Source of the DNA: an uncultured Verrucomicrobiota bacterium
Lineage (GTDB): Bacteria; Verrucomicrobiota; CALLYA01
Assembly: GCA_937875495.1 (NCBI GenBank)
Contig: CALLYA010000181.1
Span: 1 to 42,547 of the forward strand
DNA: 42,547 nucleotides
Reading direction: 5' to 3'
Below are positions 1 through 42,547 of this stretch, piece after piece (the first letter of the stretch is position 1; every line of letters begins with the position of its first letter). The notes under the pieces are model-generated. The model saw only the letters and a program-made list of their open reading frames with translations. It had not been told where the DNA came from and made no database searches. The translations under genes were made by a program, and so were the position numbers.

Positions 1-30
1 CACGGACAGCAGCACGCGTAGCCGTGCTGC

Positions 31-86
31 GGACCTCCGACCTCGCCTGATGCCCCTCAGGGCATCTGGCTTCCGCCCCCCGGGCC
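31..86 (-). repeat. REP-like GC-rich hairpin element, copy 1
   Basis: The reverse complement reads GGGGGGCGGAAGCC-AGATGCCC-tga-GGGGCATC-AGGCGAGGTCGGAGGTCC. It has the same flanks (CGGAAGCC / GGCGAGGTCGG) and a stem-loop in the same position as the copies at 5188, 16551 and 20945. It supplies the last codons and the stop of the LamG gene. Confidence 0.6.
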
Positions 87-3000
87 GGAACCTACCGGCC
101 AGGACGCACGCCAAGGCGAGCGATACAGCCCTATCCGCTCAAACGGGATCGGGGCAAACGCCAACCGATCAAAGAGCGGCGCATCCGGCCGCAACGCGAA
201 GTCACCCCCTGCCAAGTCCGCAAACCCGGGGTCATCCTCGAAGACGATGTTCTCGAACTGGTCGATGTACTCCTGCCGACGTGCCACCGTTCCGCATTGG
301 TAAAAGACGTTGCGCCAAAGAGCATTCACCCCGGGATCGTCCAGCATCGTCGCAATCTTTGGATAGCGTGATAGATAGAGATCGTTTTGATAGAACCCGG
401 ATAACTCCTGACCCTCTCGCAGCGCAACCCATACGCTGTTGCCCGGGTACCACCCGCCCGTGATGCCGTACTTGCAGTCCACAAAGACGTTGTTCTCGAT
501 CAAATTGTCCCGGCCGCTGTTCATCTGTACCGCGCCGAAATTGCCGCTCGAACAGCGATAGAACACGTTCCCGTATACCAACATCCCGCTGATCGCGTCG
601 TCGAATCGTATCCCCGCCTGGCCGTGGACCGACTTCTCCGTGCCGGTCTTGCCAATGTGATGCAGGTAGTTGTGCCGAAAGACCACCCCGCGATAGGTCG
701 CGTTTCGGAACAGCTCCAACGCACCCTGGTCGTCCGACTCCTGCACCATGCTGTGCACCTCGTTGAACTCAATCTGATGATCGTTCCCCTCGATCCGCAT
801 CGCACTGCTCGGTCCGTTGTACATCAGGTTGTGTGCAACACGATTGCCTACACCTTCCAACTGGATCGCCGGTGTGTACGTGCGGTCGATCCGGCCGAAA
901 TCATGGATCACACAGTTCTCCACTAAATGCGCCCCCGGGGTCAGCGTCTCGCGATCACCACCGATCACCTCCGTCGCCCGCCGGCCCAGCATGTGAACAT
1001 CACACCCGATCAGCTGATTTCGATGTCCGCCGTGAACCATGATCCCATTGCCGGCCATGCGTCCAACCGTGCAGCCCAGGATGCTGCAGTCCTCGCAATC
1101 AACCAGCTCGATTCCGTTGTATCGTCCCAGATCAAAGCCCAATCCCTCCCAACGGACGTGTCGGACCCCGCGCATCACAACCATCGTCTCGCTGAACATC
1201 CCAAGCTCAACAACCGCATCCTCCAGATCCGAGGGCGGATAGAGATACACAACACCCGCCTCACGATCCAAGTACCACTCCCCAGGCGTGTCAATCTCCT
1301 CGAGCAGATTGAAAGCATAGTACTGGATCCCCTGCTCCGTGCTCATCCCACGTCCACCGTAATCATACGCCTCCCGGGTCGTGACCGTCTTCGCCGCCGG
1401 ATCGATCCGACCGATCTGAATCGTGGCGTCCGCCCATAGGAAATGGAAATAGCCGAACAGCCACGGATCCTCCGCGCCGGTCCAACGCGCATGCCGGTCA
1501 GAGACGTATTCGAAGACAGATGGCACACCCGCACGCCGAGAGCCCGGCTCGATCAGGCGCGATATCCCCACAAACCCCTCGTTCGGCCAACGAGCAAGCG
1601 TCATCGGCACGCGATCCACATACAGCTCCAGCGTCGGCGGCGACGCAGACTGCCCAATTCCACGCACGCCCAACCGGCCGTAATCGCGAATCCCCTGCGC
1701 CGCCAGATCAGATTGCCATACCGCTCCCCGTGCCTCCGCCGGCAACCGATCCAAAACCGCCGGGTCACGCACCGGCTCGAATCCCTCAAGCACCGTGCCT
1801 CCATAAAAGACCGACCGCCCCATCTCACGCGCACGATAGACAACCGGCCCCTCCGCCGTCCCGGAGTCCTCCTGCCCGAGCGTCAACTGCCCCTCAACCC
1901 GGTATGCCCCCGGCAACACCGTCACCGCAATCGGACCGCTCACGCCCGCCCTGCGCAGGGCGCGCACACGGTCCCGCGCCTGTTGCAACGTCCCCACCGG
2001 CGCGCCCTCAGAGCCGTCCCCGGCCGCGCTGCCATCCGGCGCCACGAAGACCTCGGCCGCATACGTATCAATCAGCGGCACCGTAACCCGGTCATCTTCT
2101 ACCGCACCCGCCAGACGCGCCGACTCCCGCTGCGCCTCCAAACGATGCACCTCCGGAAATCCCACATCCGCGGAGATCTCACGATAGACGGCTGCCGCAT
2201 CCTCCCGGCGGCCTTCCCTGACCAGGCTCTGCGCCAGACGCAGAGCCGCATAACTCCGAAAATGAACCGGCGCTTCGGCTTGATCGCGCACTCCCCCACA
2301 GAGCTCGCGCACCCGCTCGAATGCCCCGTCGCTCCACGCCTCCTCTACCTCGCGAAAAACCGTAGCCAGACGCCGAGTACGCTTCGCCGCCACGATCTCC
2401 TCGCTCTCGCTCACACCGAAGCCTGCCTTCAACCGAGCAAACTCAGCCTCGACCGCATCCGCCGTGAGCGCAGCACGGTACAACTTCACCTCGTCGATCA
2501 ATCCCCAAAAGTTCTGCCAGCCGCTCCCAATCGTCAGCTTGCCGTCCAGGGAAAAATCTCCATCGAACTCCGCCGGAATCGCCACATCACCCGTGGCATA
2601 TCCGTTGACGTAAATCGCCACCCGGCCTCGATCCCGATCGCAAACAAGGGCGACATGCGCCCACTGACCCTGCACCAGCGAAAGCGAAGTCGATGCCCCG
2701 GTCGATACCCGCTCGCCATTCGCTCGCTCAAAGCAGAAATAACTGGTCACCTGTCCCGATTCCAGCACGTCCATCACCAGGTTCGCCTTCGGATAGAGCC
2801 CGTACGAGAAGATCCGTCGCTGCGGCTGGGTGCTCTCAATGGCCAGGCGGACCGGCTTCAGCATCGCCGTGAAGCTCCAGGAGCCCCGCCCAAGCCTCAG
2901 CTCAGGCGGGATCTCAACCACCACCGGGCTGCTCGGCTCGCCCTCGAACTGCGCCGCCATGCCCACCGGACCCTGCACCGCCGGCGCACCCATCGCCCCA

Positions 3001-3164
3001 TCCAGTCCGTGACCCGAACGATCCACCACGCGGCCGGAATCGATCCGGTCAAAGTCCCAATGCAGGATCGGAGCCTCGTTCCCCGCCTCGACGGCGATAC
3101 ACTCGGAGGCAAACCGAATGCTGATTCCAAGGGCGGCAATGATCAAAAAACGAAATGGTCTCAT
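57..3164 (-). CDS. secreted LamG (concanavalin-A-like lectin) plus right-handed parallel beta-helix repeat protein
   Basis: Long ORF. I chose the start at MRPFRFLIIAALG (signal-peptide-like) rather than the upstream alternative start. The N-terminal part matches a LamG pattern (QWAHVALVCDRDRGRVAIYVNG...IDEVKLYRAAL). The C-terminal half has beta-helix NxxG/HN repeats and is paralogous to ORF 10890..13037. Confidence 0.8.
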   Translation of the reverse strand: MRPFRFLIIAALGISIRFASECIAVEAGNEAPILHWDFDRIDSGRVVDRSGHGLDGAMGAPAVQGPVGMAAQFEGEPSSPVVVEIPPELRLGRGSWSFTAMLKPVRLAIESTQPQRRIFSYGLYPKANLVMDVLESGQVTSYFCFERANGERVSTGASTSLSLVQGQWAHVALVCDRDRGRVAIYVNGYATGDVAIPAEFDGDFSLDGKLTIGSGWQNFWGLIDEVKLYRAALTADAVEAEFARLKAGFGVSESEEIVAAKRTRRLATVFREVEEAWSDGAFERVRELCGGVRDQAEAPVHFRSYAALRLAQSLVREGRREDAAAVYREISADVGFPEVHRLEAQRESARLAGAVEDDRVTVPLIDTYAAEVFVAPDGSAAGDGSEGAPVGTLQQARDRVRALRRAGVSGPIAVTVLPGAYRVEGQLTLGQEDSGTAEGPVVYRAREMGRSVFYGGTVLEGFEPVRDPAVLDRLPAEARGAVWQSDLAAQGIRDYGRLGVRGIGQSASPPTLELYVDRVPMTLARWPNEGFVGISRLIEPGSRRAGVPSVFEYVSDRHARWTGAEDPWLFGYFHFLWADATIQIGRIDPAAKTVTTREAYDYGGRGMSTEQGIQYYAFNLLEEIDTPGEWYLDREAGVVYLYPPSDLEDAVVELGMFSETMVVMRGVRHVRWEGLGFDLGRYNGIELVDCEDCSILGCTVGRMAGNGIMVHGGHRNQLIGCDVHMLGRRATEVIGGDRETLTPGAHLVENCVIHDFGRIDRTYTPAIQLEGVGNRVAHNLMYNGPSSAMRIEGNDHQIEFNEVHSMVQESDDQGALELFRNATYRGVVFRHNYLHHIGKTGTEKSVHGQAGIRFDDAISGMLVYGNVFYRCSSGNFGAVQMNSGRDNLIENNVFVDCKYGITGGWYPGNSVWVALREGQELSGFYQNDLYLSRYPKIATMLDDPGVNALWRNVFYQCGTVARRQEYIDQFENIVFEDDPGFADLAGGDFALRPDAPLFDRLAFAPIPFERIGLYRSPWRASWPVGSGPGGGSQMP

Positions 3165-3280
3165 CGAAAGCCTCTCACGGGTTCGGGTGGATCTCTCTCC
3201 CAATGACCGAATAAGACGAAGCAACGATTTGTGTCAATTCAACTCTTCCCGCGGCGTAGAGCCCCTGAGCCGCGGATCGA

Positions 3281-4510
3281 TCAGGCGTCGCCATCCAACA
3301 GTTGACGAACCAACAACAGGAGCCGCTGCGGGGCATACGGTTTCTGGAGCATGTGCAGCCCCTCATCATGCACGAACTGCGTCTTCACCGTCCGCTCGCC
3401 ATACCCGCTGGTAAAGAGGAAGGGGACATCCGGCGCCATCTCGCGAATTCTCCCCAAAATCTTGGGGCCCGACAGCCGCGGCATCACGACATCCAAAATC
3501 ACCAAACAGATCTCATCACGATGCTGCTCGAATAGCTTGCAGGCCTGCTGACCATCCGCTGCGGAGAGCACCCGATACCCAACCCCCTGGAGCACATCCT
3601 GCCCCAACTTACGTACCAGGGCGTTGTCCTCAGCAAGAAGTATGGTCTCACTTCCACCCTGGACCGCCACCTCCTGTATCGTCGACCCCAGTTCCGCCAC
3701 ACCCTCTGGATGGCACTCGGGAAAATAGATTTTGAAGGTGGTGCCATGCCCCGGCTCGCTGTAAACCTCGATCATCCCCTCGTGCTGCTGGACAATGCCG
3801 TAGACCGTGGCAAGCCCCAATCCCGTCCCCTTGCCCACCGCCTTCGTCGTGAAGAAAGGCTCAAAAATGTGCGTGCGCGTCTCCTCGTCCATACCCTGGC
3901 CCGTGTCCGTTACGCTCAAAAGGACAAATCGACCCGGCTTCGCCCAGATGTGGTTCTCACAATAGTCGAGATCCAGTTGGACATTGTCTGTCTCAATCGT
4001 CAACGTCCCCCCCTCCGGCATGGCATCTCGACCGTTGATACCCAGATTCATCAACGCCTGTTCCACCATCCCCGGATCGGCGAAGACAGAATGAAGCCCC
4101 TTCCCAGGAATCCATTCGACCCGATACTGCTCGCCCAACAGCCGGGTCAGCATCCGGGCAATCCCATCCACCACCTCGTTCAGATCCAGCGCCTTCGGCT
4201 GCATGATCTGGCGGCGGCTGAAAGTGAGCAGCTGGCGCGTTAAATCCCCGGCCCGCTGCGCACTCCGCTTGATCTCCAACAGCCCCTCCCGCGCGCTACC
4301 GGAGGTGTGCTCGTCGTCCAACATGATCTGTGCGTAGCTCAGGATCCCCTGGAGGATGTTGTTGAAGTCATGGGCAAGCCCCCCAGCCAATTGGCCGACC
4401 GCTTCCATCTTCTGCGCATGCCGGTATTGCTCCTCAAGCTTGAGCCGCTCGGACATGATCGCCTGGTTCTTCTCGAAGAGTGTCCGATAGCGCTCCTCGC
4501 TCCTGGCCAA
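3281..4510 (-). CDS. hybrid sensor histidine kinase, cytoplasmic part (HisKA + HATPase_c + C-terminal receiver)
   Basis: H-box [14 protein letters not shown] boxes ([23 protein letters not shown]) and a receiver domain (ILLAEDN...LVILDVVMP...TSGY). It opens only with TTG directly after a stop codon, so it is probably the frame-shifted continuation of 4339..5100. Confidence 0.8.
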
Positions 4511-5100
4511 GGCATCGATGCCGCGCGATGCCGCTCCACCTCAAGGAAGACAGAGGCCGCGAGTAAAAACGCAGGCGGATAGAAGAGCATGACCGGCAGT
4601 CCAATGCGGCTGACCGCCGCCATGCCGAGTTCCCCAGGGATGAACAACTGCAGCAACACCATCAACGCATGCACAAGAACACCCAGGCCCAGCAAACTCA
4701 GGGGATTCATCCAGCGCTCGTTCCTCTGGCTCAGGCGGCGGAAATACAAACCCAGGATGGCCGCCTCGACCACAACAAGCGACCCGGCCAACGCCCCGGC
4801 ACCACCTAAATAAATTCGATACACCACACAAATCACAGCAGCGATCAGCGTGGATATCCAGCCAACAAACACCCCGGACAACGCGAGTACAATCGACCGC
4901 CCGTCGTAAATCACACCCTCATCAAAACGAAGCGGCGTCATCATCCCCACCACCCCGACCACGCCAAAAAGGATCCCCGCCGCCACCCGAAAAAGCACCC
5001 TGCGCTTCTCAAACCGCTGCGTCAAAACCTGTAGCCCAACCACCAGCATCAGGAGCAGTGCGATATTTTGGACCAAATCCAGGAGCATAAGCCTCTCCAA
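4339..5100 (-). CDS. 5TMR-LYT-type membrane sensor module; the real coding part is about 4530..5100 and is likely the N-terminus of the kinase in another frame
   Basis: Five to six hydrophobic helices with the [15 protein letters not shown]...RIYLGGAGA pattern typical of LytS-type 5TM receptors. The sequence becomes Arg/Ser-rich nonsense after ...[10 protein letters not shown], exactly where the kinase frame opens. Confidence 0.65.
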
Positions 5101-5187
5101 TGCTAGGAGCCGGATTGTTTATGGGGGGTCCGATCGGCGCTATGCTTACCACCATTGCATTCAGCAATACAAGAAAAGTGTGGGGGG

Positions 5188-5243
5188 CCCGCCGGGGCCG
5201 AAAGCCTGAGCCTGACCCCTCAGGCGGGAGGTCAGAGGTCCGC
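5188..5243 (+). repeat. REP-like GC-rich hairpin element, copy 2
   Basis: CCGCCGGGGCCGAAAGCCTGAG-cctgaccc-CTCAGGCGGGAGGTCAGAGGTCC. It lies in the divergent spacer between the kinase and the glycosidase genes. Confidence 0.6.
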
Positions 5244-5412
5244 TGTGAGTGAGGTTGGGCATTCGGTTCGATAACATTGAGCCTGCTGATGAGCGGAGGT
5301 CTCCCTGGGCGCGCCGGCCAAACCCCGTCGTGCCGCCTGCCAGTAGCCCGCTTCAACACTGTTCTGCAATTTCGACTCAAATACCCCACCCTACCCCAAG
5401 CATCACAAAGTC

Positions 5413-5430
5413 CTCTGTCCACTCTGTCCA
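5413..5430. repeat. 2 x 9-bp tandem CTCTGTCCA
   Basis: Perfect tandem duplication in the spacer upstream of the glycosidase gene. It belongs to the GTCC 9-bp phased class. Confidence 0.7.
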
Positions 5431-5671
5431 CCTCCCCGCATCTGCGGGCCACACGGCATCATCCGCACCCACAGCGATCCTCCGACCTTCGACGGGGGCT
5501 CCAGCCCCCCGGGCCGCGACACCCACCGTCGTTCTGCCGTTGGCGCACTCCCAAAAACCTGGTCACACACGCGTGGCTCCGATATGATTCTGCTTGTTCA
5601 GAGTTGGATCCATCGCAGCGCGCCAACCATTAACCACCCATTCCACGAACGAGTAGAAAAGGTCCAGAGAC

Positions 5672-8600
5672 GTGAACGTACCCGTTAAGATCCACGGCCG
5701 TAGGTTCCTAGCCGCCCTCGCACTCCTCCTCGTGCAGCCGCCTGCCCCCTTGCAGGCGACCGCACCCGATGCCGTTCCCAATCCCACAGCCCTGCAAGGC
5801 ACGTTCGGCAAACAGGACCCCGAAACATTTCAGACACCACCCGCCGTACATCACCCGCAGACTTGGTTCCACTTCATCGGCGGCAATGTCGCCAAGGAAG
5901 GCGTCACCGCCGATCTCGAGGCGATCGCCGCGGCCGGGATCTCAGGCGTCCAGTTCTTTCACGGCCAGTTCGGCGGCCCATGGCCCGGCGTCGATCCCCA
6001 GATCCAATGCCTGAGCGAACCCTGGGACGATATGGTCCAACACGTCGCCTCCGAATGCCGCCGCCTCGGCCTGCGCTTCACCATCCAGAACTGTCCGGGC
6101 TGGGCCATGGCAGGCGGACCCTGGATCACGCCCGACAAGGCCATGCGTCACCTCGTCTGGAGCCGTACCGACCTGGCCGACCGCCCCACGGACACGATCG
6201 CCCTGCCTCAGCCACAGCCGAGCCAAGAGGATTGGCGCGATTATCGCGACCTCTTCGTCGTCGCCTTCCCCACCCCCGCGGGCGACACCGGCAAGGCACT
6301 CACCCCGGCCGAGGTCCGAAGCAACCGCGATGACCTGCCCTGGACCCAATGCCTCCAGGCCGCCGGCGACGGACGGATCACCCTGCAGCCCGCCGATGAG
6401 CCGGTCTGGGTCGAAGTCACTTTCGAAACACCCACCCTCCTGCGCACCGTCGAACTGCCCTCCGTCCAGTCGTTCAACCATAACTGGTGCTACGAACCGG
6501 GCGTCACCGTCACCGTGGAGGCGCTTCTCCCCGACGGCCCACAGACCATCGCGCACCAACAGATGCCGCAGAGCAACTGGCAGGGGAATCGACCGATCTC
6601 ATTGGCTTGCGACGAGATAACCGCCGAAAAATTCCGCATCACCATCGAACACCTGCACACCATGACGCTCGCCTATATCCAGCTCTTCTCCGGCGCGCGC
6701 AAAAATAACTGGGAGGCCGAAGCCGCCTTCGTCCTGCGCGGTCTCGACCAGATCGAACACCCTGACCAGTCCGAGACAGCCTGGATCAACCCCGATTCCA
6801 TTCTCGACCTGTCCGATCAGCTCGATGCCCAGGGCAACCTCCAATGGGACGCGCCAAGCGGTCACTGGACCATCCTGCGCTGGGGCCACGTCAATAGCGG
6901 TAAACGTAACGGGCCCGCACCCCCGGAAGGTACCGGCTGGGAATGCGATAAGCTCTCGCCCACCGGCGCCGAGACCCACTTCGCCGGCTACGTCGGCCGC
7001 CTCGCCGAAGGCCCCATCGGCAACGGACTCCTCCACGGTATGCTGCTCGATAGCTGGGAGTGCGAGACCCAAACATGGACTCCCGGCCTCGATCGCGAGT
7101 TCGCCGCCCGCCGGGCCTACGAGCTGCGCCCCTGGCTCCCCGCACTCGCCGGCTTCGTGATCGAACACCCGGAAACAACCACCCGGTTCCTGCGCGACTG
7201 GCGCTCCACCATCAACGACCTGCTGGTCCAGAACTTCTTCGGACGCATGGCCGAGCTCGGTCATGAACAGGGACTCGCCATCGCCTTCGAGACCGCCTCC
7301 GGTGACGTCTTCCCCGGAGACCTGCTCGAGTACTACAAACATGCCGATGTCCCCATGTGCGAGTTCTGGCACCCACGCATGGATTCCTTCGTCGGCAGCT
7401 TCAATTTCAAACCGATCAAGCCATGCGTCTCCGCCGCGCGCATGTACGGAAAACCCCGCGTCGCCGCCGAGGCATTCACCTCGTTCGACCTCTCATGGAC
7501 CGAACACCCCGGCATGCTCAAGCCGATTGCCGATATGCACCTGGCCGAAGGCGTCACCCACCTCGTCTTTCACACCTATACCCATAACCCCAGAACCGAT
7601 TTCCTCCCGCCAGGGACCGCGTTCGGCTCCAACATCGGCACCCCATTCCTGCGCCAGCAGACCTGGTGGAAGGCCATGCCCGAGTTCACCGACTACCTCG
7701 CGCGCTGCAGCTTCATGCTCGAACGCGGCCACCCGGTCTCCGACGTGCTCTGGTACATCGGCGATGAGCAGGATCATAAACCGCTCCAGGACGCGCCCTT
7801 CCCCGTGGGCTACCGCTACGACTACTGCAACCCGGACGCCCTGCTCCACCGACTCGCCGTCCAGGACGGACGCATCGTCACCCCCGAGGGCATCGCTTAC
7901 GAACTGCTCTGGCTTCCGAACAACCGACGGATGCTGCCCGAAACCCTCGAGCGCCTCGTCACACTCGTCGAGGCCGGCGCCGTCATCGTCGGCGACCGTC
8001 CCGTAGGCCTCGCGACACTCACCGGCGGCGCCCGCGCCCAAGCGCGTTTCGATCGCGCCGTCCATGCCCTCTGGGGCGATACGACCAGTGACGCCCCCCG
8101 TAAGGTTGGTCTCGGTAGTGTCCTCGCCGGGATCACCATCGAGGAAGCACTCGCCACCCGCGCCATCCAGCCCGACGTCCAAGGCACCGGCGTCGTCTGG
8201 TCACACCGTCGTACCACCGGCGCCGATTGGTACTTCGTCGCCGCGCCCACCCAGCCTTTTAACGGAGACCTCACCTTCCGCGCGACCGGCACAGTCGAGC
8301 TGTGGGATCCCATGACCGGCCGCACCGCCCCCGCGCAGGTGCGCGAACAGGATCCCTCCGGCACCACCCTCCATCTCGATCTCCCAGCCGCAGGCTCGCT
8401 CTTCGTCGTCTTCCACAAGAACGCACTGCCATCGCAAGCTCCGGCTGCAACACGCGAACAGACGCGCAGCATCGCCCTGAACGGTCCCTGGCACCTCGCA
8501 TTCCCCGCGGGTTGGGGCGCACCCGCAGGCGTGGACCTCAAGGAGCTCTCCTCCTGGACAGAGCTGGATGTTCCCACGGAAGGCCGCGCCTTCTCCGGAA

Positions 8601-8947
8601 CCGCTACCTACTCCACCAGCTTTGAGTGGACTCCAGCCGACTCGATCGCCCAGGTTGTACTCGACCTCGGCCGGGTCGAGGTCCTCGCCGAGATCAGCAT
8701 CAACGGGCAACCCGCTGGCATCTCCTGGATCGCGCCACACCGGGTCGACATCACCAGCCTCCTGCTGGAAGGCACCAACCAGCTCGAGATCAAGGTCACC
8801 AATACCTGGTTCAACCGCCTGGTCCACGATGCCGGCCTCCCCGATGACGCCAGGAAGACCTGGACCATCGGTGCCCCTCCGGCCAACGCCACTCTCCGCC
8901 CAGCCGGACTCCTCGGACCGGTCGCGCTGGAGCTGTTCACCAACTAA
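5672..8947 (+). CDS. secreted glycoside hydrolase, GH106-like (putative alpha-L-rhamnosidase type) with a C-terminal galactose-binding-like domain
   Basis: GTG start followed by a signal peptide (RRFLAALALLLVQPPAPLQA). The motif WFHFIGGNVAKEGVTADLEAIAAAGISGVQFFHGQFGG is one I associate with the GH106 / BT0986-like family. The family assignment is from memory and was not searched. Confidence 0.7.
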   Translation: MNVPVKIHGRRFLAALALLLVQPPAPLQATAPDAVPNPTALQGTFGKQDPETFQTPPAVHHPQTWFHFIGGNVAKEGVTADLEAIAAAGISGVQFFHGQFGGPWPGVDPQIQCLSEPWDDMVQHVASECRRLGLRFTIQNCPGWAMAGGPWITPDKAMRHLVWSRTDLADRPTDTIALPQPQPSQEDWRDYRDLFVVAFPTPAGDTGKALTPAEVRSNRDDLPWTQCLQAAGDGRITLQPADEPVWVEVTFETPTLLRTVELPSVQSFNHNWCYEPGVTVTVEALLPDGPQTIAHQQMPQSNWQGNRPISLACDEITAEKFRITIEHLHTMTLAYIQLFSGARKNNWEAEAAFVLRGLDQIEHPDQSETAWINPDSILDLSDQLDAQGNLQWDAPSGHWTILRWGHVNSGKRNGPAPPEGTGWECDKLSPTGAETHFAGYVGRLAEGPIGNGLLHGMLLDSWECETQTWTPGLDREFAARRAYELRPWLPALAGFVIEHPETTTRFLRDWRSTINDLLVQNFFGRMAELGHEQGLAIAFETASGDVFPGDLLEYYKHADVPMCEFWHPRMDSFVGSFNFKPIKPCVSAARMYGKPRVAAEAFTSFDLSWTEHPGMLKPIADMHLAEGVTHLVFHTYTHNPRTDFLPPGTAFGSNIGTPFLRQQTWWKAMPEFTDYLARCSFMLERGHPVSDVLWYIGDEQDHKPLQDAPFPVGYRYDYCNPDALLHRLAVQDGRIVTPEGIAYELLWLPNNRRMLPETLERLVTLVEAGAVIVGDRPVGLATLTGGARAQARFDRAVHALWGDTTSDAPRKVGLGSVLAGITIEEALATRAIQPDVQGTGVVWSHRRTTGADWYFVAAPTQPFNGDLTFRATGTVELWDPMTGRTAPAQVREQDPSGTTLHLDLPAAGSLFVVFHKNALPSQAPAATREQTRSIALNGPWHLAFPAGWGAPAGVDLKELSSWTELDVPTEGRAFSGTATYSTSFEWTPADSIAQVVLDLGRVEVLAEISINGQPAGISWIAPHRVDITSLLLEGTNQLEIKVTNTWFNRLVHDAGLPDDARKTWTIGAPPANATLRPAGLLGPVALELFTN

Positions 8948-9020
8948 CACAGGCGGTTTCGCCGAAATGCACCGGTCCAGGAGGTCAACCCCACCTGGAC
9001 CGGTGCGGCTTTTCACACGC

Positions 9021-9542
9021 ATGAAAACCATCAGCTCAAAGCCGCTCCTCTATCTCTTTGCCGGTCTCCCCGGATCAGGCAAGACCACCCTCGCCCAGCG
9101 CCTCGCACAACACACCGGCGCGCTCTTCCTGCGCATCGATACCATCGAACAGGCACTGCGCGATCTGTGCGGTGTCGATGTCCAGGGCGAAGGCTACCGC
9201 CTCGCCTATCGCATCGCAGCCGATAACCTCCGCATCGGACTCTCCGTAATCGCCGATTGCTGCAACCCCATCGAACTCACCCGTGACGAATGGGAAGATG
9301 TCGCACGTTTGAACGATGCACGATGGATCCATGTCGATATCGTTTGTACCGACCCAGACGAGCATCGGCGCCGCGTCGAGACACGCCTGCAAACGCATTC
9401 AGACCAGTCGATGCCGACCTGGGAGGATGTCTGCTCCCGTGAGATTCACCCCTGGACCCGACCGCGGCTGATCATCGATACCGCCCACGCTACCGTGGAG
9501 GAATCCTTCCAAAACCTGTTGAAACAAACATCGATCCCCTGA
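9021..9542 (+). CDS. P-loop kinase, AAA_33 / zeta-toxin-like fold
   Basis: Walker A motif FAGLPGSGKTTLA close to the N-terminus. I moved the start to MKTISSKP because the upstream part of the tracked ORF overlaps the glycosidase 3' end. Confidence 0.7.
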   Translation: MKTISSKPLLYLFAGLPGSGKTTLAQRLAQHTGALFLRIDTIEQALRDLCGVDVQGEGYRLAYRIAADNLRIGLSVIADCCNPIELTRDEWEDVARLNDARWIHVDIVCTDPDEHRRRVETRLQTHSDQSMPTWEDVCSREIHPWTRPRLIIDTAHATVEESFQNLLKQTSIP

Positions 9543-9605
9543 TCACCGGCGAAAACAGCGAACCACAAATCAACTCTTCCCCCACGGCCCTGTTCTCATT
9601 CCCTA

Positions 9606-10517
9606 ATGCCCAAAGAGATCATCATGATTTTTCCTACTCACCCGCGATCGCACTTCACCGCACTCCTCTCAATCCCCTTCCTGCTCGCCTCCGCACCTGA
9701 CATGCAGGCGGCTGATGAAAGTCCGCTCCGCACCCTGGAACAACTCATCCAGTCCGAGCCGAAACCCTTCGTCGTTGTCGAGGCCACCGAGGAAGACTTC
9801 TCCGGCCGCGGCCAGGGCGTTGTCATCTCCCCCCAGGGACACATGCTCTCCGTCGGGCACGTCTGCTGGAGCCACAAACTCGACCGGTTCGTCGATCACT
9901 TCAGGGCTCGCATCCGCAGCTCAAGCGATCAACCGCCCTTCGGCGCCACACACCAACACAAGGCGATCTTCAAGGACCGCGAGGATCAGGCCTTCTATGA
10001 ATACCTGTTCAACGCCACCCTCGTTCAGCAGGCTGGTTCCCGGTTCATAGACCACCGCGACCTCGCGCTCTTTAAAATCGAGGCTAAGGGCGATATGCCA
10101 TTCGTCGAGTTCTACTCCGATGATCGGCCAGAACTCCAGGTGGGCGATCGGCTGACCCTCTGCCACTACATCTTTCCCGACCGTGAGGCGGACCCCACCT
10201 TCATGCTCAACCCGATCGAAGTCGTCGGAGTCGTTCAGACCCCTAGCGGCATACAATACCTGGCGGACGGCTACTGCCGCTATGGATCCAGCGGGGGCGC
10301 GATCCTCAAGGACGGCAAGCTCGTCGGCATCCAAAGCTCCACCTACCCCGTGAACGCACACGAGATCGGCGAGATCCCCATCGGCCTGCTCTCCTTCCAT
10401 CCGGTCTGGAGATCACTCGTCGCCGAAACCCTCGACACGCCCGCGCCCGACACCACTGAGCCCGACACCACTGAGCCCGACACAGCCGAGCCCGAGCCGG
10501 CTGCCGATCAGCCTTGA
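9606..10517 (+). CDS. secreted trypsin-like (S1/Trypsin_2) serine protease
   Basis: Signal peptide, then a His (SVGHVCW), Asp (DLALFKI), Ser (GSSGGAIL) triad in the expected order. The C-terminus has a TEPDT tandem repeat tail. Confidence 0.75.
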   Translation: MPKEIIMIFPTHPRSHFTALLSIPFLLASAPDMQAADESPLRTLEQLIQSEPKPFVVVEATEEDFSGRGQGVVISPQGHMLSVGHVCWSHKLDRFVDHFRARIRSSSDQPPFGATHQHKAIFKDREDQAFYEYLFNATLVQQAGSRFIDHRDLALFKIEAKGDMPFVEFYSDDRPELQVGDRLTLCHYIFPDREADPTFMLNPIEVVGVVQTPSGIQYLADGYCRYGSSGGAILKDGKLVGIQSSTYPVNAHEIGEIPIGLLSFHPVWRSLVAETLDTPAPDTTEPDTTEPDTAEPEPAADQP

Positions 10518-10579
10518 GCCCAGCCTGGAGCTCGAATCCGTCCGAAAATAGCATGCGGTCACAGCAGAAGGCACTCAGG

Positions 10580-10835
10580 CTCCGGAAGGGGAGGACAGGA
10601 AGGGGGGAGGGAAGGTGAAAGGTAAACTTGGAAGACGCAAAGACACGAAGGTCCGGAAGGAGAGGTTTGCCTGCAGGGTTGAGGTGATCCCGGCATCTGC
10701 CTCGGTCTGCTGAAAACGGCACATCTAAAAATTTCCCAATAAGGTAGGGATCAGAGCATGAAACCTACCCACCCCCATCGCCAAGTCGAAAACGCCACCG
10801 CGTCCTCTGCGGGAGACTCTCCGGCTCCGGAGAGG
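10580..10835 (+). repeat. mosaic dispersed repeat, copy B
   Basis: About 85-90% identical by eye to 39240..39470 (GGGGAGGACAGGAAGGGGGGAGGGAAGGTGAAAGG...GGTAGGGATCAGAGCAT..CCTACCCACCCCCAT..GTCGAAAACGCCACCGCG). It lies between two convergent genes. Confidence 0.8.
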
Positions 10836-10889
10836 GAGAACTCGCGCAGAGGCGCACGAGACGGGCGCTACTCTTTTCCCCAATACAAA

Positions 10890-13037
10890 TCACCGACCCT
10901 TGAACGCAGCAGGGACCGGCGGGATGTCCTTCGTGAGGACCACCGGTTTGCGCCTGCCCGCACGCTTGTAATCGAACGGTTCAAACCCGAGCTCCAGCGC
11001 CGGCGAATCCGGCTTGAGCCTGTAATCGTCCGCCGCCGGATTCTCAAATAGGGGATCCGCGATCACCGAATGCAGATCCTGCCCCCGCTCCTCCCGCCAC
11101 TGCTCCAGGCTGAGCCCGCCAGGAAAGGTCACCCGCTTGCCCGCATGCCAATACAGGTTGTAATCGAGCTTGAAATTGTCGTCGTTCCAGTTCGACCCCA
11201 GCAGCGGACTGTCGTTGTCCCACAACACGATGTTCCTCTCGAAGGTGAACGAGAGGTGCTCCTCCGTGCGCGTGCGCTGCAGCTGGTGCTCGCCGCCATA
11301 AGCCAGGATGTTGTTCGCGATCATGTTCTCCTTGCCATAGTGCTGATGAAAACCGCCACGCGAACAGCGGTAGACCAGGTTGTTGCGCATCTCCACACCG
11401 GTCGAGCCCTCGTCCGTGTATAGCCCCCACCCGCCGTAGTCATACGAAATCACATCGTGAAAATGGTTGTCGTGAATCGTCGTGCCGGGCGAAATGCCAA
11501 GCGTGTAGATGCAGCCCATGTCGCTCAATACACCCTGACCGATGTGATGCGCATGATTGAACCCCACCTCGTTGTGGTGCGCCTTGCTGCCGCTGTATCC
11601 CCAGACCCAACCGAGCGAGAACGCGGAGTAGTACAAGTCGTACACGTCGTTGTGCCGAACCACATTGTACGGAGAATGCCCCACCCAGACCCCGATCCCC
11701 GCCGGATGCAGGCGCCCCGCATGCGCGATCAGACAGTCCTCCACCGTGTGATGCGAAACCAATGCCTCCTCATCCTGCGGCACACTCAAGGTGTTGCCCC
11801 AGCCCGTCGGCAGCGCACTTCCGATCTTGATGCCGCCCGCGCCCAGGTCCACCAGCTCACACCCGAGCACTCGATTGTCGCGGCAGCCGGGACCGAACCC
11901 CATCGCATACTCGCCCACATGCCGCACCGCACAGTCCTCGAACAATAGGTCGCGCGCACCCATCGCGGCAACCGCCGCGCCCAGGTTGATCTCCGCCTGC
12001 GGGAACGACTGCCCGGAAGGCGTGATCGCCCAGTTCGAGTGCGCAAACGTCAGGCCGCGGAAGTGGATGTGCCGTACCCACGCTCGCGCCTCAACATCCC
12101 CACGCAACAACAGCAAGTGCTGCAGCCGCGGAGCGATCACCTCCGTCCGCGCAGGCGTCTCTCCGCTCCGCGGCAGATACGTCAGCACCCCCGTCGGCCG
12201 GTCCAAATACCACTGGCCGGGAAGCTCCAATGCCTCCTTCACATTCTCCAGGAAGAAACGATGCCCTTGAAGCAACTGCGCCCAGTTGCTGTCTCCCGTC
12301 GTGTGCCCCTGCATCCGGACAACCCGCTCCTCGACATCCACCTCCGCGATCGCCAGGCGCGAAGCCGCCCAGTGGTGAAAGGCGAAAACCTCCACGTCTT
12401 TCAGGTTCGCCCAGTCCGCACGTACCTGCCCCTCTTCAAACCCGAATTGATCATGCCCACGGCCACCGGCCGCCTCGGAGGGATCCAGCTTGCGCGCAAT
12501 GCTGTAATACCCCTCCTGCGGCAGGCGCGGACGAAACCGGCGCTGCTGGTCGACAAACAGCTGGGAGAAGGTCCACTCCCCGGCACGAACCGCATCCAGC
12601 GTCGTCTCCCAACGCCCGTCCTCGCCAACCCGCCAATCCGTGATCCGCCGGCCGCCACTCAGGATCGGGCGCTCCCCCTCAAAAGCCTGGTACACCACCG
12701 GCGCCGCCGCCGTGCCGGAATCCTCCGGAGCGAACTCCAGCGGTGCATCCAGCTCATACAGCCCCCCACGCACCAAGACCCGGATCGGAAGACCTTGCGA
12801 ACCGCTTTTCTCCAGGAGCGTACGCACCCGCTCCTGAGCCGTCGCTACCGTCGCAAGCGGACCGTCCGTGCCGTCGGCGTTGGGCTCGGCAATGGCCCCC
12901 GACCAGGCGTCATTACCGTTGGTCGCGACAAAAAGATCCGCCGCGGAAACCGACAACGCCAGGCATTGCAATAACAGGACAACCCCGAACATGCCGGCAG
13001 TCGCCTTTTGCGTGAGGAGTCTACTTAAATTTTCCAT
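10890..13037 (-). CDS. secreted right-handed parallel beta-helix repeat protein (pectate-lyase-fold polysaccharide-active enzyme)
   Basis: Signal peptide, then LFVATNGNDAWSG...PLATVATAQERV, the typical N-cap of beta-helix proteins. It is a paralogue of the C-terminal half of 57..3164. Confidence 0.8.
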   Translation of the reverse strand: MENLSRLLTQKATAGMFGVVLLLQCLALSVSAADLFVATNGNDAWSGAIAEPNADGTDGPLATVATAQERVRTLLEKSGSQGLPIRVLVRGGLYELDAPLEFAPEDSGTAAAPVVYQAFEGERPILSGGRRITDWRVGEDGRWETTLDAVRAGEWTFSQLFVDQQRRFRPRLPQEGYYSIARKLDPSEAAGGRGHDQFGFEEGQVRADWANLKDVEVFAFHHWAASRLAIAEVDVEERVVRMQGHTTGDSNWAQLLQGHRFFLENVKEALELPGQWYLDRPTGVLTYLPRSGETPARTEVIAPRLQHLLLLRGDVEARAWVRHIHFRGLTFAHSNWAITPSGQSFPQAEINLGAAVAAMGARDLLFEDCAVRHVGEYAMGFGPGCRDNRVLGCELVDLGAGGIKIGSALPTGWGNTLSVPQDEEALVSHHTVEDCLIAHAGRLHPAGIGVWVGHSPYNVVRHNDVYDLYYSAFSLGWVWGYSGSKAHHNEVGFNHAHHIGQGVLSDMGCIYTLGISPGTTIHDNHFHDVISYDYGGWGLYTDEGSTGVEMRNNLVYRCSRGGFHQHYGKENMIANNILAYGGEHQLQRTRTEEHLSFTFERNIVLWDNDSPLLGSNWNDDNFKLDYNLYWHAGKRVTFPGGLSLEQWREERGQDLHSVIADPLFENPAADDYRLKPDSPALELGFEPFDYKRAGRRKPVVLTKDIPPVPAAFKGR

Positions 13038-13284
13038 GGGCCTCTCTCAATCGGAAGATGGGTATGACCCGTCGCACGTGTGACTTCCGTCCCATCGCAG
13101 GCGACCGGTCACATCAAGATAAGGATCCGCTTTCCCTCCATATACCAGATCCCTTCTTCCAGGTCGAGATGCTCCGGTCCGCCCCATTCTTTTCCATAAG
13201 GAAGGCGAAAGCGACGCGAATAGGGTTGGTCGCAAAACGGATTGATTATCATTAAATCAATCCATATATCCCGGGGTGTATCAC

Positions 13285-13405
13285 TTGCAGTACCCGTACC
13301 CGTACTCCTACTCGTCCACGCTCTCCCAACTTCTCGTGCTCTAGTTCCATTCGCCTCCGCGTGTACGGGAACGTGTACCGCTTCGTTGTGTACGCGTACG
13401 TTACT
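13285..13405 (-). pseudogene. four-helix-bundle (23S rRNA IVS-type) gene remnant with conserved 5' leader
   Basis: MELEHEKL is followed directly by a GYGY-type tail (gtacgggtacgggtac). The upstream leader TGGGCCCAGTAACGTACGCGTACACAACGAAGCGGTACACGTTCC is near-identical to 37394..37450. Confidence 0.5.
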
Positions 13406-13420
13406 GGGCCCAACAAGGCG

Positions 13421-13556
13421 GTTGCTGAAAATCGCTCCGATGTAGCTGCCCCCCCCAATACACCTCTGCGTTCTCTGTGCCCTCTGCGGGAGTCCTCCCC
13501 ATCCGGACCCGGAGACCTTTCGTTGTGGCACAATTTGGTTTTCGGACGACCTCTAG
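13421..13556 (+). repeat. mosaic dispersed repeat, copy A (partial)
   Basis: GTTGCTGAAAA..GCTCCG..CCCAATACA.CTCTGCG...CGGGAG.CCTCCCCATCCGG.CCCGG.GACCTTT matches 42035..42121. The terminal GGTTTTCGGACGACCTCTAG matches 39526..39546 and, in reverse complement, 42444..42460. Confidence 0.75.
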
Positions 13557-13630
13557 CCTGGATTACGCAAAATTGCCCACGTGTGCACCGAATCAGTTTC
13601 CATTCGCAACTCTCCACCAGCCCTTATCAA

Positions 13631-13720
13631 AAGGTGGTGGAGTACATTCACCAGAATCACGTGAAGGCGGGACCATATCGCGTTCCTGAGGATTGGCCAT
13701 CGTCATTAGGCTGGTTGTCA
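13631..13720 (+). pseudogene. C-terminal remnant of an IS200/RAYT-like (Y1) transposase
   Basis: KVVEYIHQNHVKAGPYRVPEDWPSS resembles the conserved C-terminus (Y-I-H-x-N-P-V-K-A-G-L...PEDWPWSS) of REP-associated tyrosine transposases. There is no upstream catalytic part. Confidence 0.4.
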
Positions 13721-13919
13721 TGCACCAGCGCATGGAAGCGTGAGGCATGCGCCGTAATGTCTTGACTTCCCAACCGCCGGTTCTATCCTTTCTTCCTCGA
13801 AATACGTTTCGATCGTCTCTCCCAAGTCACGGCGAAACGGTGGACTGCCGGTGGACTTCAATCGCCTGCAAACCAACAAGGCGTGCCAATAAAGAGAACC
13901 TGGAAAAGGGAGTGTAGCC

Positions 13920-14864
13920 GTGATCGTTACGACCAAAGAACTGTTCAAACATGCCTATGGCAAATACGCCATCGGCGCCTACAACATCAACAATCTGGAA
14001 CAGACCATGGGCCTTTTCCAGGGCAATGTTCAGAGCAAAGCCCCGTTCATCGTGCAGCTCTCCAAGGGCGCGCGGTCGTACACGCATAAGCTGATGCTCG
14101 AAGCCCTGATGCGCACGGCCGATGAGATCTTTCCCGATGCCGTTTTCGCCATCCATCTCGACCACGGCGATGAGGCGACCTGCATGGATTGCATCAACTC
14201 CGGCATCTACTCCTCCGTCATGATCGATGCCTCGCACGAGTCGTTCGAGAAGAACATCGAAATCACCAAACGCGTCGTCGATGCAGCCCACGCCAAAGGC
14301 CTCGTGGTCGAGGCCGAACTCGGCCAGCTCGGCGGCGTCGAAGAGCATATCTCCGTCTCCGAGGCCGATGCCAAGCTCACCGACCCGAAACAGGCTAAAG
14401 AGTTTGTCGAGCGCACCAATGTCGACAGCCTCGCCTGCGCCATCGGTACCAGCCACGGCGCGTTCAAGTTCACTGGCAGCCAGGGCCTGCACTTCGAGGT
14501 CATCGAGGAGATCCAGCGCCTCCTGCCCGGATTCCCGCTCGTCATGCACGGTTCCAGCTCGGTCCCGCGCGAAGAGGTCGAGCGTATCAATGCCGCCGGC
14601 GGTAAGCTCCAAGGCGCTAAAGGCGTCGACGAAAATCAGTTCGCCCGCGCCGCTAAGCTCGGTGTGACCAAGGTCAATATCGATACCGACGGACGCCTCG
14701 TCTGGTGCAGGGTCCATCGCGAGATGTTCCGCGATGAGCCCGAAGTCTTTGACCTGCGCAAGCCCGGTAAGGTCTTTATGGCCGAATACGCCAACTTCAT
14801 CGCACACAAAAACGAGAAGCTCGGCAGCGCCGGCCAAGTTGACGCGGTCCGCACCAAGTTCTAA
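13920..14864 (+). CDS. fba: class II fructose-1,6-bisphosphate aldolase
   Basis: TTKELFKHAYGKYAIGAYNINN, IVQLSKGAR, HLDHG and GTSHGAFKF are hallmark class II FBA motifs. GTG start immediately after a stop codon. Confidence 0.9.
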   Translation: MIVTTKELFKHAYGKYAIGAYNINNLEQTMGLFQGNVQSKAPFIVQLSKGARSYTHKLMLEALMRTADEIFPDAVFAIHLDHGDEATCMDCINSGIYSSVMIDASHESFEKNIEITKRVVDAAHAKGLVVEAELGQLGGVEEHISVSEADAKLTDPKQAKEFVERTNVDSLACAIGTSHGAFKFTGSQGLHFEVIEEIQRLLPGFPLVMHGSSSVPREEVERINAAGGKLQGAKGVDENQFARAAKLGVTKVNIDTDGRLVWCRVHREMFRDEPEVFDLRKPGKVFMAEYANFIAHKNEKLGSAGQVDAVRTKF

Positions 14865-14885
14865 TTCCAGCCTGAAAATCCGTTC

Positions 14886-14930
14886 AAAAGCCTGGGTCCG
14901 CGTTCCCCAAACGCCGCCCAGGCTTTTTTG
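14886..14930 (+). terminator. putative intrinsic terminator downstream of fba
   Basis: AAAAGCCTGGG-(20 nt)-CCCAGGCTTTTTTG, a GC stem followed by a T-tract. The loop is rather long. Confidence 0.55.
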
Positions 14931-15020
14931 CGGACCGCAGACCGCAAACCCGCCAGGACGCCTCCCACCCTTGACCTCCACGCCGGTCGAATCTATTATG
15001 AACTCGAATGAAGGGGGAAC

Positions 15021-15545
15021 ATGAAGATCGGAATCGTCTCGGATAGTCATGAACAGCGCCATCACCTCCAGGCCGCGCTACAAGTCCTGAGTAAGGCAGG
15101 AGTGGAGGCGGTCGTTCACTGCGGGGACGTAGGGGACGACCTCGGTATGTTCGACGAGCTCGCCGGCATCGGCGTGCCCGTCTTTTTTGTTTGGGGGAAT
15201 ATGGACCACCCATCACCCCGCTGGAAGGCATACCTCCGGGATATCGGCCTCGATTGGCCCAACGGCCCGTTGCAGCTCGAGCTCGATGACAAAAAGATCG
15301 CGGTTTTTCACGGGCACGAACCCGGGTTCAAACGTGTACTACGCTCCAGCGGCTTTGACTTCATCCTCTGCGGACATTCCCACGAACGCAGTCTCGAAGA
15401 GCACAACGGGACCATTCTCATCAATCCAGGCGCACTGCATCGCACCCCCGTGAAATCAGTCGCCGTGCTCGACACACAAACCCGCGTCTGCCACTTCTTC
15501 GACCTCGAAGGCAATCCCCTGCCAATCCCCGAACCCACCACCTGA
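15021..15545 (+). CDS. YfcE/MJ0936-family metallophosphoesterase
   Basis: IGIVSDSH, HCGDV, GNMD, FHGH and CGHSH are the calcineurin-like motifs, in the expected order. Confidence 0.85.
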   Translation: MKIGIVSDSHEQRHHLQAALQVLSKAGVEAVVHCGDVGDDLGMFDELAGIGVPVFFVWGNMDHPSPRWKAYLRDIGLDWPNGPLQLELDDKKIAVFHGHEPGFKRVLRSSGFDFILCGHSHERSLEEHNGTILINPGALHRTPVKSVAVLDTQTRVCHFFDLEGNPLPIPEPTT

Positions 15546-15551
15546 CGCGTT

Positions 15552-16433
15552 ATGCCGATCCTGTTTCTGACCTCACTGATCTGGGCCTTCTCCTTCGGCC
15601 TCATCAAGCATAAACTCAACCTCGATCCCAGCTTCGCAGCCTTCCTCCGCCTCCTCCTCAGCTTCCTCGTCTTCCTACCCCTGCTCCAGCCCACGCGCAT
15701 TTCGCGACCGATCCTCGCCAAACTCACCCTCATCGGCGCCGTCCAGCACGGACTCATGTACGCGCTCTACATGAACGCCTTCCGCTTTCTCCCCGCACAC
15801 CTCGTCGCACTCTTCACCATCTTCACTCCGATCTTCGTCACCCTGATCTACGACTGGGACGAGCGCGTGTGGCACCCGCACCACCTCGGTGCCGCCGCCC
15901 TCGCCGTCATCGGCACCGGCGTGATCGTCGCCGAAAACGGGATCCAAGCCGCCACCCTCCTCGGTTTCACCATCATCCAGATCGCCAACTACTGCTTCGC
16001 TTACGGCCAGATCCGATACCGGTCCATTCTGCGCAAACACCCAGAGATCCAAGACCGACACGTCTTCGCCGCAGTCTACGCCGGCGCCGCAGCCGCAGCC
16101 TTCATCCCCGCGCTCATCGCCCTGATCACCGCCATCCTCGGCAGCGATCTCTCCGGCTTCCGCCCCAGTGGCCAGGACCTCTGGGTCATTACCTACCTCG
16201 GTATCATCCCCTCCGGCCTCTGCTTCTTCCTCTGGAATGCCGGCGCACGCCGCGCTCACCCCGCCGTGCTCGCCGTCATGAATAACCTCAAAATCCCCCT
16301 CGCCATCGCCGTCGCCCTGATCATCTTCCAGGAAAACGCCAATCTCCCACGCCTCCTCATCGGCGGCACCATCATGCTCGGCGCAGTCCTCTGGAGCCAT
16401 CGCATCGCCGACAACGAAGCAGAGATCGCATAG
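15552..16433 (+). CDS. EamA/DMT-family transporter
   Basis: About 10 predicted TM helices arranged as two EamA-like halves. The N-terminus LIWAFSFGLIK is typical. Confidence 0.75.
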   Translation: MPILFLTSLIWAFSFGLIKHKLNLDPSFAAFLRLLLSFLVFLPLLQPTRISRPILAKLTLIGAVQHGLMYALYMNAFRFLPAHLVALFTIFTPIFVTLIYDWDERVWHPHHLGAAALAVIGTGVIVAENGIQAATLLGFTIIQIANYCFAYGQIRYRSILRKHPEIQDRHVFAAVYAGAAAAAFIPALIALITAILGSDLSGFRPSGQDLWVITYLGIIPSGLCFFLWNAGARRAHPAVLAVMNNLKIPLAIAVALIIFQENANLPRLLIGGTIMLGAVLWSHRIADNEAEIA

Positions 16434-16515
16434 GCCCGACCGGATAGCACGAACTCGCGCAGAGGGCACCCCCAGGATTAAAGCTGGATTGTCCCGGACC
16501 GGCCCCATACACTCC

Positions 16516-16551
16516 GTCCATTGAGTCCACACAGTCCACACTCTCCACCAC
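16516..16551. repeat. 9-bp phased GTCC(A) minisatellite (4 units)
   Basis: GTCCATTGA GTCCACACA GTCCACACT CTCCACCAC, about 45-80 bp upstream of the hydrogenase small-subunit start. Confidence 0.75.
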
Positions 16552-16592
16552 CGACCTCCCGCTTGAGGCCCGTGGGCCTCAGGCTTCCGGCC
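16551..16592 (-). repeat. REP-like GC-rich hairpin element, copy 3
   Basis: The reverse complement reads GGCCGGAAGCCTGAGGCCC-a-cGGGCCTCAAGCGGGAGGTCGG. It ends 2 nt before the ATG of the hydrogenase small subunit. Confidence 0.6.
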
Positions 16593-16594
16593 AC

Positions 16595-17521
16595 ATGATC
16601 TCTCGCCGACAATTCCTTCAATTCTGCACCGCAGCCGCAGCCGAGCTCGGACTCAACCCCGGCCGGCTCCTCCAACTCCAGGCCGCGGTCGAAGCACCCG
16701 ATGCACCCACCGTCATCTGGCTGCACGGCAGCGGCTGCCAGGGCGATTCCATCTCCATGCTCAATCGCATCAGCAGCGATGAGGCCCCCCACGATGTCGC
16801 CGATTTCCTCATCAACTCACTCAACCTCGAGTTCCATTCGGTCCTCTCCGCCGCCGCCGGGACCACACTCGTCGAGCACGCCCACCATATCCTCGACACG
16901 CAACCCTTCTTCCTGATCGTCGAAGGCGGTATCCCCCTCGCCTTCCACGCCGAGGCCTGCACCGTCTGGGCGCACGACGGACAAGAGGTCACCTTCGCCG
17001 ATGCCGTCGCCACCTTCGCACGCAAGGCACGCGCCGTCGTTGCCGTCGGCACATGCGCAACCCATGGCGGCATCTCCGCCGCGCCACCCAACCCGACCGG
17101 TGTGGTCGGACTCCAAACCTTCCTGCAAAAACGCCGAATCCAGCCCCCATCCGTCATCAATATCAGCGGCTGCCCCGCACACCCCGACTGGATCATCAGC
17201 ACCCTCTGCCAGCTCTTCCTCGGCGAGCAGATCGAGTGCGACGACTACGGCCGCCCCTACGACATCTTCCGCTTCAATATCCACCGCGAATGCCCCCGGC
17301 GACGCGGGAAACCCACCTTCGTCGGTTTCGCCGACTCCTTCGGACAAGACCGCTATTGCCTGCAACGTATCGGCTGTCGCGGACCCCGCACCCGCGGCGA
17401 TTGCGCGAATCGCCTCTGGAACGACGGCTCAAGCTGGTGCGTCGATAGCAACGGGATGTGCTTCGGTTGCCCCGATCCCGACTTCCCCGCCGGTGACTTC
17501 TATCCCGACCCCGATGCCTGA
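16595..17521 (+). CDS. [NiFe]-hydrogenase small subunit with Tat signal
   Basis: Twin-arginine motif SRRQFLQF. VIWLHGSGCQGDS (proximal cluster Cys ligands) and further Cys clusters (GTCATHGG, CPAHPDW, GCRGP). Confidence 0.9.
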   Translation: MISRRQFLQFCTAAAAELGLNPGRLLQLQAAVEAPDAPTVIWLHGSGCQGDSISMLNRISSDEAPHDVADFLINSLNLEFHSVLSAAAGTTLVEHAHHILDTQPFFLIVEGGIPLAFHAEACTVWAHDGQEVTFADAVATFARKARAVVAVGTCATHGGISAAPPNPTGVVGLQTFLQKRRIQPPSVINISGCPAHPDWIISTLCQLFLGEQIECDDYGRPYDIFRFNIHRECPRRRGKPTFVGFADSFGQDRYCLQRIGCRGPRTRGDCANRLWNDGSSWCVDSNGMCFGCPDPDFPAGDFYPDPDA

Positions 17522-17569
17522 CCCCACCCCGCCCCGAACCATACGCTCCCAACACCGAACCCCACCGCC

Positions 17570-19033
17570 ATGGAAATCATCGCCGCTATCGATCCCGTAA
17601 CCCGCATCGAAGGCCATCTCAAGGTCCAGGTGACCATCGACTCCGTCGATAATACCCATCGCGTGACCGACGCACGCGCCTCCGGCACCCTCTTCCGCGG
17701 CTTCGAAAAACTCCTGGTCGGTCGCGCCCCCCGCGATGCACAGCACATCACCGAACGTATCTGCGGCATATGCCCCGTCGCCCACGGCATGGCCGCCGTG
17801 CGTGCGCTCGACGCAGCATGGCACGCCCACATCCCCACCAACGGCCGCATCCTCCGCAATCTCGTCGCCGCCGCGAACATCCTCGATTCCAATATCCTGC
17901 ACTTCTACCTGCTCGCTCTCCCCGACTTCTTCGACGGTCCCGGGAAAGGCCCGTGGCGCCCGACCTGGCCCGTGGACAAACGCTTCGCCGAGAACGAAGC
18001 CGGCGAACTCCTGGAGAACTACCGCCGCGCCATCGCCGTCCGCCGTCTCGCGCACGAGGTCGGCGCACTCTTCGGCGGGCGCATGCCACACCCGCCCGCA
18101 TTCATCCCCGGCGGATTCACCGCCAACCCACGCCCCGAACGCATCGCAGACGCACGCAAAAAACTGACCGAGATCCTCGCCTTCACCGCCTCCACCTACC
18201 TCGCCGATGTCGAACGGATCGCCGAACGCTACCCCGACTACGCCAACATCGGCACCGGCCACGGCCATCTCATCGCCTTCGGCGCATTCCCCTTCGACGA
18301 CGCCGAAGACCAACGTCTCTTCACCAGCGGCCGCCGCCTCGCCGGCGGTGAAGACCTGCTCCCGCTTCAGCCCGAGGCCATCACCGAAGAGATCCGCTTC
18401 GCCTGGTACGCCGACAACACCTCCAAGCGCCACCCGACCGACGGCAAGACCGAACCCGTTAAGCCCAAGCCTGATGCCTACTCGTGGCTCAAATCCCCCC
18501 GCCACAACGGACTCCCCATGGAGGCCGGACCCCTCGCGCGTATGGTCATCTCCGGCAGGTACCCGTTTCAAACCTCCGTCCTGGACCGTCTCCGCGCACG
18601 CGCTCAAGAGACCCGGCTCATCGCCGAGCAATGCCTCCAGTGGCTCGATCAGCTGACCCCCAACGGTCCCGTCTACCAGAAGCCCGATATGCCCGAAACC
18701 GCCGAGGGCGTCGGCATGACCGAGGCACCACGCGGCGCGCTCGGTCACTGGCTGCGCATCGAAAAAGGCCGGATCGCACACTACCAAATCATCACACCGA
18801 CCACTTGGAACGCCGGCCCGCGCGACGATCAGGATGTGCCGGGTCCCCTCGAACAGGCGCTCATCGGTACCACCATCCGAAACCCGGATCAGCCGATCGA
18901 GGTCCTCCGCATCATCCACTCCATGGACCCCTGCCTCGATTGCGCCGTGCATACCATGACCCCGGGCGAGGCCGGTCCGAAAATCGTTTCCCTCCTGCAA
19001 CCCAACGGCAGCAGTGCCGGCGCCATCCAATGA
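17570..19033 (+). CDS. [NiFe]-hydrogenase large subunit (487 aa)
   Basis: N-terminal DPVTRIEGH, L1 motif RICGICPVAH and C-terminal DPCLDCAVH, followed by a ~30-aa extension that is the substrate for the protease. Confidence 0.9.
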   Translation: MEIIAAIDPVTRIEGHLKVQVTIDSVDNTHRVTDARASGTLFRGFEKLLVGRAPRDAQHITERICGICPVAHGMAAVRALDAAWHAHIPTNGRILRNLVAAANILDSNILHFYLLALPDFFDGPGKGPWRPTWPVDKRFAENEAGELLENYRRAIAVRRLAHEVGALFGGRMPHPPAFIPGGFTANPRPERIADARKKLTEILAFTASTYLADVERIAERYPDYANIGTGHGHLIAFGAFPFDDAEDQRLFTSGRRLAGGEDLLPLQPEAITEEIRFAWYADNTSKRHPTDGKTEPVKPKPDAYSWLKSPRHNGLPMEAGPLARMVISGRYPFQTSVLDRLRARAQETRLIAEQCLQWLDQLTPNGPVYQKPDMPETAEGVGMTEAPRGALGHWLRIEKGRIAHYQIITPTTWNAGPRDDQDVPGPLEQALIGTTIRNPDQPIEVLRIIHSMDPCLDCAVHTMTPGEAGPKIVSLLQPNGSSAGAIQ

Positions 19034-19515
19034 CCCGCTCATACCCCATCCTCGTGCTCGGCCTCGGTAACGAACTCCTGCAGGACGACGGCCTCGGTAT
19101 CCACGCACTGCGTATGCTGAGGCTCCAACCGCCACCCGCTGAAGCAATCCTCGCCGAGATCGGCACCGCCGCACTCAACGCACTCCCCTTCCTGGAAGAC
19201 GCACGCCACGTCATCGCTCTGGATGCCATCGCCGCCGGTGATCCACCCGGCACCCTGCATCATTACACGCTCCAGGAGCTCGTCCCCACTAGCATCAGCG
19301 GCGGACTCCATGATCTCGGACTCCATGGAGTGCTCCAAATGCTCCCACAAGGGCATCCAATACCAACCATCGAGGTCTGGGGACTCGAACCCGCCTCGAC
19401 CGAGCTCGGCCTGGAGCCGACCCACGAAGTCGCACGCGCGCTTCCGAACCTGGTCCAATGCGTGAGCGGCCGCATCGCGGAGCTCTCACACCCCGCAACG
19501 CGGCCGCACACCTGA
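19030..19515 (+). CDS. hydrogenase maturation endopeptidase (HyaD/HybD family)
   Basis: ILVLGLGNELLQDDGLG motif. The ATG overlaps the large-subunit stop (ATGA). Confidence 0.85.
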   Translation: MTRSYPILVLGLGNELLQDDGLGIHALRMLRLQPPPAEAILAEIGTAALNALPFLEDARHVIALDAIAAGDPPGTLHHYTLQELVPTSISGGLHDLGLHGVLQMLPQGHPIPTIEVWGLEPASTELGLEPTHEVARALPNLVQCVSGRIAELSHPATRPHT

Positions 19516-19548
19516 ATTAGCCTGCCCGGTCGTCGCATTCGCCGCCGG

Positions 19549-20859
19549 TCAACCCTCCGCGTACGGCAACACCCACGGTGCACGGTAGTTCGCACGCACC
19601 AGCGCATTCGCCGCCGGGTTGTCCTTCGCCGTCTCCGTCTCGGCGTCCCAGTGGATCTCGCTCGCCGTTCGGAATGCCAGGTTCCCCAGATGCGCCACCG
19701 TCGAGACAAAATGCCCCAGCTCCAGATGCTCCACCGGCTGCTCGCGCGTCTTCACGCAGTCCAGGAAGTTGCGAACATGCGCCGGGCGCGGATCCGAACT
19801 CGCCTCCGCACGGTACGCCTCAATCGATTTCCGGCTCGGCTCCGGCTCCACCCACCAGCCCGAATCATCAATCGTTAACGTCCCCTCCGAACCGGTGAAG
19901 CTCATCCCATGCTCCTTCCCGTTCGGTCCGTGCCGTATCCCTACCGAATGCTCGTAGATCAAACTGTAGTCCGGGAAGTCATAAACCGTGATCTGCGTGT
20001 CCGGCGTCTCACGATTGTCACGCAAGGCGTGCATCCCACCCGAGGAACTCACCCGGCGCGGCGTCTCCGGACCCATTGCCCACAGACATACATTCAGCAG
20101 ATGCACCCCCCAGTCCGTCATCAGCCCGCCCGCATAGTCCCAAAACCACCTGAAATTAAAGTGAAAGCGGTTCGGGTTGAACGGGCGCTTCGGGGTCGGG
20201 CCCAGCCACATGTCATAGTCCACTCCCTCCGGCGGATCGCAGTCCTCCGGATTGCCGATGTCGTTCAGCCAGTCAAGATAGGCCCAGGCTCGCACCACCC
20301 TGATCTTGCCCAGATGCCCGCTCTGAATGATCTCCACCGCGTCCTTGAACTGTTTGCCGCTGCGCCATTGCGTCCCCATCTGCACGACCCGGTTGTGGCG
20401 CTGCATCGCACGTACCATCGCACGCCCCTCCTGGATCGTCGGTGCCAGCGGTTTTTCCACATACACATCCTTGCCCGCCTGGCAGCCGTAAATCGTCGGC
20501 AGCGCATGCCAGTGATCCGGCGTCGCAACCAGCAGCACATCCACATCCTCGCGCTCGATCACCCGCCGGAAGTCCTTGACCGTCTCCGGCGCCCGGCCAC
20601 GCCGCTCCTCCACCAGCTTCACCGTTCCCTCCAACATCGCATCGTCCACGTCGCAGATCACCGGACACTCCGTCTCCGGGTTCATGAAGAAAGTCGCCAG
20701 ATCCCCCCGTCCCATACCGCCGCAGCCGATTAGCCCCACCCGCACCCGCTCGCTCGCCGGTACCTCGCCCAATGCCCCCGCCGCACCAAACAACAGCGGC
20801 ATACCAGCCACAACAACCGACGAATCCCGCAAAAACCCACGCCTGGTCATGCTCATCAC
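19549..20859 (-). CDS. Gfo/Idh/MocA-family oxidoreductase with Tat signal
   Basis: TRRGFLRDS twin-arginine signal and a Rossmann motif VGLIGCGGMG. The C-terminal alpha/beta domain is typical of the family. Confidence 0.85.
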   Translation of the reverse strand: MMSMTRRGFLRDSSVVVAGMPLLFGAAGALGEVPASERVRVGLIGCGGMGRGDLATFFMNPETECPVICDVDDAMLEGTVKLVEERRGRAPETVKDFRRVIEREDVDVLLVATPDHWHALPTIYGCQAGKDVYVEKPLAPTIQEGRAMVRAMQRHNRVVQMGTQWRSGKQFKDAVEIIQSGHLGKIRVVRAWAYLDWLNDIGNPEDCDPPEGVDYDMWLGPTPKRPFNPNRFHFNFRWFWDYAGGLMTDWGVHLLNVCLWAMGPETPRRVSSSGGMHALRDNRETPDTQITVYDFPDYSLIYEHSVGIRHGPNGKEHGMSFTGSEGTLTIDDSGWWVEPEPSRKSIEAYRAEASSDPRPAHVRNFLDCVKTREQPVEHLELGHFVSTVAHLGNLAFRTASEIHWDAETETAKDNPAANALVRANYRAPWVLPYAEG

Positions 20860-20944
20860 ACATCCCCCTTATCCATTCACCCAAAACAAGATCGAGAAAA
20901 CCAGATAATGCGCCTGACCCACTACCCCAATCAATGAAATTAAA

Positions 20945-20993
20945 CCGCCGGGGGCCGGAAGCCTGAGGCCAAGGCCCCAGGCGAGGTCGGGGG
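20945..20993 (+). repeat. REP-like GC-rich hairpin element, copy 4
   Basis: CCGCCGGGGGCCGGAAGCCTGAGGCC-aa-GGCCCCAGGCGAGGTCGGGGG, in a divergent promoter spacer. Confidence 0.6.
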
Positions 20994-20997
20994 CAAT

Positions 20998-21033
20998 CCT
21001 GTCCCCCCTGTCCCCCCTGTCCCCCCTGTCCAC
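20998..21033. repeat. 9-bp tandem repeat CCTGTCCCC x3 plus CCTGTCCAC
   Basis: Near-perfect tandem array immediately after REP-like copy 4. Confidence 0.85.
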
Positions 21034-21164
21034 AGCAACCTCCGACCTCGCGCAGGGACCGGAAGCCCCTCGCGCAGCGGCACGCCACAGTCATGCCTCA
21101 TCCCCAGGCCGACGGCGTGCAATTGAGAGAGAGATGTCCGATTCTTTGGTTGGAGGTGATTGGA

Positions 21165-22004
21165 ATGCTGGAGTTCAAGATCGATGCGGAGCGGTGTGTT
21201 CTTTGTGATGCGTGTGTTGAGGACTGTCCTGTGCGGATTATTGAGCGGACCGACGGCCTGCCGTTCATCAGGCCGGAGCGAGAGGCACATTGTCTGCGAT
21301 GCCAGCACTGTCTTGCGGTCTGCCCGGAGGCGGCGTTGTCGATCCTCGGGCGGGTCCCAGAGGCAAGCCTGGAGAGGGGACCCAATCATCTTCCGCGCAT
21401 GGAGCAGCTGGAGCGGCTGGTTCGGGGGCGCCGCAGCGTACGCCGATATCGAGATGAGAATGTGGACCCTGCGCTGATCGATTCGCTGATCGCGACCGCG
21501 GCACATGCGCCCTCGGGAGTGAATGCCCAGGGATTGGTATTTCATGTAATGGACGACCGGCAGCAGATGGAACAGTTTCGCCGGCGAGCACTTGCCGACC
21601 TGGCGGATGCGCTGGCTGCGGACCGCGTCCCGCTGCAGTTTGCCTATTTGCATGCAGCGGTGCCTGCGTACGAGAAGCATGGAGTGGACATCCTGATGCG
21701 GGGCGCGCCACACTTCCTGATCGTGGCCGCACCGGAGGCGAATCCGTGTCCCCATGAGGACATCATCATTGCACTGACCACCTTCGAGCTATTGGCGCAG
21801 AATGCGGGCCTGGGCACGGTCTGGTGCGGGATGTTGAAGATGCTTTTGGAGACACTGCCCGACCTGAAGGCCGAACTCGGTTTGACCGAAGGGTACGTCT
21901 ACTATCCAATGCTATTCGGACACCCGGCAGTCCATTATCCGCGCACGGTCCAGCGGGACGAAAGCGTAGTCATTCAGCGCTGCGCAATTACACAGCACGA
22001 CTGA
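21165..22004 (+). CDS. nitroreductase-family protein with an N-terminal 2x[4Fe-4S] ferredoxin domain
   Basis: The start at MLEFKID is preceded by GGAGGTGA. CVLCDACVEDCP and CLRCQHCLAVCP cluster motifs, then the nitroreductase core (RRSVRRY...). Confidence 0.8.
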   Translation: MLEFKIDAERCVLCDACVEDCPVRIIERTDGLPFIRPEREAHCLRCQHCLAVCPEAALSILGRVPEASLERGPNHLPRMEQLERLVRGRRSVRRYRDENVDPALIDSLIATAAHAPSGVNAQGLVFHVMDDRQQMEQFRRRALADLADALAADRVPLQFAYLHAAVPAYEKHGVDILMRGAPHFLIVAAPEANPCPHEDIIIALTTFELLAQNAGLGTVWCGMLKMLLETLPDLKAELGLTEGYVYYPMLFGHPAVHYPRTVQRDESVVIQRCAITQHD

Positions 22005-22014
22005 CGTCCCCATC

Positions 22015-22476
22015 GGCCCTCAAGCTCCATAGGTTCTCGTTGCCAGTGCGCCGTCGTTCGCCGTCACCCGCTGGCAGTAGTTCGGGGCCCGGATCGCCGA
22101 AATAGCGGTAGGTGTCCACGTTCTCGTCGTGTCGTGCTTGGGCGTGGCGGTAATGCCGAGCTGCACCGCAGGCGCAAAGTAGTCCATGATGCCGCGCCAA
22201 CTGCTCTCGTCGTTCGCGCCGCCGCGAACCGGTCCCGCCAGGCGTTCTCCTCGGCAAAGATCATCGCCCAGAGTTCGTCCGGCGTCGGATAACGCGGCAC
22301 TTGGCGTTCGGGGGGACCGGATTGACCCGGTTGACCCGATGGACCGGGGGACATATCGATTTCATAAATGCCTGGCCGTTGGTGGCATAGGCGAAGCGGA
22401 TGGCCAGCTTGCCCGCGAAGTTCTTGGCCTGCGCCGCGGGGTCGATGTGTTCGGCTCTGGTTTCGGCTTCGTTCAT
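22015..22476 (-). pseudogene. hsdR: type I restriction enzyme R-subunit remnant (multiple frameshifts, large internal deletion)
   Basis: MNEAETRAEHIDPA (canonical HsdR N-terminus), FAYATNGQ, YPTPDELW, then in other frames MDYFAPAVQLGITATPK, HDENVDTYRYFGDP and ANDGALA. The helicase motifs are spread over three frames and about 300+ aa are missing. Confidence 0.6.
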
Positions 22477-22567
22477 GGTGTTGCGGCTCCTGACCACGTT
22501 GTCCTTGTTGACCCGCTTGTCAATAGGGTCACCACGGTCAACAAGGTCACCTCTCTCTCTGTTGTTC

Positions 22568-23320
22568 TCATGCCGGCCTCGTTCCTTTGCAGGCCGGAAA
22601 GGCCGAGCAGCCCCAGAACGTGCCTTTGGCCGACTTGCGCCGACGCATGGGCTTGCCGCAGTCCGGGCAGTCGGGGGCGTCTGCGGACGTTTGCTCTCCC
22701 CGCGCCTCGATGCGCTTGGTCATCAGGCGCTCGCGGAACCCGCCGGTTTCTTCAAAGGCCTTGCCCTGTGCCGTGATCTGGCTCTTGAGCATGTTCAACG
22801 CGCGGCCAATGATAATGAGCATTGCGTTGGCCACCACCACCGCGTCGTCGTCATCGAGCCAGCGGGCGTATTTCTTGCGCTGCTCCAGCGCGTGTTTGGC
22901 CGACTCGTGGACCATGTCGTCTTTGAACGGCGGGTCATCAAGCGAAATAGCGTTGATCGCCTTGGCCTCGTGCGAATGCACCGACCACGGGAGCTGCCCG
23001 CGGTCGAGGATGAAGATCTCGTAGTCGCCCCGCAGTTCGCTGAGGCTGGCGCGGGCGACGTCGGTGAGCTTCATCTCGGTGTCTTTGGAGGTCGAGGAAC
23101 GCTCCGAACCCTCAATGATGTTCTGGCGTCCGCTACGCGCGGCCTGGGTCATCTGGTCGTATTGCCGCCCCTTGGGGTCGTAGAACTTCTCGCCCGTCGC
23201 ACGGTGATCGAAGGTCAGGAAGCGACGGCAGAACCGCAGCGTGTCGAGCTGCACAATCGTGGCCAGCGTGAACGAGTGCAGACGCCGGAACCCCCCGTGT
23301 TTGTCGAAAAGCTCAGGCAT
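22568..23320 (-). CDS. four-helix-bundle-suffix domain protein with a C-terminal topoisomerase-type C4 zinc finger
   Basis: HGGFRRLHSFTLATIVQLDTLRFC...QAARSGRQNIIEGS matches the four-helix-bundle suffix pattern. The C-terminus is CPDCGKPMRRRKSAKGTFWGCSAFPACKGT. Confidence 0.7.
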   Translation of the reverse strand: MPELFDKHGGFRRLHSFTLATIVQLDTLRFCRRFLTFDHRATGEKFYDPKGRQYDQMTQAARSGRQNIIEGSERSSTSKDTEMKLTDVARASLSELRGDYEIFILDRGQLPWSVHSHEAKAINAISLDDPPFKDDMVHESAKHALEQRKKYARWLDDDDAVVVANAMLIIIGRALNMLKSQITAQGKAFEETGGFRERLMTKRIEARGEQTSADAPDCPDCGKPMRRRKSAKGTFWGCSAFPACKGTRPA

Positions 23321-23328
23321 GGGAAACC

Positions 23329-23468
23329 CCTTGTTGGTGCGGTGACCGGACTGACCTTGGTGACATTATTGACCTTGGTGACAACATCCTCAGCGCGGTC
23401 AATCTGGTCAATCCAGTCATGCGTGTCAATGCGGTCATCACAACTCCCCCGCAAACGCCTGGTGCAGC
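23329..23468. repeat. direct repeat copy 1 (hsdS 3' end plus 5xTGAC / 5xGTCA 9-bp phased dyad array)
   Basis: TGAC at 23343, 52, 61, 70 and 79. GTCA at 23398, 407, 416, 425 and 434. Near-identical to 23521..23642 except for an 18-bp (two-unit) indel. Confidence 0.9.
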
Positions 23469-23520
23469 CGCGACTTCTTCAATGCCGCCAGCGCCGCCTG
23501 CTTTTGCGCGTCGTGGCGCT

Positions 23521-23642
23521 CCTTGTTGGTGCGGTGACCGGATTGACCCTGGTGACAACATCCTCAGCGCGGTCAATCTGGTCAATCCAGTCATGCGTGT
23601 CAATGCGGTCATCACAACTCCCCCGCAAACGCCTGGTGCAGC
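23521..23642. repeat. direct repeat copy 2 (3xTGAC / 5xGTCA)
   Basis: Same sequence as copy 1 minus two 9-bp units. Confidence 0.9.
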
Positions 23643-23935
23643 TGGTTCTTATCGGCGTTGGCTTGGGCGATGGCGAGGCCGGCAAACGCTTCGTCCAGCA
23701 CGCCGACGATCCGCCGCTGTTCCCTCTCTGATCAGTCCGACAAGAGAGAAAGCACAAACCGTATGCGACGCCCGAGTGTTCTGTACGTGGGCTTGCGGTT
23801 CTTTGTGAGGAATGTCAGCAGGAGTGCTTTGGCAGATGCCGGATCTCTTGCGATGGAAATGTTCGCTCTATCGTTCCCAGTGAATACGACGTCCAATTGT
23901 TCCGGGAACGGCGCCGAGCCGCGTTGATTTCAGCC
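23612..23935 (-). pseudogene. hsdS: type I R-M specificity-subunit remnant; its C-terminal conserved region is also duplicated at 23438..23520
   Basis: SEREQRRIVGVLDEAFAGLAIAQANADKNQLHQAFAGEL-stop is the conserved HsdS C-terminal helix. There is an in-frame TGA at 23732..23734. A second copy, ...KQAALAALKKSRLHQAFAGEL-stop, ends at 23438. Confidence 0.6.
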
Positions 23936-24011
23936 TGAAGCCCGACCGCCATTCCCGCTCGGGTTCAGCGTCTGGTTATGCGGTGTTACGCGATCCGGAT
24001 CCTGCGAACGG

Positions 24012-24710
24012 TCAGGGAAGCTGCTTCAACAGGATTTCCTTGAACTGGACCTTCATGGGAGGGCCGGAGCGGAGCTGGAGGCCGAGGATGCCCGACGCAG
24101 CAAAGTTTTTCTCATCGTTGTCGATGAATTCGGCCGAAACCTGGCCGTTGAGCTTGAGAATCATGTGGTGACCGCGGGCTATGATGTGGTAGTCGTTCCA
24201 CTCGCCCGGTTCCCTCAGGCTGACAGGTTCGCTGACAAAGGTGCAGTTGCGTTTTCCGTCGGCGTCGACCACCGTCTTGTGGCCGTTGGGGACCATCAGC
24301 GGTTCGCGGCCGGTGTACTCGTCGGCCAGGGCGCCGCACCAAGAGCCCCCGGGCAGGATATCGGCCTGGTAACCGATGCCCATCCCGTCCTTGTCGATCT
24401 TGCTGCGGAACTGAATCCCCGAGTTCCCTTGGTTCTTGGCCAGCCGAAACTTGGCCTTCAACTCGAAGTCGGCAACGTCGCCGCCCTGCCAGACAAGGAA
24501 CTGGTTCGAATTACAGGGGTTTGACTCGGTCGATTGCGCCGTGATCGCACCGTCCTGGACCGTCCAATAGCTCATGTCCGGAGCCTTCCAGCCCTCCAGT
24601 GTCTTGCCGTCGAAGATCGATTTGAACCCGTCATCTTCTCCGGCGAGCAGGGGATTCAAAAGGGTGAAGAGCAGGAGGATGCACATCGTGTAGGAGGATC
24701 GTTCTTTCAT
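24012..24710 (-). CDS. secreted DUF1080 / 3-keto-disaccharide hydrolase-domain protein
   Basis: Signal peptide, then FKSIFDGKTLEGWK...WTVQDGAI...NSGIQFRS...ILGLQL, the typical DUF1080 pattern. Confidence 0.8.
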   Translation of the reverse strand: MKERSSYTMCILLLFTLLNPLLAGEDDGFKSIFDGKTLEGWKAPDMSYWTVQDGAITAQSTESNPCNSNQFLVWQGGDVADFELKAKFRLAKNQGNSGIQFRSKIDKDGMGIGYQADILPGGSWCGALADEYTGREPLMVPNGHKTVVDADGKRNCTFVSEPVSLREPGEWNDYHIIARGHHMILKLNGQVSAEFIDNDEKNFAASGILGLQLRSGPPMKVQFKEILLKQLP

Positions 24711-24844
24711 GCGGTTGGCCTTTCTTTACCAGGGTGAAGGGTGATGAACCCACCGTCACCAGCGTTCAAAAAAGGAGACGCCAATGCGACGGGAAATGCC
24801 CCTTGGGCCACTCCTCGCCCCATTACGCTGCGGGCTGCGGGCTG

Positions 24845-25177
24845 TCAAGAGTAACCCGCAACGCTTGGTTGGGGCTGCTCGTCTTTTCCCTCCAAATCGA
24901 AATCGCTATCGGGATCGAAACCGGCTCCATAGACGTCCTGTTCTTCTCGAACTTGGTATCCTCTTCCATCCAGACGGTTGAACATGGCCGCCATACGATA
25001 GAGTTCCGTCTTGCCCCCGACTTCGGCTATGTTCAACGGGATCGATTGCCTGCCGCGAAGCCACGAGTCCCGTGTAGGGGGCTGAACGCCGTTCGCCCCC
25101 TCGGCTTTCTCGTAAACCCACGCGACATAGCCGATCGATAGTCGGTAAAAGTCCAGCTTCTCATGCCCCACCGTCAT
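24845..25177 (-). CDS. four-helix-bundle protein (23S rRNA IVS-type), short form
   Basis: HEKLDFYRLSIGYVAWVYEKA...SIPLNIAEV.GK...RGYQVREE plus an acidic FDPDSDFD tail. It sits directly after the last attC-like site. Confidence 0.6.
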   Translation of the reverse strand: MTVGHEKLDFYRLSIGYVAWVYEKAEGANGVQPPTRDSWLRGRQSIPLNIAEVGGKTELYRMAAMFNRLDGRGYQVREEQDVYGAGFDPDSDFDLEGKDEQPQPSVAGYS

Positions 25178-25223
25178 AGTGCATCGATCCCGAAATCCCC
25201 GACCCCGATCCCGATTTCGATGG

Positions 25224-25283
25224 CCCTGACGCTCAGCACCAGCCGCCGCGTACAGAGCCGTCCGCTGCATGCGGTTGTTAGGC
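25224..25283 (-). repeat. attC-like site (terminal, degenerate core)
   Basis: Minus strand GCCTAAC...GTCAGGG. The TAA of ORF 25278 lies inside GCCTAAC. Arm pairing is weak. Confidence 0.4.
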
Positions 25284-25661
25284 TGGCAACTCCCACGCAC
25301 GCAAGCCCTCTCCACAAGTGCAGTTCTTCTGGTACCAATGAGTAGGAGCACCACAGGCCGTGCATGACCATTCAAGGGCCTGCCGTTCGAGCCAGACCTG
25401 AATGCCGTGTTCTTGGATGAACTGAAGGTTGGGAGACATGGACCAGTGATGCGGCCATTTGTCATTCATGAAGTCAGCCAACCGCGGGCATGGGTAGTCG
25501 GCGCAGAAGCAACATGCCTCTAAGCTCTTGTCCTTAGCACAATGCCTGAACTCACATGTTTTTACGTGGTCGTCAATTAAGCCACTTCGGCATCCATGGC
25601 AGTCTTCAGCACCACATGCCCCGCAGTAGAGCCCACATGGTCCGAATTGACCGGTCTTCAT
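25278..25661 (-). CDS. DUF3795-like Cys-rich protein (cassette)
   Basis: CGLYCGACGAEDCHGC...CEFRHC...CCFCADYPC pattern. Confidence 0.65.
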   Translation of the reverse strand: MKTGQFGPCGLYCGACGAEDCHGCRSGLIDDHVKTCEFRHCAKDKSLEACCFCADYPCPRLADFMNDKWPHHWSMSPNLQFIQEHGIQVWLERQALEWSCTACGAPTHWYQKNCTCGEGLRAWELPA

Positions 25662-25677
25662 CTGGTTCCTCCTTTCA

Positions 25678-25751
25678 GCCGGACGTGGAGGTCACTCGTT
25701 TCCGAAAGGTGCGCATTTCGGAGATCGAGTAGACCTCACTCATTGTTCGAC
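25678..25751 (-). repeat. attC-like site
   Basis: Minus strand GTCGAAC-aatga-GTGAGGTCTACTCG...CGAGTGACCTCCAC-GTCCGGC. It has a 13-14 bp stem but non-canonical cores. Confidence 0.45.
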
Positions 25752-26147
25752 GATTCCATGTCCTGTCTTTCGTGGGGGATTCGGAGTTCCTCCGCATAAC
25801 TTGATTGCCTTCTCCAATTCATATTGACACAAATCCTTGTCGTGGTCACACAGCTCGCCTGTGTAGAGGGCCTCCAGGGCCGGGAGCGCTTTGGGGTCAC
25901 GCAGTTGCCCGAGGGTCCAGACACCGCGATGGGTGCGATCCCAAAGGGAATGGGATTCTGAGTTCATGAATTCGATCACTGCCGCAACATCGTCTCCAGG
26001 GTGAGGATGTGCGTTCTGGGCACTCTGGCAATTCAGCCGGACACACTGGCGAATGTGCCACATGATTCCGGCGAGTGCGCCGGCGCCGAGGAGCACGCCT
26101 ATGACAACGACGCTCCCAATGACTTTCAGGATTCGTTTCCTCATCAT
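25740..26147 (-). CDS. membrane-anchored HEAT/PBS-lyase-repeat-like protein (cassette)
   Basis: N-terminal TM helix. GVWTLGQLRDPKALPALEAL resembles a HEAT_2 repeat. Confidence 0.5.
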   Translation of the reverse strand: MMRKRILKVIGSVVVIGVLLGAGALAGIMWHIRQCVRLNCQSAQNAHPHPGDDVAAVIEFMNSESHSLWDRTHRGVWTLGQLRDPKALPALEALYTGELCDHDKDLCQYELEKAIKLCGGTPNPPRKTGHGIVEQ

Positions 26148-26156
26148 GCTCCTTCC

Positions 26157-26257
26157 GTCGAACGACTCGGATCAGGCGAGCGCAAAAGCGGCACACCAAC
26201 GCTGGAAATAGCCCCCGAAACCGCGCCGCCCGGTTCGCCTGGAAGCGATGGTTAGGC
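26157..26257 (-). repeat. attC-like site (101 bp)
   Basis: Minus strand AAAATGGCCTAAC...GTTCGAC, followed by GGAAGGAGcatgATG of the next ORF. Confidence 0.55.
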
Positions 26258-26685
26258 CATTTTATGCCCGTTCCAGATCCTATGCCGCGCCTCCTTGAAC
26301 TCCGGGGCGTCGCAGGAGGTTGGCTGGAGCCAATTAGATATGACCCCATTTTTCTCTCCTCGATGTTCGGGGATTCACTTCCTCCGGCTTCATCACATAC
26401 CGGTTTGGTTCTTTCCCACGTTGTTGATGATTACCCAGTAGTCTCCTGTGATCCTTTCAAGGCTGTTTCCAAGCGGCACCGGATTCCGTTTGGATAGCGC
26501 CTTTTCTTGGACTCCGTTCCGCTCTTGTTGTATGCGATTGCGTCGACGATGCCTCCCGCGTTGCGGGCAGTCTGCATTACCTTCCAGCCCATGCAGGAGA
26601 GCCGGTACCAGGCGTAGTACATGCCGATGTTGCCCGTAACTTGCGTTTCCAGCTTCATGTCGTCCGAAAAGTAAGGCGCTTTCAC
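26252..26685 (-). pseudogene. PD-(D/E)xK-like nuclease-fold gene with at least 2 frameshifts (cassette)
   Basis: GNIGMYYAWYRLSCMGWKVMQTARNAGGI.DAIAYNKSG in frame 1, QEKALSKRNPVPLGNSLERITGDYWVIINNVG in frame 2 and EKNGVISNWLQPTSCDAPEFKEARHRIWNGHKMA-stop in frame 3. The fold call is tentative. Confidence 0.4.
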
Positions 26686-26690
26686 ACCCA

Positions 26691-26860
26691 GGCCTTCCCC
26701 TATCCGGATCGGGAGTGCCAGCCTCCCCCAAAGGGCCCAGAGGACGCGGTGGCGTTTTCGAACAATGCTTCCGCGGCGAGCACGATTCCCCCCCCTTCCC
26801 TCGATTAACTCGACGACACCGAGCTTGCTTCTCCTTCTACCTTTTCGGACGTCCTATAGC
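26691..26860 (+). repeat. mosaic dispersed repeat, copy E (partial) inside a cassette
   Basis: GGCCTTCCCCTATCCGGATCGGGAG...AGAGGACGCGGTGGCGTTTTCGAAC matches 41880..41935. CCTTTTCGGACGTCCTATAG matches the TTTCGGACGACCTCTAG module. Confidence 0.6.
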
Positions 26861-26959
26861 TTCATGTTCCCCCTCTAGGCCTAACGAAAAGGTCAGGCAC
26901 AGCCACTGGCAGCCGCACTCGCGACTGAAACCACAGTGTTGTTCCGTCTGATACTCATG

Positions 26960-27463
26960 CTACTGACCTGCGCGGTGGCTGTTGCCTGCACCGTCTGGTT
27001 CTGCCTGGCTACGGGTTTGATGCTCAAAAAGCCGCTTCGTCTCGGTCATCTTCTCTGGCAATTGGCCGAAAGCCTGCTGCAACTCCGATACGATCTCGAT
27101 AATCTGGCGCTTCTGTTCGGTCGTCCCGTGGTGTCGTGCCGCTGCAACGGTTGCGTCGTACTCCTTCCGTAACTCAACGAGCCGTCGGATTTCTCCTCGG
27201 CACTTCGCGCAATGACGAGGCTGAGAATCAACCCAGAAGAAGTAATCCTCGAACCACGCCTTCTGCTCTTTGGCTGTCCACGTGAACTCCTGTCCACACC
27301 GCTCGCATTTGAAGTCCGCGTCTATGTACCAGTGGCGAGGACATACGCTGTAGTTTTGCTTTTCAACGTTCCCCCGAACCGCTGTTTCGTGATGAATCGC
27401 CAAGGCAGCAAAGAAAAAGTGCTGCGGCATCTTCTTGGGATGTGAATTTCCAAAAATGTCCAT
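26960..27463 (-). CDS. zinc-ribbon domain protein (cassette, second gene of a pair)
   Basis: FKCERCGQEFTWTAKEQKAWFE...PRHCAKCR is a C-x2-C...C-x2-C ribbon followed by a helical tail. Confidence 0.6.
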   Translation of the reverse strand: MDIFGNSHPKKMPQHFFFAALAIHHETAVRGNVEKQNYSVCPRHWYIDADFKCERCGQEFTWTAKEQKAWFEDYFFWVDSQPRHCAKCRGEIRRLVELRKEYDATVAAARHHGTTEQKRQIIEIVSELQQAFGQLPEKMTETKRLFEHQTRSQAEPDGAGNSHRAGQ

Positions 27464-27486
27464 GTCGTCACATCTGGACCGGAATC

Positions 27487-27520
27487 AGGTGGATCCGTCT
27501 ATCTTCCCATTATGCCCAGT
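27487..27520. repeat. 34-bp short form (empty-site form) of the 167-bp repeat
   Basis: AGGTGGATCCGTCTATCTTCCCATTATGCCCAGT. It encodes the last codons (..NWA-stop) of ORF 27510. Confidence 0.8.
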
Positions 27521-28283
27521 TCGTCTGCGTCTGCCTTTTGGCGAGCGTCCGGAACCGATCCTCTAATTCCCCACGCAGGCGTTGGTGGCCCTCGCCGTTG
27601 TTCAAGTAGTACGCGTAGCGATGATGACGCAGGTCGAACGGGATATCGTCTGGGTTCTGTGTGATCGGTACCACATGTTTGCCCAGTACATGCGCTATTC
27701 CTGCTTCATAGAAAACGTTGGCGTTCCTGCCCGAGAAATCGCACACAACCACATAGGAGCGGAAGATCAGAGAGAAAACATCCTGAATCACCGTGGAGTC
27801 TTCCCATATGTCATCGGCACGCACGCACCGGAATCCGGCTGCCTCTGCCGCCGACTTGATCGTCTGGTAAACCGGTCGCAAGACTGGATCGAAAGACATC
27901 ATCACGGAGAGAAGATTGATGTCTGGTTTCTCGGCAGGCACTGAGAAGACCATCGGCGAGAAGACAATGCGCCTGGCTCCCTCGTCGGTGCACGAGATGA
28001 ACTCCCCTCCAGCCGGACATGTGCGGCCGATGTAGTCCAAAATCAGTGGGAAGTTGTCCGGTCTCGCATCAATCATGTCCTTCAGCATCTGAAGAGCATG
28101 GCCATCGTAGTCGTCGTCATTCCACCGAAGGCTGCGAAGCAGGCGCGAATGCCGGTTGACTTCGTCGAGCATCTCCGTGATGGCGCCAAGCTCTCGCCAA
28201 TTGGACTCGCTGAATCCGCTGACGACCTGGTTTTTCAATGCGATGAGCTGTCGACCCGTTGGAAGTTCCGTCTTCTCCATCAT
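27510..28283 (-). CDS. two-domain protein: unknown N-terminal domain plus a C-terminal nucleoside 2-deoxyribosyltransferase-like/TIR-like Rossmannoid domain (cassette)
   Basis: VMMSF...VYQTIKSAAEAAGFRCVRADDIW...DVFSLIFRSYVVVCDFSGRNANVFYEAGIAHVLGKHVVPITQ..DIPFDL..HR matches the pattern I know from Nuc_deoxyrib_tr/TIR-like effector domains. Not searched. Confidence 0.5.
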   Translation of the reverse strand: MMEKTELPTGRQLIALKNQVVSGFSESNWRELGAITEMLDEVNRHSRLLRSLRWNDDDYDGHALQMLKDMIDARPDNFPLILDYIGRTCPAGGEFISCTDEGARRIVFSPMVFSVPAEKPDINLLSVMMSFDPVLRPVYQTIKSAAEAAGFRCVRADDIWEDSTVIQDVFSLIFRSYVVVCDFSGRNANVFYEAGIAHVLGKHVVPITQNPDDIPFDLRHHRYAYYLNNGEGHQRLRGELEDRFRTLAKRQTQTNWA

Positions 28284-28304
28284 GTTGTATCTCCATCGCC
28301 GGCG

Positions 28305-28363
28305 CCCAAACTGCAGCGAAAACGCGCAGCGTTATGTCCGTCGGCTTGACGGCTTGGTTAGGC
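28305..28363 (-). repeat. attC-like site
   Basis: Minus strand GCCTAACCAAGCC...GTTTGGG, then GGAGATacaacATG of ORF 28283. A second short palindrome (28381..28424, GGTGAAC...GTTGAAG) lies directly upstream. Confidence 0.5.
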
Positions 28364-28419
28364 TCAGGCTTTATGTTTCACTTCAACTCCGGAATTTCTC
28401 TGTTTGCCTCCCGGTTGGT

Positions 28420-28854
28420 TCACCGCAGATTCAGGCTCATATGATGGGAGCTTAGAACAAAACCCTTGTTGAGATACAACCGATGCGCGTCATGGCGCTG
28501 GTGGTCTGTTTCCAGATGGACCGCAGCACACCCAAGCCGCTGACCTTCCAAGATTAGCCAATCTAGCAGGTCACCACCGAACCCGGCCCGCCTTCTCTGC
28601 GGATGGGTAGCCAGATCATCGATGTACAGGACCCGGCCCCACGCGAGGAAGGTAGCCACACGGAAACCGGCGACCGCTACAACTTCCTGAGCATCCTCGA
28701 TGAAGGCGATTCTGTAGCCTTCAGCCACCTGGGTACGGACCTGATCAATGAATTGGTCCTTGCTGAGATGGGGCCGCAGGGCGGCGAAGACTTCATACGC
28801 GGCTTCGAGGGCCTGAGAGTCTTCCATGTTCAGTTGTTTTACCTGATGGTCCAT
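28420..28854 (-). CDS. GNAT-family N-acetyltransferase (cassette)
   Basis: VLYIDDLATHPQRRRAGFGGDLLDWL is the acetyl-CoA binding motif A (Q/RxxGxG/A). Confidence 0.8.
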   Translation of the reverse strand: MDHQVKQLNMEDSQALEAAYEVFAALRPHLSKDQFIDQVRTQVAEGYRIAFIEDAQEVVAVAGFRVATFLAWGRVLYIDDLATHPQRRRAGFGGDLLDWLILEGQRLGCAAVHLETDHQRHDAHRLYLNKGFVLSSHHMSLNLR

Positions 28855-28890
28855 CGTTTTCCTGCGGGGTTCGGGGCCGATAGGCGTCCC

Positions 28891-28959
28891 GCCTAGCGTT
28901 CGCCATGACCGGCGCGCAAATGCCGAGCGCGACGTAACTTTTGCGCGTCCGAGTTGAGT
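28891..28959 (-). repeat. attC-like site
   Basis: Minus strand ACTCAAC-TCGGACGCGCAAA...TTTGCGCGCCGG...GCTAGGC, with an internal 8-11 bp stem. Confidence 0.5.
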
Positions 28960-28999
28960 GCATTGCTGGGCGACACCGGGTCAAAAATATCCTGATTGA

Positions 29000-29593
29000 T
29001 CACGGATGTATCTTCTCTTGCTCTGCCAGCATTTGCACGAATTGTGCAATTTTCTTTGCCCGGCTTTCAGCATTCTTTGCCGTTTGAATCCTGAACAGGA
29101 CAGCGTATCTATTTCGACTATCGAGTGTTTCGAAGAACTCCTTAGCCCGTGCGTTGCCACCTAACGCTGATTGAAAATCAGGTGGTACAGAAGACTTACC
29201 GGCCGAGTCATATGCAGCATCCCAGCGCCCGTCAAGCTTGGCACGTTCTATTTCTTTGAGTCCGGCAGGCTGCATTTTTCCTGATCCGATGAGAGCAAGC
29301 GCTTTTTCTTTGTTGATTTTTGACCACACACTCTTCGCCGAGCGTGGCGTGACTCTTTGCAGCCAGTACAGATCGCTGTGCGCCTTCTTTTGGCCGTCTA
29401 TCCAACCGAAGCAGAGCGCAACCTCAACAGCCTCGTCGTATGAAATTGATTGCACAGCAGAATTCTTTTTCGCTAGTTGCAACCATATACCGGAGGACGT
29501 GGCGTGGTTTTCGGTTAGCCATATTAGCCAGTCGCGTTGCCGTTCAAAGAGCTTGGTTGGTAGGATATTGGGTTTCTTTTGAGATTTGCTCAT
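29000..29593 (-). CDS. YdeI/OmpD-associated family protein (cassette)
   Basis: WLQLAKKNS...SYDEAVEVALCFGWIDGQKK...RNRYAVLFRIQTAK is the typical YdeI/OmdA pattern. Confidence 0.7.
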   Translation of the reverse strand: MSKSQKKPNILPTKLFERQRDWLIWLTENHATSSGIWLQLAKKNSAVQSISYDEAVEVALCFGWIDGQKKAHSDLYWLQRVTPRSAKSVWSKINKEKALALIGSGKMQPAGLKEIERAKLDGRWDAAYDSAGKSSVPPDFQSALGGNARAKEFFETLDSRNRYAVLFRIQTAKNAESRAKKIAQFVQMLAEQEKIHP

Positions 29594-29621
29594 TACAACT
29601 CATTTCGCCTCCATTGCTGAC

Positions 29622-29685
29622 GCCCTACTGAGTGTTGAGGCTTTCGGCGCGCCAGCGACGAATACTCTCCGATGCCTTGTACTGC
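29622..29685 (-). repeat. attC-like site, CTTTCGGCGCG subfamily
   Basis: 64 bp. CTTTCGGCGCG sits at almost the same offset (1 nt further in) as in 31179..31240 and 35564..35626. The cores are GCAGTAC/GTAGGGC, so AAC/GTT are both changed to TAC/GTA, which is compensatory. Confidence 0.5.
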
Positions 29686-29688
29686 TCC

Positions 29689-30126
29689 TCAGTCATCTTC
29701 CCAAATTTCCACGGGGGTGCCGTCCCTGAACACGACGGTGAGTTCACCATCCGGCCAGTTCTCGAAAAGGTACCCGATACTGAAGAAGTCTCCCTTCAGT
29801 AAATCCGTGACGTCGAGTGCATGCGGCGTGATCTTGCCGTATCCGGTGAGGGTGTTGGGCCGATCCGCCTTGACATAAGCAAGTGCCTTTTCGCTCCAGG
29901 AGGGCAGTTCGGAAATGACCGTTTGGGCTTTGGCAACGACTTCCGGTTCGAACGTCTTGTCGAGGATGAAAATGGTCATTTGCCCGAGTGGAGTCTCAAC
30001 TTGAGTTGACCACCAGGCATCATCGAACACAAACGTACCGAGTGCCGTTTCGACCTTCAGCTTCTCCTTGGGCTTTCGATCGAACCAGTTCATAATATCT
30101 TCCAGTGTAATGTTCGGCTTCGTCAT
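29689..30126 (-). CDS. hypothetical protein, 145 aa (cassette)
   Basis: Clean ORF with no motif recognised. It is preceded by a 37-aa micro-ORF (30139..30252). Confidence 0.55.
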   Translation of the reverse strand: MTKPNITLEDIMNWFDRKPKEKLKVETALGTFVFDDAWWSTQVETPLGQMTIFILDKTFEPEVVAKAQTVISELPSWSEKALAYVKADRPNTLTGYGKITPHALDVTDLLKGDFFSIGYLFENWPDGELTVVFRDGTPVEIWEDD

Positions 30127-30284
30127 TGCTCGACTTGCTCATCCTGAACTGTGATGCCTCCGTCTTCCGGTCGACAGGTCGAAGACTTGGGAGCCAATGG
30201 TGAGCGTCATGCCTTCGTCCTCCACGATCAGGTTGTGACCTGCAATGCTCATGTTGTTCGTCCACGGCCTTTCTGAAAGACGCC

Positions 30285-31169
30285 TCAATTCTCTGTTTCG
30301 ACATTCTCCTTTTTTCTTCTTACGCTGAGGATCAACAGGGCTACACCCAACAGCGGCAGTCCGATTGAGAGGGTGTTTGCCGTGATCTGGAATCTGGTTT
30401 CCAACAGAGCGGGCAGCGCCATGCCTGCCCATGGATCTTCGTCTTTCTTCCCGAAAGGAAGGATGCCGACGCCGCTGGCCGCTGGCCAGAGGCGCTCCCT
30501 TCTTGCGTACTCCATCAAACCGCGCTCAACCTCTGTGGAGACCGTGCGATTCGAGAGCGCGTACACCAAGGGGTCGAACCCGGAATCGCGGAGACAGCGG
30601 AAGGCGTTGTGCTTCATCTCGCTCGGAATTGCGGTCAACTCATTGGTATCGGAATTGCCGAGTACTGCGATCAGGACAGGGATCTGCTCTTCAGTGGGAG
30701 GAACATCGACTTCGAAACCGCGTTGGCGGAATCCCTCCGCAATCCACTCCGCTTGAGACTTGAATTTGTTCTTCTCCCACCAGGCCAACCAGGCGTTGGC
30801 GTCTTCGCCGACGTCTTGATTCGAAATCGAACGTAGAGCGCCGTCGGCGTGGGCAAGTCCGTCTCCCATGCATCCATCCAAACGCGTGCCCGGTTCGATG
30901 TGGTCAATGATCCATTTCATCCAAGACTCGTCGCCGCAGGCTCCGACTGTAAATCCGGCATCATGAAACCACCCCATGCGATGAATGCTCTCCTGAAACT
31001 GAGACCAGTACTCACGCTGGGAGTGAGATGAATACCACTCTGGGTCCAACGTGCGACGAAATGGTGCCAGCTTGTAGTACCACCAGTACCCGCAGAACAC
31101 GCCAGCACCGATGAAGACCAGTGCGAGCACGCGCGCAATGCCTCGCCAGTGTTGCTTGAACCACTTCAT
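30285..31169 (-). CDS. hypothetical membrane protein with N- and C-terminal TM helices (cassette)
   Basis: ATG chosen at MKWFKQHW, downstream of the attC core. The alternative GTG at 31190 lies inside the attC. Confidence 0.6.
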   Translation of the reverse strand: MKWFKQHWRGIARVLALVFIGAGVFCGYWWYYKLAPFRRTLDPEWYSSHSQREYWSQFQESIHRMGWFHDAGFTVGACGDESWMKWIIDHIEPGTRLDGCMGDGLAHADGALRSISNQDVGEDANAWLAWWEKNKFKSQAEWIAEGFRQRGFEVDVPPTEEQIPVLIAVLGNSDTNELTAIPSEMKHNAFRCLRDSGFDPLVYALSNRTVSTEVERGLMEYARRERLWPAASGVGILPFGKKDEDPWAGMALPALLETRFQITANTLSIGLPLLGVALLILSVRRKKENVETEN

Positions 31170-31178
31170 CTTCTTATG

Positions 31179-31240
31179 CGACAACTTCACGCCTCACTTT
31201 CGGCGCGACGGAACGTGACGGCAAGTTCCCCTTGTTAGGC
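31179..31240 (-). repeat. attC-like site, CTTTCGGCGCG subfamily
   Basis: Minus strand GCCTAAC...CGCGCCGAAAGTGAGG-cgtgaa-GTTGTCG. The TAA of ORF 31235 lies inside GCCTAAC. Confidence 0.55.
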
Positions 31241-31603
31241 TTTGCCTTTCGTCTCAATCTTCAGAATGTCAGATCCACAGACGTAAAGCCGGTTCCCGTC
31301 TGGCTTCTCAAGTTCAAAGTACACGAGAGTACAAGTGCTGAACTCGCCGTCACCAAAGAAGAGGGTGGATTTGTATTCGCAATCCTGCAGAAAATCCCCA
31401 CTCTTCATCTGAACAACGACCTTCTTTCCCTTCAACCCTCGGAACGCGGTTTCCGGGGTGGAAGGTGGTTTTGAGAACTGCTCGGGATGCAGACGCTTCT
31501 CCAAGATCTTCCACAGGGTGAAGAATACCTTGAGTCCGATGATAGCTCCGACTATTGACCCGACTCGGATCAGGAATGGTGCCATTGCTTCAATCATCTT
31601 CAT
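31235..31603 (-). CDS. hypothetical protein with an N-terminal TM helix, 122 aa (cassette)
   Basis: RBS AGGAGAA before the ATG, directly after the GTTAGGC core at 31614..31620. Confidence 0.6.
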   Translation of the reverse strand: MKMIEAMAPFLIRVGSIVGAIIGLKVFFTLWKILEKRLHPEQFSKPPSTPETAFRGLKGKKVVVQMKSGDFLQDCEYKSTLFFGDGEFSTCTLVYFELEKPDGNRLYVCGSDILKIETKGKA

Positions 31604-31613
31604 TTCTCCTGAT

Positions 31614-31654
31614 GCCTAACACCGTGCCGCCCGCAGCTGAACGGCTTGTTATGT
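31614..31654 (-). repeat. short attC-like site (41 bp)
   Basis: Minus strand ACATAAC-AAGCCGT...ACGGT-GTTAGGC. This is unusually short. Confidence 0.4.
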
Positions 31655-31784
31655 TCGCCACACTACGACTCCAGATACTTCCGGATGTCTGAGATCTGGG
31701 CCTCTAGCATATCGATTTCGCTTAGCTTTGTGCCTGGCTCACCGACATTCTTCCGAATTGCGAGGATGAGCCCACCCCACAGCC

Positions 31785-32153
31785 TCAGCATTTCACGTGC
31801 GTTTTGATCGCCACTTTGGTGTTCTTCGCCCCCCCGCTCGATAGAAATGTTGCATCAGCTTGGTTGAACGACCGCACGACTTCATCCGAGCCAATGAGGT
31901 TGAACTCGAGTGCTGTTCTTTTGTAGTCAAACGAAACAATCTGTTTCTGAGCTTTCGCGAACTCTTTCGGGTCCTTGATTCCCGCTAGCGTGCGGACAAT
32001 CGGCTCGAGTGTATCTAGGTAGATTTTCCTTCGTTCGTCTACGAGGCGTTCCTTCGCTCGCTGGAGTCGATCTATGCGCGATTGGATGAACCAAACGCCA
32101 AGTCCGACCACTCCGGCCAGCACGGTTGCGATCAGCTGTTCGTTGAGGCCCAC
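31785..32153 (-). CDS. hypothetical TM plus coiled-coil protein, 122 aa (cassette)
   Basis: GTG start with GGAGAA upstream. Its stop overlaps the ATG of a 42-aa ORF (31663..31791, ATGCTGA), which may be its frame-shifted C-terminus. Confidence 0.55.
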   Translation of the reverse strand: MGLNEQLIATVLAGVVGLGVWFIQSRIDRLQRAKERLVDERRKIYLDTLEPIVRTLAGIKDPKEFAKAQKQIVSFDYKRTALEFNLIGSDEVVRSFNQADATFLSSGGAKNTKVAIKTHVKC

Positions 32154-32175
32154 TACCTATTCTCCGATCTAGTCG

Positions 32176-32267
32176 ATATAACGTTGGCGTTTACGCGGCG
32201 GGCGCGTTGAACTAGGATTTCGGGACCGGCGTGATCGCCCGCGCTCGCGTTCCACGCTTGGTTCGGC
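32176..32267 (-). repeat. attC-like site (92 bp)
   Basis: Minus strand GCCGAAC...GTTATAT. The arms GGCGTTTACGCGGCGGGCG and CGCCCGCGCTCGCGTTCCACGCT pair well. Confidence 0.6.
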
Positions 32268-32439
32268 TCAGTAGTCGCACTGCATGTCTTTCGTGCCTTG
32301 CGACGGCGAGTTCAATTTTCGACGATTGACGATGACGCCTTCGAATCAGATAAGATCCGCCATCGGTGTCTTTTTCTGTGTATGCCAGCTGGTCGGCCAG
32401 TGGATGCGTATTCCAACTCAACGAGTCCGAGTTCTTCCA

Positions 32440-32658
32440 TCAATGCTGCCATGCCTGAACGCTCGTCATGGTCCCGGCCACGCCAGCGAACACCAGGATG
32501 AGTCCAGGGGGCAAGTGTCCGCACATGATGCAAACAGCACCACCAGCAAACGCGACAAGGGCGAGTACGAAAGAGACCCTGGCCGCACGAGGAGAAACGT
32601 TGGGAACGCCGCAGTGCAATTTCGGTGTCTTCTGTTCTCTTGGATCAAGGGGTGTCAT
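32440..32658 (-). CDS. small membrane protein, 72 aa (cassette)
   Basis: GTTCGGC-AGGAGcacgctt-ATG directly after the attC core. Two hydrophobic helices. Confidence 0.55.
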   Translation of the reverse strand: MTPLDPREQKTPKLHCGVPNVSPRAARVSFVLALVAFAGGAVCIMCGHLPPGLILVFAGVAGTMTSVQAWQH

Positions 32659-32670
32659 AAGCGTGCTCCT

Positions 32671-32731
32671 GCCGAACGATACCCTCAGCGGCGCGCGGCC
32701 CCCGCGCGTAGGCTGCAGGGTGATGTTCGAT
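32671..32731 (-). repeat. attC-like site (61 bp)
   Basis: Minus strand ATCGAAC (overlapping the TGA of ORF 32731)...GTTCGGC. The arms ATCACCCTGCAGC/GCTGAGGGTAT and CGCGCGG/CCGCGCG pair. Confidence 0.7.
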
Positions 32732-33126
32732 CAAGTCTTGTTCATTTCGTCGCTCAAACGGTAAATGGTCCGCTTGCCCTCCTCAACTCGAATAACCGAA
32801 GGCAGTCGGTTGAGATGGTTCGTGGACCCGCCGAGATGGATCGTGAAGGTGTAAACCCGGTTGGTGTCGAGGATGGAGGTCAGACGGTGGCTGGTCAGGT
32901 GAACGTGGTACTCCCGCGCTGTGTCCCGAAGAATGAGCGAGTGCATGACGAGAGAATCAGGCTCGCCGGGTGGCGGCATGCCGCCGCTACGCAGGATTTG
33001 CATCTGATTCTGGAAGATGACTGGCCGACACGTGATGATTGCCTGATTCTCAGCGGGGTGCGTCTTGCAGCCGGTGAGGGCAGCTAGCATCAGCATTGGA
33101 GGTATCCATTTCATCATTGTTCGCAT
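32731..33126 (-). CDS. putative lipoprotein, 131 aa (cassette)
   Basis: Lipobox-like LAALTGC after a hydrophobic N-terminus. Confidence 0.6.
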   Translation of the reverse strand: MRTMMKWIPPMLMLAALTGCKTHPAENQAIITCRPVIFQNQMQILRSGGMPPPGEPDSLVMHSLILRDTAREYHVHLTSHRLTSILDTNRVYTFTIHLGGSTNHLNRLPSVIRVEEGKRTIYRLSDEMNKT

Positions 33127-33186
33127 TTTCGTCAGTGCCAGTATGCGTCATGGATGAGTTCGGCCACAAGCAGGGAGCAGCGGAAC

Positions 33187-33366
33187 TTATGAGATAGATT
33201 CAGCCGTATAGCTGAGGGTGATTTCGCCATCTTGAAACGGGAATGATTCGGTTTTCAGAACCTTGTGCCAATATCCGCCCCGAAGGTGTTGCACGAAAGC
33301 ACCACAAAGGCCCCCGACGACAAGGACCACAATGAAGGCGATAGCTGTGACCAGTTTCTTTCTCAT
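33187..33366 (-). CDS. small membrane protein, 59 aa (below the ORF-track cutoff, translated by hand)
   Basis: MRKKLVTAIAFIVVLVVGGLCGAFVQHL...SIS-stop, with AAAGAG before the ATG. Confidence 0.4.
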   Translation of the reverse strand: MRKKLVTAIAFIVVLVVGGLCGAFVQHLRGGYWHKVLKTESFPFQDGEITLSYTAESIS

Positions 33367-33387
33367 CTCTTTAGCCGAACACTAATT

Positions 33388-33551
33388 AGGTGGATCCGTT
33401 TATTATCCAGAGTTGTCCCTTCCGGTCCGTATACAGCCCCTTGGTTGTCTTCAGAATAACAGGACAAGCAATTCATTGTCAACACATTGCGAACTCCTTT
33501 GATTTTTATTCGGCATGCTATGCAGATCTGCCTACCTTCCCATGATGCAGG
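33388..33551. repeat. 167-bp-class repeat, copy 2 (filled form)
   Basis: About 85% identical to 38781..38947. Flanked by internal direct repeats GGATCCGTTTAT / AGATCTGCCTAC. Confidence 0.85.
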
Positions 33552-33591
33552 TTGGAATTTTCCCCACTTTCCTAAGCGCACGATCATTCCC

Positions 33592-34341
33592 TCATCGCCG
33601 CGGCATCAGAGCGAACACACCCCAGCCCAGGTATTCACGTGTGTAAGCGGCATAGCGCTCGGGTTCTGAGGTCAGCTCGGCTCGAACCTCTTTGGCGAGC
33701 TCGTCCTCGGGATTGGCTTCAAGCCATCGGCGCATGGTGAGCCATTTGGCCGCCTCATAGCGATCCCAGCTGTCCTGGTCAGCCAGAACCATTTCAACGA
33801 GGTCGTAGCCGAGGCGGCCGAACGATGCGAGAAGGCCCGGCAGCATGAGAAAGTCGGAGATCGAATTGGCAAGACACCCCTTGGCAACATCTTCCGTTGG
33901 CGGTAACTGCCGCCAGTAGGGCTCGCCGATGAGGATGATCCCTTCGGGGCGGAGGCTCTGCGCCAGAAGCTCGATCGTGCCTGCGACTCCCCCCGCGATC
34001 CAGGTTGCACCGACACAGGCTGCCACACTGACCTTCTCGTCAGAGACATAGCCTGCAGCATCGCCATGGATGAACTTGACTTGATCAGCGACGCCGAGTT
34101 CTTCAGCGCGGAGTCTTGCTTGCTCGGTGAACAACTGGCTCATGTCGATGCCGGTGCCGATGACACAGTGATCGCGTGCCCATGTGCACAGCATCTCTCC
34201 AGAACCGCTAGCGAGGTCGAGCACTCGATCACCCGGTTCCAGACGCAGCGCCACGCCGAGAGTGGCGAGCTTTTCCGAAGTTAACGGGTTATGAATGCGG
34301 TGAGCACTCTCGGTGATGTTGAAGATCCGTGGAATATCCAA
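33592..34341 (-). CDS. class I SAM-dependent methyltransferase
   Basis: VLDLASGSGEM (motif I) and GTGIDMS. TTG start. Confidence 0.8.
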   Translation of the reverse strand: MDIPRIFNITESAHRIHNPLTSEKLATLGVALRLEPGDRVLDLASGSGEMLCTWARDHCVIGTGIDMSQLFTEQARLRAEELGVADQVKFIHGDAAGYVSDEKVSVAACVGATWIAGGVAGTIELLAQSLRPEGIILIGEPYWRQLPPTEDVAKGCLANSISDFLMLPGLLASFGRLGYDLVEMVLADQDSWDRYEAAKWLTMRRWLEANPEDELAKEVRAELTSEPERYAAYTREYLGWGVFALMPRR

Positions 34342-34393
34342 CGCATTACCAACTTTCAGGTGTGATAGATCCAGTCATTGCTACCGTCCAGAC

Positions 34394-35557
34394 TCACTCA
34401 TTCGGAATCGGGGTCTTCTCGTTGAGCATCGCCGTGACTCGCCGCTCTAGGTCGAAGCGGGCGTCGGTGTCTCGCAAGTGACCGCGTTTGTCCACCAGCC
34501 AGGAGGTGGGGATACTGAAAATCCCATACCGGACAGCAAACTGGCTCTCCCATCCCTTGCCGTCGAAATACTGCGGCCACGGCAGCTCCTTTTCTTTGAT
34601 GAAACGCCGCAAGGCGCTCTCCTTGTCATCGAGCGAAATCCCTATGACCTCGAATCCTTGGTCGTGAAGCTTCTGGTAAGTCGCCTTCACCGTCGGCATC
34701 TCGGCAATGCACGGTCCGCAGGTCGTGGACCAGAACTCGACCAACACGACCTTGCCTGCCAGCTTTGCTAAATCCACCTCGCGCCCATCCAACGCGGTGA
34801 ACCGGATGTCGAGCGGCTTCCCGATCTGATACGGCTTCGTCCCTTTCAGGATGTGATCCGCCAACGTTTTCGCTCCCCGTGGGGCGCCGGGCGTGTTCAT
34901 AATCTCCGTGACCAAGTCCTTTTGTCGGTCAGCTGTTGAACGCTGGGCAACGGCGACAAGCATTGTGTAAATCATGGAATTTGTCGGAAACTGCTTCAGC
35001 GCCGCGCGCATGTTCTCGATGCTTGCCGTCTCAAATTCGTCGTGCAGCTTGCTCATGCCTTCGGTGAACAATCGCATCCCTACTTTCTTGAAAAACGCTG
35101 CGTTTCCCGAAAACAACAAAACGCCTACGCGGTCATCTTCCGGGATGCTTTTGTCGGCCAAAACGCCGGAGACGAAGGAGGCAATCTGTTTCTCCGCGTC
35201 AGGATGTCCCGCGGCAACCGCATAGGTCAATGCGTGGACGACGGTAATGCGAGCGTCGCCAACGTTCTCGTTGGTCGGAAATCGCTCAATGAACTCGCGG
35301 GCCTTATCGGCGAAGGTAACAGCTGTTTGACCAACCATTTCTTGAAAGTCGACCACTTGCTCCGCCGTCGGTTCGTGAGACCGCCAATCATCCGGTGGTC
35401 TTAACCCTTGATGGACTTTTTCGACCTCGGCCCATGCTTTGGCAGGATCGTCTGGCAGTGTGTGGCGAGATTCGTTCTGGGCGAACAACTGCAGCTGGAC
35501 GATAAGAACTCCGGTGAGAAGAAGGGTGCGGAAGATAGATTTGATGCTCATATACAT
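34394..35557 (-). CDS. TlpA/ResA-like thiol:disulfide oxidoreductase with an N-terminal helical domain, secreted
   Basis: Signal peptide, then a C-terminal thioredoxin fold with WSTTCGPC and GISLDD. Confidence 0.8.
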   Translation of the reverse strand: MYMSIKSIFRTLLLTGVLIVQLQLFAQNESRHTLPDDPAKAWAEVEKVHQGLRPPDDWRSHEPTAEQVVDFQEMVGQTAVTFADKAREFIERFPTNENVGDARITVVHALTYAVAAGHPDAEKQIASFVSGVLADKSIPEDDRVGVLLFSGNAAFFKKVGMRLFTEGMSKLHDEFETASIENMRAALKQFPTNSMIYTMLVAVAQRSTADRQKDLVTEIMNTPGAPRGAKTLADHILKGTKPYQIGKPLDIRFTALDGREVDLAKLAGKVVLVEFWSTTCGPCIAEMPTVKATYQKLHDQGFEVIGISLDDKESALRRFIKEKELPWPQYFDGKGWESQFAVRYGIFSIPTSWLVDKRGHLRDTDARFDLERRVTAMLNEKTPIPNE

Positions 35558-35563
35558 GTTGGC

Positions 35564-35626
35564 CTCCTAACGTATACCTTCACTTTCGGCGCGGTACGTG
35601 CCGTATAGCGCAAGGCTTGGTTAGGC
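35564..35626 (-). repeat. attC-like site, CTTTCGGCGCG subfamily (63 bp)
   Basis: Minus strand AAAATGGCCTAACCAAGCC...CGCGCCGAAAGTGAAGG-tatac-GTTAGGA-GGccaacATG. The TAA of ORF 35621 lies inside GCCTAAC. Confidence 0.7.
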
Positions 35627-35836
35627 CATTTTATTGAATCGTTCCCGAACTCGGTCCATGTACTCCGGAGAAACATGCCAGTCTACCAGGCCGCACTTGG
35701 AGCAGACTATGAGTGTGAACTTCGGGATGCAAAATGCCCCCAAAGGCAGAAGAGCGGGTCCATAACCGCCATTTGCCGCAACCTTCTTTGAGAAGAATTC
35801 GTTGTTGCCGCATTTGCGGCAGCTGTTGGTTTTCAT
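35621..35836 (-). CDS. small Zn-ribbon protein, 71 aa (cassette)
   Basis: CRKCGN...CSKCG, two CxxC pairs. Confidence 0.6.
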   Translation of the reverse strand: MKTNSCRKCGNNEFFSKKVAANGGYGPALLPLGAFCIPKFTLIVCSKCGLVDWHVSPEYMDRVRERFNKMA

Positions 35837-35855
35837 GTTCTTTACATTGTCCTTT

Positions 35856-35903
35856 GCATAACGCCGCCGTTCACCAGCCGCTTGCGGCCGCGCGGCTGTA
35901 TGC
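35856..35903 (-). repeat. short attC-like site
   Basis: Minus strand GCATAC-AGCCGC...GCGGCT...GTTATGC, with complementary ends and a 6-7 bp inner stem. Confidence 0.4.
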
Positions 35904-35911
35904 GGTATGAA

Positions 35912-36256
35912 TCATGGTGTCAGTTTGGTGGTGATGGTCAATGCTGGGAAACAGAGTCCCATCATCAGAATCGTGAGGACGAGGCACTCCAGGAGGGCGA
36001 TGCCACAAGTCCACCAGAGAATGCGTTTCCGAAGATAAGAAACGAGCAGCCCTGCGATCAGCAAGACCGCGGCAATCACCGGAACGAACCGCATCCACTG
36101 GAGGGATAGAACCGTAATCTGAGCGAGCTTGGCCCCCTCAAGAATCTCGCTCCAGTGCCGATGGAACGACCCGTGGGCAACATGCATACCGTAGCCGTTT
36201 CCGATCTGAGCGATCAGCCCGGAAATCCCGGCCAAGAAGTCTATGTTCCGTTTCAT
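35912..36256 (-). CDS. hypothetical membrane protein, 114 aa (cassette)
   Basis: Three to four hydrophobic helices. Confidence 0.55.
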   Translation of the reverse strand: MKRNIDFLAGISGLIAQIGNGYGMHVAHGSFHRHWSEILEGAKLAQITVLSLQWMRFVPVIAAVLLIAGLLVSYLRKRILWWTCGIALLECLVLTILMMGLCFPALTITTKLTP

Positions 36257-36304
36257 CTTATCTGAAAGAATATCCCAAATCAGCCAACCGCCGGAAGCTT
36301 ACCG

Positions 36305-36808
36305 TCAGGCCAGTTGTAGGGGTTCAGCTGGGTGCAACAGTTGGGCGCTTTGCAGTCCCCCGACCTTGGTCAATCGTACGGTCAACCACAGGCGCCAGTC
36401 TGACGCCGGGTCTGATCGCAGCTCCCAGGCGCCAGCGAATACGTTGCCCGACTCCTGGAACCTACCGACGAATCTTACGCCGTCGCCGATGAAGGTCCAT
36501 TGATCGTCCTGGACGGTGGCCTGCATAGTGTTTTTCCCGCCTTGGCTGTCAAATGACTGCATGCTGAAGCTCTTGTTGTCAGGATCGAAGCCGATGATCT
36601 CAATTCCCTTGGTGTTGCCACTTGGCATCTCAGCATCCCATCGATGGATGAGGAAGACTCCGCCGGCCAACCACTCGTAGATGTCCGTTGGTTCATACCT
36701 TGTGGATGCTTCGAGGGAATCTCCCTTTACCTCACCGCTGGGCTTTCACGTTCCAACAAATCGGTCGAGCATCGCGTGGTCGAACGTTGCACCGGTCTGA
36801 GTTTTCAT
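36305..36808 (-). pseudogene. DUF1579-like beta-barrel protein interrupted by an in-frame TGA at 36746..36748 (cassette)
   Basis: ATG at 36808 gives MKTQTGATFDHAMLDRFVGT-TGA-KPSGEVKGDS...EWLAGGVFLIHRW..., all in one frame. The stop sits where the family has a conserved Trp (F-x-G-x-W). Confidence 0.55.
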
Positions 36809-36913
36809 GATGACGTTGCCTCCAATCCCATAGTATCAGCACATCCTTCCAAATCGAGGCCCCCCAACGTTACCGTTGAGGCGCTTCGGAAGCCCCGCCG
36901 TCACCGGCGCGGA

Positions 36914-37240
36914 TTACGAATTCGCCTCGGACGGCTTGCTTGCCGCCTGGTTTTTCTTGAACTCGAATCTGAACCGCAAAATCTTGATGACCGCGGCAAG
37001 AAAGCATGCGAATCCGGACACGGTTGCGCCAATGAACAGACCCCAGATCATCCCGACGGCGAATGCGTAACGGGTGACGGATGTTCCGGCTTCAGGACCG
37101 AACACACTCTTCACGAAATCTGGTGAAATGGCGGCAACCAACGCGCCGAAGGCGCCGCCCAGGAGGGCCGACAGCAACGACCCCACCACAATGAAGACGA
37201 AGAACCAGATTGCTCCCTTGATTGCGTTCTCAGTACTCAT
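36914..37240 (-). CDS. hypothetical membrane protein, 108 aa (cassette)
   Basis: Three hydrophobic helices and a basic C-terminal tail. Confidence 0.55.
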   Translation of the reverse strand: MSTENAIKGAIWFFVFIVVGSLLSALLGGAFGALVAAISPDFVKSVFGPEAGTSVTRYAFAVGMIWGLFIGATVSGFACFLAAVIKILRFRFEFKKNQAASKPSEANS

Positions 37241-37393
37241 TTCTCTGTCCTTTCTCGTTCCCGTACCCGTACACGCTCTCCTGTTCGCGAACCTGGTTCC
37301 CTCGCGCGGTCAGGGTCCAGCACACCGTGTAACCCCACGCCGCGAAGTCTAGAGCTACCCGGTAGACATCCAACTTCTCGTGATCTATTTCCA
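37230..37393 (-). pseudogene. internally deleted four-helix-bundle gene remnant
   Basis: MEIDHEKLDVYRVALDFAAWGY is fused to ...ARGNQVREQESVYGYG. The leader carries the GTACGCGTAC palindrome, as at 13351..13405. Confidence 0.5.
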
Positions 37394-37715
37394 TTCGCAT
37401 CCTCCTGCACTGGAACGTGTACCGCTTCGCTGTGTACGCGTACGATTCTGGGCCCAGCGTCGCAAATGAGGATTTGGCGCGGCTACGTGACAATATCCTT
37501 CATTTGTCTTGTTCGGCATTGTTCTTTCTTTCTGAACGGCGCATAGCGATCTACTGCTCGCTTTGATTCCCTGTGCACTCAATCGTCAGTGATGATGCTG
37601 CGTTGTCAAGGGGGCCAAGGTTGGGCACGTCGTGATGTTCCTTGTGTGGGGTGGCGTAGTCGTTCATGCGTATCCGTTCGTGTCGGGTAAGATGGGGGGG
37701 GGCGAACGTCACGGA

Positions 37716-37970
37716 TCAGGCGCGAGTTTTCGAGTCGCCTGCATCCACTTTGTAATGCTTAATTTTCTGTTTCCGAGAATTCACGGCAACCCCGGCGACG
37801 ATCATGCCCAAGCCAGCAATCAGCGCCAGTGTAGACCACTTGTCAAACAATTGCCGACATAGCCATACGAGGCCTGAAACAGTTTTGCACTCCAACTCTT
37901 CCCTCCCCCCATGTAGATAGAGGCCGGCTGCAGCGGCTTGTTGGGCGGCATTCATGGAAAGCTCGGGCAT
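37716..37970 (-). CDS. hypothetical small membrane protein, 84 aa
   Basis: ORF 18 nt downstream of the VOC gene, with one TM helix. Confidence 0.45.
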   Translation of the reverse strand: MPELSMNAAQQAAAAGLYLHGGREELECKTVSGLVWLCRQLFDKWSTLALIAGLGMIVAGVAVNSRKQKIKHYKVDAGDSKTRA

Positions 37971-37988
37971 CTGACTGGACGAGCACGA

Positions 37989-38450
37989 CTACGCCTCGTT
38001 GTAGGCTCTTTCGAGCTCCGCCACGTCGAGCTTCACCATCGTCATCATGGCTTCCATCACAGCCTTCACCTTCCTGGGGTCCCTATCACGGATCAGCTCT
38101 GTGAATCGTCTCGGGACAATTTGCCAGGAGAGGCCGAATGGGTCTTTAATCCAACCGCATTGCGTGGGCATTGCGCCTGCCTTCAAGAGCTTGTCCCAGT
38201 ATTCATCCACTTCATCCTGATCGGCGCAGTCCACGTAGAACGAGACCCCCTCAGAGAAGCTGAAGTACGGACCTCCGTTGTAGCCCATGAAGAGTTGACC
38301 ACCAACGACGAACTCCGCGGAGCTGATGGGACCGTCCTTGCCCGTGCGGGCGACGTTGCGTACTTCGGAGTTCGGAAACGTCGCGGTATAGAACTCGATC
38401 GCCGCTTCAAGCTGGTCGTTGAACATGAGGAAAGGTGTCACTTTGTTCAT
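37989..38450 (-). CDS. VOC/glyoxalase-superfamily protein (PhnB / 3-demethylubiquinone-9 3-methyltransferase-like)
   Basis: VTPFLMFNDQLEAAIEFY...GGQLFMGYNGGP...CGWIKDPFGLSWQIVP is the typical family pattern. Confidence 0.8.
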   Translation of the reverse strand: MNKVTPFLMFNDQLEAAIEFYTATFPNSEVRNVARTGKDGPISSAEFVVGGQLFMGYNGGPYFSFSEGVSFYVDCADQDEVDEYWDKLLKAGAMPTQCGWIKDPFGLSWQIVPRRFTELIRDRDPRKVKAVMEAMMTMVKLDVAELERAYNEA

Positions 38451-38501
38451 GGAAGTGTCCCATCTTTGAGGGCGATGCTTTTCTCCGCCCAACGTTGAGT
38501 T

Positions 38502-38756
38502 TCACCGGACAAAATGAGCGCAGCTCATTTTGGTACGGTCGAAACTTTCGTTCGAATTAATTTCATTTTTTGTCTTTTTCCAAGAAAGCTCAGGTCTATC
38601 ATTTACCCGGATCAAAAGTCGAAAGGCAAACCAGAGCAAGATCAGCGTGACTATTTGAATTGTCGATAAAACGACACAGAGCAGGATGCCCTCAAGCAGC
38701 AAGACCTCACTCAGAAATGTGATGGGGCCTCTCAGGCTGTGATTATCTACTCGCAT
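38502..38756 (-). CDS. hypothetical small membrane protein, 84 aa, AT-rich (cassette)
   Basis: Two hydrophobic helices. Its stop abuts the juxtaposed cores ACTCAAC|GTTGGGC (38487..38500). Confidence 0.45.
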   Translation of the reverse strand: MRVDNHSLRGPITFLSEVLLLEGILLCVVLSTIQIVTLILLWFAFRLLIRVNDRPELSWKKTKNEINSNESFDRTKMSCAHFVR

Positions 38757-38780
38757 AATTTCTCTATTCGAACAGAAATA

Positions 38781-38947
38781 AGGTGGATCCGTCTATCAGC
38801 CGGAGTTGTCCCTCCCGGTCCGTATACAACCCCTTGGCTATCTTGGCATAAAACAGGACAAGCAATTCATTGTCAACACATTGCGAGCTCCTTTGGTTTT
38901 TATTCAGCATGTTATGGAGATCCGTCTATCTTCCCTTATTGCCCAGT
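38781..38947. repeat. 167-bp repeat, copy 1 (filled form)
   Basis: AGGTGGATCCGTCTATC-[135 bp]-GGAGATCCGTCTATCTTCCCTTATTGCCCAGT. The ends reconstitute the 34-bp short form at 27487. Confidence 0.85.
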
Positions 38948-39185
38948 GCGTCCAGTCAGTGAAACCGAAAACTTGCGCTACTCGTTGGCCGCACGCCAGG
39001 CCGAAGCGTTTGAACGGTGCGGATGCCGAGACGGCATCGTCTCCGACGACGAGTACTTCTTCGGGAACAGGCCCGTGATGCTTCAGGATCTGTTCAAAGA
39101 CCTCCTGCTTGCCGGTTCGCTCGGGGTCGTCAATGGCGTCGATGAATATCGCTGTGAAGTGAGGGGGGAGCTGGAGGGCTGCAAT
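38946..39185 (-). pseudogene. HAD-superfamily hydrolase C-terminal fragment
   Basis: HFTAIFIDAIDD...GKQEVFEQILKHHGPVPEEVLVVGDD shows HAD motifs III/IV. The N-terminal half is replaced by mosaic repeat copy C. Confidence 0.5.
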
Positions 39186-39196
39186 CTTGCTCGTGC

Positions 39197-39546
39197 CCGT
39201 CCGAAAACCGTGTTGGCCCACAACGAAAGGTCTCCGGGGCTGAATGGGGAGGACAGGAAGGGGGGAGGGAAGGTGAAAGGAAAACTTGGAAGACGCGAAG
39301 ACACGAAGGTCCGGAAGGAGAGGTTTCCTTGGGGGTTGCTGTGATCCCTGCAAATGCCTGATCCGCTGAAAACGGTACACCTGACCAATTCCCCAAAGAG
39401 GTAGGGATCAGAGCATCAACCCTACCCACCCCCATGCCCAGGTCGAAAACGCCACCGCGCCCTCTGCGCCCATTGCGGGAGGCTCTTCGCATCCTGATGG
39501 GAAAGCCAGGCTGGGATGCGGCTGCCTTTTCGGACGACCTCCAGCT
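39197..39546 (+). repeat. mosaic dispersed repeat, copy C (most complete, inverted termini)
   Basis: It starts CGTCCGAAAACC and ends CCTTTTCGGACGACCTCCAG, which are inverted. The internal modules are shared with copies A, B, D and E. Confidence 0.8.
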
Positions 39547-39762
39547 CTCTTGAAGGCGTCGGAAGCCCGAAGTCACGAATGCAACAGGTCGACCAAGGTC
39601 GTTGCCTGATCCTAAACACGAATGTTTTCCCGTGGATCATACCCGTGAACATACGCTTTTGTCATGGTCAAGTTCTCCCAGCCTGCGATCAGCATCAGCG
39701 CCGTCCGCAGCACGCTGTTGTTGGGCGGTTTTTTTAACAAATCTGTGCTTACCAACATAGGG

Positions 39763-41583
39763 CTAAAGGGGCCAGAACCAAAGGATCGTTGGGACACCCA
39801 CGACCACCACCAACACGGAGAGGGGCAGACCCATTCGCCAGTAGTCGCCGAACCTGTACCCGCCCGGCGCCATGACCATCGCGTTGGACTGGTGGCCGAT
39901 GGGCGTCAGAAACGCACAGGAAGCGCCGACCGCCACACACATCAAAAAAGGGTCTGCATTGGCGCCGATGGCGTGGGACAGGCTGGCGGCAATCGGCGCC
40001 ATCAAAATAGCCGCCGCTGCATTGTTGACAATATTGCTCAACAGCATCGTTCCGACCATCAGAATCGCAAGCGTCGCCGCCGGCGGGGTGGCCTGCGCGA
40101 CTCCGTGCAACTGATCAGCGATCAGGTTGGCGGCCCCGGTGGTTTCAAAGGCGTTGCCGATGGGAATCATCGCCCCCAATAGCACCACCACTGGCCAGTC
40201 AATACTTTTGTACGCGTCGGTCGGTGACAGCAGCCCGGCAACAATCAGTACCAACGCCGCACAGGTCAGGGCGATCTGGGCGGGCAACACATTCACCGCC
40301 ACCAGCGTCATCGCAACCGCGAAAATGCCGACCGGCAACAGCACCTTGCGCGGCTTTCCGATGCGCAGTCCGCGCTCGGCCAGGGGCAAACAGCCCAGCT
40401 CCGACAACGTGGACGGCATCGACTTGGCCCCGCCCTGAAGCAACAATATGTCCGCGGCCATAAACCGAATGCACCCCAGTCGTTCCTGAATCCGCTTGCC
40501 GCGACGGGCGACGGCAATGACGTTAACCCCGTACCGCTCACGCAGCAAAAGACGGGATGCGGTCTTTCCGATCAGCAGCGATTCAGACGCGACAATGGCC
40601 TCAAGCACACTGACTTCGTCGGATTCAATCGACTTGTTGGGTTTACCTTTTTCATCCTCTTTTTCTTTTCCACCTTCTTCGCCCTCGTCGCCCTTGATGA
40701 ACTCCAGCCCGCCGTCGTCAATCAGGCTCTTGAGGCTGTCCGAATCAGTCTCGACCATCAGGATGTCCCCAGCTCTGAGGACGCGATACATCGACGGGGC
40801 CAAAAAACGCTTGTCGTTGCGGACCAGCCCGACAATCGTAATATCCTCTTTGTTCGGCATCGCCAAGAGCAGATCGTGCAGCGGAAACCCGGCAAACTTG
40901 GATTCTTCCGGAACGCGCAACTCGCTGATATATTCGCTGATCTCAAACAGTTCCCCGGATGCGACATTATTCGTTTGTTTGGGAATCAGACGCCAGCCGA
41001 CCAGCGAGATAAAGACCACCCCGACAAGGGCGACACATACGCCAACCGGCATAAAATCGAACATTCCGAACGGCGTCTCGGCCACATTGGCTCGATACGC
41101 GGAGATAATCATATTGGGCGGCGTCCCGATCAATGTCAACATCCCGCCCAGGAGCGACCCGAATGCCATTGGCATCAACAGCAGCGACGGTGAGCGACCG
41201 CTCTTGCGCGACATCCAGGTCGCCACCGGCATCAGCAGCGCCAGCGCACCAACATTGTTCATAAACCCCGAACACACCGTCACCAGCCCCGTCAGGGCCG
41301 CCACCTGCACCATCGGCCGGTCCCCTACCCGTCCCAGTTGACGCGCGATCAGATCTATCACGCCGGCATTGAACAATGCCTTGCTTACCACCAGCACCGC
41401 CACCACGGTAATAACCGCCGGGTGGCTGAACCCCGAAAACACCTCATCGGCCGGAACGATTCCAGTAATGGTGGCCACCAGCAGCGCCGCCAGCGACACC
41501 ACATCATACCGCCAGCGATTCCAGATAAACAAGGCCATCGTTACGGTGAGGATTCCGAATATGATCCATTGCTGTGTTGTCAT
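39763..41583 (-). CDS. SLC13/DASS-family anion permease with central TrkA-C (RCK_C) domains
   Basis: Two about 6-TM halves (DVVSLAALLVATITGIV...; SPTDAYKSIDWPVVVLLGAMIP...) flank cytoplasmic RCK_C-like segments (LRAGDILMVE; ADILLLQG). Confidence 0.8.
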   Translation of the reverse strand: MTTQQWIIFGILTVTMALFIWNRWRYDVVSLAALLVATITGIVPADEVFSGFSHPAVITVVAVLVVSKALFNAGVIDLIARQLGRVGDRPMVQVAALTGLVTVCSGFMNNVGALALLMPVATWMSRKSGRSPSLLLMPMAFGSLLGGMLTLIGTPPNMIISAYRANVAETPFGMFDFMPVGVCVALVGVVFISLVGWRLIPKQTNNVASGELFEISEYISELRVPEESKFAGFPLHDLLLAMPNKEDITIVGLVRNDKRFLAPSMYRVLRAGDILMVETDSDSLKSLIDDGGLEFIKGDEGEEGGKEKEDEKGKPNKSIESDEVSVLEAIVASESLLIGKTASRLLLRERYGVNVIAVARRGKRIQERLGCIRFMAADILLLQGGAKSMPSTLSELGCLPLAERGLRIGKPRKVLLPVGIFAVAMTLVAVNVLPAQIALTCAALVLIVAGLLSPTDAYKSIDWPVVVLLGAMIPIGNAFETTGAANLIADQLHGVAQATPPAATLAILMVGTMLLSNIVNNAAAAILMAPIAASLSHAIGANADPFLMCVAVGASCAFLTPIGHQSNAMVMAPGGYRFGDYWRMGLPLSVLVVVVGVPTILWFWPL

Positions 41584-41616
41584 TCTTTCCTCTCGATCCG
41601 CCTAACGACCCGAGCT

Positions 41617-41856
41617 TCATCTGCAAGCGCGTCCGGCGAAGCCGTTTTGGCTTGCGGAGTGCCTGAGCAGCTCGCATGACAAAAGCGCCTGGTAGCGATG
41701 AGTCTGCAACCCAATAAGAGTACCCATCTTCGGCAGCACCTCGGCAAGTACTTCGTCGAACCTCTCTGCCTGACGTACCCGCCAGTCGAGACCCCTAACT
41801 TGATCCTCCAGGATTACCCTTTGAGCCTTGCCCCCCTGAGGCAGTACAAACTCGAA
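41617..41856 (-). pseudogene. MazF/PemK-type toxin C-terminal fragment
   Basis: FVLPQGGKAQRVILEDQVRGLDWRVRQAERFDEVLAEVLPKM resembles the C-terminal half of PemK-family toxins (..QIRTID..RL...). The N-terminal half is replaced by mosaic repeat copy D. Confidence 0.4.
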
Positions 41857-41858
41857 AA

Positions 41859-42121
41859 GGTATCCGCTTTCCCAACCAGGCTTTCCCATCCGGATCCGGA
41901 GAGTCTCCCGCAGAGGGCGCGGTGGCGTTATCGACCTGCCTATGGGGGTGGGCAGGGCCCAGGCTCTGCACCCGACCTTTTTGGGTAAATTTTGTGATAA
42001 ATCATTTCGGCAGACCAGGCAGTTGCTGAAAACGGCTCCGCTGTAAGTACATCTCCCCCTCCCAATACATCTCTGCGAACTCTGCGGGAGCCCTCCCCAT
42101 CCGGCCCCGGTGACCTTTGGG
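41859..42121 (-). repeat. mosaic dispersed repeat, copy D
   Basis: The reverse complement shares CCCACCCCCAT.GC.AGGTCGA.AACGCCACCGCGCCCTCTGCGGGAG..GATGGGAAAGCC with copies B and C. The plus strand shares GTTGCTGAAAACGG...CCTCCCCATCCGG with copy A. Confidence 0.75.
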
Positions 42122-42382
42122 ATCACGCCCTTCAAGGATGGCCCATTCGCCGTCCTCAAATATGTTTTCCACCAAGCACACCATCTCCGTCGCTGCGAAG
42201 CCTGCCCTAAACATGGCGCAGATGGCTTCTCGGCCCTCGACAAGAGCTTCAGCGACCTGATGGTTGACGGCCGTCTCGCTGTAGAAAGCGGTAAGAGCAT
42301 CGACATCAGCCCGGTTAAATGCCTCTACCCGAGCCTGGACAAGCGCTCTAGCCATCTTGGTTTCCTGAGTGTTCGCTGCCAC
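42002..42382 (-). CDS. SnoaL-like/NTF2-fold protein whose 3' end (below about 42113) is encoded by mosaic repeat D
   Basis: VEAFNRADVDALTAFYSETAVNHQ...EMVCLVENIFEDGEWAILE shows the SnoaL pattern. The tail HRGRMGRAPAEF... is repeat-derived. Confidence 0.5.
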   Translation of the reverse strand: MAANTQETKMARALVQARVEAFNRADVDALTAFYSETAVNHQVAEALVEGREAICAMFRAGFAATEMVCLVENIFEDGEWAILEGRDPKGHRGRMGRAPAEFAEMYWEGEMYLQRSRFQQLPGLPK

Positions 42383-42443
42383 CGAACCAGGTGTTGATTA
42401 GAATTCACCTAATCCCACCATCTGCCGGGAGATAAGTCAAGAA

Positions 42444-42547
42444 CTAGAGGTCGTCCGAAAGGGTAGATGGCGAAGCAAGATCGGGGTCGGGGTCGCTATC
42501 GGTCTCGGTATCGAAAGGACGCGGGATGGGATTCGGACACGAGAAAC
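42444..42547 (-). other. 3' end of a gene running off the window, possibly another four-helix-bundle copy
   Basis: ...FDTETDSDPDPDLASPSTLSDDL-stop. The acidic D/P tail resembles the one at 24845, and the stop lies inside the shared TTTCGGACGACCTCTAG module. Confidence 0.3.

Follow-up and report, generated by a model that had tools for sequence, protein, structure and literature searches.

The window analysed here, a whole stretch of 42,547 nucleotides from an uncultured Verrucomicrobiota bacterium, very probably carries a sedentary chromosomal array of integron-type gene cassettes whose integrase has been lost, that is, a CALIN in advanced decay, the term being that of IntegronFinder for a cluster of attC sites lacking an integron-integrase (Cury et al. 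2016, PMC4889954). With the integrase lost and most recombination sites decayed, the element is of a known kind, found in a fossil state, and is not a new system. It is read along the minus strand, with falling coordinates, and extends at least from a GTTAGGC core at 41606 to an attC-type site at 23981-23882, about 17.7 kb with roughly 25 ORFs. A preliminary description of this DNA had already proposed a cassette array without integrase, and this core reading is supported both by independent attC models and by the fact that intI was not found in the DNA searched. Its limits of 25224-38947 were too narrow, however, since attC-type features reach up to 41606 and down to 23882, and the CitMHS transporter that it took for flanking DNA is itself a cassette.

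The chain of small ORFs

Short minus-strand ORFs follow one another without a break from 38756 to 25278, as had been described, and the long plus-strand ORFs of the region gave zero family matches. The claim that this DNA is more AT-rich than its flanks also holds, with a G+C of 0.51-0.58 between 25 and 39 kb vs approximately 0.60-0.67 over most of 1-23 kb. Pfam supports all of the cargo named earlier (3-dmu-9_3-mt/VOC, AhpC-TSA/TlpA-like, methyltransferase, OmdA/YdeI, GNAT and DUF3795) and adds Zn_ribbon_13, AbiJ_NTD5, zf_Tbcl and a DUF1579 fragment. The ORFs, in reading order, are:

38502..38756, minus: 84-aa ORF, without family match
37989..38450, minus: VOC/3-dmu-9_3-mt cassette ORF (Pfam E 6.6e-39)
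36914..37240, minus: 108-aa hydrophobic ORF
36305..36670, minus: DUF1579 fragment, a pseudogene (Pfam match covers only profile positions 43-85 of 155)
35912..36256, minus: 114-aa hydrophobic ORF
35621..35836, minus: Zn_ribbon_13 ORF (Pfam), TAA stop within R''
34394..35557, minus: 387-aa TlpA-like/AhpC-TSA ORF (Pfam)
33592..34341, minus: methyltransferase ORF (Pfam)
33187..33366, minus: 59-aa ORF
32731..33126, minus: 131-aa ORF, without family match
32440..32658, minus: 72-aa ORF
31785..32153, minus: 122-aa ORF holding the right breakpoint (31949) of a strain-variable segment
31235..31603, minus: 122-aa ORF, TAA stop within GCCTAAC
30285..31190, minus: 301-aa ORF
29689..30126, minus: 145-aa ORF
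29000..29593, minus: OmdA/YdeI ORF (Pfam)
28420..28854, minus: GNAT ORF (Pfam)
27510..28283, minus: AbiJ_NTD5 ORF (Pfam)
26960..27463, minus: zf_Tbcl ORF (Pfam)
25740..26147, minus: 135-aa ORF
25278..25661, minus: DUF3795 ORF (Pfam), TAA stop within R''
24012..24710, minus: 3keto-disac_hyd ORF (Pfam E 4.6e-35), followed by the 23981 site and probably the last cassette

Four ORFs had been said to end with the TAA inside GCCTAAC, and all four frames are indeed present, although little more than a remnant is left of the one that stops at 26252; the three ribosome-binding sites given as examples are present too. The array is interrupted by at least two pseudogene fragments and by two other repeat families. 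At about half of the junctions between ORFs an attC cannot be recognised statistically, and it is therefore from context that we infer the units there to be former cassettes. Above the transporter, a SnoaL ORF and a 90-aa ORF show no attC evidence except a weak 3' half-site.

attC sites and their decay

Two models were applied. One is the profile HMM distributed with a published covariance model for Planctomycetes attCs (PMC8352920, Supplementary Data 1), so that this model is represented by its filter HMM alone and without its 60-bit taxonomy cut-off; the other, CM R1, is a covariance model derived from 62 attCs of unrelated arrays in metagenomes, with E-values from a shortened calibration. 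The top matches of both lie in spacers following ORFs, on the minus strand. End to end on that strand the HMM reaches 21.4 bits at 26257, 20.9 at 32267 and 17.4 at 23981, the best of 20 shuffles reaching 7.7 bits and the best plus-strand site 0.2. CM R1 gives four matches with E<0.01 (6e-5, 5e-4, 0.007 and 0.008 at 32731, 28971, 26257 and 25283) and, at E<=1, eight between 25.2 and 38.0 kb, all of them minus-strand, and one elsewhere in the whole window. With the 20-nt R''-L'' part of the profile, 10 positions of the minus strand from 23981 to 37946 score 8 bits or more; shuffles predict 0.96 such half-sites per strand for the whole window. Tested with attC models, as the preliminary description had proposed, the region gives significant matches in spacers, on one strand and above shuffles, and the four example sites of that description lie where it put them, with their R'' and R' cores.

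The Planctomycetes consensus runs R'' GCCTAAC, spacer AAnGC and L'' GTT-G-CAGC, with one extra unpaired base, and on the 3' side L' GCTGAAC, separated by about 6 nt from R' GTTAGGC (PMC8352920). Half-sites in the window, such as the one at 37946 (24.2 bits), repeat the published GCCTAAC-AAnGC-GTT-G-CAGC with hardly a base changed. Site by site, and including hairpins of other kinds, we find:

38487..38506, minus: attC 3' half-site GGTGAAACTCAACGTTGGGC, 18.1 bits (L'-R' profile part), a local nhmmer match
37889..37946, minus: attC with near-consensus 5' half GCCCAACAAGCCGCTGCAGC (24.2 bits), 3' half lost; CM R1 12.8 bits, E 0.17, match extending to 37806; fold not significant
37452..37518, minus: attC-like closed hairpin, R'' GCCGAAC, R' mutated to GCTGGGC; end-to-end fold, z -2.6 and -4.1
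36920-36865: strong hairpin by folding, without attC fold
35856..35906, minus: attC remnant, R'' lacking one A of AAC, R' GTTATGC; 3' half 21.8 bits; closes end to end, z -0.5 and -2.6
35565..35626, minus: attC GCCTAAC...GTTAGGA, CM R1 14.4 bits, E 0.066; MFE fold with paired R and L boxes, z -1.2 and -2.0
32671..32731, minus: best-preserved attC, ATCGAAC...GTTCGGC, CM R1 26.1 bits, E 6e-5; bottom strand -22.5 kcal/mol, z -4.3, R boxes paired
32176..32267, minus: attC by sequence, GCCGAAC...GTTATAT, HMM 20.9 bits end to end; MFE without hairpin
31614..31654, minus: shortened 41-nt attC, CM R1 12.0 bits; 87 nt and 20.3 bits (CM R1) in strain L159, the window version lacking 46 of those nt
31191..31240, minus: attC remnant, CM R1 7.1 bits, E 5; without attC fold
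28891..28971, minus: attC with triplets changed together, R'' GCCCAGC, R' GCTAGGC, CM R1 22.6 bits, E 5e-4; MFE fold with paired R boxes, z not significant
28300..28363, minus: attC 5' half GCCTAACCAAGCCGTCAAGCC (19.0 bits), 3' half decayed; fold of two small hairpins, not attC
26879..27004, minus: weak attC, terminal GTTAGGC, CM R1 9.9 bits, E 1; HMM 7.2 bits
26157..26257, minus: attC by sequence, GCCTAAC...GTTCGAC, HMM 21.4 bits; CM R1 18.1 bits, E 0.007; fold not recovered
25677..25750, minus: strong hairpin 3' of an ORF, R'' GTCGAAC, R' decayed to GTCCGGC; z -3.85, R boxes unpaired
25224..25283, minus: attC by sequence, R' GTCAGGG (GTT to GTC), CM R1 17.9 bits, E 0.008; 5' half 15.8 bits; without attC fold
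23882..23981, minus: lowest attC-type site, R'' GCATAAC, R' GTCGTAT, HMM 17.4 bits end to end; 5' half 21.9 bits; nhmmer E 0.007

Set against real sites, these are poor specimens. Among the 62 reference attCs the median dG is -31, the median z is -5.4, and z lies below -2 for 92%; of the 18 window sites, only 2 have both paired R boxes and a z below -4, and for about 12 z stays above -2. On CM R1 real attCs score 25-88 bits, the best 150 all above 51, as compared with 26 at most in the window, and the HMM gives 30-54 bits for intact sites of arrays that the same consensus picked out in metagenomes. The R' core is altered to GTC, GCT or CTT at 25283, 23981, 37518, 28971 and 39726, and at several sites AAC/GTT triplets are lost or deletions are present. 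An attC-like hairpin is kept at two sites only, 32731-32671 and 37518-37452. The picture of canonical sites in imperfect palindromes therefore fits a minority, most being decayed remnants; among the four examples folded, 32731-32671 is a closed hairpin and 35626-35565 closes end to end, though not significantly, but 32267-32176 and 26257-26157 form no hairpin (z about 0). Mutated cores and poor folds together suggest that most sites can no longer recombine, and at most the two that keep their hairpin would still look usable, the latter of them without GTT.

A shared cassette, a frozen order and no integrase found

The upper end of the array is best seen in the transporter unit and in two copies of a repeat:

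41600..41606, minus: core site GTTAGGC, 5' boundary of the transporter cassette; identity with the MAG L022 begins exactly here
39763..41583, minus: 606-aa CitMHS/Na_sulph_symp transporter ORF (Pfam), a large cassette
39660..39726, minus: decayed attC of the transporter cassette, R'' GCCCAAC, R' degraded to CTTGACC, with a 31-nt repeat in common with the 25283 site; without hairpin fold
38758..38942, minus: species-specific repeat of about 180 bp, copy A, not attC
33365..33548, minus: the same repeat, copy B, carrying TTGACA-N18-TATTCT; left breakpoint of the sole strain-variable segment

Copies of the transporter unit, at about 90% identity and with unrelated flanks, occur in two other MAGs, L004 and L022. 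In L022 (92% aa identity) the match to the window sets in precisely at the terminal GTTAGGC of a clean attC. The L004 match (89% nt identity) is confined to 41613-39698 by blastn and thus starts about 7 nt upstream of the core, whose counterpart there is GTCAGGC; two attCs of 24.9 and 23.4 bits lie upstream of its transporter on the same strand, and aligned by eye with L004 the 39726 site shows a 15-nt deletion and a 14-nt insertion. In L132, attCs of 51 and 48 bits (CM R1) adjoin a full-length intI, 49% identical to IntI1, whose translation holds an 'ALERK...W.W.W' stretch that we take to be the IntI-specific segment.

The preliminary description proposed comparing sister genomes for cassettes that come and go, and we see no such change at attC cores. 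At least 10 same-species assemblies, 98.7-100% identical, share the cassette order and are collinear with the window except for one replaced segment, of which the left breakpoint lies within repeat copy B and the right one, 31949, within an ORF, neither at an attC core; in other strains the segment holds copies of a 230-bp repeat and different small ORFs. That repeat belongs to a second species-specific family of 230-300 bp. Repeats also lie outside the array (10530-10831), and the species' contigs diverge from one another past the window end. With its cassette order frozen within the species, the array looks like a fossil and not like an active one.

The earlier remark that no integrase was in sight stands, none being found by Pfam or tblastn in the window, in 5.9 kb past its upper end or in the other contigs of the species examined. 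Widening the search beyond the window, as had been proposed, brought up neither intI nor an intI remnant in 301 kb of this species' DNA. This is part of each genome, so an intI elsewhere in the chromosome could act in trans on the few intact sites.

History, rivals and relatives

We would picture each original unit as a promoterless ORF followed by an attC site, inserted singly at attI by an IntI that acted on the bottom strand of attC, folded as a hairpin, and recombined it at the core's G|TT. Later the integrase and attI platform would have been lost, or separated from the array; attCs would then have drifted, with AAC/GTT triplets mutated, stems disrupted and internal deletions, some cassettes may have become pseudogenes, and two unrelated species-specific repeat families may have moved in.

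It is unlikely that the array is still active, served in trans by an IntI encoded elsewhere, its attCs being a divergent, lineage-specific type that our models score poorly. Half of all CALINs do lie in replicons that also encode IntI (PMC4889954), the 32731-32671 site looks fully functional, with AAC and GTT intact, the transporter cassette moved between genomes fairly recently, and one segment differs among strains. Folding, however, is independent of any model, and by it most sites have no attC hairpin; moreover, the essential GTT is mutated at five sites or more, the order is identical across assemblies, the variable segment breaks in a non-attC repeat and an ORF instead of at G|TT cores, and the 301 kb yielded no intI. 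Even less probable is an assembly driven mainly by the 180-bp and 230-300-bp repeats, through homologous recombination or MITE-like transposition, with attC remnants incidental: it would account for the variable segment, which begins in one repeat and is filled elsewhere with copies of another, and for the divergence past the window end, but the repeats explain that one junction only and also occur outside the array, attC-type sequence marks the other approximately 20, and the cross-genome transporter junction is an attC core. That this is an ordinary island of small genes whose hairpins are terminators or REP-like repeats, attC-like by chance, is scarcely credible, for weak or absent scores in many spacers, strong hairpins without attC fold (25750-25677, 36920-36865) and two other repeat families weigh little against two independent models matching spacers on a single strand far above shuffles and flanks, half-sites of near-consensus sequence, a shared unit that breaks exactly at GTTAGGC beside a clean attC, and a terminator-like scan without enrichment.

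As a decayed CALIN, the array has several relatives. Like the Vibrio cholerae superintegron, it is long and chromosomal, its cassettes are small, mostly uncharacterised and all in one orientation, and its attCs show a family resemblance; the superintegron, however, has retained intI, attI and the Pc promoter, its attCs are highly homogeneous and fold well, and it varies between strains cassette by cassette, whereas the present array has a fixed order, lacks the integrase and contains sites that are both heterogeneous and decayed. Other relatives are the chromosomal integrons of Xanthomonas, which a 2005 study by Gillings and colleagues is said to describe as having inactivated intI and stable arrays: both are old arrays, vertically inherited, in which turnover has stopped. 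In Xanthomonas an intI gene or pseudogene still adjoins the array at a conserved locus, whereas no intI remnant is visible here.

The array shares with other CALINs the presence of two or more attC sites in a 4-kb span of the same strand, a common orientation of the ORFs, the lack of intI within 4 kb and of any intI pseudogene detected nearby, and a cargo mostly of unknown function and not of antibiotic resistance. It is larger than most, 83% of CALINs having fewer than six attC sites (PMC4889954), and most of its sites are so decayed that they would miss the usual attC threshold; a standard run would probably recover just a few of them, perhaps divided among two or three small CALINs. The chromosomal attCs of Planctomycetes (Ghaly et al. 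2021, PMC8352920) have the same box layout and a near-identical consensus, and three window sites reach 17-21 bits end to end with that model's HMM, as against the 30-54 bits of intact metagenomic sites. CALINs and cassette arrays are already documented in Planctomycetes, and the present array adds one member, in which the cassette genes would now behave as ordinary fixed chromosomal genes.

A cassette array without an integrase

Taken together, what we see fits a chromosomal gene-cassette array that was built by an integron and then orphaned, in which the sites have decayed, the order has become fixed and other repeats now drive rearrangement. The preliminary description had read 25224-38947 as an integron-type cassette array with no integrase in sight, and its observations on the genes stand up well. 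The unbroken run of short minus-strand ORFs from 38756 down to 25278 was seen again in ORF calls, G+C is 0.51-0.58 at 25-39 kb against about 0.60-0.67 over most of 1-23 kb, and each of the four example sites, of the four stops within GCCTAAC and of the three ribosome-binding-site examples lies at the position claimed. Pfam backs the cargo that had been named (VOC/3-dmu-9_3-mt, a TlpA-like AhpC-TSA protein, a methyltransferase, OmdA/YdeI, GNAT and DUF3795) and adds Zn_ribbon_13, AbiJ_NTD5, zf_Tbcl and a truncated DUF1579; the long plus-strand ORFs of the array region have no family match in Pfam.

The attC sites do not stand out by simple measures. Strict counts of RYYYAAC and GTTRRRY show no obvious enrichment, AAC...GTT pairs screened by folding energy per base are not separable from the G+C-rich background, and an Rfam search of the window was uninformative, with nothing at gathering or E-value thresholds and no attC family among the weak matches. 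Taxon-specific attC covariance models have been published by Ghaly et al. 2021 (PMC8352920), one of them from 188 Planctomycetes attCs, and we scanned the window with the filter HMM of that model (PMC8352920, Supplementary Data 1), the consensus of which reads GCCUAAC-AAuGC-GUU-G-CAgC [loop] GCUG-AaC-UucGuC-GUUAGGC. Most top matches of local nhmmer were minus-strand spacers, although as weak half-sites only, because the attC loop is variable, and local nhmmer was therefore replaced by our own end-to-end Viterbi alignment to the HMM. This alignment scores 21.4 bits at 26257-26157, 20.9 at 32267-32176 and 17.4 at 23981-23882, all on the minus strand (sites are named here by their upper, R'' coordinate), against 7.7 bits for the best of 20 shuffles and 0.2 for the top plus-strand site. 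In addition, the 20-nt R''-L'' part of the published profile reaches at least 8 bits at 10 minus-strand positions from 23981 to 37946, where 0.96 would be expected per strand.

Our own covariance model, R1, draws on public metagenome contigs that were scanned for the R''-L'' consensus, a search that recovered many true arrays (for example, the contig L039, with 20 sites in 13.6 kb). R1 was built from 62 aligned sites not containing the search pattern, and covariation was verified in 16 base pairs of the alignment. Run on the window with filters off, it finds matches in the spacers, four of them at E<0.01:

32731-32671, minus strand: attC-type site, R1 26.1 bits, E 6e-5
28971-28891, minus strand: attC-type site, R1 22.6 bits, E 5e-4
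26257-26157, minus strand: attC-type site, R1 18.1 bits, E 0.007
25283-25224, minus strand: attC-type site, R1 17.9 bits, E 0.008

Lower-scoring matches lie at 35626, 37946, 31654 and 27004, and eight of the nine R1 matches at E<=1 are on the minus strand at 25.2-38.0 kb. On L132, a contig with a full-length intI, R1 scores 51 and 48 bits beside that gene, which links the array's attC type to integrons. The L132 intI product is 49% identical to IntI1, and the 'ALERK...W.W.W' stretch in its translation is presumably the IntI-specific segment.

No Phage_integrase or IntI match was found among the window ORFs scanned, in agreement with the preliminary description. A complete integron has an intI with an IntI-specific domain, an attI site and a Pc promoter, and the array is not one: no intI was found in 301 kb of the species' loci, the 5.9 kb past the upper end included, where neither IntI1 nor the L132 IntI has a tblastn match at E<1. 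An intI may still lie elsewhere in the genome. The attI sequences of integrons are not conserved and hence cannot be searched for; promoter and terminator scans of the window show no enrichment over shuffles. IntegronFinder's definition of a CALIN, a cluster of attC sites lacking an integron-integrase (PMC4889954), asks for at least two same-strand attC sites no more than 4 kb apart and for no integron integrase within 4 kb, and the array falls under it. The four R1 sites, all on the minus strand, follow one another at 1.0-3.8 kb (E 6e-5 to 0.008), the published HMM adds 32267 and 23981 to the set, and there is no integron integrase within 4 kb. Integrons and attC sites are already documented in Planctomycetes, and the array reveals no new mechanism.

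The limits of the array and a travelling transporter

The array is longer than was first proposed, since attC-related features span about 41606 to 23882, and the 606-aa CitMHS transporter, which had been taken for its flank, behaves as a cassette. A genome-collection scan brought up L004, a contig labelled Ca. Aegiribacteria, which has only window 41613-39698 in common, at 89% nucleotide identity; on L022, a contig labelled Syntrophotalea, the transporter is 92% identical to the window's in amino acids. On L022 a clean attC has GTTAGGC as its last bases, and it is precisely at this core that the identity to the window begins (41606), the sequences upstream being unrelated, and on L004 attCs of 24.9 and 23.4 bits lie upstream of the transporter on the same strand, with IS fragments around it. 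The transporter cassette is the one case in which we could show a single ORF-plus-attC unit in more than one array, with its junction at the G|TT core; tblastn of the window cassettes against metagenomic arrays gave a single distant match, OmdA, at 43% identity. L004 itself (LQBI01000024.1, 335 kb) carries its own one-strand attC sites, of 41-49% G+C, at 1465-1543, 2456-2532 and 5817-5897, and its planctomycete-like transporter cassette sits at 9972-11925, the IS fragments being on both sides.

Past the transporter stop in the window, an R''-L'' half runs from 39726 and is an 84% repeat of the 25283 site over 31 nt. The 3' half of this site differs from L004 by a 15-nt deletion and a 14-nt insertion (by eye), and its R' reads CTTGACC. 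Nearby, 'HAD-like' debris that had been read by eye at 39.0-39.3 kb has no Pfam support and was dropped. At the lower end of the array, the 23981 site comes after a 3keto-disac_hyd gene (24710-24012), and the 109-aa ORF at 25174-24845 looks by eye like a four-helix-bundle (23S rRNA IVS) protein with no Pfam match. Below the 23981 site, at 22300-23800 on the minus strand, the sequence looks by eye like what is left of a type I restriction-modification locus, with an HsdR-like N-terminal fragment; about 90 bp that close with the frame LHQAFAGEL-stop are present there in two copies, about 180 bp apart, and a 250-aa ORF (23320-22568) has a Zn_ribbon_Top1 and a weak 23S_rRNA_IVP match in Pfam.

Decay of the attC sites

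Real sites score 25-88 bits with R1 (the best 150 above 51), and sites in intact arrays score 30-54 bits with the HMM; by both measures the window sites are far weaker. In length and in the L boxes, the layout of an attC is still there. Most sites are 60-101 bp long, within the rough range of 57-141 bp for attCs (the exceptions are 31654-31614, at 41 bp, and the 27004 site, with a model match of 126 bp), and L''/L' boxes with an extra unpaired L'' base can be recognised, a layout for which covariation is seen in the 62 reference sites. In 32731, 25283, 26257, 28971, 35626 and 37946, an unpaired G or C aligns with this bulge position of the covariance model. The AAC and GTT triplets are both intact in 35626, 32731, 32267, 31654, 27004 and 26257, and R' has changed to GTC, GCT or CTT in 25283, 23981, 37518, 28971, 25750 and 39726. 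At 28971/28891 both normally invariant triplets have changed together, AAC/GTT to AGC/GCT, and the R boxes still pair over 8 bp; with only one such case, it may be due to chance or to selection that keeps the hairpin.

The idea that the spacer palindromes fold as attC hairpins survives only in part. Among the 62 real attCs the median dG is -31 kcal/mol and the median z is -5.4, with z below -2 in 92% and R''-R' paired in the MFE fold in 74%. By this yardstick 32731-32671 (-22.5 kcal/mol, z -4.3) and 37518-37452 (z -2.6) are attC-like, and most others are not: 35626, 28971, 31654 and 35906 close end to end without significance, and 26257, 25283, 32267, 23981, 28363, 31240 and 39726 do not adopt the attC fold.

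At 31654, the 41-nt site derives by deletion from an 87-nt version, which a 98.9%-identical strain has kept (L159, a contig of the same species, 3011-3097). Within 31614-31654, TTCAGCTGCGGGCGG matches the 3' arm of the longer site in reverse complement, which suggests a palindrome-driven (template-switch) deletion and not simple loss. Reading frames have suffered too; the ORF with the DUF1579 match is fragmentary, and frames like that ending at 26252 are remnants. Two unrelated cassettes (35621-35640 and 26252-26270) finish with an identical 15-nt stretch, AAAATGGCCTAACCA (...KMA-stop), so that the conserved attC start reaches into coding sequence.

Fixed order, and repeats that break it

The preliminary description had suggested looking for cassette-wise presence and absence among close relatives, and among those compared here we see none. 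Identical-protein look-ups led to a set of contigs, 98.7-100% identical, that come from at least 10 assemblies and samples, including chromosomal contigs of 385 kb and 94 kb; at least 10 assemblies are collinear, and the sole replaced segment, 33494-31949, is not bounded by attC cores. Its left breakpoint lies in a species-specific repeat of about 180 bp and its right breakpoint inside the ORF 32153-31785, which means that strain variation exists and is not mediated by attC cores. What fills this gap in the other strains is a different set of small ORFs along with copies of a second repeat, of 230-300 bp, and alternative versions of it are found at L159 517-2718 and on another same-species contig, L167, at 14952-17195. 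The alternative version has an 89-aa membrane ORF and then a neat attC-like hairpin (L159 about 2313-2376), and at its end an attC 5' half (GGCGAACAAAGCGTTGGACG) is fused to the C-terminal part of ORF 32153-31785. The copies of the two repeats in the window are as follows:

38758-38942, minus strand: repeat of about 180 bp, copy A (85% identical to copy B)
33365-33548, minus strand: repeat of about 180 bp, copy B
10530-10831, plus strand: second species-specific intergenic repeat (140-300 bp, copies 75-87% identical)
39189-39468, minus strand: second repeat
41853-42118, minus strand: second repeat
26659-26761, minus strand: second repeat

The repeat of about 180 bp is confined to the window's species among all loci compared, marks the array's only recombination hot spot and lies directly 5' of small hydrophobic ORFs in three different contexts. 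Copy B contains TTGACA-N18-TATTCT with an upstream TG, a near-consensus promoter, and the last bases of both copies are GGATCCACCT, a sequence similar to the 3' end of 16S rRNA that closes a leader of about 95 nt and directly precedes a small ORF (of 84 aa and 59 aa, each with a hydrophobic stretch). From these sequence features we would give only a slim chance to the repeat being a mobile promoter-and-leader module for expression in a promoterless fossil array, or else the front end of a small-toxin stabilising module; if it were, the module would restore or control expression within the array. A short relative at 27478-27525 looks like the same element minus about 130 central bp. The second repeat, which is present in the array and in the ordinary chromosome, and extra copies of which occupy the strain-variable gap in L159 and L167, may be MITE-like.

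Past the upper end of the window, the opposite strand carries ABC-transporter, PDZ and FG-GAP genes. Two same-strain contigs (L001 1-4494 and L002 1-3464) diverge just past this end (window 42470-42547), at a point that we read as inside a decayed four-helix-bundle gene, one continuing into GH2 and 3keto-disac_hyd genes and the other into ABC-transporter and PDZ genes; either the chromosome is truly rearranged here or a repeat has made the assembly ambiguous.

For those who search genomes for integrons, the practical message is that standard attC thresholds would under-call arrays as decayed as this one, and may mistake cassettes for flanking genes. MAGs whose labels name other phyla share the 1.9-kb transporter cassette at about 90% identity, which speaks for a traffic of cassettes between uncultivated bacteria. 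The array as a whole is a documented example of what becomes of cassettes after integrase loss, with core mutations, hairpin-associated deletions, a fixed order and rearrangement by other repeats.

Follow-up and report, generated by a model that had tools for sequence, protein, structure and literature searches.

Fusions of an AbiJ-NTD5 domain to a 'TIR' domain were listed in Table 2 of a survey by Anantharaman, Makarova, Burroughs, Koonin & Aravind (2013, Biol Direct 8:15, PMC3710099), in which a sensor/toxin logic was proposed for them computationally; some members bear an optional N-terminal DnaG-like Zn ribbon, and AbiJ_NTD5 is otherwise found joined to HEPN/TIR toxins. Type II-A retrons (Retron-Eco1/Ec86, Sen2) deploy an NDT-like effector with a catalytic Glu, which is controlled by the reverse transcriptase and msDNA and is inactive until triggered; in Retron Ec86, the catalytic E106 is needed for defence (bioRxiv 10.1101/2023.08.16.553469). 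The DNPH1/Rcl proteins and NDTs (Pfam PF05014) have a flavodoxin-like fold in which a hydrophobic strand-D leads into a (Y/F)ExGxAxxxGKP motif with a nucleophilic Glu. Other points of reference are AbiJ itself, an abortive-infection protein with a HEPN/Abi_C RNase domain; the TIR effectors of CBASS and Pycsar (Cap12, PycTIR); and the phage-defence cassettes of integrons (bioRxiv 10.1101/2024.07.02.601719), in which small defence-type genes are carried in co-oriented, strain-variable arrays with attC-like junctions.

Here, these systems are compared with two neighbouring genes in a 42,547-nt stretch of DNA, the whole of which is referred to below as the window. A first-pass annotation had proposed that the two constitute an undescribed module. 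Both open reading frames are present exactly as it described them: geneA (27510..28283(-)) encodes 257 aa with the motifs HSRLLRSLRWNDDDYDGHAL and MMSF...VVCDFSGRNANVFYEAGIAHVLGKHVVPITQ..DIPFDL..HR, and geneB (26960..27463(-)) encodes 167 aa with CERCG...CAKCR. That geneA is a genuine gene is clear from its 2,891 homologues, of uniform length at ~256 aa, and from the 69 invariant columns among 32 aligned sequences. We put at roughly 60% the probability that geneA and geneB are unrelated genes fused by chance into one attC-bounded unit within the array of this Candidatus Omnitrophota lineage, with geneA acting as a self-contained, Abi-type sensor-effector and putative N-glycosidase.

The helical N-terminal region of geneA, previously thought unrecognised, is in fact the AbiJ_NTD5 domain (Pfam PF18865; residues 10-89, 28017..28256(-)), a predicted sensor/regulatory domain that is matched at E 3e-25 with 88.4 bits (cut-off, 26.7), and is also matched by all 32 aligned members of the family. 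The AF2 model (pLDDT 83) is all-helical in this region, with helices spanning residues 10-88. Nor is the architecture of geneA undescribed, having been set out in 2013: like the AbiJ-NTD5 + 'TIR' proteins of Anantharaman et al., geneA combines an N-terminal AbiJ-NTD5 with a C-terminal flavodoxin-fold domain of the TIR/NDT class. This likeness is one of architecture; the example given in that paper is gi:296123260, and the paper speaks of a 'TIR nuclease', whereas the geneA effector is placed nearer to NDT/DNPH1. With AbiJ, geneA has AbiJ_NTD5 in common and presumably a trigger-sensing logic too, but it is not an AbiJ protein, since Pfam finds no Abi_C/HEPN domain within it. Some distant relatives of geneA in the Rhodobacterales carry a DnaG-type Zn finger (CPFH..CFGC) as an N-terminal extension.

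Evidence for the nature of the C-terminal effector domain (residues ~119-251; 27531..27929(-)) comes from several directions. Firstly, a Foldseek search with the AF2 model returned 2a0k, 8pqt, 8rpt and 8os9 as best matches (prob ~1.0, TMt 0.5-0.67), the top matches being NDTs, DNPH1 and TIR domains at modest E-values of 3e-4 to 1e-2. Secondly, a broader profile of the domain alone (A4) retrieved DNPH1 from the PDB with a marginal E of 0.0035 and NDT with 0.012. Thirdly, the PADLOC model PDLC00733 ('Effector TIR') matches residues 124-251 at E 2.4e-9, although the match covers only the C-terminal third of the model (positions 256-378 of 388). Fourthly, Pfam Nuc_deoxyrib_tr (PF05014) is matched by 23 of 29 relatives of the domain, and relatives found by phmmer at E 1e-33..1e-37 exceed the PF05014 cut-off within the aligned region (P0298, 35.6 bits vs 28.8). 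The earlier description of this domain as NDT/TIR-like is thus supported. The assignment nevertheless rests on the convergence of weak evidence and on transitive homology, as geneA itself is below the Pfam thresholds for NDT and TIR, the Foldseek values are modest and the PDB profile match is marginal. No match to PF05014 was obtained in geneA at E<=1, and a single orthologue of the 32 gave one (E 0.11); Pfam TIR families (PF01582, PF13676 and PF10137) and NCBIfam likewise had no match in geneA, with noise only from NCBIfam for geneB. Single-sequence searches of PDB chains gave nothing meaningful for either protein, and a full-length geneA profile (A1) gave only spurious PDB matches, such as an antibody chain.

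On both the profile and the predicted fold, the domain is placed nearer to NDT/DNPH1 than to TIR. Glu193 (codon 27705..27707(-)), which is invariant in 32 orthologues and lies in the invariant motif NVFYEAGIAH, is the predicted catalytic nucleophile: in the domain profile, it aligns with the Glu of GVGYELG in Rcl/DNPH1 and of AFEVG in the T. brucei NDT. GeneA departs from DNPH1 and the NDTs in having an additional invariant PFDL(R/Q)HHR motif and the His of GIAH, as well as in its fusion to a sensor domain and in being spread like mobile cargo and not like a gene of core metabolism. Used alone as a query, the effector domain retrieves 15,676 cluster representatives; it is fused elsewhere to CHAT, STAND NTPase, GAF, PP2C and TPR domains, and 82 plasmids and 29 temperate phages carry it. 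It is a tentative suggestion, short of an even chance, that these representatives and their many sensor fusions form a distinct NDT-like clade (MMPF...NVFYExGxAH...PFDLxHxR), one that Pfam does not itself capture, and a very large, single-gene class of anti-phage effectors, in which an N-glycosidase acting on substrates other than NAD+ (e.g. dNMPs or adenine nucleotides) would, in geneA, be controlled in cis by AbiJ_NTD5. If true, the clade would represent a mechanism of nucleotide depletion separate from that of the TIR/SIR2 NADases.

Rather unlikely, in our judgement, is that geneA encodes a canonical TIR-type NADase instead of an NDT-type N-glycosidase, an alternative that would keep the same biology, namely Abi-like depletion of NAD+, and change only the enzyme family. 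The PADLOC 'Effector TIR' match, the weak match of the domain profile to Cap12 in the PDB and the 'TIR nuclease' label of 2013 (PMC3710099) are all in its favour, as are Foldseek matches to the TIR domains of RUN1, SARM1, TIR-STING and AbTir (E 1e-3 to 1e-2); yet these rank below NDT, and both NDT and DNPH1 outrank TIR by Foldseek as well as by sequence profile. Among the 29 domain relatives, TIR, TIR_2 and CAP12-PCTIR_TIR are matched by just one or two, and weakly (E 0.003-0.03), against the 23 with Nuc_deoxyrib_tr, and NVFYExGxAxxxGK fits the catalytic motif of NDT/DNPH1. The resemblance to the TIR effectors of CBASS and Pycsar is confined to PDLC00733 and, weakly, Cap12: no CD-NTase, cyclase or SAVED/STING sensor is encoded near geneA, whose neighbours in the window are GNAT, OmdA and small genes. 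The retron comparison also extends to the effector and not to its control, as geneA has no neighbouring reverse transcriptase (no such domain occurs among the genes of the array) and Rfam finds no family over the whole window; control would come instead from the fused AbiJ_NTD5 domain.

Less probable again is a housekeeping role, in which geneA would be a DNPH1- or NDT-like enzyme of nucleotide salvage or sanitation and no effector of a conflict system. DNPH1/Rcl and NDT are indeed the best sequence-profile matches, sequences from different phyla remain very similar (57-88%), and housekeeping genes are common among the neighbours of geneA homologues. Against such a role, the distribution is sporadic, with a relative of geneA encoded in 325 of 185,579 species-representative genomes, and the gene is carried in cassette arrays and on plasmids. 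Fusion to AbiJ_NTD5, a domain otherwise found on HEPN/TIR toxins, and of the same effector to CHAT, STAND and TPR domains also speaks against salvage, as do those loci at which the gene adjoins a paralogue where another N-terminal domain precedes the same effector domain. Some contexts of the family are, moreover, defence islands: GajA, pAgo, MADS, R-M and TIR genes are among the neighbours of geneA homologues, one homologue (P0006) adjoins AAA_23/MC2/CTD6 genes, and on plasmids the contexts comprise either TIR/DUF262/caspase genes or a type II R-M system. Set against the many housekeeping neighbours, these contexts are suggestive of an enrichment in defence islands. GeneA is solitary: among 79 loci, no family-wide partner was found when neighbours of at least 70 aa were considered, and no conserved small partner ORF (at least 25 aa) was found in the 500-nt flanks.

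GeneB is also clearly a genuine gene, with 171 homologues. It encodes a zinc protein that combines a zf_Tbcl treble clef with a C-terminal region of three helices; the zf_Tbcl domain (Pfam PF13451; residues 48-91, 27191..27322(-)) is matched at E 9.8e-11 with 41.9 bits (cut-off, 24), and presents Cys53/56 and Cys85/88. Of these, C53, C56 and C88 never vary, and C85 is at least 90% conserved. Its AF2 model (pLDDT 86) has no significant fold match in the PDB by Foldseek (best E 0.45). In the sampled genomes, the family occupies both housekeeping-like and cassette contexts, with homologues adjoining rplM/rpsI, an ECF sigma factor or a fatty-acid hydroxylase. GeneB is a zinc-binding protein and not a conserved partner of geneA.

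The surroundings of both genes resemble a defence-carrying integron array in having a small defence-type gene, co-oriented and strain-variable cassettes and attC-like junctions, and differ from one in that no integrase was found in the window and the junction between geneA and geneB lacks attC. Variation between strains is evident from one locus of the same organism (L009) that is without window positions 28868-31228, and from four others (L001, L003, L004, L008) that differ from the window upstream of 31949. No integrase was matched by Pfam among 20 other ORFs of the window that were scanned, which included larger ORFs of both flanks, and none of the gene tables of L001-L008 includes an integrase family; an integrase may be encoded beyond the window or, alternatively, the array could be a CALIN. 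GTT and AAC are the invariant cores of attC R boxes. Neither triplet occurs in the 46-bp geneA-geneB spacer (27464..27509(-)), which forms trivial hairpins only and, as previously reported, has no attC; no promoter or terminator was found in it either. The short form of an intercassette repeat had also been reported here, and is present at 27478-27525, corresponding to both ends of two longer copies (33365..33548(-) and 38758..38942(-)). It is not wholly intergenic, however, as its 34-nt match (27492-27525) extends into geneA and takes in the final 16 nt of the gene, and the long form measures ~185 nt, not 167 bp. The spacer repeat was considered as a short attC and rejected, having neither GTT/AAC cores nor an R/L-box hairpin. 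Separately, an ORF (38904..39380) that lies upstream of a long repeat copy and whose 3' end resembles the last codons of geneA was considered as a geneA paralogue and rejected, as it gave no HMM match.

Calls of attC were made by eye and from homology breakpoints, the latter because folding energy alone gives no support (MFE z-scores of the candidate sites are not significant). A tentative attC-like site lies at the 3' end of the geneB cassette (26879..26946(-)), with a putative R' box, GTTAGGC, at 26885..26879. Here the comparison with a locus whose geneB is 83% identical (L093) is informative: the two sequences remain homologous as far as ...CCTTTTCGTT and differ beyond it, such that homology ends at the GTT of this site on the 3' side of geneB and ~20 nt upstream of the geneB ATG on the other, and the L093 copy of the site folds with nested stems. 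A second candidate, also tentative and identified by reading the sequence, is upstream of geneA, 25 nt from the start codon (28305..28363(-); GCCTAAC ... GTTTGGG), and a clearer attC-like site occupies the equivalent position in another locus (L010). In that locus the geneA stop codon overlaps a GCATAAC box, where the window reads GCATAAT. In other arrays, geneA and geneB are each found as a separate cassette; the pair therefore looks like two cassettes that have lost the attC between them, i.e. a fused double cassette.

Under the first-pass annotation, the two genes would instead be a nucleotide-targeting or defence pair in which the Zn-ribbon protein serves as sensor, regulator or antitoxin, a reading that we consider very improbable and that comparative genomics largely refutes. 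In its favour, the genes are adjacent, share a strand and are separated by just 46 bp that hold no attC, promoter or terminator, and they are linked in all eight contigs of the same array in this organism. Beyond this organism the linkage disappears: the geneB family, sought by tblastn and with a geneB-family HMM, is in none of 84 diverged geneA contexts (79 genomes, two plasmids and three metagenomic contigs), and a geneA-like gene is in none of eight geneB-homologue contexts. Non-adjacency of homologues elsewhere was what the annotation itself had held would count against the module. Among the geneA loci, members of the geneB family were found only in those of the same organism (L001-L009), being absent from L010-L088, L095-L098 and the P0002 contig, and seven geneB homologues (P0125, P0146, P0152, P0155, P0122, P0126, P0138) are without an AbiJ_NTD5 neighbour. 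The loss is seen at short evolutionary distances, with geneB already missing beside geneA homologues of 88, 87, 84 and 79% identity, and the linkage gone by 83% geneB identity. The families also differ ~17-fold in size (2,891 vs 171), and the housekeeping-type neighbours of geneB homologues point the same way. The N-terminal zinc finger on some distant geneA relatives (PMC3710099) might have offered a Rosetta-stone link; this was rejected, as the Rhodobacterales finger is DnaG-type and unrelated to zf_Tbcl, and the geneB HMM does not detect it (E > 7). A functional coupling peculiar to this lineage retains a slight residual probability.

Taken with its solitary occurrence, the domain architecture of geneA makes a stand-alone, Abi-like sensor-effector with predicted N-glycosidase activity the most likely reading. 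NDTs act as dimers, and the predicted C-terminal NDT-like N-glycosidase of geneA would probably do so too. We propose that the helical AbiJ_NTD5 domain keeps the enzyme inactive and responds to a phage-derived trigger, upon which Glu193, as nucleophile, would cleave an abundant nucleotide (NAD+, an adenine nucleotide or a dNMP) between base and sugar, and this cleavage would lead to arrest of the infected cell. GeneB probably shares a transcript with geneA for no other reason than that a cassette array is transcribed as a whole.

An undescribed two-gene module would have been a new system, and the evidence says that this module does not exist, a caution that the lack of an attC between neighbouring genes need not make them a functional unit. 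The remaining finding is a mobile and well-conserved protein, encoded by a single gene, that joins AbiJ_NTD5 to an NDT-like domain. As NDT-like effectors have so far been characterised mainly in retrons, the geneA family would be a sensible choice for experimental work, and it identifies Abi-type effectors as part of the cargo carried by cassette arrays in the Omnitrophota and in further phyla of the Planctomycetota-Verrucomicrobiota group.

The two adjacent minus-strand ORFs that the first-pass annotation had proposed as an undescribed two-gene nucleotide-targeting or defence module, geneA (27510..28283, 257 aa) and geneB (26960..27463, 167 aa), were found in the window exactly as described, as were the quoted peptide motifs and the 46 bp between the genes. 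The N-terminal domain of geneA, previously called unrecognised, is in fact Pfam AbiJ_NTD5 (PF18865, residues 10-89, E 3e-25), matched in 32 of 32 aligned orthologues. For the C-terminal ~135 residues no Pfam family was recognised in geneA itself. Four independent lines, drawn from sequence profiles and a predicted fold, nevertheless place this region in the assemblage of nucleoside 2-deoxyribosyltransferases (NDTs) and TIR domains, as had been suggested: 1) among PADLOC models, 'Effector TIR' matches it at E 2.4e-9; 2) the AlphaFold2 model of geneA (pLDDT 83) has NDTs, DNPH1 and TIR domains as its best matches in the PDB (probability ~1, TM 0.5-0.67); 3) the broader, domain-only profile A4 matches DNPH1/Rcl at E 0.0035 and T. 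brucei NDT at E 0.012, and gives a weak match to Cap12, its alignment pairing NVFYE(A/V)GIAHxLGK with GVGYELGRAVALGKP; 4) among relatives of the effector domain, Pfam Nuc_deoxyrib_tr (PF05014) was matched in 23 of 29 and TIR families in 1-2 of 29, the PF05014 match in relatives P0298 and P0349 falling in the same region that aligns to geneA. Glu193 (codon 27705-27707, minus strand) is invariant among orthologues and occupies the site of the nucleophile in NDT-class enzymes; by way of the DNPH1/TbNDT alignment, it would be equivalent to Glu98, the nucleophile of L. leichmannii NDT (PMC3710099), and to E106, the corresponding glutamate of the Ec86 retron effector (bioRxiv 10.1101/2023.08.16.553469).

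We favour, with a probability of about 0.6, a reading of geneA as a stand-alone Abi-like sensor-effector, in which AbiJ_NTD5 would sense or gate and the NDT-like domain would use Glu193 to cut the N-glycosidic bond of an abundant nucleotide, leading to growth arrest. This reading builds on the architecture, motif, solitary occurrence, mobility and partial defence-island context of geneA; the presumed activity, substrate, trigger and phenotype are based on what Anantharaman et al. 2013 proposed and on the NDT-like effectors of retrons. A TIR-type rather than NDT-type enzyme, acting as an NADase with the same biology but from another enzyme family, is an unlikely competitor: the PADLOC model and some of the PDB matches are of TIR type, and the Pfam matches of the relatives are mostly of NDT type. 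It is rather improbable that geneA is a housekeeping enzyme of salvage or sanitation; its enzyme matches would suit such a role, and some of its homologues occupy clear defence islands: AAA_23/MC2/CTD6 genes adjoin one of them (L098, 1-2842), an Agrobacterium plasmid places another beside genes of the TIR, DUF262, caspase-family and metallophosphoesterase kinds, and on a Sphingorhabdus plasmid the neighbour is a type II R-M system that includes Vsr (plasmid loci L095/L096). Proteins of the geneA kind have been known computationally since 2013, when the AbiJ-NTD5 plus 'TIR' architecture, with an optional DnaG-like Zn ribbon, was listed (PMC3710099, Table 2). Lacking a HEPN domain, geneA is not AbiJ itself; with neither an RT nor a cyclase nor an ncRNA nearby, it does not belong to a retron, CBASS or Pycsar system either.

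That geneA and geneB truly constitute a two-gene module is highly improbable, as the geneB family is absent from diverged geneA loci and geneA-like genes are absent from all eight geneB contexts. Homologues of geneA number 2,891, and a relative is encoded in 325 species-level genomes from many phyla. Using tblastn and a geneB-family HMM, the geneB family was absent within +/-6 kb at 79 of 79 diverged genomic loci; it was also absent at two plasmid and two metagenomic geneA loci, and from the gene table around an 88%-identical homologue. Conversely, neither an AbiJ_NTD5 nor an NDT-like gene lay near geneB homologues (0/8 contexts; seven homologues, 83-63% identical). No conserved geneA partner of at least 70 aa was found, nor one of at least 25 aa in the flanks. 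One neighbour alone recurs, at 12 of the 79 loci and on the two plasmids: a paralogue that shares the effector domain (~55-60% identity) and has a distinct N-terminal domain of ~150 aa, arranged in tandem or tail-to-tail (alphaproteobacterial loci including L044, L051, L055, L057-L060, L062 and L069; plasmid loci L095, 5005-5922, and L096, 5094-5933). The arrangement looks like a pairing of alternative N-terminal domains on one effector type. Rhodobacterales relatives (L080-L088; P0324, P0352) carry an extra 110-240 aa N-terminally that include a DnaG-primase-type zinc finger (CPFH...CFGCHAKGD) of the optional sort already remarked by Anantharaman et al. 2013 (PMC3710099). Considered as a link to geneB, this finger proved unrelated to zf_Tbcl.

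The geneB product comprises a zf_Tbcl treble clef (PF13451, 41.9 bits; four Cys conserved) followed by three helices, with no structural match in the PDB and none to PADLOC models. Its homologues sit beside rplM/rpsI, an ECF sigma factor, a fatty-acid hydroxylase, a BrnT/CopG pair and others, a mix of housekeeping-like and cassette contexts that argues against a dedicated defence role. A BrnT/CopG toxin-antitoxin pair follows one homologue (L094, 973-1505), and for a second one an Nmad3 (nucleotide-modification-associated) gene is found two genes upstream (L091, 2128-2985); these neighbours form no pattern.

The surrounding array consists of small genes in one orientation with unrelated functions (GNAT, OmdA-like, methyltransferase, glyoxalase-like, redoxin, 3-keto-disaccharide hydrolase and many unknowns), lies between a Fer4-nitroreductase (21093-22004) and a CitMHS transporter (39763-41583), and recurs in eight public contigs. 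Locus L009 is 99-100% identical to the window, which places the latter in a Candidatus Omnitrophota MAG, and lacks three cassettes (28868-31228), the junction falling directly after a GCCTAAC box; four other contigs (L001, L003, L004, L008) carry different cassettes upstream of 31949. Such differences between near-identical strains speak for active recombination in the array and, since its junctions also bear canonical GCCTAAC / GTTAGGC-type boxes, its behaviour is that of an integron-type array of cassettes with putative attC-like junction sites. No integrase was matched by Pfam among the 20 larger window ORFs scanned; the array may be a CALIN, or its integrase may be located elsewhere. Two 110-nt direct repeats (23359-23468 and 23533-23642; 96% identical, spaced 174 nt) sit within an unusually long cassette-gene gap of ~690 nt.

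The earlier statement that no attC separates geneA from geneB stands, because the 46-bp spacer holds zero GTT or AAC triplets, no attC-like hairpin and no promoter- or terminator-like site. The spacer is indeed the short form of an intercassette repeat (27478-27525); the long form measures ~185 nt (33365-33548 and 38758-38942) and not the 167 bp first reported. Copies are 83-88% identical, and the long form adds to the short ~133 nt flanked by two GATAGACGGATC direct repeats, contains a promoter-like TTGACA-17 nt-TTTTAT and ends just ahead of the next gene's ATG. Sister strains have copies elsewhere in their arrays (L001, 1521-1637); for the nature of the repeat, a MITE-like insertion, a mobile promoter module and a replaced attC are all candidates. 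Window and geneB context L093 share geneB plus its attC-like site as far as the GTT, and only ~20 nt 5' of the ATG; in L010, a diverged locus, geneA is preceded by an attC-like site of its own, and a GCATAAC box overlaps the geneA stop codon where the window reads GCATAAT. These homology breakpoints show the two genes as apparently independent cassettes elsewhere, so that the pair is best read as a double cassette whose two members became fused when the attC between them was lost or replaced.

Searched alone, the effector domain returned 15,676 cluster representatives. It occurs in fusions to CHAT, STAND NTPase, GAF, PP2C, TPR and PMT domains, and is encoded on 82 plasmids and by 29 temperate phages, in every case under a hypothetical annotation; temperate phages of Staphylococcus, Streptococcus and Enterococcus (records H16-H25) encode the NDT-like domain alone, at 27-43% identity. 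Long multidomain proteins with PP2C, PMT, GAF and STAND NTPase parts (P0248, P0298, P0318, P0349, P0377, P0378, P0389) carry two NDT-like domains in tandem, one keeping the YExG glutamate and the other having L, Q or K there, which suggests a pairing of active enzyme and pseudo-enzyme. The point of remaining interest is this very large clade of NDT-like effectors, which Pfam captures only marginally.

Follow-up and report, generated by a model that had tools for sequence, protein, structure and literature searches.

How does one 34-nucleotide sequence come to stand intact at one site of a genome and, at two others, to be split by about 135 bp of conserved sequence? The window analysed here, a 42,547-nucleotide contig of an uncultured Verrucomicrobiota bacterium (CALLYA010000181.1), raises this question. 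An earlier model-made reading of the letters without database searches (the sequence-only reading) had offered two explanations, a small insertion element with an unusually long target duplication or a deletion between direct repeats, and had regarded the sites as a second type of inter-cassette junction carrying a promoter-like motif. The repeat, which we call family E, is most likely an ordinary dispersed non-coding regulatory repeat rather than a new mobile element. That it represents a shared promoter and 5' leader module, which would also serve as recombination homology, is a reading to which we give an even chance, based on the sequence comparisons described below.

The copies lie in an island (~23.9-39.4 kb) in which all plausible genes are on the minus strand, small and functionally mixed. 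It encodes a DUF1080-type 3-keto-disaccharide hydrolase, a DUF3795 protein, a zinc-ribbon protein, an AbiJ_NTD5 protein with a TIR-like effector match, a GNAT acetyltransferase, a YdeI/OmdA protein, a methyltransferase, a thioredoxin-like protein and a glyoxalase-fold protein, next to many ORFs without a family. The AbiJ_NTD5 protein (257 aa, 27510-28283) combines the AbiJ N-terminal domain 5 with a C-terminal match to the PADLOC TIR effector model (E=2.4e-9), and its gene, the stop codon of which falls within the short E form called C below, is a candidate anti-phage defence gene. Defence-system models returned nothing for the genes downstream of E. The window holds several other repeats. A 110-nt unit is repeated 174 bp apart with 96% identity (23359-23642), downstream of a 250-aa protein (22568-23320) with a topoisomerase-type zinc ribbon and a weak match to 23S rRNA intervening-sequence proteins (IVP). 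Apparent fragments of four-helix-bundle genes, similar by inspection to those of 23S rRNA intervening-sequence proteins, occur at 37230-37493, 24845-25465 and 13109-13531, interleaved with pieces of a second repeat family, R; they have conserved leader repeats (for instance 13326-13412 versus 37370-37456, 89% identical), and a Pfam search with the 37230-37493 ORF gave no match. Finally, the motif CGCGCCGAAAG is found on the minus strand in three intergenic regions shortly before start codons (31191-31234, 35558-35620 and 29594-29688), followed in two of the three by TGA(G/A)G.

The three sites, with the 34-mer intact in C and split in copies A and B, are where the sequence-only reading had put them (Table 1). 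A and B are 83.9% identical over 186 nt (E ~5e-47, BLASTN and nhmmer; 38758-38942 versus 33365-33548). Their homology runs about 23 nt past the left edge given previously, to the start codons at 38756 and 33366, and stops there, at the ATGs of unrelated ORFs, excluding coding sequence. Read in the sense of the genes, each copy begins close to where the gene before it ends, or past that point, and stops at the ATG of the next one. The position 3' of a minus-strand gene or fragment and 5' of the next ORF had been recognized before. All three copies are on the gene strand (minus), and the products encoded downstream of them (84-aa, 59-aa and 167-aa zinc-ribbon proteins) are mutually unrelated. 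Short form C is without the ~133-nt middle; one side of it covers the stop codon of the AbiJ/TIR-like gene, and the other reaches the ATG (27463) of the 167-aa zinc-ribbon gene. nhmmer matches it to both ends of A with E=6e-5 (C 27478-27525; 34-mer 27487-27520). With up to three mismatches allowed, the 17-mer GATAGACGGATCCACCT has four occurrences where 0.06 would be expected. At the edges of the middle, A has a direct repeat of 12 exact bases (GATCCGTCTATC on the plus strand), or 13/15, which in B is degenerate (8/15, longest exact run 4). The direct duplication of 13-15 bp described earlier is thus clear in A and blurred in B.

Table 1. Coordinates in the window of the E copies, their parts, the genes they precede and the neighbouring R repeats.
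Feature	Positions	Strand	Remarks
E copy A, full length	38757..38950	-	between the stop region of the HAD gene fragment and the ATG (38756) of the 84-aa membrane-protein ORF
E copy B, full length	33367..33556	-	from ~40 nt past the methyltransferase stop (33592) to the ATG (33366) of the 59-aa ORF
Short form C	27464..27525	-	5' and 3' ends of an A-like copy joined at a single GATAGACGGATC; promoter-like middle absent
Direct repeat GATAGACGGATC (12 nt) in A, upstream copy in gene sense	38919..38930	-	12 exact bases
Direct repeat (12 nt) in A, downstream copy	38786..38797	-	CACCT comes next, then the leader as far as the ATG
Core GCAATGTGTTGACAATGAATTGCTTGTCCTGTT (33 nt) in A	38852..38884	-	holds the -35-like TTGACA (38876-38871)
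Core (33 nt) in B	33458..33490	-	-35-like TTGACA at 33482-33477
-10-like TTTTAT of A	38848..38853	-	17-nt spacer; fails the scanner rule of A at position 2
-10-like TATTCT of B	33453..33458	-	18-nt spacer, preceded by TG; 10/12 consensus matches
Break point in other strains	38884..38889 (B equivalent 33490-33494)	-	upstream of GCAATGTGTTGACA replaced by the right end of R
84-aa ORF downstream of A	38502..38756	-	two hydrophobic stretches by inspection; distant homologues P0002 and P0003
59-aa ORF downstream of B	33187..33366	-	hydrophobic N-terminus; unrelated to the 84-aa ORF
R element, ~300-350 bp	39198..39546	-	terminal inverted repeats CT(A/G)GAGGTCGTCCGAAAAGG, ~20 bp; adjoins the HAD fragment just upstream of A
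Related R pieces	10539-10830, 13326-13558, 26661-26900, 41853-42118, 42444-42547		

The middle of E contains a 33-nt core that is invariant in A, in B, in a further variant D found in other strains and in all 20 strain loci, while the remainder of E differs by 9-16%. The TTGACA-17-TTTTAT of A and the TTGACA box of B, which had prompted the earlier mention of a promoter, are indeed present on the minus strand, and the -35 is conserved at the level of the letters. In B, where TTATTC at 17 nt had been given before, the pair is TTGACA-18-TATTCT (33482-33453). The -10 region is the least conserved part of E (TTTTAT, TATTCT and TTGTAT). A consensus promoter scanner passes B (10/12, TG-extended) but neither A nor D, by a sigma-70 consensus that may not be that of the host, and promoter-like matches over the island do not exceed those in shuffled sequences (3 observed versus 6.9 expected). 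Assembled metatranscriptome contigs break at the repeated core, hence their ends are uninformative on transcription starts.

Where the middle may come from is suggested by P0002, a 63%-identical homologue of the 84-aa protein on contig L056. Its upstream region retains TGTTGACAAT, the scanner accepts TTGACA-16-CATCAT in it, and the ribosome-binding-site-proximal leader by the start codon is kept, whereas the left direct repeat is absent. Because TGTTGACAAT and the leader stand there without the left repeat, the promoter-bearing middle appears to be native upstream DNA of the 84-aa gene family that would later have been copied before other genes. The perfect identity of the 33-nt core could stem from gene conversion instead of selection.

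Related strains were represented by 20 contigs, found via two proteins of the window. A and B are each unchanged in every strain contig that has them, and C is short in 10/10 strains with that junction; at no locus do the strains differ in state, and the 20 contigs include no polymorphic filled or empty site. Variant D, the 3' half of E, is present in six of them before an unrelated 89-aa ORF, with 91% identity to B and 85% to A. It belongs to the second of two population haplotypes, which differ in that the 1.5-kb segment 31950-33494 (E 3' half, 59- and 131-aa ORFs) is replaced by 2.2 kb (3268-5509 in contig L013) with an R composite, D and ORFs of 89, 67 and 68 aa. In the six contigs of haplotype 2, the 5' half of B is retained after the methyltransferase up to AAAGGAG, followed by the ~1.4-kb R composite and then D, and identity to the window returns abruptly at 31949. 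The left boundary of the replacement is therefore within E and the right one is a sharp change to 100% identity within an ORF.

Further copies, for which the sequence-only reading had proposed a search, were found beyond the window, namely D and a few more diverged ones, but only a handful per genome. Among metagenome contigs at 80% identity or above we count about 3-6 E contexts; metagenome and metatranscriptome contigs at that identity show two or three additional downstream contexts and one diverged copy (TTTTTCAAGACATTGCGCGCCC...). E 3' halves precede at least four unrelated genes, and from the depth at the shared core we would expect a handful of E copies per genome. In representative genomes (one per species) an exact 24-mer seed had 0 matches, and an 18-mer seed had 33 in unrelated taxa, none of which extends past the seed, hence no true E copy. 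The metagenome scan returned locus A only, from near-identical strains; the source organism is common in digester, landfill and sludge metagenomes. As far as these data show, the E family is limited to one strain-variable island of small same-strand genes. A 772-nt contig (run X30; window 38811-39280) joins a B-type 3' end (TAGGTGGATCCGTTTATTATCCAGAG...) to an A-type 5' side and the HAD fragment, as a product either of recombination between E copies in another strain or of chimeric assembly through the 33-nt core.

How short form C arose is central to the question posed by the 34-mer. C equals A at 17/17 positions on each side and B at 14/17 and 15/17 (3 and 2 differences). By sharing A-specific bases on both flanks it gives the grouping ((A,C),(B,D)), which is drawn from five diagnostic positions and no outgroup. 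The full length is most likely ancestral, since C carries A-specific bases on both sides, and C probably derives from it by deletion between the 12-bp direct repeats. Since A, B and D are full-length copies and the E middle is about as diverged as the flanks, a single loss in the lineage of C would be the simplest history. Deletion between short direct repeats is an established mechanism, through replication slippage or RecA-independent recombination, and C bears its signature, in that precisely one of the two 12-bp repeats is left and everything between them is gone; this mechanism covers the origin of C only and not that of the E family. Because TTGACA is missing from C, the gene behind it would rely on read-through.

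The alternative is that the middle is a non-autonomous insertion element of ~133 bp that duplicates 12-15 bp of its target, with C as the true empty site. It would explain why the middle of A is bordered by an exact 12-nt direct repeat (chance ~1e-3 per 190-nt stretch, by our estimate) and why C reads as the flanks of A with one repeat copy. Nonetheless, we regard it as decidedly improbable. Terminal inverted repeats are absent, no inverted repeat joining the ends of the 133-bp middle or of E having been found. The duplication expected at each copy gives a mixed picture, with 12 exact bases in A and 8/15 in B, while the left side of D was removed by an R insertion. All strains are in the same state at each locus, and the copies amount to a handful, all in or near one island. 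Moreover, C groups with A and all others are full length, thus the same 13-bp target would have to be hit twice, or excision would have to be precise. Finally, in the L056 homologue the stretch with TTGACA appears to be upstream DNA native to the gene, and the left repeat is missing there. From the pair of explanations offered by the sequence-only reading, deletion between direct repeats is therefore the one to keep, given that C is A-like on both flanks, that A, B and D are full length and that the TTGACA-bearing part of the middle appears native in the L056 homologue; the insertion element with a long target duplication is disfavoured.

The breaks in E seen in other strains involve R, a repeat family distinct from E, with CTAG tips and with members that occur singly or head to tail; R has no match in Rfam. 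In some strains R members split E at a point immediately 5' of the -35. The R composite of haplotype 2 lies between ...CAAAGGAG and CTAGCAATGTG..., in variants of copy A a similar R end adjoins GCAATGTG, and metagenome variants of copy A show the same break, with a loose end ...CGTCCGAAAAGG that is an R end. R also appears to have truncated the HAD hydrolase gene (38904-39380), which comprises the C-terminal part only (Pfam profile positions 132-182 of 191) and whose homology starts approximately where R ends (39198). The tetranucleotide CTAG is ~7-fold rarer in the window than base composition predicts (21 against 153 expected), and GATC is 2-fold commoner than expected. Repeated insertion of R at a rare CTAG target, together with recombination between repeats, accounts for the shared break point and requires no dedicated cassette mechanism, and the symmetry of R is probably the 'attC-like symmetry' that had been seen at other junctions. 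Two more observations regard R. Metatranscriptome contigs from four sludge runs reach a depth of 460-1240x at window positions 39375-39516, versus ~5x in neighbouring DNA, and have many loose ends there; either very abundant transcription of the 5' part of R or its presence at many loci and in many organisms would account for this. Additionally, in contig L020 (~4060-4090, versus L013 ~4056-4100) the CTAG tip of the R unit that precedes D adjoins an entirely different genomic context, with 1198- and 1455-aa genes, which suggests an R-mediated rearrangement or a chimeric assembly.

Several identities that such a repeat might have were tried and rejected. Internal ORFs reach 48 aa in A and 21 aa in B owing to a 1-nt indel, and their start is removed in D, which argues against a small-protein gene. 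Paralogous gene duplication was rejected because the downstream proteins are unrelated, and a typical MITE because terminal inverted repeats and a polymorphic empty site are lacking and the copies are few. For an integron, whose attC sites are imperfect inverted repeats of 50-150 bp with RYYYAAC ... GTTRRRY core sites, a crude screen of both strands (23.6-39.8 kb) gave 0 attC-like candidates, and the junctions have no repeated hairpin pattern; no integrase or recombinase was found among 30 ORFs (Pfam, 19.5-42.4 kb) nor in the examined flanks of other strains; and the sole strain-variable segment starts within E and ends within an ORF (31949). The earlier remark that E is without attC-like symmetry is borne out by the folds, the lack of a hairpin pattern and the attC screen alike. 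The term 'inter-cassette junction' finds no support in the integron sense, given that these scans gave neither an integrase nor an attC-like site and that the variable segment ends within an ORF. A structured RNA or DNA hairpin was likewise rejected. E folds no better than its shuffles (z = +1.2 and +0.4 on the gene strand, +1.6 on the other strand), and the Rfam check that had been proposed brought no family at the gathering score and only chance-level matches at E<5.

Among the remaining alternatives, E could be a structured cis-regulatory RNA leader, riboswitch-like or a thermosensor, or a small RNA gene. The leader would be long (~90 nt) and place conserved blocks (CCAAGG, GACCGGRAGGGACAACTC and ACGGATCCACCT) before unrelated genes, and all three full-length copies precede small hydrophobic proteins, loosely recalling type I toxin loci. 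Yet the folding and Rfam results just given run against it, on either strand and even at permissive thresholds, and the substitutions among A, B and D break candidate stem pairs without any compensatory change (by inspection of three sequences), making an RNA of this kind highly unlikely. We give a slim chance, and no more, to a site-specific or cassette junction at which E 5' halves, E 3' halves with their genes and R units are joined at CTAG/AGCT points. In favour of this view are that copy A, B/D and the metagenome variants share one joining point, immediately 5' of GCAATGTGTTGACA, where several different partners meet, that the R tips are the under-represented CTAG and that E 3' halves head at least four unrelated genes. 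However, the ORFs scanned include no recombinase or integrase, the other end of the variable segment falls within an ORF and has no motif, and recurrent R hits at the rare CTAG followed by homologous recombination between repeats yield the same junctions. A bolder version, in which the E 3' half is the head of 'promoter-first' modules swapped with R units at a fixed CTAG/AGCT junction by some recombination activity, is slimmer still; if true, it would amount to a cassette system without attC or integron integrase that shuffles small membrane-protein genes. Finally, the E copies may be functionless leftovers of segmental duplications in a fast-rearranging island, their TTGACA being coincidental. 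This is unlikely, though it is not far-fetched considering that promoter-like matches are not enriched, that the -10 is not conserved and that the island is full of fragments and repeats. Against it speak a homology that halts at the start codons of unrelated genes and excludes coding sequence, a core that stays invariant against a 9-16% difference elsewhere, and TGTTGACAAT retained upstream of a 63%-identical homologue.

The reading of E as a shared promoter and leader module would account for its layout as follows. A full copy would be the whole 5' region of the next gene, with an A-rich stretch, a perfect -35 (TTGACA) in an invariant block, then, after 17-18 nt, an AT-rich hexamer resembling a -10, and a leader of ~90 nt up to the start codon. 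Such a portable unit would give genes that lie after the end of an upstream gene, or after a disrupted gene, a transcription start of their own; with only the HAD fragment upstream of A, the genes downstream of A would need one. E would have spread by duplicative recombination and may now act as a homology patch for the exchange of segments between strains, in line with the haplotype-2 replacement, which begins within E. C would since have lost the promoter-bearing middle through deletion between the 12-bp repeats, leaving its gene reliant on read-through from the AbiJ/TIR-like gene.

If the promoter role is true, genes dropped into a rearranging island gain transcription from a reusable upstream module, and the repeated module becomes a place where strains swap gene segments. 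The use of this would lie in the annotation of similar islands in uncultured bacteria, and current understanding is left unchanged. The deletion reading of C is also a caution against taking one 'filled versus empty' pair as evidence of mobility.

Known systems resemble parts of this picture. Inverted-repeat elements of the IS5-family type have CTAG ends or a CTAG target, and it is R, not E, that invites the comparison. R has terminal inverted repeats of ~20 bp, CTAG tips and several insertion contexts, including within E; it differs in that no transposase was identified, that its units can stand head to tail and that a target duplication is inseparable from the palindromic tip. Correia repeat-enclosed elements of Neisseria, present in hundreds of copies, are bounded by 26-bp terminal inverted repeats and duplicate a TA target. 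These and similar MITE-like repeats of ~100-160 bp lie between genes and can bring -35 and -10 boxes to them, as E may do, but E lacks inverted repeats and numbers a handful of copies. Promoter-containing ORF-less integron cassettes end in a classical attC and are moved by the integron integrase (PMC8876359, section 2.4.3). E is likewise a non-coding unit among small same-strand genes that could supply the genes behind it with a promoter, and differs in that no attC-like site or integrase was found. The class I and II intergenic repeats of halovirus HF2 (29-58 bp) are archaeal-type and are promoters by reporter assay (PMC8707807). Although E is longer (~190 bp), bacterial sigma-70-like and a putative promoter, it shares with the HF2 repeats that it is short and non-coding, stands before different genes, carries a promoter motif and is present in few copies within one replicon or region.
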